IMG/VR virus record: IMGVR_UViG_3300023174_000293
Span: 1-43,173 of that record
Strand: one strand, 5' to 3'
Source: a virus
Taxonomy: Duplodnaviria; Caudoviricetes
DNA: 43,173 nt
Made by a program: the position numbers and the translations under genes. How positions within the stretch are numbered: the stretch's first letter is position 1; each line of letters starts with the position of its first letter. The notes beneath the pieces were generated by a model that searched no databases, was not told the origin of the DNA, and worked only from the letters and a program-made list of their open reading frames with translations. Positions 1 through 43,173 of the stretch are shown piece after piece.

Positions 1-1
1 C

Positions 2-55
2 AATATTAAACGCTGGAATACATTTACAAGAGATTGTGAATGTGTTGACGGCTGA
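2..55 (+). CDS. Putative attenuator leader peptide for tRNA block 1, 5' end outside the window (...NIKRWNTFTRDCECVDG*)
   Basis: Open frame AAT ATT AAA CGC TGG AAT ACA TTT ACA AGA GAT TGT GAA TGT GTT GAC GGC TGA. The last codons overlap the antiterminator strand and the codons match block-1 tRNAs. Confidence 0.7.
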   Translation, partial: NIKRWNTFTRDCECVDG

Positions 56-104
56 TATTGTGTTCTGACTTATCTTTTAACTTTGTGAACAATATCAACC
101 GTCA
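46..104 (+). promoter_or_regulatory. Antiterminator hairpin of attenuator 1
   Basis: TGACGGCTGATATTG (46-60) pairs with CAATATCAACCGTCA (90-104) at 14 of 15 positions and sequesters the 5' arm of the terminator. Confidence 0.75.
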
Positions 105-130
105 CCCTAAAAAAGTGACGGTTTTTTGTT
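97..130 (+). terminator. Intrinsic terminator of attenuator 1
   Basis: AACCGTCAC-cctaaaaaa-GTGACGGTT followed by a T-run. Confidence 0.85.
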
Positions 131-157
131 GACGAAATGACAAGGTGGTGTTAGAGT
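129..157 (+). promoter_or_regulatory. Sigma70-like promoter
   Basis: TTGACG-N17-TAGAGT. Confidence 0.5.
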
Positions 158-158
158 G

Positions 159-322
159 TTTTCATGATGAAGGACGGCATTTGGTTGTCCTTGAGTTTTT
201 TGAAGTTTTGAACTTATCAAAACATCCGTAGAGGCGAGCCAAGGAATAGGAGACGCCGGTCGTACTAGGAATAGTATGGCTACCAACGATAGGTGAAAAA
301 TCCATTGGAAGTAAGTGAAAAG
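159..322 (+). ncRNA. Putative multi-hairpin structured RNA
   Basis: TTTTCA/TGAAAA closing stem; hairpins AAGGACG/TGTCCTT, GTTTTGA/TCAAAAC, GGTCGTACT/AGTATGGCT; no convincing ORF. Confidence 0.4.
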
Positions 323-326
323 TTTT

Positions 327-409
327 GCCTTTGTGGCTCAGTGGCGACAGCACTGCTTTTGTAAAGCAGAATATAAACACCGGGGGTTCGAGTCCCTCCA
401 AAGGCTCCA
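327..409 (+). tRNA. trnT: tRNA-Thr(UGU) with a long (about 12 nt) variable region
   Basis: GCCTTTG/CAAAGGC-T-CCA; anticodon arm CTGCT-TT-TGT-AA-AGCAG; T-loop TTCGAGT. Confidence 0.9.
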
Positions 410-463
410 ATTTATAAAAATATTTTTCAAGTCTTCATACGTCTCCACAATATGTATTGATGT

Positions 464-1141
464 ATGAATAACATAAAATTAAATTGCGTAAACTGTAATA
501 ATGAATTTGAAAAATATGTGGGAGAATACAACAGACAGATAAAATCTGGTAGAACAAATTTCTTTTGTTGTTTAAGTTGTGCAATCTCACATCAGATGAA
601 ATGTAAATATACTAAAGAAAAAGAAAAGTATCATTCTAATCCAAAACTTTGCAAGTGTTGTGGAAATATCATTCCATACGAAGATATATCTTCCAAATTG
701 TTTTGTAATCAATCTTGTGCGGCGACATTTAATAATAAGAACAAAAAAAACAAGATTGTAAAGTGTTGCAAAAATTGTGGCAAATCTAATATAAAATCTA
801 TATACTGCTCACAGTCGTGTCAGAGTAAACTAACTTATACAAAAATAATGGACCAGATTAAATCGGGTAATTATCCATTTAAACGAAACAAACCGTATAA
901 AGAATATTTAATATCAAAACAAGGACACAAATGTCAGATGTGTTCATTTACTGAATGGGGAAATAAACCTATTCTTTTGATACTAGATCATGTAGATGGA
1001 AATAGTGATAATTTTAACTTGGACAATTTACGAGTTATATGTAGCAATTGTGATACGTTGACTTCTACATATAAAGGAAGAAACAAAGGCAAAGGAAGGT
1101 TTTCTAGAAAACAAAGATATCACGATGGTAAAAGTTTTTAA
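464..1141 (+). CDS. HNH endonuclease with N-terminal Cys-rich Zn-finger repeats (free-standing homing type)
   Basis: CxxC and FCxxSC repeats; C-terminal LDHVDGNSDNFNLDNLRVICSNC HNH motif. Confidence 0.9.
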   Translation: MNNIKLNCVNCNNEFEKYVGEYNRQIKSGRTNFFCCLSCAISHQMKCKYTKEKEKYHSNPKLCKCCGNIIPYEDISSKLFCNQSCAATFNNKNKKNKIVKCCKNCGKSNIKSIYCSQSCQSKLTYTKIMDQIKSGNYPFKRNKPYKEYLISKQGHKCQMCSFTEWGNKPILLILDHVDGNSDNFNLDNLRVICSNCDTLTSTYKGRNKGKGRFSRKQRYHDGKSF

Positions 1142-1146
1142 TTTTC

Positions 1147-1193
1147 GAGAGTATCGGTAGATGACCGAAGTTGATGCGTTCCATCAGACTCTC
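1147..1193 (+). ncRNA. Small three-way-junction RNA
   Basis: GAGAGT/ACTCTC enclosing TCGGT-agatg-ACCGA and TGATG-cgttc-CATCA. Confidence 0.45.
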
Positions 1194-1198
1194 ACAAT

Positions 1199-1273
1199 AT
1201 GGACGTGGCAGACAAGAAATGCAGCAGTCTCCAAAACTGCCCAATGTGGGAGCGTTACCCACCGTCCATGCCA
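1199..1273 (+). tRNA. trnW: tRNA-Trp(CCA) with non-canonical T-loop AGCGTTA
   Basis: ATGGACG/CGTCCAT-G-CCA; GCAGT-CT-CCA-AA-ACTGC. Confidence 0.88.
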
Positions 1274-1280
1274 ATTTCCA

Positions 1281-1394
1281 AATACATTAGATGAAGGCAA
1301 CGACCGTAGCTTAACTGGTAAAGCAACCGCACGAATAAGCGGGAGTCATTCAGTTCGAATCTGAATCAACTGTTGAAGTAGTAACTAATGTATT
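1281..1394 (+). ncRNA. tRNA-like RNA on a long terminal stem, no CCA
   Basis: AATACATTAG/CTAATGTATT outer stem; D-arm GCT-taactggtaa-AGC; CCGC/GCGG arm; T-arm TTCAG-TTCGAAT-CTGAA. Confidence 0.65.
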
Positions 1395-1549
1395 GACACT
1401 GATAGACATTGAAAATTATAGTCTGACGAGACTGTGATTAGTAAGTGGAACAATTGTGAAATCCAGTAAACATTTTATATATAAATAAAACTTGATCCGT
1501 TTGTATTAAAAAATATATAACCGAATATTTTTTTATATATAACAAAGTT

Positions 1550-2404
1550 ATGATTGTAAAAATTGATATTGATTATCCGAATTGCGGACTTGGAGATACT
1601 ATTTGTATTCTACCTTATGTAGAAATGTATCGTCAAACAACCAACAATGAAGTTTGGTTTAAAACAAGATTTTCTATGATAAAGGAGTTGGTGGTTAACA
1701 CGTATCCTTTAATTAAGTTTGGTGACCCTGATACATTTGATAAAATAATAGTAATTAAATTTAATCATGATGTACCGATGCAAAAATCGGCGGCTGACCG
1801 CTTAGGATTACCTAACGTGATACTTGATCCTAAATTTGATGTGATTAATAAACCACGTAACATTAAGCAGAAGTATGTAACATTATCAATGCAATCTTCG
1901 TTACAAAATCGTTATTGGAACTATAAAGATGGATGGGATATTTTGATTAAAGAACTGAACACCAAGTATAAATTGAGTGTGGTTTGTATTGACAAGTTTT
2001 CAAATTTTGGTAACGGAAAAACGTTTAATGAAACGCCTAGAAAAGCTATTAATAGAACCGGAGTTGAATTAAAAGATGCAATTAATTATATAGAGCATGC
2101 TGAATTTCATATTGGGTTGAGTAGTGGTTTATCGTGGGTAGCACATGCTGTTGGAAAACCGGTGGTAATCATGAAGAGTGCAACTGAAGATTGGTTTGAA
2201 TTTCAAGGCAATATGATTACTGTAAATAATGAATCTGTGTGTCATGGTTGTCTTAATCGTAGAGAAATAAATCGAGAAGAACTTGGTACATGGAATTTTT
2301 GTCCAGAACATTCTGGAACAAATCGTATGTTTGAATGTAGCAAAAGCATTACTCCAAAAATGTTTTTGGATAAGATGCAACCATTGTTAAAGAATTATAT
2401 TTAA
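1550..2404 (+). CDS. GT9-like glycosyltransferase resembling Aah/TibC-type O-heptosyltransferases
   Basis: GLGDTI N-terminal motif; HIGLSSGLSWVAHAVGKPVV; CHGC...C...C metal-binding motif. Confidence 0.8.
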   Translation: MIVKIDIDYPNCGLGDTICILPYVEMYRQTTNNEVWFKTRFSMIKELVVNTYPLIKFGDPDTFDKIIVIKFNHDVPMQKSAADRLGLPNVILDPKFDVINKPRNIKQKYVTLSMQSSLQNRYWNYKDGWDILIKELNTKYKLSVVCIDKFSNFGNGKTFNETPRKAINRTGVELKDAINYIEHAEFHIGLSSGLSWVAHAVGKPVVIMKSATEDWFEFQGNMITVNNESVCHGCLNRREINREELGTWNFCPEHSGTNRMFECSKSITPKMFLDKMQPLLKNYI

Positions 2405-2405
2405 T

Positions 2406-2479
2406 TCCCCTGTAGTGTCAAAGTAGCACGGTTGGCTGTTAACCAACTTGTGAAGGTGCGAGTCCTTCTGGGGGAGCCA
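2406..2479 (+). tRNA. trnN: tRNA-Asn(GUU), T-loop TGCGAGT
   Basis: TCCCCTG/TGGGGGA-G-CCA; GTTGG-CT-GTT-AA-CCAAC. Confidence 0.9.
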
Positions 2480-2483
2480 ATTT

Positions 2484-2640
2484 TATTCGGTGTCAGCAGA
2501 CTCACGATGCTGAAGAAAGACATATCAATTGCAAGTGATGTGGTCGTGGAGAGTGAGTGGGTTGATCTACAACACGATATCTGACTGTAGGTTATAATTA
2601 GATTGTGTAAGTCATCCCGTAACCCAACATCGAATAGCCA
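2484..2640 (+). ncRNA. 157-nt expanded tRNA-like RNA ending in GCCA
   Basis: TATTCGGTGT/ACATCGAATA-G-CCA; TCAGCA/TGCTGA arm; GACATATCA/TGATGTGGTC arm; TGGGTT/AACCCA arm with a large insert. Confidence 0.65.
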
Positions 2641-2649
2641 TCTTCTGAA

Positions 2650-2751
2650 GTGACTAATGCCGTTCTACCTGTGCATAGGTGAGGATAACTAGAACGTAAC
2701 GGTGAAAGAAGAACCTCAGTCACCGTCATATGGTGAAACAAACATATGACG
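2650..2751 (+). ncRNA. Structured RNA with a possible pseudoknot
   Basis: GTGACT/AGTCAC, GTTCT/AGAAC, ACCTG/TAGGT, GAGG/CCTC, then CGTCATATG/CATATGACG. Confidence 0.4.
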
Positions 2752-2769
2752 TTAAATTTTCAATAGTTT

Positions 2770-2886
2770 TATATGATGTATGATATATGCTGATTAAGGG
2801 TTAGGCAGTTGATCAAATTGCAATAGTATGAACATAAAGTGCCTTAAGAAATTTAAATAATTTCATTGTTCATTATACATTATATA
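2770..2886 (+). ncRNA. Structured RNA closed by a 15-bp stem
   Basis: TATATGATGTATGAT pairs with ATTATACATTATATA, including G-U pairs. Confidence 0.4.
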
Positions 2887-2893
2887 ATTTTTC

Positions 2894-2979
2894 GGGGTAT
2901 TATACTGATAAAGACGCAGAACGGTCTGTAAAACCGTTGCCTTCGGGCTGGGTAGGAGCATTACCTACATACCCCACCA
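2894..2979 (+). tRNA. trnY: tRNA-Tyr(GUA), T-loop AGCATTA
   Basis: GGGGTAT/ATACCCC-A-CCA; ACGGT-CT-GTA-AA-ACCGT; long variable arm. Confidence 0.9.
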
Positions 2980-3150
2980 AATTTACGGCACTTCTTAGCT
3001 GGAGTGCCAGAGTAGTTATCGGTAAATTGTGTGAGGGTAAGCTTTTAGAGTAGCACAAATACTTACTAAATGTACGTCGTCGAGACTGATGAATTAATGA
3101 AGCTATAACATACGCCTCCGTTGGAGGATTAATAACTATTTATATGGTAT

Positions 3151-3543
3151 ATGATTAAGTTAAAAGATTTGTTGACTGAAAACTCTGCGGAGAAATATTA
3201 TGTCCGTTTTGGTGATATTCCGTCTGGAGGATTATCAACCAATTGGTTCAAGACTGAAAAAGAAAAGGGAGTTAGTGTTTATGAAGTAAAATGGATTCCT
3301 AGTAAAAACAAGTGGTTTATTGTGGTAAATTCTGATGAAGGAATTGATACATTAATTTCTTTAGCTGGAGATTTTCAAGTTGGTAGAGGACGGCCAATTT
3401 ACCTTATAAAAGCTGTACCGACTAAATATTATGGCGCGGATGATGAACCATTATTAGACTCCTCTTCATTAAAAATTGTGAAGAAATTAGATCCCACTGA
3501 ACTTTGGAATCATGAATTAGGCGATGAATGGCATATAGGGTAA
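3151..3543 (+). CDS. Hypothetical protein with MIKLKDLLTE N-terminus; possible ADP-ribosyltransferase-like fold
   Basis: 130-aa ORF after a TATTTATA motif; YYVRFG...GVSVY resembles the R and S strands of ART folds. Confidence 0.6.
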   Translation: MIKLKDLLTENSAEKYYVRFGDIPSGGLSTNWFKTEKEKGVSVYEVKWIPSKNKWFIVVNSDEGIDTLISLAGDFQVGRGRPIYLIKAVPTKYYGADDEPLLDSSSLKIVKKLDPTELWNHELGDEWHIG

Positions 3544-3557
3544 AATATTATTTGATT

Positions 3558-3638
3558 TTGACAGGTGCTAGTGCGCAGGGCGTGGTAAAGGAGCAGGCGA
3601 CTCTGTTCCGAAAAGGTTCGATTCCTTTGACTTGTCAA
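3558..3638 (+). ncRNA. tRNA-like RNA without CCA
   Basis: TTGACAGGT/ACTTGTCAA stem; GGAGCAG/CTGTTCC arm; canonical T-arm AAAGG-TTCGATT-CCTTT. Confidence 0.6.
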
Positions 3639-3648
3639 TTACTTTAAT

Positions 3649-3723
3649 GGCTCAGTAGCTCCAATGTAGAGCAGAAGTCTGAAGAACTTCGTGTTGTCAG
3701 TTCAAGTCTGACCTGAGCCACCA
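3649..3723 (+). tRNA. trnF: tRNA-Phe(GAA)
   Basis: GGCTCAG/CTGAGCC-A-CCA; GAAGT-CT-GAA-GA-ACTTC. Confidence 0.92.
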
Positions 3724-3727
3724 TTTT

Positions 3728-3865
3728 TTCTGAACTAGGCGAAGGCAACGCTATACTCCGGTATCAACTATCCAAGTGAAAGCCCTTGAATGTGGCCAGA
3801 CGGTTAATTTGGGAATACGGAGAGTGGGTGCAGCTACCACTCATATAAAGTTGATTTGTTCAGAA
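3728..3865 (+). ncRNA. Long-stem RNA with GGCGAAGGCAACG motif, related to 1281-1394
   Basis: TTCTGAAC/GTTCAGAA outer stem; CAAC/GTTG inner stem; T-arm-like GAGTGG-gtgcagcta-CCACTC. Confidence 0.55.
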
Positions 3866-3876
3866 TATTTTTTAAT

Positions 3877-3956
3877 GCAAGTGAAGCTATCAAAGAACGG
3901 GCAACCGGCTCTTAACCGGACTATTCGTGTGGGAGCGTTACCCACCACTTGCACCA
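3877..3956 (+). tRNA. trnK: tRNA-Lys(CUU), T-loop AGCGTTA
   Basis: GCAAGTG/CACTTGC-A-CCA; CCGG-CT-CTT-AA-CCGG. Confidence 0.85.
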
Positions 3957-3961
3957 ATTTT

Positions 3962-4032
3962 GGCCATATAAAGTAATAGTAACCTAACCCTCTGTCTAAG
4001 GGAAGTCCGGGGAGCATAACCCCGTATGGTCG
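3962..4032 (+). tRNA. trnD: tRNA-Asp(GUC), T-loop AGCATAA, CCA not encoded
   Basis: GGCCATA/TATGGTC-G; CCCT-CT-GTC-TA-AGGG. Confidence 0.8.
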
Positions 4033-4041
4033 CATTTCAAT

Positions 4042-4115
4042 TGTCTCTTAGCTTAAAAGTAAAGCCCACAACTGATAATTGTGAGACGACGGAGCATTAC
4101 CGTCAGAGACAACCA
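4042..4115 (+). tRNA. trnI: tRNA-Ile(GAU), T-loop AGCATTA
   Basis: TGTCTCT/AGAGACA-A-CCA; CACAA-CT-GAT-AA-TTGTG. Confidence 0.88.
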
Positions 4116-4117
4116 TT

Positions 4118-4187
4118 TTTGTTAGTAAGTGTTGGGTTCAATTCCCTTTACTCAGTGATCACTGGTGAGAACATAACTACTAACAAA
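4118..4187 (+). ncRNA. Small RNA with a T-arm plus hairpin on a 10-bp stem
   Basis: TTTGTTAGTA/TACTAACAAA; GGG-TTCAATT-CCC; CAGT-gatc-ACTG. Confidence 0.55.
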
Positions 4188-4195
4188 TTCAATAT

Positions 4196-4274
4196 GGATC
4201 AGTATTGGCCACGCCTTCTAAGCGATAGGTGCATAATTGGACAAATGTGGGTTCGACTCCCACCTGATCCACCA
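4196..4274 (+). tRNA. trnR: Atypical tRNA-Arg(UCU) lacking a normal D-arm
   Basis: GGATCAG/CTGATCC-A-CCA; CGC-CT-TCT-AA-GCG; canonical T-arm; only about 9 nt between acceptor and the CGC anticodon stem; long variable region. Confidence 0.7.
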
Positions 4275-4326
4275 AATTTATAAAATAAACGAAACTATTT
4301 GCTCTATACAACATATTTATTTAGAT

Positions 4327-4962
4327 ATGATGAAATGTAAATGGTGTTTGCTTTATTTTGATTTAAATGATAAACCTAAAGGATGGGCAGCTGCGCACAC
4401 AAGATGGTGTGATCAAAATCCAAAAAAACAAGAGTATATAGATAAACTAAAATCAACAAATAGAACACATTTAATGTGTGAGTCAAAAAAAATAAGTGGG
4501 AAGACAAATCAATTCACAAAAGCAAAAATAAACGGATTTACTTTAATAAGTAAATTAAAAGGTAGAGAAAATATTGCTGCAAAAGGAAAGAAACATTCAG
4601 TTCAAAGTAAACTGAATATGAGCAAAGGATCTTTAAAATCAACACATAGAAGATTACGCAGAGGTATTATACAATATAAAGGAATAACACTTGATTCTAG
4701 TTGGGAATTAGAATTAGCTAAAAGATTGGATGATTTAAATATTAAATGGAATAGACCTGATCCATTAAAGTGGAAAGACTCCAATGGTTTCGAACACAAT
4801 TATTTTCCGGATTTTTATTTGGTAGATCATAATCTATATTTAGATCCAAAAAATCCGGGAGCATATAAAGTTCAAAAATCAAAAATTGATATATTACTTA
4901 ATACTTACAATAATATTGTGATCTTAAAAACTTTGGAAGAATGTAAAAATTTTAGAATTTAA
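4327..4962 (+). CDS. PD-(D/E)xK (TnsA-like) endonuclease with a NUMOD3-like motif
   Basis: GKKHSVQSKLNMS; SSWELELAKRLD...YFPDFYL...LDPK. Start moved to ATG 4327 because the track's start lies inside the tRNA. Confidence 0.8.
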   Translation: MMKCKWCLLYFDLNDKPKGWAAAHTRWCDQNPKKQEYIDKLKSTNRTHLMCESKKISGKTNQFTKAKINGFTLISKLKGRENIAAKGKKHSVQSKLNMSKGSLKSTHRRLRRGIIQYKGITLDSSWELELAKRLDDLNIKWNRPDPLKWKDSNGFEHNYFPDFYLVDHNLYLDPKNPGAYKVQKSKIDILLNTYNNIVILKTLEECKNFRI

Positions 4963-4964
4963 AT

Positions 4965-5042
4965 GCTGCCGTAGCTCAAATGGATTAGAGCATCTGACTA
5001 CGAATCAGAAGGTTGTAGGTTCGACTCCTACCGGCAGTACCA
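4965..5042 (+). tRNA. trnR: tRNA-Arg(ACG)
   Basis: GCTGCCG/CGGCAGT-A-CCA; TCTGA-CT-ACG-AA-TCAGA. Confidence 0.95.
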
Positions 5043-5084
5043 ATTCTTCATAATAACATGAGAATGTGATATATTTATAGTAAT

Positions 5085-5681
5085 ATGATTAAATTGGTAT
5101 CTATAATCAAAAACATTATTTTAGAAAATATAAAAAGCACGGAATTTGAACAATGGTTTAGTGGTAGTAAAATTGTAGATAATATGGGAAATCCACTACG
5201 AGTGTATCACGGAACCAATAAAGCCTTTTCAATTTTTAAATTATCACCAGAAGGTGTTCTTGGAAAAGGTATATATTTAACACCGGATCCAGAACGAGCA
5301 AGTGAGTATTCTTATGAATCTGCTTTTGGAGATCGTCGAGGTGAAGGTAACAATGTAATACCACTATATGTTTCTATTAAAAATCCATTGATTGTTCACG
5401 AAGATTCAAAATACAACAATCCATCTGTTGACGCGTTGGTTGCACTTGGAGTTGATCGTGAAAAAGCTGTAAATGTTGTAGATAAAGCATTTGAAGAAAA
5501 AGGAAATTTAACTGGTCAAATATATAAGAAAGCACAAATGCAAGGACACGATGGAATTGTTCTTTATAGAGACAATAAAATTTTTGAAATTGTAGCGTTT
5601 CGTTCAAATCAACTAAAATCAGCGATAACAAATAAAAATTATAGTTTTGATCCTGATATAACCAAAGAAACTTTAAAATAA
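5085..5681 (+). CDS. ADP-ribosyltransferase-like protein (polyvalent-protein ART type)
   Basis: GNPLRVYHGT...GKGIYLT...ASEYS...GHDGIV...EIVAF...QLKS motifs. Confidence 0.7.
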   Translation: MIKLVSIIKNIILENIKSTEFEQWFSGSKIVDNMGNPLRVYHGTNKAFSIFKLSPEGVLGKGIYLTPDPERASEYSYESAFGDRRGEGNNVIPLYVSIKNPLIVHEDSKYNNPSVDALVALGVDREKAVNVVDKAFEEKGNLTGQIYKKAQMQGHDGIVLYRDNKIFEIVAFRSNQLKSAITNKNYSFDPDITKETLK

Positions 5682-5687
5682 TTTAAT

Positions 5688-5766
5688 GGTGTATGTAGCA
5701 TAACTGGTTTAATGCCCCAGATTGTGAGTCTGGCAGATACGGGTTCGAATCCCGCCGTACACCCCA
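5688..5766 (+). tRNA. trnH: tRNA-His(GUG) with encoded G-1
   Basis: G-GTGTATG/CGTACAC-C-CCA; CCAGA-TT-GTG-AG-TCTGG. Confidence 0.93.
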
Positions 5767-5776
5767 TTTTATTAAT

Positions 5777-5867
5777 GCACGATGACGGAGCTAGAGAACT
5801 GAGATGTCTGCAAAACATCGTTGTATGAAAATACATATGCAAGGAGCGTAACCTTGATCGTGCTCCA
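5777..5867 (+). tRNA. trnC: tRNA-Cys(GCA) with a long variable arm and T-loop AGCGTAA
   Basis: GCACGAT/ATCGTGC-T-CCA; GATGT-CT-GCA-AA-ACATC; variable hairpin TGTAT-gaaa-ATACA. Confidence 0.82.
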
Positions 5868-5930
5868 AAATTAATTGACATCTTACTAAAAATTGTGACG
5901 GTTTTGTTACGAAATAATAGTTATGTTTGT

Positions 5931-6095
5931 ATGAGTTCTAATTCCTATAAGAAGTATCTTAAAATTCGTGACGAAATTCTCAAACACAAGTGGATAGAAT
6001 CTGAAAAAGCCATGAAAGATATAGGATTTGAACAGGCGTTGATTGACTGGATTAACAAACACCACCCTACGTGGAAAAGAGAAAATTGTGGTTGA
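5931..6095 (+). CDS. Small DUF4032-like protein
   Basis: EILKHKWIESEKAMKDIGFEQALIDW motif; ATG at 5931. Confidence 0.7.
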   Translation: MSSNSYKKYLKIRDEILKHKWIESEKAMKDIGFEQALIDWINKHHPTWKRENCG

Positions 6096-6120
6096 CATAA
6101 TCCATATTTGAGTATAGGAT
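6092..6120 (+). promoter_or_regulatory. Sigma70-like promoter
   Basis: TTGACA-N17-TAGGAT. Confidence 0.55.
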
Positions 6121-6129
6121 ATATCCACA

Positions 6130-6249
6130 ATGAAAGTTTTACTTCAAATAACAATCGGTCTGATAATTTACTGGTCCATCGTTTGGATGATCTGTAGATT
6201 TTGTGGACTGAATACCAAGTGTGAAGACAACACTCATGATGATCTTTGA
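6130..6249 (+). CDS. 39-aa single-pass membrane peptide (MKVLLQITIGLIIYWSIVWMICRFCGLNTKCEDNTHDDL)
   Basis: Hand translation; starts just after a promoter; hydrophobic N-terminal helix. Confidence 0.55.
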   Translation: MKVLLQITIGLIIYWSIVWMICRFCGLNTKCEDNTHDDL

Positions 6250-6255
6250 TCAAAC

Positions 6256-6331
6256 GCGTTCGTAGCTCAGCGGCAAGAGCAGTGGCCTTTTAAGCCATTG
6301 GTCGTGGGTTCGAATCCCACCGGACGCACCA
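6256..6331 (+). tRNA. trnK: tRNA-Lys(UUU)
   Basis: GCGTTCG/CGGACGC-A-CCA; GTGGC-CT-TTT-AA-GCCAT. Confidence 0.95.
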
Positions 6332-6337
6332 ATTTAA

Positions 6338-6474
6338 ATTGAAAAAGTTGTAGCGAATGGCATAGCGGGCGGTCAGTACCCAAAGTTGTAGACATGGGAA
6401 AATCTGCCAGTTAACGATATAACTACGAATAGACGTTAACTTATGTGGGTTCGAATCCCATCAACTTTTTCAAT
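6338..6474 (+). ncRNA. Class II tRNA-like RNA with a 13-bp acceptor stem, a hairpin inserted in the anticodon loop and no CCA
   Basis: ATTGAAAAAGTTG/CAACTTTTTCAAT; D-loop AATGGCATA; GGCGG/CTGCC with CCCA/TGGG insert; variable arm AGTTAACG/CGTTAACT; T-arm GTGGG-TTCGAAT-CCCAT. Confidence 0.75.
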
Positions 6475-6486
6475 CGATTTTTTGTG

Positions 6487-6539
6487 TTGACAAGTTCAAC
6501 ATTCTATGTATACTCGTTAGTATATTAGTTCTTTAACAA
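6487..6539 (+). promoter_or_regulatory. Sigma70-like promoter followed by a boxA-like element
   Basis: TTGACA-N16-TATACT, then GTTCTTTAACAA (6528-6539). Confidence 0.65.
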
Positions 6540-6543
6540 TTTA

Positions 6544-6832
6544 AGATAGTGGCGGAACAACCTTCCTTATAGGGGTAACGCACAATGGTGATGAAGAGTC
6601 ATTATTGGTTGGAGTAATAATATGTAGTGTAAGTCTATGGAGGATTGTGGGTCGTACAACCTATAATCCAAGCGTAACGACATCGTAGCTAAATATATAT
6701 GATATATCGTAGGTCGTTGTGGGAAACCAATCCCATCAATTATTAACATAGAGAGTAATTAACTTTATGGATTGTGGATGAATAACATAGCATATTGTGA
6801 AACTTGGAGGTAATCATTAGTCCTTCCTATTT
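6544..6832 (+). ncRNA. Putative ~290-nt structured RNA
   Basis: ORF-free; AGATAG/CTATTT ends; hairpins GGATTGTGGGT/ACCTATAATCC, ATTATT/AATAAT, GTAACGAC/GTCGTTGT. Confidence 0.45.
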
Positions 6833-6841
6833 GTATTTAAT

Positions 6842-6914
6842 GCGGGTCAGATGTAACTAGAGCATGCTCACATTCCAGTGAGTTGGTGAGGTGCGATTCC
6901 TCAGACCTGCTCCA
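6842..6914 (+). tRNA. trnG: Atypical tRNA-Gly(UCC) with a 6-nt anticodon loop and T-loop TGCGATT
   Basis: GCGGGTC/GACCTGC-T-CCA; CTCAC-ATTCCA-GTGAG. Confidence 0.72.
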
Positions 6915-6922
6915 ATTTTAAC

Positions 6923-6997
6923 GGTCCATTAGTCTAGTGGTTATGACACTGCCCTTTCACGGCGGGGACAAGAGTTCGATTCTCTTATGGACTACCA
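6923..6997 (+). tRNA. trnE: tRNA-Glu(UUC)
   Basis: GGTCCAT/ATGGACT-A-CCA; CTGCC-CT-TTC-AC-GGCGG. Confidence 0.93.
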
Positions 6998-7002
6998 TTT
7001 TT

Positions 7003-7060
7003 AGAGTATGGAAGTTCTCTTAAAAAACTTCTTGGTTGCGGGGTTAGCAAATGGTATACT
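7003..7060 (+). ncRNA. Small three-way-junction RNA resembling 1147-1193
   Basis: AGAGTAT/ATACTCT enclosing GAAGTT/AACTTC and TTGC/GCAA hairpins. Confidence 0.4.
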
Positions 7061-7274
7061 CTGTTTGTTGGGTGGATAGAGTATTCAATAGATACACCCA
7101 ACACAATTTTTACGGTTCTTTTGATAATTTTAGTTGGTGGAAAATAGAGTATCAGATTGATGGAACGCTGAAAATCGTACAAACCTGAGAAAAAAATGAT
7201 AATTGTGAGTCAATAAAAAACGCTAGTTCGTTGAAATAAACCTCCGTGTATTATCGAAACCAACACAATTTAAT

Positions 7275-7351
7275 AGCTGGCGGCAGGTTAGATCTGGGGG
7301 TGGCTCATAACCATTCATTAAGTAGGTGCGATTCCTACGCTTCAGCAACCA
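7275..7351 (+). tRNA. trnM: tRNA-Met(CAU), possibly initiator-like, with atypical acceptor and D arms
   Basis: 1:72 mismatch, GCTGG/TCAGC, A-CCA; GGTGG-CT-CAT-AA-CCATT; T-loop TGCGATT. Confidence 0.7.
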
Positions 7352-7358
7352 TTTTAAT

Positions 7359-7430
7359 TGGAGCGCTTTCAGCAAAGAAACAGGTTTCATAAGCCAGTTT
7401 AAGTGGGGGCAGCACCCACCGTTCCAACCA
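7359..7430 (+). tRNA. tRNA with CAU anticodon (Met or Ile2), T-loop GGCAGCA
   Basis: TGGAGCG/CGTTCCA-A-CCA; loop TT-CAT-AA; GTGGG/CCCAC T-stem. Confidence 0.7.
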
Positions 7431-7434
7431 TTTA

Positions 7435-7514
7435 CGCCCGGAGAATACCCGATTAATAGGACACTTGAGTTGGTTCCCCACCAGAGGATTAAAGCGCCAA
7501 TTAAAAGACCGGCG
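7435..7514 (+). ncRNA. Putative small structured RNA
   Basis: CGCCCGG/CCGGCG ends; TTGGT/GCCAA inner stem; GC-rich island between a tRNA and an ORF. Confidence 0.35.
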
Positions 7515-7592
7515 ACAATTTTAGTTTTTTGAAATTTTAACTTTGGTGTAAATAAAATGTATTCTTGATTGGCTCTCTAATATATATTAGAT

Positions 7593-8372
7593 ATGACTAA
7601 AGAAGAATACTATTTAAATCCAAATAAATGTAAAGTTTGTAATTCTATAATAGAATATAACTCTAGAGCTAGAGTAAGAAACAGAAAATATTGTAATTTA
7701 CAATGCTCTGGAAAATCAAAAATTCAATTATCTATTGAAGAATATGAAAAAAATCCATTAAAATGTTGTGAATGTAATCAAATAGTTTTATTTTCTAAAA
7801 AAAGAAAACGAAAAAGCGTACATTTTTGTGGCAACAAGTGTGCGGCAATTTATAGAGGTAGAAACTTTAAGTTAAGTGAGGCTGGACTAAAAAGTTTAAT
7901 AGAAAAACATAAGGTAATACAAAAAAAAGTTTGGACTAAAGAAAAAAGATTAGAACATTCATTAAAAATGAAGAAAGCAGTGAATGACAATCCTGATTCT
8001 TATTCTAGTAAAAATGTTTGTGGTAGAGTTAAAACAATTAAGACTATAGATAGTCTAGGCAATGAAACTAGTTGTCTTGGTAAATGGGAACTATTAGTAA
8101 TAGATTTTTTAAACAAAAACAATATAAGATGGACAAATAAGATTGATGAAAATTTCCAATATTATTGGAATGGGTCTTACCACAGATATTTTCCAGACTT
8201 TAAATTGTTAGATTATGATAATGTCTTTATTGAAGTTAAGGGATATGAAAGAGATAGAGACAAAGCTAAGTGGGAACAATTTCCACATAAACTAATAATT
8301 ATAAAAAAAGAAGAAATTGAAAAATTAAAAACAAATAAATTTCACTTGACTTTTGAAAAGTTGGCAGTATAG
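7593..8372 (+). CDS. PD-(D/E)xK (TnsA-like) endonuclease with Zn-finger repeats
   Basis: CKVC, YCNLQC, FCGNKC; GKWELLV...YFPDFKL...FIEVKG. Confidence 0.85.
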   Translation: MTKEEYYLNPNKCKVCNSIIEYNSRARVRNRKYCNLQCSGKSKIQLSIEEYEKNPLKCCECNQIVLFSKKRKRKSVHFCGNKCAAIYRGRNFKLSEAGLKSLIEKHKVIQKKVWTKEKRLEHSLKMKKAVNDNPDSYSSKNVCGRVKTIKTIDSLGNETSCLGKWELLVIDFLNKNNIRWTNKIDENFQYYWNGSYHRYFPDFKLLDYDNVFIEVKGYERDRDKAKWEQFPHKLIIIKKEEIEKLKTNKFHLTFEKLAV

Positions 8373-8373
8373 T
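8346..8373 (+). promoter_or_regulatory. Sigma70-like promoter
   Basis: TTGACT-N16-TATAGT upstream of tRNA-Ile(UAU). Confidence 0.5.
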
Positions 8374-8412
8374 TAGTATATAAGATTTGATGTTTTTTAA
8401 AAAAACTTTAGT

Positions 8413-8489
8413 GGTCCTGTAGCTCAACAGAGCAGAGCAATCAGTTTATAACTGATAGGTTATGGGTTCGAAGCCCATTGGGACCACCA
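8413..8489 (+). tRNA. trnI: tRNA-Ile(UAU)
   Basis: GGTCCTG/TGGGACC-A-CCA; ATCAG-TT-TAT-AA-CTGAT. Confidence 0.88.
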
Positions 8490-8496
8490 AATTTAT

Positions 8497-8580
8497 GGCT
8501 ATGTGATGGAATGGCAGACATCCGGTTCTCAAAAAACCGTGCAGAAATGCGTGCTGGTTCAAGTCCAGCCATAGCCACCA
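8497..8580 (+). tRNA. trnL: tRNA-Leu(CAA)
   Basis: GGCTATG/CATAGCC-A-CCA; CGGTT-CT-CAA-AA-AACCG; long variable arm. Confidence 0.93.
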
Positions 8581-8597
8581 TTTTCTGAAAAACTTGT

Positions 8598-8656
8598 TTG
8601 ACAAGTAAGTAAGATGTGGTAAGATAAAAGAGTAGTAAGTGATAGTTCTTTAAAAA
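8598..8656 (+). promoter_or_regulatory. Sigma70-like promoter followed by a boxA-like element
   Basis: TTGACA-N16-TAAGAT with TGn extension; GTTCTTTAAAAA at 8645-8656. Confidence 0.6.
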
Positions 8657-8667
8657 TTTTAAAAAAT

Positions 8668-9110
8668 GCCACCGTGATGAAATTGGCAGACATAAGGGAC
8701 TCAATGTTGTAATGACAATGCGGGTCCATACAATGGAAACATTGTATGAGTATGGTGTAAATTCGGTGAACGGGTAACAATGACAGATTTCAAAAGAATC
8801 TGCAATATGTAAATATATGTCCCCAACGCCGAGCCAAGCTGTAGAAATACAGAAGGTGTAGAGACTATAATCACCTATCTAAAGTTGTGTAGAACGGATA
8901 GTTTCAACTATCGTAATCACACACAAATATGATAAAGGCATAGTCCAGACCACAAACAAAATTAGTTCGCAAGACGGGTATCAAACTTCTCAATGCTGTT
9001 ATATGGCGAGAATAAGGGTATTTTTTAATTTTGGTAGTGAACACTATAGTGGTAGGTAAAATCCCTCGGCCCATAAAGCCATGCCGGTTCAAGTCCGGCC
9101 GGTGGTACCA
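8668..9110 (+). tRNA. trnL: tRNA-Leu(UAA) split by a group I intron (exons 8668-8701 and 9057-9110)
   Basis: GCCACCG/CGGTGGT-A-CCA; spliced anticodon arm AGGGA-CT|TAA-AA-TCCCT. Confidence 0.85.
8702..9056 (+). mobile_element. Group I intron (IC3-like, 355 nt, no ORF)
   Basis: P1 GGACT/GGTCC with a U-G pair at the 5' splice site; core motifs AAATTCGGTGAA, AACGCCGAGC, GTGTAGAGACTA, AGGCATAGTCC; terminal G at 9056. Confidence 0.88.
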
Positions 9111-9114
9111 ATTT

Positions 9115-9148
9115 AAAAAGCCAAACATTAAGTTGTTTGGCTTTTTTT
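9115..9148 (+). terminator. Intrinsic terminator ending tRNA block 1
   Basis: AAAAAGCCAAACA-ttaagt-TGTTTGGCTTTTTTT. Confidence 0.85.
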
Positions 9149-9356
9149 GTGCGTATATGTGGTCTAAAAAAACGTGGGGTTTGAAAAAAGTTAATAATAT
9201 GTATCAGTGGAAAAAGTCGTTGACAATTATGTTGTTTGACGGTATATTGTCCATATACATGATTGAGTGTGAATCTTTTGGTTCATATTAGTCTATAACA
9301 AACTTAATGAGTGTTAAGGTAGTTATAAAAAATGTAGTAACGAAAGAAAATAAAAT

Positions 9357-10058
9357 ATGAAGAAGATTGTATCATTGTTGGCAGTTCTTTTTGCTGCCAT
9401 TTCGCTTAATGGAGCTGACACTACGAGTGTAGGTGTTGACGCTGGATATAACAATAACTATATTGTTAACGGTGTATCTGTTGCTAAGGACTCTGGATAT
9501 GCAGGACTCAATGCGTTTAAGTCGTTGAAGTATGCTGATGTATATGCTGGAACAGTTCTTGTTGCGGATGGATCAAATGACCAATCACATTGGTTGTTTG
9601 GTGCTGGAAAGAATCTTTATACTATTAAGGATTTTACCGCACGTGCCGATGCGTCAGTGCAACGTCATCAAACATCATCAATTGGCATTGTTAACTCCAC
9701 TGAGTTTGGTGTTAAGTTGTCTGTACCAAACAAGTGGGTAACTCCATATGTTCGTGGTGCTTTCAACGTTGAGTTGGAACAGAACGGATACTTTTTTGGA
9801 GCCGAACGTGCCCAGAAGTTGCTTTGGGGAACTGTTGTTACTCCATCCGTCGAGTGGGGCAAGTCAACCTCGTATGAGGCATATAACGTTAAGGCAACTT
9901 TGACCCGTCCGGTTACTTTTGCTTGGGGAACAGTTACTCCTTATGCTGAAGTTGGTTTGTATAATAACAATGTATTTGATAATGGTCCTAAGGTTTACGC
10001 ATTGACTCGTTTTGATAACGATGTTGTTTATAGTGCTGGACTTAAGTTGAGCTTCTAA
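9357..10058 (+). CDS. Outer-membrane beta-barrel protein
   Basis: Signal peptide MKKIVSLLAVLFAAISLNG; amphipathic beta-strands; C-terminal YSAGLKLSF BAM signal. Confidence 0.8.
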   Translation: MKKIVSLLAVLFAAISLNGADTTSVGVDAGYNNNYIVNGVSVAKDSGYAGLNAFKSLKYADVYAGTVLVADGSNDQSHWLFGAGKNLYTIKDFTARADASVQRHQTSSIGIVNSTEFGVKLSVPNKWVTPYVRGAFNVELEQNGYFFGAERAQKLLWGTVVTPSVEWGKSTSYEAYNVKATLTRPVTFAWGTVTPYAEVGLYNNNVFDNGPKVYALTRFDNDVVYSAGLKLSF

Positions 10059-10083
10059 TAGTTTAAGTTAAAAATTGACAAAT

Positions 10084-10114
10084 AACCGGCGATGATGTAA
10101 TGTCATTGCCGGTT
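10084..10114 (+). terminator. Hairpin, probable terminator
   Basis: AACCGGCGATGAT/GTCATTGCCGGTT. Confidence 0.55.
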
Positions 10115-10136
10115 AATTATTTATAGACACAAATAT

Positions 10137-10373
10137 ATGGCACACTTCATTAAACTAAATGTACTTGATCCTAGTCACGATGGTAATACAAAGCAACGTG
10201 AGTATAATCCAAATTTGATTAATTTGGACATGGTGGTTAATATAGAACCATCTAAGGTTCATAGTTTGATCTTTGTTAAGAATCGACACGAACCAATTCG
10301 TGTTAGAGAATCGCTTGATGAAATTTTAAAACTTAGCAGCAATTGTTGTGACAAGCCACGGTTGAATGGATAA
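10137..10373 (+). CDS. FlbD-like small protein
   Basis: FIKL...INLDMVVNIE...IRVRESLDEI pattern. Confidence 0.55.
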   Translation: MAHFIKLNVLDPSHDGNTKQREYNPNLINLDMVVNIEPSKVHSLIFVKNRHEPIRVRESLDEILKLSSNCCDKPRLNG

Positions 10374-11000
10374 TTACCAAATCCATCCAATTTGATATTC
10401 ATCAAAATACGGAGTTTTATTGATGTCATTCATATACTCCGCAATATATTTTCCTTTTCCTCTTCCGTGATCGTGATCATCAACTACGATTAAAGTACCG
10501 GATTTTAGTTTTGGTTGTATAGATAACAGTTCTTTAAAATGATGTAATGCACTTGGATGTGGATTATTCCAATCCACATCATATGAATCTAAATATAATA
10601 AATCGATTGAGGGCAAATTTGAATTATTGGAAATAGAATTTAATGCAATGACACTATCTGAACAAAGTATTGTAGATTTACTACTCAATAATGGAGCAGT
10701 AAAATCACATTTATTTTGATCTATATCAATGGATATTAACATTCCAGATTTTTTAAAAAAATGTAGATATTCATCAAACAATAAAGTGCTATGACCATCA
10801 CCTGTATAATTGTCTATCATTCGACTGATGCCGGTTTCAACAATTAATGGAGAACTGATATTATCAAGATATCTGAACATTTTTTTGAAAGTAGAAAACC
10901 TGTGTGACAAACCTTGATAATTTTCAAAATATTCATCGTGTGACATATTTGATTTTATATTATTATTTTGATTTTGTTTATAATATTCGTGATAGTTCAT
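10374..11000 (-). CDS. Class I SAM-dependent methyltransferase (Methyltransf_24-like)
   Basis: IVETG...LISIDID...DSV...IDLLYLDS...GTLIVVDD. Confidence 0.8.
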   Translation of the reverse strand: MNYHEYYKQNQNNNIKSNMSHDEYFENYQGLSHRFSTFKKMFRYLDNISSPLIVETGISRMIDNYTGDGHSTLLFDEYLHFFKKSGMLISIDIDQNKCDFTAPLLSSKSTILCSDSVIALNSISNNSNLPSIDLLYLDSYDVDWNNPHPSALHHFKELLSIQPKLKSGTLIVVDDHDHGRGKGKYIAEYMNDINKTPYFDEYQIGWIW

Positions 11001-11065
11001 GTAGTATTATATAGTTTTTAAATTCAAATATCGTTTTAATATTTTTTATTGATAGTTAGTTTTGT

Positions 11066-11998
11066 ATGAATACAAACTCCAAAATATATGTAGCTGGTCA
11101 TAATGGAATGGTGGGATCTGCAATATGGAGATCGTTGATTAAAAAAGGATACACAAATATATCGGGGGTTCGAAGTAACTTTTTGAACTTAATTAATCAA
11201 CATGAAGTTAATTCCTTTTTCGACGTAACAAAACCCGAGTATGTTATTATTGCTGCCGCACATGTTGGTGGAATTGTTGCAAATAGTACATACCCAGCTG
11301 AATTTATATACAACAATCTTCAAATTCAAAATAATATCATTGATGCTTCGTATAGACATGGTGTTAAAAAACTATTGTTTTTAGGAAGTAGTTGTATTTA
11401 TCCCAAGTTAGCAGAACAACCTATTAAAGAAGAATATCTATTGACCGGTCAATTAGAGACTACAAATCAATGGTATGCAATTGCAAAAATTGCAGGAATA
11501 AAAACATGTCAAGCATATCGTGAACAATATGGATGTGATTTTATTAGTGCAATGCCATGTAATTTGTACGGTAACAATGACAATTTTGATCTTAACAGTT
11601 CACATGTATTACCAGCGTTAATTAGAAAGTTTCATGAAGCAAAGATTTACAATAAGCCACAAGTTGTTTGTTGGGGAACCGGTAGTCCACTAAGAGAGTT
11701 TTTGTATGTCGATGATTTGGCCGAAGCATGTGTATTCTTGATGGAAAACTACAGCGAATCTAATCATATCAACGTCGGATATGGCGATGACATTACTATT
11801 AAACAAGCATCTGAGATTGTATGTGATGTTGTAGGATATGAAGGTGAAATTGTTTGGGATACATCAAAACCAGATGGAACTCCACGAAAAGTTATGGATA
11901 GTTCTCGTATCAAAAATATGGGATGGAAGCCAACAACAACATTACGTGACGGATTAGAAAAAACTTACTATTGGTTCAAAAATAATGTACGTTTGTAA
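11066..11998 (+). CDS. fcl: GDP-L-fucose synthase
   Basis: IYVAGHNGMVGSA; AAAHVGGI; FLGSSCIYP; YAIAKIAG; NLYG; GTGSPLREFLYVDDLA; KPDGTPRK. Confidence 0.96.
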   Translation: MNTNSKIYVAGHNGMVGSAIWRSLIKKGYTNISGVRSNFLNLINQHEVNSFFDVTKPEYVIIAAAHVGGIVANSTYPAEFIYNNLQIQNNIIDASYRHGVKKLLFLGSSCIYPKLAEQPIKEEYLLTGQLETTNQWYAIAKIAGIKTCQAYREQYGCDFISAMPCNLYGNNDNFDLNSSHVLPALIRKFHEAKIYNKPQVVCWGTGSPLREFLYVDDLAEACVFLMENYSESNHINVGYGDDITIKQASEIVCDVVGYEGEIVWDTSKPDGTPRKVMDSSRIKNMGWKPTTTLRDGLEKTYYWFKNNVRL

Positions 11999-12022
11999 AA
12001 TTTGATGATATGTATTGTCAGA

Positions 12023-12097
12023 ATGAATATTTCATCCGTACAGTCAAGTGTAGCCAATGGACAACCAAGTCCATCACTACTCCCTAGCGCAAGCTAA
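12023..12097 (+). CDS. Putative attenuator leader peptide for tRNA block 2 (MNISSVQSSVANGQPSPSLLPSAS)
   Basis: 24-codon ORF; 20 of 23 non-start codons are S/V/Q/A/G/P/L, exactly the amino acids of block-2 tRNAs; followed by antiterminator and terminator. Confidence 0.75.
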   Translation: MNISSVQSSVANGQPSPSLLPSAS

Positions 12098-12101
12098 ACT
12101 A

Positions 12102-12141
12102 GACTAACGGTAAGAATTGCTTAAATAACAAACCGTTGGTC
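12102..12141 (+). promoter_or_regulatory. Antiterminator hairpin of attenuator 2
   Basis: GACTAACGGT (12102-12111) pairs over 10 bp with ACCGTTGGTC (12132-12141), the 5' arm of the terminator. Confidence 0.75.
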
Positions 12142-12165
12142 CAAAAGGCCAACGGTTTTTTGTTT
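12130..12165 (+). terminator. Intrinsic terminator of attenuator 2
   Basis: AAACCGTTGGTC-caaaa-GGCCAACGGTTT followed by TTTGTTT. Confidence 0.88.
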
Positions 12166-12171
12166 GATAAA

Positions 12172-12204
12172 GTTCATTGACATTTTGAGATTTAGTGTTA
12201 GTAT
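12172..12204 (+). promoter_or_regulatory. boxA-like element overlapping a possible sigma70 promoter
   Basis: GTTCATTGACAT; TTGACA-N16-TAGTAT. Confidence 0.5.
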
Positions 12205-12221
12205 GTATGAACGGTTGAGAT

Positions 12222-12296
12222 GCACGGTTAGCTCAGTGGTAGAGTAGCAGCCTTACACGCTGTTTGTCGGGGGTTCAAATCCCTCACCGTGTACCA
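12222..12296 (+). tRNA. trnV: tRNA-Val(UAC)
   Basis: GCACGGT/ACCGTGT-A-CCA; GCAGC-CT-TAC-AC-GCTGT. Confidence 0.93.
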
Positions 12297-12367
12297 ATTT
12301 TAATACTAAATTTTATATGGAAAATAACGTTGACAAAGATACTCAATACGAGTATGTTAGAAACAAG

Positions 12368-12481
12368 ATGATGACTGAAAATTATCCGTTGTACGCTTAC
12401 TACACAGCAATTCAAACGGTTGCCGATAGTATTCTCCCTAAACCGGAGACTCGGTACTTGGATATTCTTGGTATTGAGTAA
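12368..12481 (+). CDS. 37-aa hypothetical peptide (MMTENYPLYAYYTAIQTVADSILPKPETRYLDILGIE)
   Basis: Hand translation; follows TTGACA-N17-TATGTT at 12330-12358. Confidence 0.4.
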   Translation: MMTENYPLYAYYTAIQTVADSILPKPETRYLDILGIE

Positions 12482-12599
12482 TTGTTGGTATGGGCTTGAA
12501 ACTCTATCTGGTGTGCCCTTAAACACTTGATCGGTCACTGGGTGTTATGCTGAAATACAGAACCCATCTGGCGATAATGACATAAAGTATATAACAATT
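12480..12599 (+). ncRNA. Putative structured RNA
   Basis: AATTGTT/AACAATT ends; GGGC/GCCC and TGGGT/ACCCA internal stems. Confidence 0.4.
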
Positions 12600-12606
12600 T
12601 TTAAAT

Positions 12607-12682
12607 GGGTGGTTAGCTCAGTTGATAGAGCATTTGCTTTACACGCAAAATGTCATAGGTTTAAATCCTATACCACCTACCA
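12607..12682 (+). tRNA. trnV: tRNA-Val(UAC), second copy, with an A19/U56 elbow
   Basis: GGGTGGT/ACCACCT-A-CCA; TTTGC-TT-TAC-AC-GCAAA; D-loop GA, T-loop TTTAAAT. Confidence 0.88.
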
Positions 12683-12689
12683 TTTTAAT

Positions 12690-12774
12690 CGGAGTGTAGT
12701 CCGTAAATAGGGGCGGGCCAGTTTTGGGAACTGGATCGAAAGACCTGTAGGTGCAAGTCCTATCACTCCGACCA
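12690..12774 (+). tRNA. trnP: tRNA-Pro(UGG) with enlarged variable arm, T-loop TGCAAGT
   Basis: CGGAGTG/CACTCCG-A-CCA; CCAGT-TT-TGG-GA-ACTGG. Confidence 0.85.
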
Positions 12775-12838
12775 CTTTTTAATTAGTTTAAATCATAAAA
12801 GTCTGACTTTGAAAAATTTCAATACTATTTATTAATAT

Positions 12839-13771
12839 ATGAATAAAATTGAAAAAGAAATAAGTAGTAATATTGATAGATTTAAGTTAGTTGTAGATGA
12901 AAGCAATGGAACCGGAGACATTTGCCGTAAATATAATTTTTGTGACAATGGTAAATCAAGAAATTTAATAAAAAAATATATTTATGATTTGAATTTAAAT
13001 ACAAATCATTTTGGTTTAAAAAGTCATCCAAAAAAAAAGTATAAGACAATAAATAAAAAATGTCCTAATTGTCAAAAATTATTTGAAACATTAGAAAATC
13101 ATCCTAGAGAAAAGAAAAGTTGCTCTTATAAATGTGCAAATAATTTCTTTAAAAAAGAATACACTGATGAACGGAAAAAACAAATTAGTGAATCTCTTAG
13201 AAAATATTATGAATCAAATGTTGGTAAGCAAACAATTATAGATAAAAAACAAAATATTGTTCTAAAAAAAGAATGTAAATTTTGTGGAGAATTGTTCCAT
13301 CCAAAACAAAATAAAATAAAATATTGTTCCACATCGTGTACAAAAAAATGTCCTGATTATCGTAAAAAACTAAGTGATTCAACTAAACAACGAGTTATAA
13401 ACGGAACTCATAATGGTTGGAATTCAAGAAATATAATTTCATATCCAGAACAATTTTTTATGGGTGTATTAATTAATAACAATATTTCATATCAACATAA
13501 TAAACCCGTTGGAAAGTATTTTATAGATTTTGCTATTGTAGAAAAAAAAATAGCATTAGAGATTGATGGAAAGCAACATCAATATGAAAACAGAAAAAAA
13601 TCTGATGAAATAAAAGATAAGTTTTTAACAGAAAATGGATGGAAAGTTTATAGGATTTCTTGGAAATCAATTAACAATGAACTTGGTAAACTTTATATTA
13701 AAGATGAAATAAATAAATTTTTAGAAGTTTATAACGGGCGTATGGTGAAATGGCAGACACGTGAGTCTTAG
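12839..13771 (+). CDS. DUF559/Vsr-like PD-(D/E)xK endonuclease with Zn fingers
   Basis: CPNC, CSYKC, CKFC; SYPE...YFIDFAI...ALEIDGKQH...DKFLTENGWKVYRISW. Confidence 0.85.
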   Translation: MNKIEKEISSNIDRFKLVVDESNGTGDICRKYNFCDNGKSRNLIKKYIYDLNLNTNHFGLKSHPKKKYKTINKKCPNCQKLFETLENHPREKKSCSYKCANNFFKKEYTDERKKQISESLRKYYESNVGKQTIIDKKQNIVLKKECKFCGELFHPKQNKIKYCSTSCTKKCPDYRKKLSDSTKQRVINGTHNGWNSRNIISYPEQFFMGVLINNNISYQHNKPVGKYFIDFAIVEKKIALEIDGKQHQYENRKKSDEIKDKFLTENGWKVYRISWKSINNELGKLYIKDEINKFLEVYNGRMVKWQTRES

Positions 13772-13819
13772 GAACTCATGGAGAAATCCGTGTAGGTTCA
13801 AGTCCTACTACGCCCACCA
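13736..13819 (+). tRNA. trnL: tRNA-Leu(UAG)
   Basis: GGGCGTA/TACGCCC-A-CCA; TGAGT-CT-TAG-GA-ACTCA. Confidence 0.93.
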
Positions 13820-13828
13820 AATTTGCTA

Positions 13829-13911
13829 GTTTGAACGTAACCACAATACGGTGGACGAGGAGATAGACTCCGCTTAGACTCATAGAGAAATCTATGAAGG
13901 CGGCTTCAAAC
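13829..13911 (+). ncRNA. Putative cloverleaf-like small RNA
   Basis: GTTTGAA/TTCAAAC; CCAC/GTGG; GGAG/CTCC; TCATAG/CTATGA. Confidence 0.45.
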
Positions 13912-13998
13912 GGTAATCAATTTAAACAAGGTAATTAATATTAATAAGTCTGACGTTAGGTATAATGATCTGATATTTATTGACAGAGAAATATACCC

Positions 13999-14409
13999 AT
14001 GTCAAACACTTATTCATACAAAACTTGTAAAGTATGTGGAATTACTAAACGAAGTAACGCGCGTAAAGGGTATTGTAGTAATACTTGTTATGCTGTACAT
14101 CAAAGAAAAATTAAAGTTGATAAATGGTTGAATGGAGAACATGACGGTATGAGAGGAAAGACTTCAACCGCTAAATGGATCAAACAATATTTGATAGAAC
14201 AACGTGGACATCAATGTGAATGTTGTAAAAACACAATGTGGATGAACAAACAAATATTGTTAGAATTGGAACATGTAGATGGTAATTTTAAAAACAACAA
14301 AATAGATAATTTGAAACTTTTGTGTCTTAATTGTCATGGAATGACATCAACATATAGAGCAAAAAATAAAGTTGGAAGACCAAGAGAAAAATATTACAGA
14401 GAACTTTAA
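13999..14409 (+). CDS. HNH endonuclease
   Basis: CECC...LELEHVDGNFKNNKIDNLKLLCLNCH; resembles the C-terminus of 464-1141. Confidence 0.9.
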   Translation: MSNTYSYKTCKVCGITKRSNARKGYCSNTCYAVHQRKIKVDKWLNGEHDGMRGKTSTAKWIKQYLIEQRGHQCECCKNTMWMNKQILLELEHVDGNFKNNKIDNLKLLCLNCHGMTSTYRAKNKVGRPREKYYREL

Positions 14410-14410
14410 C

Positions 14411-14500
14411 GGTAGGATGGCAGAGTGGTTTATTGCATCGCTCTTGAAAAGCGAAGGGGTCTCAAAGCCTCCGGGGGTTCAAATCCCTCTTCTACCGCCA
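14411..14500 (+). tRNA. trnS: tRNA-Ser(UGA)
   Basis: GGTAGGA/TTCTACC-G-CCA; TCGCT-CT-TGA-AA-AGCGA; long variable arm. Confidence 0.93.
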
Positions 14501-14516
14501 TTTTTTGAAAATTCAC

Positions 14517-14606
14517 GGTTGGGTGGCAGAGTGGTCTAATGCAGAGCTTTGCTAAAGCTCCGGGGTTTAAAAGCCCCCGAAGGTTCAAATCCTTCCCCAA
14601 CCGCCA
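14517..14606 (+). tRNA. trnS: tRNA-Ser(GCU)
   Basis: GGTTGGG/CCCAACC-G-CCA; GAGCT-TT-GCT-AA-AGCTC. Confidence 0.93.
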
Positions 14607-14612
14607 CTTTAC

Positions 14613-14688
<76 letters not shown>

Positions 14689-14698
14689 GTTTTACAAC

Positions 14699-14772
14699 GC
14701 GGGTATAGCTCAACGGTAGAGTGCCAGTCTTCCAAACTGGCTATGCGGGTTCGATTCCCGCTACCCGCTCCA
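14699..14772 (+). tRNA. trnG: tRNA-Gly(UCC)
   Basis: GCGGGTA/TACCCGC-T-CCA; CCAGT-CT-TCC-AA-ACTGG. Confidence 0.95.
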
Positions 14773-14780
14773 ATTTTAAT

Positions 14781-14854
14781 TGCCCGATGGTGTAATGGTA
14801 GCACAAGAGACTTTGACTCTCTTTGTATTGGTTCAAATCCAGTTCGGGCAACCA
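14781..14854 (+). tRNA. trnQ: tRNA-Gln(UUG)
   Basis: TGCCCGA/TCGGGCA-A-CCA; AGAGA-CT-TTG-AC-TCTCT. Confidence 0.93.
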
Positions 14855-14863
14855 CTTTATATA

Positions 14864-14963
14864 TGTCGGTTAAGGGTGTAATTTTAGAGAAATTGTAATG
14901 AGTGATCATCAGTTACAGGAGTAAAAACTAGTGATCGAAAGATCCGTTCATCAAACACCGACA
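14864..14963 (+). ncRNA. Putative structured RNA
   Basis: TGTCGGT/ACCGACA ends; TGTAA/TTACA; GATC-gaaa-GATC. Confidence 0.45.
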
Positions 14964-14973
14964 ACAATTTATT

Positions 14974-15050
14974 CGGGGTGTATTGTCAATTAGGAGACGG
15001 CCTGATCTGGAGTCAGGAAGCTGCAGGTGCAAGTCCTGTCACCCCGACCA
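14974..15050 (+). tRNA. trnP: tRNA-Pro(UGG), second copy, with atypical C33 and A37
   Basis: CGGGGTG/CACCCCG-A-CCA (Pro identity); CCTGA-TC-TGG-AG-TCAGG; T-loop TGCAAGT. Confidence 0.78.
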
Positions 15051-15058
15051 TTTTATAT

Positions 15059-15144
15059 GCTAGCTGCAATCTGGTGAGAACGTTGGCTTAGGATTGAACC
15101 TAAGTTATCAGCGGTGATGGGTTCGATTCCCATAGTTTGCGCCG
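15059..15144 (+). ncRNA. tRNA-like RNA with no D-stem and an extended anticodon-position arm
   Basis: GCTAGCT/AGTTTGC; unpaired D-region GCAATCTGGTGAGAA; CGTTG..GCTTAGG/CCTAAGT..CAGCG; T-arm ATGGG-TTCGATT-CCCAT; ends GCCG. Confidence 0.6.
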
Positions 15145-15151
15145 TTTTTAT

Positions 15152-15265
15152 ACCAGACAATGGTAGAGGTTTGAACTTGGCTAGGTCCGAAACAATAACC
15201 AACGGCTGTGTTCGGCTAATAATCTGTGGGTTAAATATGCCCATAAAACCGTCAAGGTGTCTGGG
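15152..15265 (+). ncRNA. Putative structured RNA
   Basis: CCAGACA/TGTCTGG ends; ACGG/CCGT; TGGGT/GCCCA. Confidence 0.4.
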
Positions 15266-15280
15266 ATAAATTTTTGCTTT

Positions 15281-15404
15281 TGATCGTTAGTGATATAGAA
15301 TTATAAAACATCTCCGGTTTGTGGAGAAGAAGGGTGAAGTTGACGCTAGATAGACGTTGGAACAATAGTGAAATCCTCGTATATTCGCACCCCACGGTCA
15401 TCCA
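15281..15404 (+). ncRNA. 124-nt expanded tRNA-like RNA ending in TCCA
   Basis: TGATCGT/ACGGTCA-T-CCA; TCTCC-ggtttgt-GGAGA arm; GGGTG/CACCC T-stem holding a ~50-nt insert. Confidence 0.62.
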
Positions 15405-15453
15405 ATTTTTGTTTTTTGATTTGATTTGATTTATACTATGTATTTGTAGATAT

Positions 15454-15528
15454 GGGCTGTTAGTGATAGTGGTAGCACAGGAGCTTTGCAAGCTTTAGGG
15501 AAGAGTTCGATTCTCTTACGGTCCACCA
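15454..15528 (+). tRNA. trnA: tRNA-Ala(UGC), second copy
   Basis: GGGCTGT/ACGGTCC-A-CCA; GGAGC-TT-TGC-AA-GCTTT. Confidence 0.9.
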
Positions 15529-15542
15529 AATTTTAACTATAG

Positions 15543-15854
15543 ATGAAACAGAATAACCTAAATGAAAAGTATAGAGGTGTAAACAATTTCACACCTGATG
15601 AATTGGTTTATTATCTCAAAAAGGGTTATAATGCTTCGGATCTGGCAAAACTGTTTAAAACAACAACTAATGTAATTGAAAAAGCGTTAGTTGAGTATGA
15701 AATTGATCCACCTCACGTAACTACTAAAGAGGTGTTAGATTTATATAGAGCTGGTACGCCAACAGCTTTGATTGCTGATAAGTTAAATATTACTCCATTA
15801 GCTGTATTTTACAAACTAGTAAAAAGCAGAAAAGTAAGTTTTAAGAAAAAATAA
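15543..15854 (+). CDS. Tandem helix-turn-helix protein
   Basis: GYNASDLAKLFKTT and GTPTALIADKLNIT HTH-like repeats. Confidence 0.65.
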   Translation: MKQNNLNEKYRGVNNFTPDELVYYLKKGYNASDLAKLFKTTTNVIEKALVEYEIDPPHVTTKEVLDLYRAGTPTALIADKLNITPLAVFYKLVKSRKVSFKKK

Positions 15855-15895
15855 AGTTTATCGTAAAACAAATACTATATATTGTTAACCAGAGC

Positions 15896-15969
15896 GCGGG
15901 TATGATGTAGTGGTAGCCTACAACCTTGCCAAGGTCGATGTGAGGGTTCGATTCCCTCTACCCGCTCCA
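15896..15969 (+). tRNA. trnG: tRNA-Gly(GCC)
   Basis: GCGGGTA/TACCCGC-T-CCA; ACC-TT-GCC-AA-GGT. Confidence 0.9.
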
Positions 15970-15987
15970 CTTTTGTAAAATAGTTAT

Positions 15988-16743
15988 ATGTCTGAAAGGA
16001 TTGCTGCAATATCAATTGTTTATGAGAAACAAAAACTATCATCATATAAGATGATTGAATCGTTTCGAAAACACAATCCTGATTCTACTATTCTTGTAAT
16101 ACCGGATGGTCAGGTGGATGGAATTCAAGATATATGTAATCAATATGGCTGTGAATTTATAGACACACATGAAAAAATCGGATATCCAGCATCAACTGAT
16201 ATTAATGTTCCCATAACATTTTTACATAGATTTTTTCAATCTTCATTACGTCTTAAAGAGAAGTATTTTATTAATCTTGAGCCGGACTGTTTAGTTACTG
16301 GTAACATTACGATTCCATATGAGAATTATGATTGTATTGTTAATCAAGATCCAACGTTGCAATGGATTTTTTATTTTAGAGGAAATAAACAAATACAATC
16401 ATTGATTATACCCGAAGTTATTTCATTTCACAAAAATGAAGGTGTATACAGAGAACCGATACATGATAAAATTATGGGTGGTGGTGGAGATATATACAAT
16501 ATGAATTTTGTACGTACTATTTATAATGAATGGGACAAATTTATTGAGAGATCACATATCTTAAACTATATTTACAAAAAGCATATAGAAAACTTTGTAT
16601 GGTATCAGGATTATTTATTGTCATTACAACTTCCTTTTTATGGACAGTCCAAGTATGGTGGATCATGTGATTACATAAACAATCTTAGTGATTTAGATTT
16701 AAAAAATAAAGTTGCACATCCATACAAACAACATTATATCTGA
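15988..16743 (+). CDS. Putative GT-A-fold glycosyltransferase
   Basis: SFRKHNPD..LVIPDG; YFINLEPD (ExD); GGGG; late HPYK. Confidence 0.55.
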   Translation: MSERIAAISIVYEKQKLSSYKMIESFRKHNPDSTILVIPDGQVDGIQDICNQYGCEFIDTHEKIGYPASTDINVPITFLHRFFQSSLRLKEKYFINLEPDCLVTGNITIPYENYDCIVNQDPTLQWIFYFRGNKQIQSLIIPEVISFHKNEGVYREPIHDKIMGGGGDIYNMNFVRTIYNEWDKFIERSHILNYIYKKHIENFVWYQDYLLSLQLPFYGQSKYGGSCDYINNLSDLDLKNKVAHPYKQHYI

Positions 16744-16784
16744 TATTTATTTGTGTTTTATAACCCCGACTAGTTTCGGGATTT

Positions 16785-17006
16785 TTATTGCGGATCAAAG
16801 TCAATATAACTGTCAATAACAAGACAGTTATTTTTTTCGGGATCAATATAACCCTCGTCGGTCAGATATTTGATCATATGTTCACGACATGATTCATCTT
16901 CGTACAAATCACATTTTTCTGGATGACGTAGTACAACGAATCGATCTGCCCAGATTGTGATACGATGGTTATGAATATTTATATCGTGAAAATTTACTTC
17001 TTCCAT
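16785..17006 (-). CDS. Hypothetical protein (MEEVNFHD..., 73 aa)
   Basis: C-terminal part of the track ORF; start moved to 17006 to avoid overlap with the 17032 gene; ends at the hairpin near 16764-16781. Confidence 0.6.
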   Translation of the reverse strand: MEEVNFHDINIHNHRITIWADRFVVLRHPEKCDLYEDESCREHMIKYLTDEGYIDPEKNNCLVIDSYIDFDPQ

Positions 17007-17031
17007 ATGATAATACATATGTATCTTTGTT

Positions 17032-17238
17032 ATGAGTAACATTAAAATATCAAAGCCAGACGCACAAAAGAAGGTATACGAACTTACTGAAAAACTACTA
17101 CATACCAAGAAGGATTTTAAGGATGTAGCAGCTGGATACAAGGAGCGTATTAAGGAATTGGAAAATGAAATCAAAGCGGTTGTAGAGGATGTATGTGGGG
17201 TGCCTATATCATCGAATGATAATGATGTGGAAGAATGA
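17032..17238 (+). CDS. Hypothetical coiled-coil protein
   Basis: 68-aa ORF with a heptad pattern. Confidence 0.7.
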   Translation: MSNIKISKPDAQKKVYELTEKLLHTKKDFKDVAAGYKERIKELENEIKAVVEDVCGVPISSNDNDVEE

Positions 17239-17239
17239 G

Positions 17240-17620
17240 ATGAGAACAAAAAACAAAAAAGAAAACAAAGTTAAAAAATCAAAAAAGTCCCAATCATTAA
17301 ATGATGTAGGGTATAGTAAATATTACAAATGTGTACAACGGATTGTAAGTAAAAAATCAAATATAGAACATTGGACATTTCAGGAAGTTGATAATGACCA
17401 TAAAGTGGATCAATTTACTATAAAGGGTACCAGAGTATTAGTTGCGAGTTATCCGGATTTTTACAAAATTTTCGTTTATAAAACTCACGTATCTGGAGAG
17501 CCAAGTTGGCCAAATGGTGGTGTCACTGTATATAATGCCACATATGAAATAATGCAATCTTTTTATTATGACAGCGTAGCAATTCACCCTGATGGCGGAT
17601 CGTATAAATTTCAAACGTAA
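17240..17620 (+). CDS. Hypothetical protein
   Basis: ATG at 17240, directly after the previous stop. Confidence 0.65.
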   Translation: MRTKNKKENKVKKSKKSQSLNDVGYSKYYKCVQRIVSKKSNIEHWTFQEVDNDHKVDQFTIKGTRVLVASYPDFYKIFVYKTHVSGEPSWPNGGVTVYNATYEIMQSFYYDSVAIHPDGGSYKFQT

Positions 17621-17732
17621 TCAGAGAAAATCACAGCTGTTAGTAAAAAAAACGTTGACGTAGAGAAGTTTTGTGATATGATGATCTTGTAAGTCGTAGT
17701 GCAAATATAAACATTAATAATTAGATACACAT

Positions 17733-17912
17733 ATGGAAAATAAAAAGTATGTAGTTGTTCGAAACGGTGTACGTGTTTCGGATCAAGAGTATGATACTCA
17801 CGCCGATGCAACTGAGGAATTCAGTCATTGGACCTCGGTTATCAAACGTTGGCCTGACGGGTCAGTGGTTGAAGTTGTAGTAAAGGATGACAAGAAGCAT
17901 CGTATTTGGTAA
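17733..17912 (+). CDS. 59-aa hypothetical protein (MENKKYVVVRNGVRVSDQEY...KHRIW), absent from the ORF track
   Basis: Hand translation; downstream of TTGACG-N16-TATGAT at 17655. Confidence 0.7.
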   Translation: MENKKYVVVRNGVRVSDQEYDTHADATEEFSHWTSVIKRWPDGSVVEVVVKDDKKHRIW

Positions 17913-17917
17913 AATTT

Positions 17918-18160
17918 ATGGGACTACGTGAACAAATTAAGAACGCTGAATCTGAGGCGGAAATCAATGTATTGCTTTCAAAGGGAAATGCATTTGAGTA
18001 TGCCTCAAATAAAACCAAAAATGCTTGGAAGTCTACTGCCAAGTTTCGAATGATGAAATTTAACAATTCAATTCCAGTACAATCTGATACTGCACAAACT
18101 GATCTAGATCTTAGTGTGAAGAAGAAGACGAAGACGAAAAACAATAGCAAAAAGAAGTAA
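17918..18160 (+). CDS. Hypothetical protein with a basic tail
   Basis: ATG at 17918; followed by a terminator. Confidence 0.7.
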   Translation: MGLREQIKNAESEAEINVLLSKGNAFEYASNKTKNAWKSTAKFRMMKFNNSIPVQSDTAQTDLDLSVKKKTKTKNNSKKK

Positions 18161-18186
18161 ATAATTAAGTAAAAACTACGATTTAT

Positions 18187-18215
18187 AAACGCCATCATAC
18201 GATGGCGTTTTTTAT
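18187..18215 (+). terminator. Intrinsic terminator
   Basis: AAACGCCATC-atac-GATGGCGTTTTTT. Confidence 0.85.
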
Positions 18216-18254
18216 TGTCTTAATCTAACTTGTAAAGATATTTATAAGTGTTAT

Positions 18255-18596
18255 ATGGCAATAAAAGAAAAATACAAGCCATTTGTGTTACCGTCTGACT
18301 TCAAAGAATTGGAGTCGTATGTTAAATTATATAAAACCGATTTAACGGAACGGGTTATTTCTTCTATTGAATTTGCTATCAAAAAAAATCTACCAATGGT
18401 AGAGGTTTTCAATTTTAAAAATTCTGATTTTGTAATTACTATTTCCAGAGAGGCTTTTCTGGATAACATACAAAACGTTTATAATTTTTACATACAAGAA
18501 GAAAAATACGAATTGTGTAAAAGAGTAAAACAAATCGAATTGTTACTAGACAGTACTAACAAACCAAAAAAACTGAATGAAAAAAAACAAGAATAA
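18255..18596 (+). CDS. Hypothetical protein with a UvrB/C-like C-terminal helix
   Basis: EEKYELCKRVK motif. Confidence 0.65.
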   Translation: MAIKEKYKPFVLPSDFKELESYVKLYKTDLTERVISSIEFAIKKNLPMVEVFNFKNSDFVITISREAFLDNIQNVYNFYIQEEKYELCKRVKQIELLLDSTNKPKKLNEKKQE

Positions 18597-19305
18597 AGTT
18601 GGCGTAGATAAGAGTCCTGTTGTTCCACAAAAAAATAAAATCAAGAATGAAATTGACATATATCAACGTGAATTAACAATTAAACAAAAACAGTTTTTAG
18701 ATACTGCGTTAGATAAAACCACAAAGATAATGTTTGTTAGTGGACCTGCTGGTACCTCAAAAACATATATGTCGATTTTAGCAGCATTAACTTTAATGAA
18801 TCAAAAAAGAGTGAGTGATTTGTTATATTTGAGAAGTGCTGTAGAAAGTTCAGATAGTAAACTTGGTTTTTTGCCGGGAGAAGCAAATGAAAAGATGGCG
18901 CCATATATTCAACCGTTGTTAGAAAAGTTGTCAGAATTAACTAATAAAGCAACTATTGATTCTCTTCAAAAGGAAGAACGTCTTGAAAGTATTCCGATTG
19001 GATTTTTAAGAGGATTAAATTGGAATGCTAGATGTATTGTTGCTGACGAAGCTCAGAATATGACTTATAAAGAACTTATTACGTTAATAACACGTACTGG
19101 TGAGTTTAGTAAAGTTTTTATTTTAGGAGATCCTGATCAAAGTGATATTAATGGTAAAAGCGGATTTATTAAAATGATGAATGGATTTGATGATGTGGAA
19201 AGTAAAGAAAATGGAATTCAAACATTCAAGTTTGATGAGGATGATATTGTTCGAAGTGCTTTGGTTAAATTTATAATAAAAAAACTTAAGAAAATAACGG
19301 TGTAA
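18577..19305 (+). CDS. phoH: PhoH-family ATPase
   Basis: GPAGTSKT; LGFLPG; FLRG; DEAQN; GDPDQSD; DIVRS. Confidence 0.95.
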   Translation: MKKNKNKVGVDKSPVVPQKNKIKNEIDIYQRELTIKQKQFLDTALDKTTKIMFVSGPAGTSKTYMSILAALTLMNQKRVSDLLYLRSAVESSDSKLGFLPGEANEKMAPYIQPLLEKLSELTNKATIDSLQKEERLESIPIGFLRGLNWNARCIVADEAQNMTYKELITLITRTGEFSKVFILGDPDQSDINGKSGFIKMMNGFDDVESKENGIQTFKFDEDDIVRSALVKFIIKKLKKITV

Positions 19306-19331
19306 GTTTTTTTATTATATTTATATTAGAT

Positions 19332-19838
19332 ATGACATCTCCTATCATTAATTCTATATCGCCAACAATCGGACCCTCAAATCAGTGGGTTTATTTATTT
19401 GGGTCTGGATTTGTAAAAGATGAAACGCAAGTATACTTCAACGCAATACAGTGTAATAATGTAATGGTATATTCGGAATCACAGTGTGGATTTCATCTTT
19501 CTGAAGATGCGTCTGGCATCGGAGTTTTCAAGGTAGTGACACCGGATGGAACATTTACTAGTCAAATTGAATATACTGTAGAATATCCAAAGTTACCGCC
19601 CACTATAACTTCAGTTCGTGTACATCCTGACCCCAATGTCAATTGGATATATGTTGATGGTACTGAATTTTCATATGGCCAAACTAATGTTTCATATAAT
19701 TCAATAAGTAGAAATGCTATGGTTTATAGATTCAATCAATGTGGTTTTTCAAAAGAAAATTTATCTGATGTAATCAATTCCATTACATTAACCACACCAA
19801 ACGGATCGTCTACGTTTCAAGTTAATCCTCCGTTATAA
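19332..19838 (+). CDS. Tandem IPT/TIG (Ig-like) domain protein
   Basis: PIINSISPTIG...GSGF...VTPDG; PTITSV...GTEF...TTPNG. Confidence 0.75.
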   Translation: MTSPIINSISPTIGPSNQWVYLFGSGFVKDETQVYFNAIQCNNVMVYSESQCGFHLSEDASGIGVFKVVTPDGTFTSQIEYTVEYPKLPPTITSVRVHPDPNVNWIYVDGTEFSYGQTNVSYNSISRNAMVYRFNQCGFSKENLSDVINSITLTTPNGSSTFQVNPPL

Positions 19839-19894
19839 TTTAATATCAAAATAAAAAATTGACGAATGCTCTTTTTTGGTATAGGATGTAGTTC

Positions 19895-20554
19895 ATGACT
19901 AAATCTTATACTGAAAAAGAGCTTTTTGCTAATTACGAAAAATTTCTAAAACAACTCGAAAATTTCTTCACTGGTGATCGACTGAATAAGTTGAAACATC
20001 TATACAGTGAAAACGAGTATGGTTATCGTGCTATTATGGCACCTGCTAGTGCCAAGGAACATTATCATAATGCATATCCCGGTGGATATATGGATCATAT
20101 TATGAATGTTTTGACCACTTCGTTTGGTGTTAAGAAGTTGTATGAAGCACGTGGAGGAACTATTGATTTCGAGGATGAGGAACTTGCGTTTGCTACAATT
20201 CATCACGATCTTGGAAAATTGGGCGATAAACAACAAGGTGAATATTATCTTATTCAAGAAAGTGAATGGCACCGAAAGAATAAGGGTGAAATTTATAAGT
20301 TTAACTCTGAATTGCAATATATGGATGTTACTGATCGTGCTTTGTTTATTCTTCAACAGTATGGAATTGTGTGTACTTGGAAGGAGACACTTGCGATTAA
20401 GCTATCAGATGGATTGTATCATGAAGCTAATAAATCGTATTTGATGTCATACAATCCAGATCATGAGTTGAAGACAAATTTGCCGAGGATTGTACATGTT
20501 GCTGACTATATATCATGTAGGTGTGAATATGATATGTGGAAGTTGCAAAACTAA
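19895..20554 (+). CDS. HD-domain phosphohydrolase
   Basis: PASAKEHYHNAYPGGYMDH; HHDLGK; HVAD. Confidence 0.88.
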   Translation: MTKSYTEKELFANYEKFLKQLENFFTGDRLNKLKHLYSENEYGYRAIMAPASAKEHYHNAYPGGYMDHIMNVLTTSFGVKKLYEARGGTIDFEDEELAFATIHHDLGKLGDKQQGEYYLIQESEWHRKNKGEIYKFNSELQYMDVTDRALFILQQYGIVCTWKETLAIKLSDGLYHEANKSYLMSYNPDHELKTNLPRIVHVADYISCRCEYDMWKLQN

Positions 20555-20557
20555 GTT

Positions 20558-21835
20558 ATGAATGAGGAATCAATTTTTGTACAAATAGCATCATATAGAG
20601 ATCCAGAATTAGTTCCAACTATTCTGGACATGTTTGAAACGGCAGAAAATCCAGACAATTTACATGTTTGTATTTGTTGGCAACACGATGAATTTGAAAA
20701 TTTGGATATTTTTAATACGTATCCAAACATTGAAATCATTGATGTGCCGTATCAAAAAAGTAAGGGTGCTTGTTGGGCAAGAAATTTGATTCAACGTCAT
20801 TACAATGGCGAGAGATACACATTACAGATCGATTCACATCATAGATTTGTAAATGGATGGGATACGTCTTTAAAAGAAATGTATAGTCAGTGCGTAAGTA
20901 TGGGAAGTAAAAAGCCCATACTTACCTCATACGTTCCTTCTTTCAATCCACTTAATCCCAAGGAAACGTATGAAAAGGTTCCTTGGCGTATGGATTTTTA
21001 TGAATTTACAGACGAAGGCACTGTACTATTTGTACCCAACCAAATACAAGACTATGAAAAGTTTACATCTCCGATACCCGCGAGATTTTATTCTGCCCAT
21101 TTTGCTTTTACAGATGGAAAGTTTTGTGAAGAAGTGTCACATGATCCGGAATATTATTTTTATGGTGAGGAAATTAGTATAACCGTAAGAGCGTTTACGC
21201 ATGGATATGATTTGTATCATCCTCATAAGGTTATTATTTGGCACGAATATACAAGAGAAGCTAGAATTAAACACTGGGATGATCACGATTTAAATAAAAG
21301 TATTAAGATAGATAAATCGTGGTGGGAACGTGATGCGTCGTCACACAAAAGAAATAGAGTTTTGTTTGGAATAGATAATGACGAATCAATAATTATTTCT
21401 CCCAAATATCAAATGGGAACTCAAAGAAGTATTTCTGATTATGAAAGATACGCTGGAATAAACTTCAAAGATCAGACGATATCACTGTATACATTGAGTG
21501 GTAAATTTGCACCAACGCCTAATAATCAAAATTACGTGAGTGGAAAAACGAGTTCTGTTAGTATCAAAACACTTACAAAGACAGTATCAATTCCGTCAAA
21601 ATTAATAAATCATCAAAATGTGAGTTTTATTAAATTAGATTTGTATAACAAAGATGATAAATTGATGATATCACAGTCAATTGACAAAAAGTTTATTTTG
21701 TCATTGTTAACCAAAATAGATCCCATTTCAATATCGATTAATTTTGATGCCATTGAAGAAACATCATATTATTGTAAGTTACACGTGTATGATTTATTTG
21801 ATCGCATCATCATACAGTCTGTTATAGACATATAA
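20558..21835 (+). CDS. GlcNAc transferase (Skp1-hydroxyproline GlcNAc-transferase-like)
   Basis: IFVQIASYRDPEL; SKGACWAR; LQIDSHHRF; GEEISITVRAFTHGYD. Confidence 0.88.
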   Translation: MNEESIFVQIASYRDPELVPTILDMFETAENPDNLHVCICWQHDEFENLDIFNTYPNIEIIDVPYQKSKGACWARNLIQRHYNGERYTLQIDSHHRFVNGWDTSLKEMYSQCVSMGSKKPILTSYVPSFNPLNPKETYEKVPWRMDFYEFTDEGTVLFVPNQIQDYEKFTSPIPARFYSAHFAFTDGKFCEEVSHDPEYYFYGEEISITVRAFTHGYDLYHPHKVIIWHEYTREARIKHWDDHDLNKSIKIDKSWWERDASSHKRNRVLFGIDNDESIIISPKYQMGTQRSISDYERYAGINFKDQTISLYTLSGKFAPTPNNQNYVSGKTSSVSIKTLTKTVSIPSKLINHQNVSFIKLDLYNKDDKLMISQSIDKKFILSLLTKIDPISISINFDAIEETSYYCKLHVYDLFDRIIIQSVIDI

Positions 21836-21965
21836 AATATATTTAGATTTTTTTGATAATATACAATATATATTGCTTAGTAAGACAAAGTGTTTTACAC
21901 TCTTAAGTCCAAAAGATTAAGAGATAATAGGTCCAAAAGGACTATTAACGAAAGGAAAATATATT

Positions 21966-22454
21966 ATGAGTAGTCTAAATAAGTTTAGTAAAAACCCACT
22001 ACGTGCGATTCATCGTGATGAATTCTTAACGCCATTTGACAAGATCTTTGATGAGTTCTTTGCCGCTAATGTGCCTAGTTTTACGCAAGATTTCGGTGTA
22101 GATTTTTTTGAAAAAGGATCATACCCAAAAGTCAATGTCATTGATTTTTCAGACAGAGTGGTAATTGAAGCGGAAATTCCCGGTCTTGATAAGACTGACG
22201 TAAATGTCGAACTGGAGGCTAATGTTTTGACTATTGTGGGTAATAAATTAGTAGTTCCGGATAAGGAACGAAGTGAGACTGGTACATATATACGCCGTGA
22301 GTTGAAACGTTCAAGTTTCCGTCGTAGTTTTACTTTGGGAGACAATATATCCAAAGAAAAGGTAGAGGCTGAATTTCAAAATGGTATGTTAACTATTACA
22401 TTACCTAAGGTTAAACCAGTTAAACCGGACGTAAAAAAGATTACAGTTAAGTAA
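21966..22454 (+). CDS. Small heat-shock protein (Hsp20/alpha-crystallin)
   Basis: PKVNV...AEIPG...VLTI...RRE...FRRSF...AEFQNGMLTITLPK. Confidence 0.95.
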   Translation: MSSLNKFSKNPLRAIHRDEFLTPFDKIFDEFFAANVPSFTQDFGVDFFEKGSYPKVNVIDFSDRVVIEAEIPGLDKTDVNVELEANVLTIVGNKLVVPDKERSETGTYIRRELKRSSFRRSFTLGDNISKEKVEAEFQNGMLTITLPKVKPVKPDVKKITVK

Positions 22455-22460
22455 ATATAT

Positions 22461-22490
22461 AACCCTCATCTCAATAGATGGGGGTTTTTT
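22461..22490 (+). terminator. Intrinsic terminator
   Basis: AACCCTCATC-tcaata-GATGGGGGTTTTTT. Confidence 0.8.
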
Positions 22491-22512
22491 ATTTTATTCT
22501 ATATTTATAGCC

Positions 22513-23550
22513 ATGAACAGAAACTTATTCAATTTCAATTTGTTACTTGGGTTTTCCGCACTATTCATAGCTGGATGTGCCGCTTTTTTCTCTATATGGG
22601 GAATAGGATTGTTATTTTCAGGTGCTTCGATTGCATCAATGGTAATGGCATCATCACTTGAACTTGGTAAATTAGTAGCCACATCTTTTTTATATAGATA
22701 TTGGAATCAATCCAAGTGGATATTGAAGTCGTATTTATGTGGAGCGGTATTTATTCTAATGTTGATTACATCTTTAGGTATTTTTGGATATCTTACTAGT
22801 GCATATCAACAGTCTTCTATTAAATACAGTATGATGATGGATACCATTAAATTGTTAGAAGAACAGAAAACCCAAGAACAGTTAAAAATAACAGAGGTTA
22901 AATCACGGGTAGGATCACTATTATCATTGAGAAAAACACAAGAATCAAGACTTAGTGAAATAAATACTAATTCTTTATTAGCTAGAAATCCAATACAATT
23001 TAGACAGGTACAGGATCAAACAATGGAGTTAATTGATCAGACTGACAAAAATATCAAAGCAGAAAATGAAAAGTCTTTAACATATTCTTCGGCTATTGAT
23101 AATATTGATAAGAAAATTTCAGAACTTAAATTAAGTACATCTGCCAATAAAGATATTCAGACATTTAAATTTGTTGCTGACGAATTGAATATGAACTTGA
23201 ATACAGTAGTCAAATGGTTTATTGTAGTACTTATATTCGTATTCGATCCACTTGCCGTTGCTTTAATATTAGCTTATAATATGTCGATGAGTAAAGAATA
23301 TGCTATATATAAACCGAATAAATCAGAAAATGATAACAGTAAGGTTTCATCCAGTGATGTTGTAGTTGAAACTCAAAAAGAAAATGTTGTAGATGAAATT
23401 AAAGATCAAGAAGAAAATGTCAATAATTTAGAAACAATTATTGAAAAATACGACGAAAACCATGATGGAAAATTGGATGAAGAGGAAACAAAAAAAATTG
23501 TAAAAAATCAAGGTGATGATTTCTTCAAACGATATTTTTCACATAGATAG
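22513..23550 (+). CDS. Multi-pass membrane protein with a coiled coil and an EF-hand-like tail
   Basis: N-terminal TM helices, LELGKLV, TSLGIFGYL, IFVFDPLA; DENHDGKLDEEE. Confidence 0.8.
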   Translation: MNRNLFNFNLLLGFSALFIAGCAAFFSIWGIGLLFSGASIASMVMASSLELGKLVATSFLYRYWNQSKWILKSYLCGAVFILMLITSLGIFGYLTSAYQQSSIKYSMMMDTIKLLEEQKTQEQLKITEVKSRVGSLLSLRKTQESRLSEINTNSLLARNPIQFRQVQDQTMELIDQTDKNIKAENEKSLTYSSAIDNIDKKISELKLSTSANKDIQTFKFVADELNMNLNTVVKWFIVVLIFVFDPLAVALILAYNMSMSKEYAIYKPNKSENDNSKVSSSDVVVETQKENVVDEIKDQEENVNNLETIIEKYDENHDGKLDEEETKKIVKNQGDDFFKRYFSHR

Positions 23551-23628
23551 TTTATTTTTTTGATGTTTACATTTGTTAGTACTATTTAACTTTATTCGTT
23601 CAAGTGTGAATAAATATTTTAAGTACTT

Positions 23629-23766
23629 ATGAGTCAAGAAGAAATTTGTGAAATTGTACAGATGTTAAGAGAAGCAAAAATTAACAAAGATTGGGATTTA
23701 GTAGACGAAGCGTTTATATATCTTACAAATTATTGTAGTGAATATGAACAAGAAGACGATGAATGA
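23629..23766 (+). CDS. 45-aa acidic hypothetical protein, absent from the ORF track
   Basis: MSQEEICEIVQMLREAKINKDWDLVDEAFIYLTNYCSEYEQEDDE; stop 3 nt before the next ATG. Confidence 0.65.
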   Translation: MSQEEICEIVQMLREAKINKDWDLVDEAFIYLTNYCSEYEQEDDE

Positions 23767-23769
23767 TTT

Positions 23770-24063
23770 ATGATTATTATATTAAGTTTATTGACAGGAT
23801 TGTTTTGTGCAACAACAATTATATTATGTTATATTGTTAATTCTTGTCAATATAAAATTGACGTGTATGAGGGTTGGATAGTAGAATTTAAAAATGATAT
23901 AAATGACGTTTATCGTGAAATAAAAATCGTTGATGATAAACATATTTTTGAAAAGGACGATGATGTGGGATCAACCTTTTCACAGTTATATTCAATAATT
24001 CAAAAACTCAATCAAAGGATCGACTCCAATGTTAAAAACAAAAACCAAGAAGAAAAATTCTAA
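23770..24063 (+). CDS. Hypothetical membrane-anchored protein
   Basis: N-terminal TM helix; FEKDDDVG..F motif. Confidence 0.75.
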   Translation: MIIILSLLTGLFCATTIILCYIVNSCQYKIDVYEGWIVEFKNDINDVYREIKIVDDKHIFEKDDDVGSTFSQLYSIIQKLNQRIDSNVKNKNQEEKF

Positions 24064-24922
24064 AATAAAAAGTAACAAAAAATCTAACCGTGGAGTTGTT
24101 ACTTCTATTTCTAAGAAAAAAAAGAAAGTTGCAAAGAAACTAAAAACATCTAATAAAAAAGTGATTAAGAAAAATAAGTTGCGTATCGTTACAATTTCCG
24201 AAACGCCAATAATCGAATCTTCAAAGAAAACCAAAAGGACACGAAAGCCAAAGGATAAGATGTATTTTACATCTGAAACTGAGGAAGCGATTAATCAATA
24301 TAATCAATCGCAAGAGCAGTCAGAACGTGACGAAATTTATAATAGTAAAATCAAATATGCGTTTGAAAAGTTAGTTGAGAACGTATTTAATACATTTAAG
24401 TTTTGTTATTTTGAAACGGGTCCAATTGAAGTACAAAAGGAGACAATTGCTCATTTGGTTGCCAATATACATAAGTTTGAAAGTGGTAAAGGTAAAGCCT
24501 TTAGTTATTTTAGTATTATTGCTAAAAACTATTTGATCTTTCAAAACAACACCAATTATAAACGTTTTAATCAACATGTTGAAATAAGTGATGATACAAA
24601 TGAAAACACTTATAAACTACAACAAGACGATCCACATTATAAAGAAGAAGAAAATCGTGAATTCATTAACATGATGGTTTCATATTGGGAAAATAACGTA
24701 AATAAAATTTTCACTAAACAACGTGATATTAACATTGCAAATGCGGTTATTGAGTTGTTTAGAAACAGTGATAGAATCGATGCGTTTAATAAGAAAGCAT
24801 TGTATTTGTATATACGAGAGATTTCATCATGTAAAACACAACAGATAACTAAGGTTATTAATCGAATGAAAAACTATCAGAATAATATCACCAAGTCATA
24901 TGTAAAGAACGGTATACTATAA
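24029..24922 (+). CDS. Phage sigma-factor-like protein (T4 gp55-like) with a Lys-rich N-terminus
   Basis: KFESGKGKAFSYFSIIAKNYLI resembles sigma region 2; located ahead of the structural module. Confidence 0.65.
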   Translation: MLKTKTKKKNSKIKSNKKSNRGVVTSISKKKKKVAKKLKTSNKKVIKKNKLRIVTISETPIIESSKKTKRTRKPKDKMYFTSETEEAINQYNQSQEQSERDEIYNSKIKYAFEKLVENVFNTFKFCYFETGPIEVQKETIAHLVANIHKFESGKGKAFSYFSIIAKNYLIFQNNTNYKRFNQHVEISDDTNENTYKLQQDDPHYKEEENREFINMMVSYWENNVNKIFTKQRDINIANAVIELFRNSDRIDAFNKKALYLYIREISSCKTQQITKVINRMKNYQNNITKSYVKNGIL

Positions 24923-24946
24923 AAGTGTTATAAAATAAAATAATGA

Positions 24947-24973
24947 AAACCACTCTAAAAGGAGTGGTTTTTC
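24947..24973 (+). terminator. Intrinsic terminator
   Basis: AAACCACTC-taaaag-GAGTGGTTTTT. Confidence 0.8.
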
Positions 24974-24997
24974 TATTTATAATAATAAGTACCAAGT

Positions 24998-25366
24998 ATG
25001 GATAATGATATTGAGATATATAAAAACAAGAAGTTTTCTGATCTGTGCAAGGATATTGTTAAGAATTCCCAAAACAATCGTGATCAACTTGATATTTTGA
25101 TTAGCGATTTAAGATCGATGATTAAAACTGCAAATGACGCTTTAATGATCGTACCATTGATTAGAGAGTACTTTGATATTCAGGTTAAAAATGATGAACA
25201 GTTAGTTAAATTGGCATCGGTTATTCAACGTATTATGAGCCGACAAACAATTGGAATTGATGGTGAAACGAATGGATTTTTAACTGACGAAGAAAAACGT
25301 CAAATTATGAGTGAAATCGAATCGATAAGCAAAGCAAACGGAGAGATAAAGATTAATAAGTCTTAA
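24998..25366 (+). CDS. Hypothetical phage protein
   Basis: 122-aa helical ORF heading the structural operon. Confidence 0.8.
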   Translation: MDNDIEIYKNKKFSDLCKDIVKNSQNNRDQLDILISDLRSMIKTANDALMIVPLIREYFDIQVKNDEQLVKLASVIQRIMSRQTIGIDGETNGFLTDEEKRQIMSEIESISKANGEIKINKS

Positions 25367-25367
25367 T

Positions 25368-27083
25368 ATGAGTGGAAATTCACCTATAGCAATGGATCAG
25401 TCAAAAGACGTAAATCTTTTGGCAACAAAACGTGATTTAAAGTTTTTATTGACGGATATTTCACCGTCTTTTCAATATGAGCCAGCTGTCGTACTCGACA
25501 TAATATTGGATAAAACTCACCCGGAAATAATAGAAAATGGACACTATCTGGACCCAGATCAGTGGCCTGAAAATTACATTGGTAAAAAGCCAACCATTGA
25601 TGACTATGATTATACGTGGATTGGAAGAGCAAAAATTAGATTACTTAACTCACAAACCACATTGCCTAAGGAAGGTTTGTCATGGGCAATGCCCCTTGAA
25701 AACAACATTTCTGAATATCCATTAGTAAATGAAATTGTTGGAATAATAAAGTATAACAACAATTTATACTACACTAGAAAAATTAACTATAAGAATTTTG
25801 TTAATAATAACGCTGATGTAGCGTTTGAACAAACTTATGGTGCAAACATGGGTAATCGTGAAGAGTATAAAAGTGACACGGATCCGTTTATTGATTATAA
25901 AGGGCCATTAAGTAAGTTAAGAGCAGAAGGTGGATATGGGTTTGAAGGATCTTTAGGAAGATATTTTTTACACAATCCAAATATTAGATCCTTACAAAGA
26001 TTTGAAGGTGATCATGTAATTGAGAGTCGTTTTGGACAATCACTTCGATTTTCTGCCTACGATGACAATCGTTCTAATGATAAGGCATATGATTCGAATC
26101 CCACGCATGATTTTGAAAAAGGGTATTCTGATTATAATATTGGAAATAGAAAAACCAACAATTTTTTCAATAACAAATATGAGGTTGGTGGTGGCAATCC
26201 GATGGTTTTATTGAGAAACCGTCAACGTCCTTTGAAAAAGACAACGGAAATACAATTACATCCAAGACTTCCTAAAATCTATCCAATCGATGAAACCGAT
26301 TTAACGCATCCTGAAAGAAACACTGGAGGATATTTATTAGAGGATATTAATAACGATGGTACATCCATTCACATTACATCTGGATGTACTATATCAAAGT
26401 TTGTAAGTACATGTTACAAAAAGATTTTTGGAATTGCGGGAAATGATACTGGAGAAGAAGTTGATGCATTTGCTCCATCTAATTCAACTAAGTTCAAGTA
26501 TCCCATACTTAATAAAGACCAAATTATTATTAATACAGATCGTATTATTTTTAGTAGTAGATTTTCTGAAACATTACATTTTTCAAAAAAGAGATATGCC
26601 ATTGTAACCGATAGTGAATATACAGTAGATGCCCATGAACAAGTTGTAATTACTACAAATACTAAAGCTGTAATAAACAGTCCTGCGATTTATTTGGGAC
26701 AATATGATGAAACAAACGAACCTGCTTTGTTGGGTCAAACAACTGTTGATTTACTATTTGATATGTGTGAATGGTTAAAAACCCACGTTCATTGGTATTA
26801 CCATTCACATCCTGATGCAGGTGGTGCCGAACCCCCATTCACACAAGTGCCTGTTCAGTTGGTTGAGTTGGAGAAGATACAAAATAGATTATCCACTATG
26901 TTAAGTCGAAGGGTGTTTTTGACGGGTGGAGGATATGCTCCGGGTCAAAACGGCGGAACAATAACAGATGGTGCAGCGCCAGTAACGATCAATACTGAGA
27001 CGGGTGAAGGCGTTCCCGGTGGATTCAATAACTTTGATAGACGAACAAGACAAGTTTCTGATCAGAGTCAAATTGAAACATAA
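25368..27083 (+). CDS. Baseplate hub/central spike (gp5-like) protein
   Basis: EGDHVIESRFGQSLRF; beta-helix-like C-terminus; HVHWYYHSHP His cluster; upstream of gp25/gp6. Confidence 0.65.
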   Translation: MSGNSPIAMDQSKDVNLLATKRDLKFLLTDISPSFQYEPAVVLDIILDKTHPEIIENGHYLDPDQWPENYIGKKPTIDDYDYTWIGRAKIRLLNSQTTLPKEGLSWAMPLENNISEYPLVNEIVGIIKYNNNLYYTRKINYKNFVNNNADVAFEQTYGANMGNREEYKSDTDPFIDYKGPLSKLRAEGGYGFEGSLGRYFLHNPNIRSLQRFEGDHVIESRFGQSLRFSAYDDNRSNDKAYDSNPTHDFEKGYSDYNIGNRKTNNFFNNKYEVGGGNPMVLLRNRQRPLKKTTEIQLHPRLPKIYPIDETDLTHPERNTGGYLLEDINNDGTSIHITSGCTISKFVSTCYKKIFGIAGNDTGEEVDAFAPSNSTKFKYPILNKDQIIINTDRIIFSSRFSETLHFSKKRYAIVTDSEYTVDAHEQVVITTNTKAVINSPAIYLGQYDETNEPALLGQTTVDLLFDMCEWLKTHVHWYYHSHPDAGGAEPPFTQVPVQLVELEKIQNRLSTMLSRRVFLTGGGYAPGQNGGTITDGAAPVTINTETGEGVPGGFNNFDRRTRQVSDQSQIET

Positions 27084-27122
27084 GTGGATTTCAGACCATA
27101 TATTTTGATATTTAATATTACT

Positions 27123-27545
27123 ATGACAAAAGACACATTAAAACAAATCATACGTGAAATAGTACAAGAAGAGGTTCGTATAGCGATTCCTCAAATTATG
27201 ACTGAGATGTTTTCCTCAAAATTAAACCAACTTGTACCTAACAAACCGGTGACTCAAAAACCAACGGTACAGCCTATAGTACAACCTACAGTTAAGAAGG
27301 AATACAAGAAATATACAGATAATGAACTTCTTAATAAAGCACTAAATGAAACGGTAGGTGGTCTTCCAAGAGAAGGTGACCTAGTTTCGTCTGGAATGAA
27401 TAATGTATCATCAGTCATGGATCATGTTGATAAAGCTCCTCCAGCGGTCGCCCAGGCACTAACAAAAGACTATTCTGCGTTGATGAAAGCTATGGATAAG
27501 AAACGTGGTAGTGGAGGTTCATCAAATCTTGTGGGAATGATGTAA
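27123..27545 (+). CDS. Hypothetical virion-associated protein
   Basis: ATG at 27123; LKQIIREIVQEEV N-terminus. Confidence 0.75.
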   Translation: MTKDTLKQIIREIVQEEVRIAIPQIMTEMFSSKLNQLVPNKPVTQKPTVQPIVQPTVKKEYKKYTDNELLNKALNETVGGLPREGDLVSSGMNNVSSVMDHVDKAPPAVAQALTKDYSALMKAMDKKRGSGGSSNLVGMM

Positions 27546-27546
27546 T

Positions 27547-27936
27547 ATGGCAACATTGTATCCAATAGGATTAACTTTACCCATTCAAAACGGTAATAGT
27601 GGTTTTTTTAATCAAACCATATATACGTTAGAACAGGTGAAAACAAATATTCGTAATTTGTTGAGTACCAAAAAAGGAGAACGTCGTATGCAACCCACGT
27701 TTGGTCACTCATTGAATAATTTTGTTTTTGATCCCAATGATACAACGTTGGCTCAACGAGTAAAACAATCACTCACTTCTGATATAACATTTTGGGTACC
27801 GGTAGTGACAATCAATAATATTGATGTTAAAGTTTTAAAAAGAGAGGACGTTGATATTTATAGATTACACATTAACCTTACAATTTCAGTGAACAACGAT
27901 ACAACACAAATTGAAATGTTTTTGGAAGATAACTAA
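27547..27936 (+). CDS. Baseplate wedge/sheath initiator, gp25-like
   Basis: NIRNLLSTKKGERRMQPTFG motif. Confidence 0.92.
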   Translation: MATLYPIGLTLPIQNGNSGFFNQTIYTLEQVKTNIRNLLSTKKGERRMQPTFGHSLNNFVFDPNDTTLAQRVKQSLTSDITFWVPVVTINNIDVKVLKREDVDIYRLHINLTISVNNDTTQIEMFLEDN

Positions 27937-27938
27937 TT

Positions 27939-29894
27939 ATGGCCTCTAATACACAGAAAACATTTAAACCGTTAACAAATAAGGACGTTTCTTATTTGAA
28001 CCGTGATTTTTCTCAGTTCAAGAAAAACCTGATTGATTATACCAAAACTTATTTTCCAAAAAACTATCAAGACTTTTCGGATTCATCGCCGGGTACTATT
28101 TTTATAGATATGGCAGCATACGTTGGTGATGTTTTGTCATTTTATTTGGATCAACAGTTCAAAGAAAGTTTGTTTCCTTATACCGAGGAACGTAAAAACG
28201 TATTAGCATTGTCTAAATTTTTAGGGTATAAACCTAAAGTTTCTAGACCGTCTTTAACAAATTTTGATGTATATCAGTTAGTACCGTCTGTTAAAAACTC
28301 GTCCGGTGAGTATATTCCCGATGAAAAATATACATTACGCATTAAGGCTGGAATGCAGCTGATCAATAGTAGTGGAGTGGGATTTGTAACTACAGATGTG
28401 ATTGATTTCTCAATGGATACGACAAATTCACCAAGAGAAATAACAGTGAGTTCCCGTGATGATTTTGGAATTCCACAATTCTTTCTGATTAAGAAAACCG
28501 TCAACGGAATCTCTGGTCAGATTGTAACCAAGACTTTTATTGTAAATGAAAGTACACCATATTACAAATTATATTTGGATGAATCAAACGTATTAGAAAT
28601 ACTAGATGTCCGTGATCAAGATAATATTCCATGGTACGAAGTCGATTTTCTTGCTCAAGATATTGTATTAACATCGTATGAAAATACATCACTAAATGAT
28701 GATAGATTTATTCGTTATCAGTCTTCAGTACCGAATATTGTTAAATTGTTAAGAACGCAACGAAAATTTGTAACTAATATAGATCAAAACAATTTGACAC
28801 ACATTGAGTTTGGACCAGGCAATGACAGTGTAAATGATGAAATTATTATACCATCAGCTGAAATTTTAGGCGTAAGTTTATCTAATTTAGGTAATTTAAA
28901 CGCAACAATCGATCCATCTAACATAGTAAATTCGGATTCGTTTGGTGTATATCCAAAACAAGGAACTCAGTTTACGATTAAATATTTGGTAGGTGGTGGT
29001 GTTGAGTCAAACAGTCAAACCAATGATATTAACCGAATTGTTAGTGTCGAGTATGAAAATGACATTTCAATTTTATCCACGGCTGAACAGAACTTATTTC
29101 AGGTTGTAAGAAATTCACTAGCAGCTGAAAACAATACTCCTGCTGTTGGGGGTGATGGACCAGAATCAACAGATGAAATTAAACAAAACGCTACAGCATT
29201 TTTTGCTGCTCAAAATCGTGTTGTAACTGCGGATGATTATATTGCTCGTTGTTACGCAATGCCGGCGAAGTTTGGATCGATTGCAAAAACAACGGTAATT
29301 TCTGATAACAATTTAAATGCAAATTCAGTTGTGGAAGGTGAACTTACACAAACTGATCAGGTACTAAGTAATAGAAAAATAAGTGGAAATTTACAAAATC
29401 CATTTGCTGTAAACATGTATTTGTTAAGTTATGATAATGATAAAAAACTTACAAAACCAAACATTGCTTTGTTACATAATTTACGTCAGTATTTGAGTCG
29501 TTATCGTATGATGACAGACGGCATCAATTTGATTGATGGATATATCATCAACATTGGCGTAGAGTTTAAGATCGTAACATATAATAATTTTAACAAGAAA
29601 GAAGTACTTGCAAACTGTGTACAGTCAATCAAGAACTTTTTCAATATCGATTTGTGGGGATTCAATCAACCAATTAACTTGAGTCAATTGGAATTGGAAA
29701 TTGCACGTGTAGAGGGTGTACAATCAGTTGCACATTTAAAAGTAAATAATTTAACATCACAAAATGGAAACTATTCGAATGTTGAATATAACATTGATGC
29801 TGCAATTGTTAACAAAATCATTTATCCGTCGCTTGATCCATGTGTATTTGAGTTGAAGTACCCAGACGTAGATATTAAAGCCACGGCTGTATAA
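27939..29894 (+). CDS. Baseplate wedge protein, T4 gp6/baseplate-J-like
   Basis: RDFSQFK...AYVGDVLSFYLD...LGYKP; GGDGPES; QNRVVTADDY. Confidence 0.9.
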   Translation: MASNTQKTFKPLTNKDVSYLNRDFSQFKKNLIDYTKTYFPKNYQDFSDSSPGTIFIDMAAYVGDVLSFYLDQQFKESLFPYTEERKNVLALSKFLGYKPKVSRPSLTNFDVYQLVPSVKNSSGEYIPDEKYTLRIKAGMQLINSSGVGFVTTDVIDFSMDTTNSPREITVSSRDDFGIPQFFLIKKTVNGISGQIVTKTFIVNESTPYYKLYLDESNVLEILDVRDQDNIPWYEVDFLAQDIVLTSYENTSLNDDRFIRYQSSVPNIVKLLRTQRKFVTNIDQNNLTHIEFGPGNDSVNDEIIIPSAEILGVSLSNLGNLNATIDPSNIVNSDSFGVYPKQGTQFTIKYLVGGGVESNSQTNDINRIVSVEYENDISILSTAEQNLFQVVRNSLAAENNTPAVGGDGPESTDEIKQNATAFFAAQNRVVTADDYIARCYAMPAKFGSIAKTTVISDNNLNANSVVEGELTQTDQVLSNRKISGNLQNPFAVNMYLLSYDNDKKLTKPNIALLHNLRQYLSRYRMMTDGINLIDGYIINIGVEFKIVTYNNFNKKEVLANCVQSIKNFFNIDLWGFNQPINLSQLELEIARVEGVQSVAHLKVNNLTSQNGNYSNVEYNIDAAIVNKIIYPSLDPCVFELKYPDVDIKATAV

Positions 29895-29895
29895 T

Positions 29896-31566
29896 ATGCA
29901 TATTTTCATATATCCATCAAAAGACACATACATTACAAATTTAACCAATCTTTCTGATAGAAATTTTGGTATAGATGAACTTTTAAATGTTAGTTGTATT
30001 GCATCTACCGCCAAATCGGTGGTCAAATATCAATACGGCACTATAGATTCTACGAACTATATTTTAAACAATATAGTAAATTACACTGGATCGTTAGTGG
30101 GATATTTGTCAGGAACTACAACAAATGTAATTATATCTGACGATTCTGACGCAACAACAATTTCATATGGATCTGTATTAGGCACAGTAAATCCTACATC
30201 ATCTTGTGCAGATTTTAGCTCGTCACTATTTACAGGAAATGTGACTGGAAGTATTTCCGGATATGTTTCAAACGCTGTATTGAACGGAAATACATATACG
30301 TCACAAACGATATCGTTAACACACGTTAGTGGAAGTGTTACTAATTTATCAGGAAGTGTATCCGGATCGAATGTAAATGGTGATGTATCTGGTAGTTTCA
30401 ATGGAACCATCATAGTGTTTTCTGGAAGCTTATATGGTGTTTCTGGAAATCTAGAAGGTGATATGTCTGGAAGTTATAGTTACTATAATCCTAGATTTTC
30501 ATTTGTCACCAATTCAAAATTTAGTAGAACATTGTTGAAATTTGATGTATCTTCTATATCAAGTTCTATAGCATCTGGTGACATTGTTGATCCGAAGTTT
30601 GTTTTAAACATGAAAGTTTTAAAACAACAAGAACTTCCATTGGATTATACAATTTATTCATATCCAATTAGTCAAAGTTGGGAAATGGGAACCGGAAGAT
30701 ATGCTGATGATGGTTCCACTATTGGAGCGAGTTGGTTGTATAAAGATTTTTCTGAAGGAACAAATTGGTATCCATTTGAACCAACAAACGATATGTACAA
30801 CTATTTGACAAATGAGTCGAATAAATCATATGCATTTCGTAATGGAGGTGGTACATGGTACTATTCAGTTCCAAATACAGTAACGGTTCCAACATCAAGT
30901 TTCTGTTCAACTCTTGTTACAGGTAGTTCTTTAATCATGTCTCAAAGTTTTTCATATGAGGCATCTGATATTAAGATGGAGGTAACCCCGGTTGTTAAAT
31001 CGTGGATGTGTGGATGTATACCAAATGAAGGATTTATTTTGCTTACATCTGAGGAGTTAAATACTCAAAATGTATCAAACGGCAATATTGGATTCTACAG
31101 TAAAGAAACAAATACAATTTACACTCCGTATTTGGATGTGGTATATGATGATAGTACATATAACACTGGCAGTTTGAGTCCAATTTCAGACGATGTTCAA
31201 TTAACTGTCGTATTAAAAAATGTTAAAAAACAATACAATAATGATAGTGTTGCTAGAATTAACGTATTTGCAAGAGAACGTTTTATATTGAAGAATTTTA
31301 CAAAATCTACTCAACAAACATCTTATTTGACTCCAAAATATTTACCAACCGATTCTTATTATTCAATCAAAGACACGGAAACTGAAGAAGTAATTATTGA
31401 CTTTGATGATGGTAGTAAGTTGAGTTGTGATTCAAATGGTAATTACTTTATGTTGGATATGTCAGGATTGCCTCAGGAAAGATATTTTAAGATTTTGATT
31501 AAAACCGAAGTAAATGGCGCTGTGGAAGTGTTTGATAACAATACTTATTTCAAAGTAGTAAGATGA
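29896..31566 (+). CDS. Virion structural protein with an SGS/TGS-rich insertion
   Basis: KDTYI...NFGIDE...SRTLLKFD...SWEMGTG...FYSKET..IY.PYL; located in the baseplate operon. Confidence 0.75.
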   Translation: MHIFIYPSKDTYITNLTNLSDRNFGIDELLNVSCIASTAKSVVKYQYGTIDSTNYILNNIVNYTGSLVGYLSGTTTNVIISDDSDATTISYGSVLGTVNPTSSCADFSSSLFTGNVTGSISGYVSNAVLNGNTYTSQTISLTHVSGSVTNLSGSVSGSNVNGDVSGSFNGTIIVFSGSLYGVSGNLEGDMSGSYSYYNPRFSFVTNSKFSRTLLKFDVSSISSSIASGDIVDPKFVLNMKVLKQQELPLDYTIYSYPISQSWEMGTGRYADDGSTIGASWLYKDFSEGTNWYPFEPTNDMYNYLTNESNKSYAFRNGGGTWYYSVPNTVTVPTSSFCSTLVTGSSLIMSQSFSYEASDIKMEVTPVVKSWMCGCIPNEGFILLTSEELNTQNVSNGNIGFYSKETNTIYTPYLDVVYDDSTYNTGSLSPISDDVQLTVVLKNVKKQYNNDSVARINVFARERFILKNFTKSTQQTSYLTPKYLPTDSYYSIKDTETEEVIIDFDDGSKLSCDSNGNYFMLDMSGLPQERYFKILIKTEVNGAVEVFDNNTYFKVVR

Positions 31567-33242
31567 TTACAGATATACAAAGTACATTTAAAAGTGATGG
31601 TTCATATACTAACCAGTTTGATGAATACGGCAATTTAGTTATAGTTGATTCTACTGAGAAGTATTTGGCCGTAACACTCACACGTGAAGTGTATGAAAAT
31701 AATTCGGTATCAAACATTTATACGGTTGATATTGAAGAGTTCAAGGATATTCCCGTTAAAGAAAACGCCGTCGTATCTACTTTGAAATCTGAAAAAACAA
31801 CCCTTCAATCCCAAATCAATAGTCTTACATCTGAGTTGTCAAATATGGCCAATTCGTCTGGTAAAGACGCTCTTATTTCTGCAAGTAAAGATATTATTAT
31901 TGGACTTCGTATTAAAGCGGGTGAAGGAAAATTGTCATCCGATTTCAATACAGTATTTCCATACTTGCCATTAAAATCTGCAGCAGCAGTACAATCGGAC
32001 GCATCATCTACCGGATTGGGTTCTGGTACAGTTAACGTTACATCAACAACATCTACTTCTACAGAGACGACATCAACAGAACTAACTGGTGCTCAAAAAG
32101 GATTGATACCATCGCCACAACAATGTGAACGTCAGTCTGATATTCAATTTTCACCACCTACAGAGTTTTTTGATCCAACTCCTCCTCCACTAAAACCAGT
32201 TGCTCCTGTGAGTTTAATACAAGATGTTAAACCTGTGACTGTGGTCATGTCTGTTCCTGTACATCAACTTGCTGTTCAAAAAGTTATTCCGTCGTTGGTT
32301 TCATGCGTTGAAAAATACTATCCATTTGGTAAGTATGATAATGTATGGCCATCATACGGAGTTGGTAAGAGTCCAATGATGTATAGTTATGGTGTGTATA
32401 GTGAAAAAGTTGGGGAATCTTTCCAAGTCGAATCGTCTGATACACTAACATATCAAGTGTATATTCCAACGACTGGAACGTATACATTAAAGTACTCTGT
32501 AGATAATTCCGGATACATGGCAATCGATGGTGTAAAATATATTGATCTAACAAGTGTTACTGCTCAATCTCCATATGCCTCACAGTTGGAAAACTATCAG
32601 GGCGATCATCCAAAAGCGATTCAGTTAACTGAAGGGTGGAAGACCGTTGAATTGTTTTATAAGAACTGGGGAGGACCACATTCAGTTGCCGCATTAATTT
32701 CATATGACGGTCGTATTATTTGGACGAGTCGTTATGCTTATAATCAGAAAGACTATAATGAATGTTCCGGTGGAGTCCAATCAATACAAAATACATCCGA
32801 AGACTGTATTAATCCGAAGAGTGTATTTAAGTTTACAGGTAATGTTGATCATACGTTACGCATTACATTACGTGGAACTAATGTAACATATTCTAATGAA
32901 CAATATCATGGTACATTACCACGTACTGTTAGTGAATTTTCTAATAATGGTATTGGATCCTATAATACTAATTTGACTATCAAGTGGGCAGGTCGTGGAT
33001 CTGTACAAATTAGCCAACAACCAAATTCTTCTAATAACTATACCGCAATAATTGATATTGCGGATGGAAGAAGTGGCGAAGGTACATATAATATTGAAGT
33101 ATTTCAATTGAAGTGTTCAAAATCATCAACAACTCAATTAGTTGGTGGTAATAATCGTGATGGATCTCTAAATATCGGAGGAGGATTAAATAAATCTTAT
33201 GGGGCGTCCGGAAATGTACAGATTAACAATCTAAGTCGGTAA
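31563..33242 (+). CDS. Structural protein with a PA14-like carbohydrate-binding domain
   Basis: TGTYTLKYSVDNSGYMAIDG...LTEGWKTVELFYKNWGG; Thr/Ser/Pro-rich linker. Confidence 0.7.
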   Translation: MITDIQSTFKSDGSYTNQFDEYGNLVIVDSTEKYLAVTLTREVYENNSVSNIYTVDIEEFKDIPVKENAVVSTLKSEKTTLQSQINSLTSELSNMANSSGKDALISASKDIIIGLRIKAGEGKLSSDFNTVFPYLPLKSAAAVQSDASSTGLGSGTVNVTSTTSTSTETTSTELTGAQKGLIPSPQQCERQSDIQFSPPTEFFDPTPPPLKPVAPVSLIQDVKPVTVVMSVPVHQLAVQKVIPSLVSCVEKYYPFGKYDNVWPSYGVGKSPMMYSYGVYSEKVGESFQVESSDTLTYQVYIPTTGTYTLKYSVDNSGYMAIDGVKYIDLTSVTAQSPYASQLENYQGDHPKAIQLTEGWKTVELFYKNWGGPHSVAALISYDGRIIWTSRYAYNQKDYNECSGGVQSIQNTSEDCINPKSVFKFTGNVDHTLRITLRGTNVTYSNEQYHGTLPRTVSEFSNNGIGSYNTNLTIKWAGRGSVQISQQPNSSNNYTAIIDIADGRSGEGTYNIEVFQLKCSKSSTTQLVGGNNRDGSLNIGGGLNKSYGASGNVQINNLSR

Positions 33243-33259
33243 TATATATTCATAGTCAT

Positions 33260-36200
33260 ATGGCATATCCTTTTCCAACTACAACTGATTATGTAGATCA
33301 GGTAAATAGTTCATCTTATTTTCCTGCTGAAATTTCTTCTTTGATGAAGAAGGTTCCACCGTCACCAGAAAGGTTTTATGGATCACAAATTGATGATTAT
33401 ATTGAATTGTCAGTATTTGATTCTCAAGAAAATCTTAACTTGTGGCAACCTGTATACCAAGATGATACTTATCAATCACGTAATGTTGAATATCAGGATA
33501 TTAAAAATAATACAATTTCGGTAACGTATAATGAATTTATTCCTACGTTTACATTGTATGAAAATGCAAAAATTTTATTGAATCCTCGTTTGGATTTGGC
33601 AATATATGGAATTCAAAATGGTAGTTATCGAGTTGTATACAACTTTTTGTCAAACATTGTGGGTACATATGACAAACAATGTTTGGTTATTAAACAGATT
33701 TCTCCGTCACGAAAAGAAATAAAAACATCATTGATTCTTGAAAAAGAAAATTTCAATGATCAAGATAAGATCGATTTTAAAAGTGAATATGATTGTTATG
33801 TAAGCGGTAAGATTGAAGCAAGAGATATTATTCCATATTTTGAATATTATCTTAAACAAACATATTTGCTTAACTTTGTAAATGTAACTCCTGATGATAT
33901 CTTAAGTACATTTGATAAAGCATATTCTGTAGTTGGTGGTGAAGGGTTATACAAGTTGATGAATGAGATTTATAACGGTTTCATTATTCCATCAAATGCA
34001 ACTAACAGTATATCAAAAGATATTAAATTTATTGGTATTGCCGATTATATCAAAACATTTCTCTATGAAAATTATGCTGAATGTTATTCATATGATCAAT
34101 ATTCACGTATTTTAGATACCATTGTATCTGAAACAATTAAGATACGACTGAAGAACATACATGATATTGATAACAATGATACATTAACATGTTATTCATA
34201 TTTGTACGCAGTTTTCAATCAACAGATTCAACAGTATTTGGCTGATATTAAGATTGAGTATGATAAGAAGTATATTGGTCCGTTAAAAAATTCAATTAAC
34301 TTTGGACAAAATTTAACGATTAAGATTTTGTCATTTAAAGTATTTTCAGACGGAACATTGGTGTTAAAGTTACAAGAACAGTTGCCAAATACGATAGGAA
34401 TTAACAGTACATTTTGGATTACTAATACATCGTTGGCTCCAATCGTACAAAATGTTGTTTTAACAACAACGTCAAAATACAACACCTTTACTATCAAACC
34501 TGCAAATGTTAATTTGAAGGTCAATGATAAAAAGACATCATTGTCTGTAAATTACTCGGAGTCAGATATATCAAAGTCAGAGGATATTGATTTAATTTTA
34601 AAACAAAGATTTTCGACAATTGATGTAGATTATACTAACTTTGAAAACTTTGTAGTGTATTCATCTGCAAAAACTCGTATCATAATATATAAAAATAAGT
34701 TAACGTCGATTAATAATAAACTTGCTTCAATATCATCTTTAAATGCTGCACCTTATTCGGATCAGTACACTGTACAAAAAATTGAAACATTAAATCGGGA
34801 GATTAATGATATTAAATTGTCTTTTGACGGGTATGAATATTATTTGTGGATTAACAGTTTATATAACAATATAAATAGATTTCCACAATCATATGAAGAT
34901 GCGGCTGATGAATATGATAGAAATAACCGTGACAGTTTAATAAATAATTTACCATCTTATTTGTTATCAGATTCACATAACGATGACTTTTTGATTTTCT
35001 TATCAATGATCGGTCATCATTTTGATAACATTTATATTTACATTGATAAATTCCCGATGTTGTCATATAACGTAACGGGAACGGATACTTTCATTCCAAA
35101 TAATATTTTGGATGGTATGTTGGCATCATTTGGATGGAAAATGCAATCGTCAGTAAATGATGTTAACTTGGATAGTAACTATATTGCAGGAACAAATTAT
35201 GCTTCGGTTTCTGATAAAACAAATATCATTAACAATAGAATTTTAAATAGTTTACCTGCGATATTGAAAGCTAAAGGTACAGTTGAGGGCGTTAAATTGT
35301 TGTTGGCGTGTTATGGAGTGCCAACAAATATTATTAACGTTCGTGAATTTGGTGCATATTCAGACGTATCACAATCATTGTACACATTCGATAAACACTC
35401 TTATTTGTTGAATATGTCAACTCAGTCATATGTTTTAACACCGTATACAAGTTCGGTGCAAACAGTTGAATTTAAGTTTGCATTTAGTAACAATTACAGC
35501 AAGACTTATGCTCAACAAAGTCAAATTGATTTATTAAGAAAGTTTCCAGACTCATCCTCACAGTATGATTATAGAATTTATGCCTATAAAGAGTCGTTAA
35601 GTAATAATGGTAAAATTATATTTAAAATTGGTGACTCTGAACTTTCTTCTGACTTATTGCCAATATTTGATGGAAATGTTTATAGTGTTATGGTTCGTAA
35701 AAACGATCCATCATCGTTGTATACTGGTTCATTGGATGTCAATGAAATACCAACGAAATATGATTTATTTGTTGAAATCAATGAAGAAGGTGATAATAGG
35801 TTGCGTTCAATTACATCTGATATATTTGAATATGATCAGAACGTATCATTTACCGATGGAACATTACCGTTTTTAAAATTGGGTTCTACACAATTTAGCG
35901 GATCGATTGATAAATTGAATTTGTGGACGGTTCCTATAACTGACAATAACTTTAAGGAACATGCAAATAACTTCGATTCGTATTATGAATCAAATTATAA
36001 CGATATTAGAAACAATTTATATTTACGTTTAGCTTACAATTATCCTAGATCGTTAAGTACGTCACTTCAAACGTATCAATATGAATCAATCACTGGAACA
36101 TTAACATGTTATCTATATAATATTCCAAGTAAAGATGTTAGTTCGGATACAACATATAGTTCTTTGGAAAATAATCCGGATTTATATGATGACACATTAG

Positions 36201-37546
36201 TTATTCGATCAATGTATTCTGGAAATTACCCAACCAGTTCATTGTATCCATACGCAAATATATGTTTAGGAGAATCATCATCTGCATTTCCTTATAACTT
36301 TATTCAATATAATGTTAATCAATCATATAGATTATCTGGCTATGGTCCAAATCTGTTATGGAACAATAAGATTTCAATTAAAAATCATCAAAATTTATCT
36401 GCTTTAACTCCGTTTGATAAGAGCACATCGTTTGACAATGATACTGATTCTCCTTTAATTGGTGTGTTTATGTCTCCGGTATCTAGTAAGAACGAAGAGA
36501 TTTTAAGATATTTTGGCGATACAAATGTATTGAGTGAGTTGGGAGACCCACGTCAAGAGTTTTCGTCAAGTTACTCACTTCTTGAAGACATGCGTGCAGC
36601 GTATTATTCTTCTGGATCACCAACATACAGTGGACGTATTCTTTATCAAGAATTTACGAGTATTTATAAATTGTATTTTGATTCAAGTATTTTTGAATCA
36701 ATTCGTAATGTTATTGCTGCTCGTAATATTTTGTTGTCGGGTATTTTAATTGAACCAACAATTTTGGAGAGAATTAAATTTCCATCTAAACCAATTGAAG
36801 TTTCTATTAACGAAGAGTCATTTGAATTGACTCATTTGATAAATTCGTGTTCGGCTGCAAATATTACTGTATACAGAAATGATCAAATCCAAACAGAAAA
36901 TTCAAGTTCTTATCAACAGTTTGTGGATAAGAAACCAATCTTAATATTCCCACAGACTGGTTCGTTAATCCTCAATAATAATTTTCAGAATTTTCAAGGA
37001 GGATATTCTTATATTAACGATGTGACATCTTATGAAGAATTGTGGGTAAATAGTGAATTATACACTGGTACTGATTATGGTATTATGTATTTTGATACTA
37101 ATGTTATTAACGGATCATTTGACGCTACCTATAGAAGTAATGATGTATCTGAATCTGTACCACATTTTACTTGGATGATTCCATTTAGTTCATCTGTATC
37201 GGAATATGGAACCAATAATTCTGTCGTGTCTTATACTAAAATTTTAAATAAACTAGTTGTTACACCAAAGAAAACGTATGATTTGTATTCATATACGATA
37301 GGAAATCCATTTCGTGGATCGACACAAAACTTTTTGGGAACTAGACACAATCCGATTCGTTGGGATTTATTTAAGGTAATTGCTAATGATAGTGTTAAAT
37401 ATGGATATTTTGTTAAATCAAAACAAACCAGTAACTATACTGTAGATAGTTGTGGAAATCCAGATAAAAGTTTACCAATAGTAAGTACGGTAATAACCAA
37501 CACATCTGTCTCTACAGGAAATAACGGAGTTTTGACAGTTCAATAA
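33260..37546 (+). CDS. Large baseplate/tail structural protein (gp7-like wedge candidate)
   Basis: 1428 aa; LPAILKAKGTVEGVKLLLACYG tail-P2-I-like motif; GILIEPTILER. Confidence 0.75.
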   Translation: MAYPFPTTTDYVDQVNSSSYFPAEISSLMKKVPPSPERFYGSQIDDYIELSVFDSQENLNLWQPVYQDDTYQSRNVEYQDIKNNTISVTYNEFIPTFTLYENAKILLNPRLDLAIYGIQNGSYRVVYNFLSNIVGTYDKQCLVIKQISPSRKEIKTSLILEKENFNDQDKIDFKSEYDCYVSGKIEARDIIPYFEYYLKQTYLLNFVNVTPDDILSTFDKAYSVVGGEGLYKLMNEIYNGFIIPSNATNSISKDIKFIGIADYIKTFLYENYAECYSYDQYSRILDTIVSETIKIRLKNIHDIDNNDTLTCYSYLYAVFNQQIQQYLADIKIEYDKKYIGPLKNSINFGQNLTIKILSFKVFSDGTLVLKLQEQLPNTIGINSTFWITNTSLAPIVQNVVLTTTSKYNTFTIKPANVNLKVNDKKTSLSVNYSESDISKSEDIDLILKQRFSTIDVDYTNFENFVVYSSAKTRIIIYKNKLTSINNKLASISSLNAAPYSDQYTVQKIETLNREINDIKLSFDGYEYYLWINSLYNNINRFPQSYEDAADEYDRNNRDSLINNLPSYLLSDSHNDDFLIFLSMIGHHFDNIYIYIDKFPMLSYNVTGTDTFIPNNILDGMLASFGWKMQSSVNDVNLDSNYIAGTNYASVSDKTNIINNRILNSLPAILKAKGTVEGVKLLLACYGVPTNIINVREFGAYSDVSQSLYTFDKHSYLLNMSTQSYVLTPYTSSVQTVEFKFAFSNNYSKTYAQQSQIDLLRKFPDSSSQYDYRIYAYKESLSNNGKIIFKIGDSELSSDLLPIFDGNVYSVMVRKNDPSSLYTGSLDVNEIPTKYDLFVEINEEGDNRLRSITSDIFEYDQNVSFTDGTLPFLKLGSTQFSGSIDKLNLWTVPITDNNFKEHANNFDSYYESNYNDIRNNLYLRLAYNYPRSLSTSLQTYQYESITGTLTCYLYNIPSKDVSSDTTYSSLENNPDLYDDTLVIRSMYSGNYPTSSLYPYANICLGESSSAFPYNFIQYNVNQSYRLSGYGPNLLWNNKISIKNHQNLSALTPFDKSTSFDNDTDSPLIGVFMSPVSSKNEEILRYFGDTNVLSELGDPRQEFSSSYSLLEDMRAAYYSSGSPTYSGRILYQEFTSIYKLYFDSSIFESIRNVIAARNILLSGILIEPTILERIKFPSKPIEVSINEESFELTHLINSCSAANITVYRNDQIQTENSSSYQQFVDKKPILIFPQTGSLILNNNFQNFQGGYSYINDVTSYEELWVNSELYTGTDYGIMYFDTNVINGSFDATYRSNDVSESVPHFTWMIPFSSSVSEYGTNNSVVSYTKILNKLVVTPKKTYDLYSYTIGNPFRGSTQNFLGTRHNPIRWDLFKVIANDSVKYGYFVKSKQTSNYTVDSCGNPDKSLPIVSTVITNTSVSTGNNGVLTVQ

Positions 37547-37598
37547 AAAATAATAAACAAAAAGACAGTTAAAACAATACTTATAAACAAACACATAT

Positions 37599-38231
37599 AT
37601 GGCATACGTCGATAACAAATCAATTACTGTGGATGCGGTCCTTACGAAAAGAGGGAGAGAACTTCTTGCTCAGACTGGCAATCTAAATATTACGTCATTT
37701 GCATTGGCAGATGATGAAGTTGACTATAGTTTGTACAATCCAAACCATCCACAGGGTAGTGCATATTATGATATTGCTATTAGAAATACACCTGTATTTC
37801 AACCACTGTCTGATGAAACTCAGTCAATGAAATATAAATTGGTTACTCTCGCACAAGGCGTAACATCAATTCCAGTCATTAGTTTGAATATTCAATCAAT
37901 TGACGTTCAAAAAGATAATAAATCTGATAATGTGATTTCACCAACGACTAATCCAGCATATAACCTTACACTTGGATATACTGCTATTTTGTCTAATAAG
38001 AAAATTGGTACGTTGATCGTTGATCAAACAAATGCTGCAAATACTACTACAAGTACTGTTCCATCGTTTGCCAATGATTTGATTAGTACTAGTTCCCAAG
38101 TGGTTGTTGGTAATCGATTTAAGTTTGTGCCAAATACATCATTAACAGTTACAACATCTGCTACAATTACCGTGGTCGGTAATGAAAGCGGTGGAACGGT
38201 TGTTATCCCTGTTACTGTAAGAATTTCCTAA
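37599..38231 (+). CDS. Baseplate/tail structural protein
   Basis: DAVLTKRGRELLA...ITSFALADDEVDY. Confidence 0.75.
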   Translation: MAYVDNKSITVDAVLTKRGRELLAQTGNLNITSFALADDEVDYSLYNPNHPQGSAYYDIAIRNTPVFQPLSDETQSMKYKLVTLAQGVTSIPVISLNIQSIDVQKDNKSDNVISPTTNPAYNLTLGYTAILSNKKIGTLIVDQTNAANTTTSTVPSFANDLISTSSQVVVGNRFKFVPNTSLTVTTSATITVVGNESGGTVVIPVTVRIS

Positions 38232-38234
38232 CAT

Positions 38235-39491
38235 ATGATCTATAAACAATTTGAACAGTCTGATATTGTCGTAGGAAGATCTACAAAAGTATCAACCGGA
38301 ATTTTCAATAACGGTTCCGTATATCAAGTCCAAAATCAGGTTGCAACAGGTAGTTTGCAAGCAGTAATCTCCGGATCAAATAGATTTGACTTATATAATG
38401 GTTATTACTATTTGGATGTATATCCTAGCGTTTCTGCTACATCAAGTTCTAACGACGTTATTTTAAGTGTTGCTTATGGCAATATTAATGGATTTGGTGT
38501 TAGTTATGATGAATATACAAACATTCAAGCAGCACCTACTAAGGCAATTTATACACAATATGTAAATTCTCTTAATAATGGTGAAACTTTTTCAGTGAAG
38601 TCACAAGCTATTGGTTCAACTACGGTTTCTAGTGTATCGTTAAGTACAGACTTTATTGTTTTATCTTATAATTCTCAAAAGATTAGAGATGGAATTGATG
38701 CTGGACAATTTCAAATAACTTTGGAAAATGATGTAAGCGGTCAGTATGTTCGTTTGATTGATGATTCTAGTATTACAAATCAAAGTAGTGGTTCATCTAC
38801 ATATTACAATTTGATTTTAGGTAATTATGACGAAACTACCGGAGAAGCAACATACAATGATTATTCAGGTAATGCAACCGGATTGTTAACTGGAACATCA
38901 AATTACACCGGCGCAAAATCAGTTGCACAATATCATCCAAACACTGGAGTAGGTATTATATTTCCAAAATCGGGTACAGTGGTTTTGAATTGTGAGTTTT
39001 TAAATAATGTTTTGATGACTTCCGCTGGAGGAGGAGATGCTTCCTCTAATGCAAACATTACTATTCCGTCTGTAAATACACTTAATAACGCAAGAACAAA
39101 TGCACCTGCGTCTGGTACATATTTGAACAACCAGTTGTTTAAAGAAGCTGTATATAATGCTATTAGAGCGTCTGATGACAATATGAGACTTAGACGAAGC
39201 GAGTATGTACCATCTAGACATTATTTTGTACGTGTTAAAAACCGTGATTTTAACTATACCAATAATCCTACGTTCTCATATCAAACATCGGTACAAGATC
39301 CTGTAACATTAGAGATTCATCAACGTGGTGATATCAAGCAAACAGACTTTTTGACTGATCCGAAGGTTTATCCTACATCTGTTGGCTTGTACAATGGAAA
39401 TAACGAGTTGGTTGCAATCGCCAAATTAAGTAGACCTTCTCAAAAGACATTTTCAAATGAACTTTTGGTTAAAGTACGACTTGATTTTTAA
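38235..39491 (+). CDS. Tail/baseplate structural protein
   Basis: C-terminal FNYTNNPTF...VGLYNGNNELVAIAKLSRP..K...VRLDF. Confidence 0.75.
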   Translation: MIYKQFEQSDIVVGRSTKVSTGIFNNGSVYQVQNQVATGSLQAVISGSNRFDLYNGYYYLDVYPSVSATSSSNDVILSVAYGNINGFGVSYDEYTNIQAAPTKAIYTQYVNSLNNGETFSVKSQAIGSTTVSSVSLSTDFIVLSYNSQKIRDGIDAGQFQITLENDVSGQYVRLIDDSSITNQSSGSSTYYNLILGNYDETTGEATYNDYSGNATGLLTGTSNYTGAKSVAQYHPNTGVGIIFPKSGTVVLNCEFLNNVLMTSAGGGDASSNANITIPSVNTLNNARTNAPASGTYLNNQLFKEAVYNAIRASDDNMRLRRSEYVPSRHYFVRVKNRDFNYTNNPTFSYQTSVQDPVTLEIHQRGDIKQTDFLTDPKVYPTSVGLYNGNNELVAIAKLSRPSQKTFSNELLVKVRLDF

Positions 39492-39557
39492 TCGTTTAAT
39501 CTAAAATCCAATCGGATTGTGATCAAATCTATTGTTGGATTATACTTATAATAGAAG

Positions 39558-40046
39558 ATGATCAAGCCCATTCAAACGAATGAAATATTTAATACGCCGT
39601 TTGTATCAAACAAATCGTGGTCACTGAATTCAATCAGTTCGGTCCAAACGGTGGAAGAGGGATATTTTGTAAGCAGCAGTTACAACTTTTATGATTCAGC
39701 ATCAGCTGCGTTGTATGGTGTCACTGCAGACGAACAAAATGAAAATGGCACATATAAACGGTTGGTGTATCAGGTGGTTAAAAACGCATATTACAATGAT
39801 AATATTGCACAAAATTTTGGATTAGAAACTACTGATACCGATAAGGTTATTAAGATTCTTCAGAATAGTTGTATTAGAATAACATTGCCAAGAATTTATT
39901 TTGGTGATTCTATTTTAAGAGATTCAGTTGTGATTGTTGATTATTCGAAGGATAAAGTCTATACATTTTTTGATGATACCTACGGAAACTTATATGTAGA
40001 TGGTACACATTTCATCAATTATGTGGATTTAACTTCAGCATTGTGA
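39558..40046 (+). CDS. Structural protein
   Basis: I.LPRIYFGDSI...DDTYGNLY; operon position. Confidence 0.7.
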   Translation: MIKPIQTNEIFNTPFVSNKSWSLNSISSVQTVEEGYFVSSSYNFYDSASAALYGVTADEQNENGTYKRLVYQVVKNAYYNDNIAQNFGLETTDTDKVIKILQNSCIRITLPRIYFGDSILRDSVVIVDYSKDKVYTFFDDTYGNLYVDGTHFINYVDLTSAL

Positions 40047-40054
40047 ATTGATTT

Positions 40055-42400
40055 ATGAATAATGGAACGATTGGACCTGTAACACTATTTGGATATAAGG
40101 TAGAAGCCCATGGTAAATTTGCAGCTATAGGAAATCCAAATCCACAATATGCATCTCAAGAGGGTACGGGTAGTATTGATCTTTATCGATTTAATGCTTC
40201 ACAAGGGATTTATACTTATTATGGAACTGCACAGTCTATGAAGGCGTATGGTACGTCTGGTACAGGAGGCACAGGTGGTAGTGGTGGTAGTGGTGGAACG
40301 AGCGGTAATGTTATTAAAGATGGATATGGATTGTCATTTGATTTGTATAACAATATTTTTGTGGTCGGTGATGAATATTTTAGTGGATCGTATGATGGTA
40401 CGTCATATTCACATAATAGTTTAACAGATGTATATTTATTGAATCCATCATCATCGGTTGCGTATTCTTTGTCGGCATCATTGTTGAGTGTATCAAAGAT
40501 AGTATCTCCCATAAACACATCATACAATACATTTGGACATTCCGTTGCGGTTAATAAAAATTATATTGCAATAAGTGCAAATGCATATGATCGTGTATAC
40601 TTTTATAGTTACACTACGGGATCTAATAGTGTATCAATTCCAGCATCACCAACCACATATATTACTTCTCCTACAGTAGGAAATAGTTTTGGATCTATAG
40701 TTCGAATTGATAAATCAGGAACAAATTCAGTTTTGGTTTCTGAAGATGTTTCTATAGAAAACCCCAAAGTATATTTGTATGAAAGTGCGTCAGGTGGTTG
40801 GTCATTAACACATACGTTTTCATCTATTACCGGTTCTCAAAAAGTTCCATTTGACGATGTTAATTCTTATAATTATGTCAAAAAGTCATATGATGGGTTT
40901 GGTTCGGATATTCAAATTAATGGTGATACAATTGTAATTGGTGCTCCATATGATGCCAGTTATTATGAATTCAGTGGATCCACAACACAGTATGATAGAG
41001 GCGCTGTATATATCTATAAAAAGACAGAATGTCCAGTAAACACACCTGAAGCAAATGGAATTTATGCTGATAGTGGACAAGTATATTGGGATTTGGTTGA
41101 GAAGTATATTGGTGATGTAAACACAATTAAACAGAATAAACTAGGAATTTCTGTTGATACATTTAACAACAATATTATTGTAGGGTGTGTATCATCAAGC
41201 AATGACTTGGCGGTTAAAGCCAACATATCTAGTTCTATTAGTCAATCATATGATGATACGCATGTCTTAAATGGACAGTTTATTTTGTTAGAGAGGACTG
41301 GATCATCTGTTATACCTGTGACTTATGATTACAAAAAGAAATCAATTGGATATCCATACATGTCATATGGATATGATGTAGCTATTAGTGATACCGGGAT
41401 TGTGATTGGATCGCCGTTGATTTTGACAGACTTTACTTCAAGTAATTCGTTTGTGGTGACACCACTTGTACCACAATCTGTATTACAAAACATGAAAGGA
41501 CATGCATATATTTCTACATTGAGTTCATTGAGAACAGATTATCATGCTGGAAATATTTTTTACAAGAATGGTGAAATTGTTTTTTCAAATACCGGATCCC
41601 AATTTACAAATGTGTTGTCTACAAACGATACTTACGAGTACAAATACACCATAGATTATAGTAGCAAATATACAATTAATGAAAAATCCGTGATTTGTGT
41701 AGTTGACTCTGGTGAATTTAATGTTAGTACCAATCCAACTGCATTGAATGTTACTAACCCACCATTTAACTTGTTGGGTAGCGGAGATGTTGATTTTAGA
41801 GATATTAATTTGATTTTATTGTACATCGTTGATATCAATACACCGGGAAATCCAAATTTTGATCAAGATTCTACTTTCTGGGACGAATATGTTATTGAAT
41901 CTGATTCGGAACGTAGTTTGTTTGAATACTATACAACATATTATGAATATGGTCAATATACATTAAAACAACAATATGCTACGTTTAAACCAACATTATT
42001 CAGATTGGAGTCACAATTTGATTTTGATGGCGATGGAAAAGTTTCTATTCAGGATGCAAAGATCTTGTGGAAGTTCTTTATTGGATCGTTGGGTATTAAT
42101 GATTATACTCGACTAATCAATCCATTTTCAACACGTAAGACTCTTTCTGACGTTGTTGCATATATTACTTCAAAAACATCAAAATATACGAATACAAATG
42201 GAATTCCAACGGTTAAACCAGATTTCTTAAATTATCAAGATAGTGCATCTTTGGATGTCACCGGTTCATATTTAGCACCATACATTACAACTATTGGTTT
42301 ATATACAGGATCAGATCTTGTAGCCGTAGCTAAGTTATCATCTCCAATCAAAAACAGTGGTGAATACCCACTAAATTTTTTGATTAAATGGGATGTATAA
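40055..42400 (+). CDS. FG-GAP/beta-propeller tail protein with a dockerin/EF-hand-like motif
   Basis: Repeated FG.SV/IVIGAP blades; DFDGDGKVSIQDA; C-terminus paralogous to 38235-39491. Confidence 0.75.
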   Translation: MNNGTIGPVTLFGYKVEAHGKFAAIGNPNPQYASQEGTGSIDLYRFNASQGIYTYYGTAQSMKAYGTSGTGGTGGSGGSGGTSGNVIKDGYGLSFDLYNNIFVVGDEYFSGSYDGTSYSHNSLTDVYLLNPSSSVAYSLSASLLSVSKIVSPINTSYNTFGHSVAVNKNYIAISANAYDRVYFYSYTTGSNSVSIPASPTTYITSPTVGNSFGSIVRIDKSGTNSVLVSEDVSIENPKVYLYESASGGWSLTHTFSSITGSQKVPFDDVNSYNYVKKSYDGFGSDIQINGDTIVIGAPYDASYYEFSGSTTQYDRGAVYIYKKTECPVNTPEANGIYADSGQVYWDLVEKYIGDVNTIKQNKLGISVDTFNNNIIVGCVSSSNDLAVKANISSSISQSYDDTHVLNGQFILLERTGSSVIPVTYDYKKKSIGYPYMSYGYDVAISDTGIVIGSPLILTDFTSSNSFVVTPLVPQSVLQNMKGHAYISTLSSLRTDYHAGNIFYKNGEIVFSNTGSQFTNVLSTNDTYEYKYTIDYSSKYTINEKSVICVVDSGEFNVSTNPTALNVTNPPFNLLGSGDVDFRDINLILLYIVDINTPGNPNFDQDSTFWDEYVIESDSERSLFEYYTTYYEYGQYTLKQQYATFKPTLFRLESQFDFDGDGKVSIQDAKILWKFFIGSLGINDYTRLINPFSTRKTLSDVVAYITSKTSKYTNTNGIPTVKPDFLNYQDSASLDVTGSYLAPYITTIGLYTGSDLVAVAKLSSPIKNSGEYPLNFLIKWDV

Positions 42401-42429
42401 ACATATTTATAGTAAACATATATTAAATT

Positions 42430-42711
42430 ATGGCAAATTCAATTGAAAGAACGTCATTAACCAAAAATCTTGAATCAAGATATTCTTCAGACCGTACTGG
42501 TGGTGCGTTTGATGCAAAGAAAGCTGGTACAAACACCATGATTCAGGGTGTACAATCACCATATGGTTACACTCAATTGTCAAAGACTTTAACCATTGAA
42601 CCGGGATTTACTACGGGTATGAACACAAGTCGTCGTGAAAATTTCACTGATAAAGCTTTGAATACATCGGGATTGTATCGTGTTGGTAATACCAATAGAT
42701 ACCGTCCATAA
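42430..42711 (+). CDS. Hypothetical protein
   Basis: 93-aa ORF after an ATATTTATA motif. Confidence 0.7.
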   Translation: MANSIERTSLTKNLESRYSSDRTGGAFDAKKAGTNTMIQGVQSPYGYTQLSKTLTIEPGFTTGMNTSRRENFTDKALNTSGLYRVGNTNRYRP

Positions 42712-42728
42712 AAATAAATAAATAAGTT

Positions 42729-43173
42729 ATGACATTAGGATTAGATGCTAGTACATCTACCGTTGGATGGGCGTTTTCAGAAGATGGTAAGATCGTTAGT
42801 GCTGGATTTTTAGACATATCACATTTAGAGACTTCCAAAGAGAAGTCTTTTTTTGTTTTAAAGTTTTTGGAATCAACCAAATATTACGATAGTATCAAAT
42901 CAGTTAATATGGAAGCCGCATTGAGCGGGTTTATGGGTGGTCGTACTACGCAACAAACCATCATCAAATTGGCAAGATTCAACGCCGTTTTTGAGTATAT
43001 TCTTTCTGAAAAGATGGATGTTAAAATTAATCTGTGTAATGTGAACACCATGCGTAAACAACTGTTTGGTAAGGCGAGAGTCAAAGGAATGAAGTCTAAA
43101 GAGTTTGTTAAAGCCAACATTGTCAATTTCTTGGATGTTGACAAATATGACAAAAAAAAGAAAAAGGGAAGTT
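42729..43173 (+). CDS. RuvC-like Holliday junction resolvase (3' end outside the window)
   Basis: Hand translation MTLGLDASTSTVGWAF...VNMEAALSGF...LARFNA...NTMRKQLFG; open to the window end. Confidence 0.75.
   Translation, partial: MTLGLDASTSTVGWAFSEDGKIVSAGFLDISHLETSKEKSFFVLKFLESTKYYDSIKSVNMEAALSGFMGGRTTQQTIIKLARFNAVFEYILSEKMDVKINLCNVNTMRKQLFGKARVKGMKSKEFVKANIVNFLDVDKYDKKKKKGS

What the first reader, a model, noticed from the sequence alone, without database searches (positions are those of the whole stretch)
2..15969. Codon-matched leader-peptide attenuators controlling two phage tRNA arrays (a tRNA-shortage sensor)
Seen: both tRNA blocks start with the same architecture, a short ORF, then an antiterminator strand at or just after its stop codon, then an intrinsic terminator. 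The leaders split the genetic code the way the arrays do. Leader 1 uses N,I,K,R,W,T,F,D,C,E, all with tRNAs in 327-9110. Leader 2 uses S,V,Q,A,G,P,L, the complete amino-acid set of 12222-15969. The match reaches isoacceptor level (ACA/UGU, AGA/UCU, CGC/ACG, GTA/UAC, CTA/UAG, TCA/UGA, AGC/GCU, CCA/UGG). Known: trp, his and pheST attenuators use ribosome stalling to expose an antiterminator; host defences such as PrrC, RloC and PARIS AriB cleave tRNAs, and phage tRNAs can rescue infection. Inference: a multi-codon sensor turns on the matching replacement array when any of those tRNAs is depleted or uncharged. I know of no description of this for phage tRNA arrays but could not search the literature.
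Basis: partly seen in the sequence, partly recalled or inferred. Interest (0 to 1): 0.96.

Follow-up and report, generated by a model that had tools for sequence, protein, structure and literature searches.

The report
Codon-matched attenuators before phage tRNA blocks
Each of this large uncultured phage's two blocks of tRNA genes sits behind a tiny reading frame, spelled almost only in that block's amino acids and joined to a predicted stop-or-go RNA switch, so the phage likely makes extra tRNA of a block when ribosomes read those codons slowly, on top of a predicted ordinary promoter.

Summary
Confirmed, with corrections. Both tRNA blocks start with a short ORF, a protector hairpin, an antiterminator and an intrinsic terminator. 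The ORFs split the amino acids as the blocks do: 15 of 17 and 20 of 23 codons match. 53 distinct leader sequences were called across related freshwater-phage loci. Codons where a modelled stalled ribosome would free the antiterminator match the block in 200 of 201 and 407 of 416 cases; beyond that point the match falls to 62% and 78%. Corrections: (1) isoacceptor matching is absent in leader 1 and modest in leader 2; (2) tRNA-Arg(UCU) is doubtful; (3) leader 1 is cut by the contig end; (4) a sigma-70-type promoter lies just downstream of the terminator in 67 of 69 relatives, so the switch likely tops up the arrays and does not gate them. Translation and regulation are inferred, not shown; an anti-defence purpose is unproven. 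Ten literature searches showed no such control of tRNA genes. This scan reported the same system earlier on other DNA (e1-6056306, e1-5768875).

The parts
2..55 (+). Leader 1 ORF, 5'-truncated by the contig end (17 sense codons + TGA); predicted sensing codons up to about position 34
   Evidence: relatives L138/L143 are identical over the visible codons and have six more upstream (Met, Asn, His, Leu, Tyr, Thr)
1..60 (+). Predicted protector (1:2) hairpin of leader 1, with inner hairpin 17-46 (candidate pause hairpin)
46..104 (+). Predicted antiterminator 1 (46-61 paired with 89-104), spanning the stop codon
   Evidence: duplex -21.1 vs -7.7 kcal/mol shuffled
97..127 (+). Predicted intrinsic terminator 1 with T run
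129..157 (+). Sigma-70-type promoter with extended -10, downstream of terminator 1
   Evidence: conserved in 16 of 18 relatives
327..9110 (+). tRNA array 1: Thr, Trp, Asn, Tyr, Phe, Lys x2, Asp, Ile x2, Arg(ACG), His, Cys, Glu, Leu(CAA), interrupted Leu(UAA), Met-like genes; interspersed with endonuclease ORFs and other RNAs; further promoter-like sites at 1393, 6487, 8346, 8598
9115..9150 (+). Predicted terminator closing array 1
   Evidence: -19 kcal/mol, z -5.8
12009..12016 (+). AT-rich motif 6 nt before the leader 2 ATG, no Shine-Dalgarno site; candidate phage-type promoter giving a leaderless or near-leaderless RNA (inferred)
   Evidence: 13 of 32 ORF starts vs 9 of 940 other ATGs
12023..12097 (+). 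Leader 2 ORF, 24 codons, 20 of 23 after Met in Val/Pro/Leu/Ser/Ala/Gly/Gln
12036..12110 (+). Predicted protector (1:2) pairing of leader 2: 12036-12045 with 12102-12110
12102..12141 (+). Predicted antiterminator 2 (12102-12111 with 12132-12141), starting 4 nt after the stop codon
   Evidence: duplex -15.3 vs -7.1 shuffled
12130..12162 (+). Predicted intrinsic terminator 2 with T run
   Evidence: -23.3 kcal/mol, z -6.3
12177..12204 (+). Sigma-70-type promoter with extended -10, downstream of terminator 2
   Evidence: found in 51 of 51 distinct downstream regions, the window's included
12222..15969 (+). tRNA array 2: Val x2, Pro, Leu(UAG), Ser x2, Ala x2, Gly x2, Gln

Best explanation
Each tRNA block is headed by a conserved short reading frame, spelled in that block's amino acids, and by a predicted protector/antiterminator/terminator switch, which together likely work as a ribosome-dependent transcription attenuator that adds tRNA of that block when those codons are decoded slowly. 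Steps: (1) Shown in the sequence: two arrays sorted by amino acid, two leaders with matching composition, three mutually exclusive pairings. (2) Inferred: an upstream phage-type promoter makes a leaderless RNA, and a ribosome loads and follows the polymerase. (3) Predicted by folding: a ribosome that reaches the stop codon covers the antiterminator strand, so the terminator forms. An untranslated RNA folds protector plus terminator and also stops. A ribosome delayed on any of about 10-19 sampled codons frees the antiterminator, and transcription runs into the array. (4) Inferred: a host-type promoter behind each terminator supplies the array independently, so the attenuator is a conditional second input, possibly at a later stage of infection. 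(5) Inferred: the extra tRNA speeds those codons up again, giving negative feedback on each half of the tRNA pool, whatever slowed decoding (cleavage, decay, poor charging or load).
For: Window composition tests. Arrays are sorted in relatives: 306 of 323 array-1 and 191 of 191 array-2 tRNA calls in 21 loci with both leaders. Leader 2 is present in 100 of 102 family loci with enough upstream DNA, picked by an unrelated RNA motif (87 called by script, 13 read by eye). Ribosome-mask folding gives a sharp boundary. Matching codons before it: 200 of 201 and 407 of 416; after it: 96 of 156 and 90 of 115; window background 60% and 40%. With one sequence per 85% cluster: 79 of 80 and 112 of 116. The leader-1 tail is read in different frames in relatives, while indels in its core are multiples of 3. 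The leader-2 tail is fused in frame behind an added ORF segment (about 40 codons in most), stop unchanged, in 10 loci. Antiterminator duplexes beat all 50 shuffles in 18 of 19 and 37 of 51 leaders, against 6 of 101 other terminators. Terminator 1 has 3 of 9 pairs changed on both sides, and the antiterminator strand changes along with the terminator in L144, L160, L238. Weak hint of read-through: contigs from RNA libraries of two studies bridge terminator 2, and one bridges terminator 1.
Against: No translation, termination or induction data. A downstream sigma-70-type promoter occurs in 16 of 18 and 51 of 51 cases (shuffled 95 of 900, 283 of 2550), and there are more promoter-like sites inside array 1, so the share of tRNA under the switch is unknown. 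Codons 2-4 show no match (30 of 48, 50 of 108), although the mask model treats them as sensing, and I set them apart after seeing the data. Many leaders sample only 4-5 of the 7 array-2 amino acids (5 of 9 cluster representatives). Cys and Glu of leader 1 fall at or beyond the predicted boundary. Some codons are also fixed by RNA pairing. Val and Gln codons do not track tRNA placement. 18 of the 22 leader-1 loci match the leader-based search pattern, so leader-1 conservation is partly circular. Two loci (L243, L266) keep array 2 without an intact leader. The RNA contigs give no strand and may be DNA.
Confidence: 0.75

Rival explanations
1. The elements are ribosome-dependent attenuators but sense translation generally (elongation speed, ribosome supply, coupling); the codon split is historical or a by-product of base composition and hairpin pairing.
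For: Codons 2-4 are unmatched. Several core codons are paired in conserved hairpins. There is no isoacceptor signal in leader 1 and no Val/Gln tracking. Fused leaders carry about 40 mixed codons upstream.
Against: The match stops where the ribosome stops mattering (Fisher P 7e-9 and 7e-6 on cluster representatives). Base shuffles with open frames reach the window's match in 50 of 3939 and 0 of 6586 cases. Substitutions in the sensing zone stay within the set across 7 and 9 clusters.
Confidence: 0.15
2. The terminators are plain ends of small upstream transcripts (small RNA or small peptide genes) that insulate the arrays, which are driven only by the downstream sigma-70 promoters.
For: A strong promoter is conserved right behind each terminator. 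Terminated forms are the most stable full-length folds. L243 runs array 2 with only a gene terminator and the promoter.
Against: Ordinary terminators in the same loci lack a competing upstream strand (mean -8.4 vs -15.7 and -19.9 kcal/mol). Peptide length and tail frame vary freely, which fits a sensor better than a product. This reading does not explain the codon match. Contigs from RNA libraries bridge the terminators (weak).
Confidence: 0.07
3. The switch is thrown by a protein or RNA (a phage antiterminator or a T-box-like contact with tRNA) and the ORF is incidental.
For: Alternative folds alone do not name the trigger; the arrays hold several unexplained structured RNAs.
Against: No T-box or riboswitch match in Rfam, either at gathering score or at E up to 5. 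The start, frame and stop position are conserved, and in-frame fusions keep the stop.
Confidence: 0.03

Closest known systems
Corynebacterium glutamicum ilvBNC attenuator (IlvL), PMC11857589 (12 passages seen)
   Same: Short leader ORF starting almost at the transcription start, codons for several amino acids (Ile, Val, Leu), anti-antiterminator/antiterminator/terminator hairpins; a ribosome pause at control codons gives read-through.
   Different: It controls biosynthetic enzymes in a bacterial chromosome and samples three amino acids. Here the downstream genes are tRNAs of a phage, 4-10 amino acids are sampled mostly once or twice each, two leaders divide the code, and a second promoter lies behind the terminator.
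Salmonella his operon attenuator (HisL), PMC4046918 (abstract and Introduction read)
   Same: Read-through depends on ribosome speed over a short leader and not on the peptide; the untranslated RNA defaults to termination, as predicted here.
   Different: Seven consecutive codons of one amino acid; target is an amino-acid pathway. The leaders here have no long runs and sample a set.
Mycobacterial polycysteine leaderless short ORFs, 10.1101/834739 (abstract)
   Same: Leaderless short ORFs used as ribosome sensors of an amino acid.
   Different: They act on translation of the next gene through its ribosome-binding site, sense one amino acid and control cysteine genes.
Anabaena PCC 7120 trn operon and its repressor TrcR, PMC8421152 and PMC10272220 (abstracts)
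   Same: A long tRNA array induced when translation is impaired.
   Different: Control is by a ribbon-helix-helix repressor, the array is on a plasmid, and the abstracts mention no codon-specific sensing or split of the code.
Phage T5 tRNA-Lys rescue from PARIS, PMC11464382 (12 passages)
   Same: Gives a reason why a phage would want replacement tRNA after host cleavage.
   Different: No regulation of the phage tRNA by a leader is described (0 occurrences of 'attenuat' in the main text); whether such nucleases are the trigger here is untested.

Membership tests
Leader-peptide (ribosome-mediated) transcription attenuator, his/trp/ilv type | Short ORF at the head of the transcription unit | tested here: met
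   leader 1 start seen only in relatives
Leader-peptide (ribosome-mediated) transcription attenuator, his/trp/ilv type | Control codons related to what the downstream genes supply, placed before the antiterminator strand | tested here: met
   codons 2-4 are an exception
Leader-peptide (ribosome-mediated) transcription attenuator, his/trp/ilv type | Mutually exclusive antiterminator and intrinsic terminator with U tract | tested here: met
   predicted folds and conservation:
Leader-peptide (ribosome-mediated) transcription attenuator, his/trp/ilv type | Protector (1:2) or pause hairpin within the leader | tested here: inconclusive
   predicted in the window's leader 2 and in leader 1 of the window and L128; inner helix of leader 1 is 97.7% paired with one co-varying pair, lower stem only 80.9% and not above shuffles; pausing not testable
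Leader-peptide (ribosome-mediated) transcription attenuator, his/trp/ilv type | Ribosome at the stop codon blocks the antiterminator; an earlier stall frees it | tested here: met
   folding model with a 12-nt mask over 54 leaders; a model, not a measurement
Leader-peptide (ribosome-mediated) transcription attenuator, his/trp/ilv type | Leader is translated, and read-through responds to starvation and to loss of the start codon | not testable with these tools
   only assembled RNA contigs were available
Amino-acid operon attenuators in the narrow sense | Regulated genes are biosynthetic or synthetase genes, and all their transcription passes the terminator | tested here: not met
   downstream genes are tRNAs; a promoter-like site lies behind the terminator in 67 of 69 cases
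T-box riboswitch | Rfam T-box model match (specifier loop, T-box antiterminator bulge) | tested here: not met
   no match at gathering score or at E up to 5
TrcR-repressed tRNA L-array | TrcR-type repressor and operator | not tested
   no search for the repressor or its site was run

The most novel reading that the evidence does not exclude
The phage audits the cell's tRNA pool with two codon samplers that together cover the genetic code, and answers damage or shortage in either half by transcribing more of exactly that half: a self-adjusting counter-defence against tRNA-cleaving immunity, in which the leaders are rewritten as tRNA genes move between arrays (as Leu UUR hints).
Probability: 0.35. 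Interest if true: 0.93.

Novelty: new variant of a known kind. Interest (0 to 1): 0.82.

Why it matters
Why phages carry tRNA genes is a long-open question (codon compensation, replacement after host cleavage, general pool decay). A sensor records what the phage monitors, so these leaders make the question testable: a 150-nt element in a reporter can be asked whether it answers to starvation, to anticodon nucleases or to load. It would also extend attenuation from amino-acid enzymes to tRNA genes, with a direct feedback loop in which the product cures the stall, and it offers compact natural sensors for sets of codons.

Tried and rejected
Isoacceptor-level match as a general rule: rejected for leader 1, modest for leader 2. 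tRNA-Arg(UCU) at 4196-4271 as a normal tRNA: not supported. Genome-by-genome tracking of Val and Gln: not seen. Val occurs in codons 2-4 in 16 of 20 leader-1 loci, and only 3 of these have a Val tRNA in array 1. Cellular copies: the leader-1 pattern gave 19 matches in the bacterial/archaeal genome collection, none followed by the terminator or a tRNA array. Cultured host system: blastn of a relative's leader-1 region against 50,697 phage records gave only 4 short chance-level hits. The nearest cultured phages by one protein (Flavobacterium immuto phages, Microcystis Mel-JY01; 35-40% identity) have 3 and 1 Rfam tRNA matches, no arrays; I did not fold their upstream regions, nor examine the 484-kb uncultured record with 28 matches. 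Naming a phage sigma factor for the upstream motif: 24029-24922 has no Pfam or PHROG hit; one atlas cluster at rank 25 carries Sigma70_r2 in 21% of members, a lead only. RNA level, strand and ends: no run held half of the query's words and all were contigs; uncovered stretches were not used as evidence. first counted leader 1 one codon too long (15 of 18); corrected (15 of 17). The upstream motif was used to pick leaders, so its presence in relatives is not independent evidence. Host not determined.
Full report
SETTING. The window is a whole 43,173-base virus record, about 33% G+C. It holds baseplate-wedge, PhoH, Hsp20 and HNH endonuclease genes: a fragment of a large tailed phage. Relatives come from IMG/VR and metagenome contigs, and RNA runs that hold the stretch are mostly lake, river and other freshwater metatranscriptomes. 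The host is not known.

THE OBSERVATION. ARAGORN tRNAs, all on the + strand, in two blocks: 327-8580 and 12222-15969. A lowered threshold and homology add Tyr, Lys(CUU), Asp, Cys, a second Pro-like gene and an interrupted Leu(UAA) ending at 9110. Block 1 is closed by a hairpin and T run at 9115-9150. Leader 1 is the frame 2-55, cut by the contig end. Leader 2 is 12023-12097. Each is followed by a predicted antiterminator that overlaps the 5' arm of a predicted terminator. Set 2 is Val, Pro, Leu, Ser, Ala, Gly, Gln (39.9% of 10,254 codons in 32 window ORFs) and set 1 the other 13 amino acids. Leader 2 has 20 of 23 codons in set 2 (0 of 9550 windows; 0 of 6586 open base shuffles). Leader 1 has 15 of 17 in set 1 (P 0.012; 50 of 3939 shuffles), and 13 of its first 13. 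The other two frames of leader 2 show no such bias.

RELATIVES. I fetched loci by a terminator-like pattern, by the gene between the arrays, by a leader-1 pattern (circular for leader 1) and by an RNA motif at the head of array 2 (independent of the leaders). After merging exact overlaps, 144 loci remained; many are the same phage from several samples. A script called 53 distinct leader sequences, 16 of type 1 and 37 of type 2, the window's leader 2 among them. Of 136 loci with the RNA motif, 18 were dropped as not belonging to the family and 16 had too little upstream DNA. Of the remaining 102, 87 had leader 2 by script, 13 by eye (5 standard, 1 divergent, 7 fused) and 2 (L243, L266) lacked an intact one. 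Four of 22 leader-1 loci do not match the search pattern and still show the same composition. In 21 loci with both leaders, 306 of 323 array-1 tRNA calls are set 1 and 191 of 191 array-2 calls are set 2. L138 and L143 match the window's leader 1 over all visible codons and begin with Met, Asn, His, Leu, Tyr, Thr. These would cover the His, Leu and Tyr tRNAs that the visible part lacks; this is inferred for the window, not seen.

EVIDENCE FOR TRANSLATION DEPENDENCE. I folded the nascent RNA of 54 leaders while masking the ribosome's footprint (up to 12 nt past the A-site codon). The terminator's 5' arm is captured by the antiterminator for early stall positions and largely released from a sharp boundary onward. 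In the window the boundary lies after the Asp codon of leader 1 and at the last two codons of leader 2. Counting from codon 5 to the boundary, matching codons are 200 of 201 (17 type-1 leaders) and 407 of 416 (36 type-2 leaders; the fused L242 left out). After the boundary they are 96 of 156 and 90 of 115. In codons 2-4 they are 30 of 48 and 50 of 108, at background. With one leader per 85%-identity cluster (7 and 9 clusters; the window's truncated leader 1 counts as its own cluster) the figures are 79 of 80 vs 37 of 59, and 112 of 116 vs 17 of 27. The zone rule and the setting-apart of codons 2-4 were chosen after seeing the sequences; including codons 2-4 gives 230 of 249 and 457 of 524. The tail of leader 1 is read in different frames in different relatives while its nucleotides stay nearly fixed, and indels in the core are multiples of three. 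Conserved Thr, Lys and Arg columns vary at third positions. In 10 loci an ORF segment, of about 40 codons in most, is inserted in frame ahead of the leader-2 tail, leaving the stop codon in place. This is what a ribosome sensor tolerates and a peptide product would not.

EVIDENCE FOR THE SWITCH. Duplexes between the terminator's 5' arm and the upstream 57 nt average -19.9 (19 type-1) and -15.7 kcal/mol (51 type-2) against about -8 for shuffles. 101 other terminators in the same loci average -8.4, and several of their best scorers are uncalled leaders. In the 19-sequence alignment of leader 1 the terminator is 98.8% paired, with 3 of 9 pairs changed on both sides. The antiterminator helix is 98.8% paired but with only one such pair, not clearly above shuffles (30 of 500). 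The inner leader hairpin is 97.7% paired, and the lower protector stem only 80.9%. Related sequences inflate such counts. Stepwise folding without a ribosome forms the protector first and ends as protector plus terminator for L128's leader 1 and the window's leader 2. For leader 1 the antiterminator is slightly favoured just before the 3' arm appears (-31.4 vs -29.7), so the untranslated default is likely but not surely termination.

(a) Isoacceptors. Given the amino acids, Watson-Crick-cognate codons are 6 of 13 in leader 1 (6.7 expected) and 13 of 20 in leader 2 (8.1 expected, P 0.017); both leader-2 Leu codons are CUN, the box read by the array-2 Leu(UAG) (P 0.06). Among 54 loci with a complete array 2 (16 partial ones set aside), UUR codons occur in the sensing zone in 7, all with a Leu(CAA/UAA) in array 2; 3 have that tRNA without the codon; 44 have neither. 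The 7 come from two lineages, partial locus L013 breaks the rule, and UUA is common in codons 2-4 regardless. Leader 1 has a UUG at codon 4 in 2 of 3 loci whose array 1 holds those Leu tRNAs, and none before the tail in the other 17. This is suggestive only. Val and Gln do not track. (b) The Arg(UCU) gene is doubtful. (c) A sigma-70-type promoter, mostly with an extended -10, lies within 80 nt downstream of the terminator in 16 of 18 and 51 of 51 distinct regions, against about 11% of shuffles. Array 1 has further promoter-like sites (that scan found 89 sites against 76.6 expected, so single sites are weak), and its inserted endonuclease ORFs carry the upstream motif themselves. The attenuators therefore cannot be assumed to gate the arrays.

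THE UPSTREAM SIGNAL. No Shine-Dalgarno-like word occurs in 68 distinct upstream regions. An AT-rich heptamer ends 6-10 nt before the ATG. In the window it precedes 13 of 32 ORF starts and 9 of 940 other ATGs. I read it as a phage-type promoter giving leaderless or near-leaderless RNA, which would place the attenuated input at a different stage from the host-type promoter; this is inference.

RNA DATA. Four RNA runs were laid on 1-16100, all as contigs. Contigs about 95% identical span 12058-12577, 12059-12517 (one study) and 12034-12488 (another), across terminator 2 and the gap before the downstream promoter's start; one spans 1-250. This fits read-through in nature but gives no strand or level, comes from related strains, and DNA cannot be excluded.

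MECHANISM AND RIVALS. Most likely (0.75): two multivalent leader-peptide attenuators, each adding transcription of its own tRNA block when its codons are decoded slowly. A general translation sensor with an incidental split (0.15), plain insulating terminators (0.07) and a factor-driven switch (0.03) are the rivals. Whether the trigger in nature is host tRNA cleavage, decay, poor charging or load is open.

COMPARISON AND NOVELTY. It works like the his and ilvBNC attenuators (PMC4046918, abstract and Introduction; PMC11857589, passages) and meets their sequence-level features. It is not an amino-acid operon attenuator in the narrow sense, since the targets are tRNA genes and a second promoter bypasses the terminator. 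The inducible Anabaena tRNA array is controlled by a repressor (PMC8421152, PMC10272220, abstracts). Ten full-text searches (the last eight listings and the first two seen as titles and abstract openings) showed no leader-peptide control of tRNA genes. 'phage tRNA' with 'transcription attenuation' gave 0 papers, and a 2026 survey of phage tRNAs has no occurrence of 'attenuat', 'leader' or 'terminator' (PMC13015707). The library lacks most subscription papers, and I opened no supplements. That trp, thr and pheST leaders work the same way is recalled, not read here. Earlier unchecked notes of this scan describe the same two-leader system in a look-alike genome and similar ones elsewhere; they are not independent support. 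Verdict: real, a new variant of a known mechanism, function inferred.

Noticed in passing
window 8668-9110: tRNA-Leu(UAA) split by an insert of about 350 nt in the anticodon loop; both halves align to a relative's intact Leu(UAA). It looks like a group I intron (motifs recalled), yet Rfam gave no match at E up to 5; RNA-library contigs cover 8704-9056.
   Followed up: partly
window 4116-4271: tRNA-like element with a UCU loop but no normal D arm, at the place where relatives have tRNA-Arg(UCU); a 95% identical copy is in L144, and parts of the region match 22 loci.
   Followed up: partly
window 12485-12600: Conserved non-coding element at the head of array 2, matched in 126 merged loci, no Rfam match; used here as a search handle.
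   Followed up: partly
window 207-326: Non-coding element before tRNA-Thr; in L022, L067 and L013 a homolog lies before array 2 instead. A second hairpin with T run at 170-200 lies between the promoter and this element.
   Followed up: no
window 6521-6780: Non-coding stretch behind a promoter-like site (6487-6514), weak Rfam manA match (22 bits, cut-off 55), with very deep short contigs in two RNA runs.
   Followed up: no
L172, L177, L193, L235, L242, L252, L253, L265, L282, L287, upstream of array 2: Leader 2 fused in frame to the end of a small unknown ORF; in L193 the junction has expanded into tandem repeats of Val-Ser-Gln-Pro-Val-Thr.
   Followed up: partly
L078 about 1400-1540: A more distant phage with a similar leader and terminator before a Gln, Cys, Ile, Lys, Arg, Thr block; its leader is rich in Thr, Lys, Asn, Arg, Cys, Gln.
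   Followed up: no
window 464-1141, 4327-4962, 7593-8372, 12839-13771, 13999-14409: Endonuclease-like ORFs inserted between tRNA genes (HNH or restriction-like; the last by motif only), four of them with their own upstream motif.
   Followed up: partly
window 5085-5681: ORF with an ART-PolyVal (ADP-ribosyltransferase) domain inside array 1.
   Followed up: no
window 9357-10058: Secreted-looking protein ending in Phe, resembling an outer-membrane beta-barrel (my reading; no Pfam or PHROG hit), conserved between the two arrays in 9 viral loci.
   Followed up: no
window 1296-1480, 2484-2760, 6340-6475, 6843-6915, 7277-7520, 15059-15143: Several further tRNA-shaped or structured non-coding stretches that no tool names, most of them conserved in relatives.
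   Followed up: no

Follow-up and report, generated by a model that had tools for sequence, protein, structure and literature searches.

The stretch of DNA considered here, i.e., the window, spans 43,173 nucleotides and corresponds to the full length of the 43-kb record IMGVR_UViG_3300023174_000293, which belongs to a large, uncultured and myovirus-like freshwater phage. Its gene content includes baseplate wedge, PhoH, Hsp20, glycosyltransferase and many HNH-type genes, together with 22 tRNA genes (default stringency). Among its relatives, one is represented by a 296-kb record rated complete (G001), and the closest cultured phages are distant, with 34-40% in the baseplate wedge. As for the host, 10 out of 80 matches of the PurM-like protein of a relative (L118) reach at least 54% identity and all 10 are from Verrucomicrobiota; this is the sole hint, and an indirect one. 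Ahead of one of the tRNA arrays of the window, namely block 2, lies a compact unit with the following features:

11066-11998, plus strand: fcl-like gene for an NAD-dependent epimerase/reductase, ending 24 nt before the leader
12009-12016, plus strand: promoter-like motif TATGTATT of the family TA[TC][ATG]TAT[TA], 6 nt before the ATG
ATG 12023 to TAA 12097, plus strand: leader ORF 2, 24 aa (MNISSVQSSVANGQPSPSLLPSAS), with 20 of its 23 non-start codons for Val, Pro, Leu, Ser, Ala, Gly or Gln
12102-12111, plus strand: 5' strand of the antiterminator (GACTAACGGT), pairing with 12132-12141 over 10 bp, including one G-U (-13.1 kcal/mol)
12130-12165, plus strand: intrinsic terminator, with 5' arm 12130-12141, loop 12142-12146, 3' arm 12147-12158 and a U tract to 12165
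12177-12204, plus strand: sigma70-like promoter (TTGACA-16-TG-TAGTAT), just after the terminator
12222-15969, plus strand: tRNA block 2, with Val-UAC (two), Pro-UGG (two), Leu-UAG, Ser-UGA, Ser-GCU, Ala-UGC (two), Gly-UCC, Gly-GCC and Gln-UUG

Relatives of this unit were gathered via (i) the fcl gene, (ii) an upstream outer-membrane-like gene, (iii) terminator patterns, and (iv) a conserved RNA motif beside tRNA-Val. The general terminator-pattern scan covered about half of the collection and gave 121 loci, tRNAs being found downstream in 11 out of 125 matches, and the metagenome scan with the RNA motif covered 35 out of 64 parts. Altogether, 101 starts of block 2 were considered, duplicate fetches included, where automatic recognition gave a leader in 84 and inspection by eye added 6; of the rest, 10 were truncated and one (L371) had none. 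The 84 automatic leaders amount to 36 distinct sequences and 21 distinct peptides; L002, L003, and L004 lay outside the leader filter, of which L002 was added by hand to the analyses of terminator type, gene context and codon substitution. A further candidate, L094, was rejected as a leader locus, being a chance pattern match inside a coding region. When positions 12000-12800 were compared by blastn with 50,697 phage records, 137 records matched, none of them with at least 80% query coverage, and among the 25 matches listed from this search of cultured phages only tRNA parts were concerned. In Flavobacterium phage immuto (34% in the baseplate wedge), no leader was found before the three Rfam tRNA matches.

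From the letters alone, an earlier note had read positions 12008-12183 as an attenuator whose leader encodes the seven amino acids of block 2. Recounting from the translated ORF gives the same 20 out of 23 codons, with all seven amino acids present, and the chance of about 1 in 4000 put forward at p = 0.5 is confirmed (binomial P = 2.4e-4), decreasing to 4.7e-6 when the background of the window itself (0.40) is used. As the set of seven is fixed by the tRNA block, it was not picked post hoc. Such a composition was reached by none of 20,000 mononucleotide shuffles, none of 5,000 dinucleotide shuffles and none of the 9,625 windows of 23 residues in 32 real ORFs, and the leader ranks first for these amino acids among the 430 small ORFs of the window. 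The alternative frames across it hold only 11/22 and 5/22 codons for the seven.

The same bias is found in the relatives, where codons for the seven amino acids make up 317/387 in frame vs. 152/366 and 122/366 in the other frames (82% vs. 42% and 33%), e.g., in the peptides MKNQSVQSSVVAGQSSPALLPSLS, MRNSLQPSLSVAGQPSLT, MNLISQPSQASQLPSGS, and MLNTVSQPSSSQVPQGT. In 16 distinct leaders of 17 codons (codons 5-16), non-synonymous codon states stay within the seven in 21/25 cases vs. 28/76 for single-base neighbours, as judged from a gap-free column comparison of related sequences in which events are not independent. The peptide sequence itself drifts, with 25 non-synonymous vs. 11 synonymous states, and its length varies from 17 to 24 aa, some peptides being longer. 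Such a pattern of substitution is what selection on codon class, and not on peptide function, would predict. N-terminal extensions of 18 to about 50 ordinary codons are present in L245, L254, L368, L387, and L389, where the S/Q/P-rich tail and the switch are kept; in the first four, the S/Q/P/A/L/V tail is in frame and ends at the same stop. Besides, the dipeptides Q-P and S-Q are recurrent in leader-2 peptides.

Regarding the tRNA genes behind the leader, they are interleaved with endonuclease-like genes and serve only the seven amino acids in all 30 complete blocks of relatives. In the window, 16 out of the 20 sensing codons are readable by the phage's own tRNAs via standard pairing, the other four (TCC, GCC, CTC, and CCT) requiring extended U34 wobble. 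The match between codons and block stands at the level of the class, but not one-to-one, since 6 out of 21 leader-2 peptides lack Val even though tRNA-Val heads the block. The Leu codons are CTA and CTC, as the earlier note had it, and its proposal of a distinction between UUR and CUN readers gained support across phages: from codon 5 on, UUR codons occur in 4 of the 6 blocks with Leu-CAA/UAA vs. 1 of the 24 without, an association that involves about two lineages and hence inflates the Fisher P of 0.003.

Several other elements were observed in block 2. Between the two Val genes, positions 12492-12585 form a conserved structured RNA of two stems, with two-sided change in 4 out of 21 pairs (11 sequences) and no Rfam match. 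Every relative used carries it as a marker of block 2, and L392 has a similar element ahead of block 1. The same interval holds a small conserved ORF (MENNVDKDTQ..., 12317-12481), which in L016 comes directly after the downstream promoter. Further on, a tRNA-Pro(UGG) with C at position 33 is detected only at relaxed score (14974-15050) and is followed by a degenerate tRNA-like element (15057-15143) present in relatives too.

Right behind the leader, the two predicted hairpins are mutually exclusive. The terminator stem comprises 12 bp (-17.6 kcal/mol in the predicted fold), and an antiterminator strand lies close behind the stop, as claimed earlier, 12102 being the fifth base after it; its proposed 10-bp pairing with the 5' arm of the terminator was recovered by computation (12102-12111 with 12132-12141) and competes with the terminator. 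In 34 out of 36 distinct sequences, the antiterminator reaches -12.5 to -21.8 kcal/mol, the exceptions being L301 (-5.9) and L368 (-9.0), and it is stronger than in at least 190 out of 200 shuffles in 31/36. With the RNA masked as far as 12 nt beyond the stop, this value drops to between 0 and -2.6 in 36/36. Three terminator sequence types could be discriminated, each with a matching antiterminator (mean duplex of -12.8 to -16.4 within types and -3.5 to -9.1 across), the own terminator arm being the best partner in 32/33; this two-sided change is seen only between types, which were hand-aligned on the terminator arm. In the group resembling the window, pairing survives one-sided changes at three pairs, no pair changed on both sides and 59/60 cells are paired, a proportion for which the within-pair shuffle control (500/500) is uninformative. 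In the loop of the antiterminator, TTGC (12118-12121 in the window) is kept in 32/36 sequences, mostly as TTTGCT, and is a possible pause or factor site; at this position, L229 and L263 carry TGCTCTTAAAGA, which resembles boxA.

How a ribosome may set this switch was approached by folding the RNA along a ribosome walk, a computation that assumes a 15-nt footprint from the A site. The probability of antiterminator pairing is 0.99 with the ribosome at codons 1-22, then 0.79, 0.44, and 0.0 at codons 23-25, and it is also 0.99 with no ribosome on the leader. In the window, the antiterminator is the less stable of the two folds, so that read-through would need kinetic trapping. A protector (1:2) hairpin, suggested by the full-length fold, does not exceed synonymous or codon-order shuffles in most relatives: the window is equalled by 20/200 synonymous shuffles, and L001, with the same peptide, by 15/300 codon-order shuffles. 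With the protector hairpin unsupported, read-through is predicted for a leader that is not translated, in contrast to the trp attenuator.

Transcription of the unit appears to involve two types of promoter. The promoter-like motif that the earlier note saw just before the ATG is indeed present (ATATGTATT, 12008-12016), and its family precedes 18/39 gene starts vs. 16/934 other ATGs in the window. It is found before the structural genes at 31-43 kb, where TTGAC promoters are absent, all plus-strand TTGAC promoters of the window lying before 24 kb. It also occurs 12 nt before the tRNA-Gly gene at 15896, which favours a promoter over a translation signal. In the leaders of relatives, the motif stands 5-9 nt before the ATG and a Shine-Dalgarno (SD) sequence is absent in 37/37, the motif having formed part of the leader finder, so that its presence in all 37 is by construction. 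The leader mRNA is thus predicted to be leaderless or nearly so, and the motif is likely the late-type promoter of the phage, judging from gene position only; no phage sigma factor (PF04542) was found in the four records searched.

The sigma70-like promoter noted downstream of the terminator was found at 12177-12204 and is kept in 37/37 distinct sequences; it would provide an entry into block 2 independent of the attenuator, bypassing the switch. The letters of the boxA-like GTTCATTGACAT reported after the terminator are present, but only their TTGAC core, i.e., the -35 hexamer, is kept, the full context occurring in 4/37. Antitermination via Nus factors at a boxA was accordingly set aside, with no conserved boxA sequence and the context of the window in just those 4/37. 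As for transcripts, a continuous span from the leader across the terminator into tRNA-Val is found in RNA-library contigs of near relatives in 4 out of 5 runs from two studies (12034-12488, 12058-12577, 12059-12517, and 11935-12692); only small shares of the RNA runs (0.07-0.19) were present as contigs, and those of run X6 do not cover the leader. Since a transcript from the downstream promoter cannot overlap the terminated leader RNA, the bridging contigs fit read-through, of which they are a weak sign as contigs reveal no strand and may stem from DNA. Elsewhere in the window, a non-coding stretch behind a TTGACA promoter (6480-7260) is matched by very deep RNA-library contigs (6619-6723) in two studies, marking an abundant RNA.

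The other tRNA array of the window, namely block 1, is headed by a partner of this unit:

2-127, plus strand: attenuator 1, cut by the window start, with the leader end NIKRWNTFTRDCECVDG followed by a stop at 53-55
46-61 with 89-104, plus strand: antiterminator of attenuator 1
97-127, plus strand: terminator of attenuator 1

The full leader 1 is available in L002 (MNHLYTNIKRWNTFTRDCECVDG), and 24 loci were collected (14 distinct sequences, 11 peptides). Leader 1 contains neither Ser nor Pro in 261 residues of the 11 peptides, and, Met aside, the 12 other amino acids are all present in 7/11; most of its Val, Gly and Ala codons sit at the 3' end, within or beside its own antiterminator strand. 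When both leaders occur on one locus (n = 7), together they cover 20 amino acids in four cases, 19 in two and 17 in one. A fine tracking of block 1 by leader 1 was not found, Gln-CUG occurring in L158 and L161 with no Gln codon, and Ala-GGC in L115 with no Ala codon. No leader was found before the third tRNA cluster of the complete relative G001. In a more distant phage (L167/G004), a leader with its own antiterminator (MMTTKHNFNNRKDCQGGNG) precedes a Gln-Cys-Ile-Lys-Arg-Thr block. Block 1 of the window further contains a gene with an ART-PolyVal ADP-ribosyltransferase domain (5085-5681), and that of L016/G003 a tRNA with the anticodon CUA (amber reader). A tRNA-Leu(UAA) at 8668-9110 is split by an intron of 355 nt whose position is group I-like, RNA-library contigs covering 8704-9056 within this region.

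Taken together, conserved frame, composition, hairpin covariation and the partner leader support the attenuator reading of 12008-12183, and the unit is real, conserved and very probably functional. In its favoured form, to which we give a probability of about 0.8, block 2 would be subject to ribosome-mediated transcription attenuation serving feedback on tRNA supply, where translation of the leader, coupling, termination and purpose are all deduced. A ribosome reaching the stop would cover the antiterminator strand and let the terminator form, while slow reading of the Ser, Pro, Gln, Ala, Val, Leu or Gly codons would favour the antiterminator and hence transcription into the matching tRNA genes. 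The signal is likely a loss of usable tRNA, because extra tRNA does not cure an amino-acid shortage, and it may be triggered by decay of host tRNAs or by anticodon nucleases. Once made, the tRNAs of the phage would themselves decode the leader and thereby shut the switch, i.e., a negative feedback. The downstream promoter being present in 37/37, block 2 does not depend on read-through; the bypass could allow unregulated expression early on, and the late-type promoter, being attenuated, a top-up on demand. A broader proposal, which seems to us conceivable but slightly short of an even bet, is that of a two-channel tRNA homeostat, where the code is split between two attenuators, each sensing and refilling one tRNA class, with leader codons co-evolving with anticodons; in this way, the phage would detect tRNAs destroyed by the host and supply substitutes when needed, which would amount to counter-defence through sensing.

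Other explanations account for part of these observations. The switch might simply report the arrival of any ribosome at the stop, and hence ribosome loss or a global slowdown, with the codon match being secondary: the antiterminator is predicted even on ribosome-free RNA (0.99) and a protector hairpin lacks support, which means that read-through would follow from any block; moreover, Val is often absent from leader 2 and leader 1 ignores small changes of its block. Such a general sensor of translation, which is not mutually exclusive with codon-specific attenuation, nonetheless needs neither substitutions confined to the seven amino acids, nor a partition of the code by two leaders in step with their blocks, nor UUR codons following Leu-CAA/UAA genes, and is considered improbable as the whole explanation. 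It is more doubtful still that codon speed would be replaced as the driver by arrest induced by a nascent peptide or a ligand, of which TnaC is an example, or by protein- or tRNA-mediated antitermination of the T-box type. For these, the TTGC loop motif (32/36) could bind a factor or mark a pause, and the recurring Q-P and S-Q dipeptides would fit, but the peptides differ in sequence and in length (17-24 aa, with some longer), and no Rfam family matched, whether T-box or leader, even at E up to 10.

We regard as least credible of all that the hairpin is a constitutive terminator of the upstream gene next to an unrelated small peptide, block 2 being transcribed only from the sigma70-like promoter. 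The window has no other terminator between fcl and the hairpin, so that transcription from fcl runs into the switch as well; the downstream promoter occurs throughout (37/37), and L371 has just such a layout, the terminator of an outer-membrane-like gene being directly followed by the sigma70-like promoter with no leader 2. Yet the upstream gene varies, fcl being found there in 6/37 distinct sequences, and a separate hairpin or T-run stands between the upstream gene and the leader in 6/37. Nor does a constitutive terminator need an antiterminator that co-varies with it, or an unrelated peptide a composition that is conserved while its sequence is not. The earlier note had allowed for a mere fcl terminator with a non-conserved ORF; instead, ORF, frame, composition and antiterminator are kept behind differing upstream genes.

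Compared with known systems, the favoured codon-specific attenuation of block 2 resembles in its working mode the trp, his, leu and thr attenuators as well as those of ilvGMEDA, ilvBN and pheA, at least as presented in the available part of PMC1183508. Four out of six features of an attenuator were found by computation, namely (i) a leader frame under selection, (ii) cognate codons, (iii) mutually exclusive terminator and antiterminator, and (iv) masking of the antiterminator by a stop-bound ribosome. Covariance models of Rfam gave no match at the gathering threshold or at E up to 10, either for the leader families (Trp, His, Leu, Thr, and Phe) or for the T-box riboswitch. In E. coli, the pheST attenuator likewise places a gene of the translation machinery under a leader peptide, but it differs from the phage unit in being cellular, in sensing a single amino acid and in targeting a protein-coding gene, i.e., a synthetase. 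Leader 2 of the phage departs from attenuators of amino-acid operons in that it covers seven amino acids together, the others falling to a partner leader, lacks a supported I:II protector/pause hairpin, and combines a predicted leaderless mRNA with a bypass promoter right behind the terminator. Whereas those operons encode biosynthetic enzymes, in what is described in PMC1183508, the phage leader precedes tRNA genes. In the portions of the sources available, the closest functional analogue is the trn operon of Anabaena PCC 7120, a long tRNA array switched on under impaired translation (PMC8421152, PMC10272220), and the likeness lies in the induction of a tRNA array by translational stress; its control relies on the repressor TrcR acting on promoter repeats and is neither codon-class specific nor of phage origin. 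Neither 'attenuat' nor 'leader' occurs as a word in PMC8421152. No attenuator of tRNA genes was found in the literature searched, including the available part of PMC5179076, a search whose scope left out most subscription journals.

In the accessible parts of PMC12409363 and PMC10264068, tRNAs are described as common targets of bacterial immunity and phage tRNAs as able to rescue infection. The case of T5 tRNAs against PARIS/AriB offers a likely reason to sense and refill depleted tRNAs, and this work, in those same parts, addresses what phage tRNAs do rather than how their transcription is regulated (PMC12409363, PMC10264068). The question of why phages carry tRNA arrays is presented there as open for more than 50 years (PMC10264068). 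As read here, the leader unit would bring attenuation to the tRNA arrays of a phage, two leaders sharing the code between them. Textbook attenuation would thereby be extended from enzymes of amino-acid metabolism to tRNA genes, where the product itself closes the loop, and with some 150 nt the unit could serve as a compact sensor of the depletion of a tRNA class. If this is true, the leaders name the tRNA classes that are sensed together, and if the switch does gate the matching tRNA genes by codon speed, such phages would have been selected to respond to tRNA shortage during infection.
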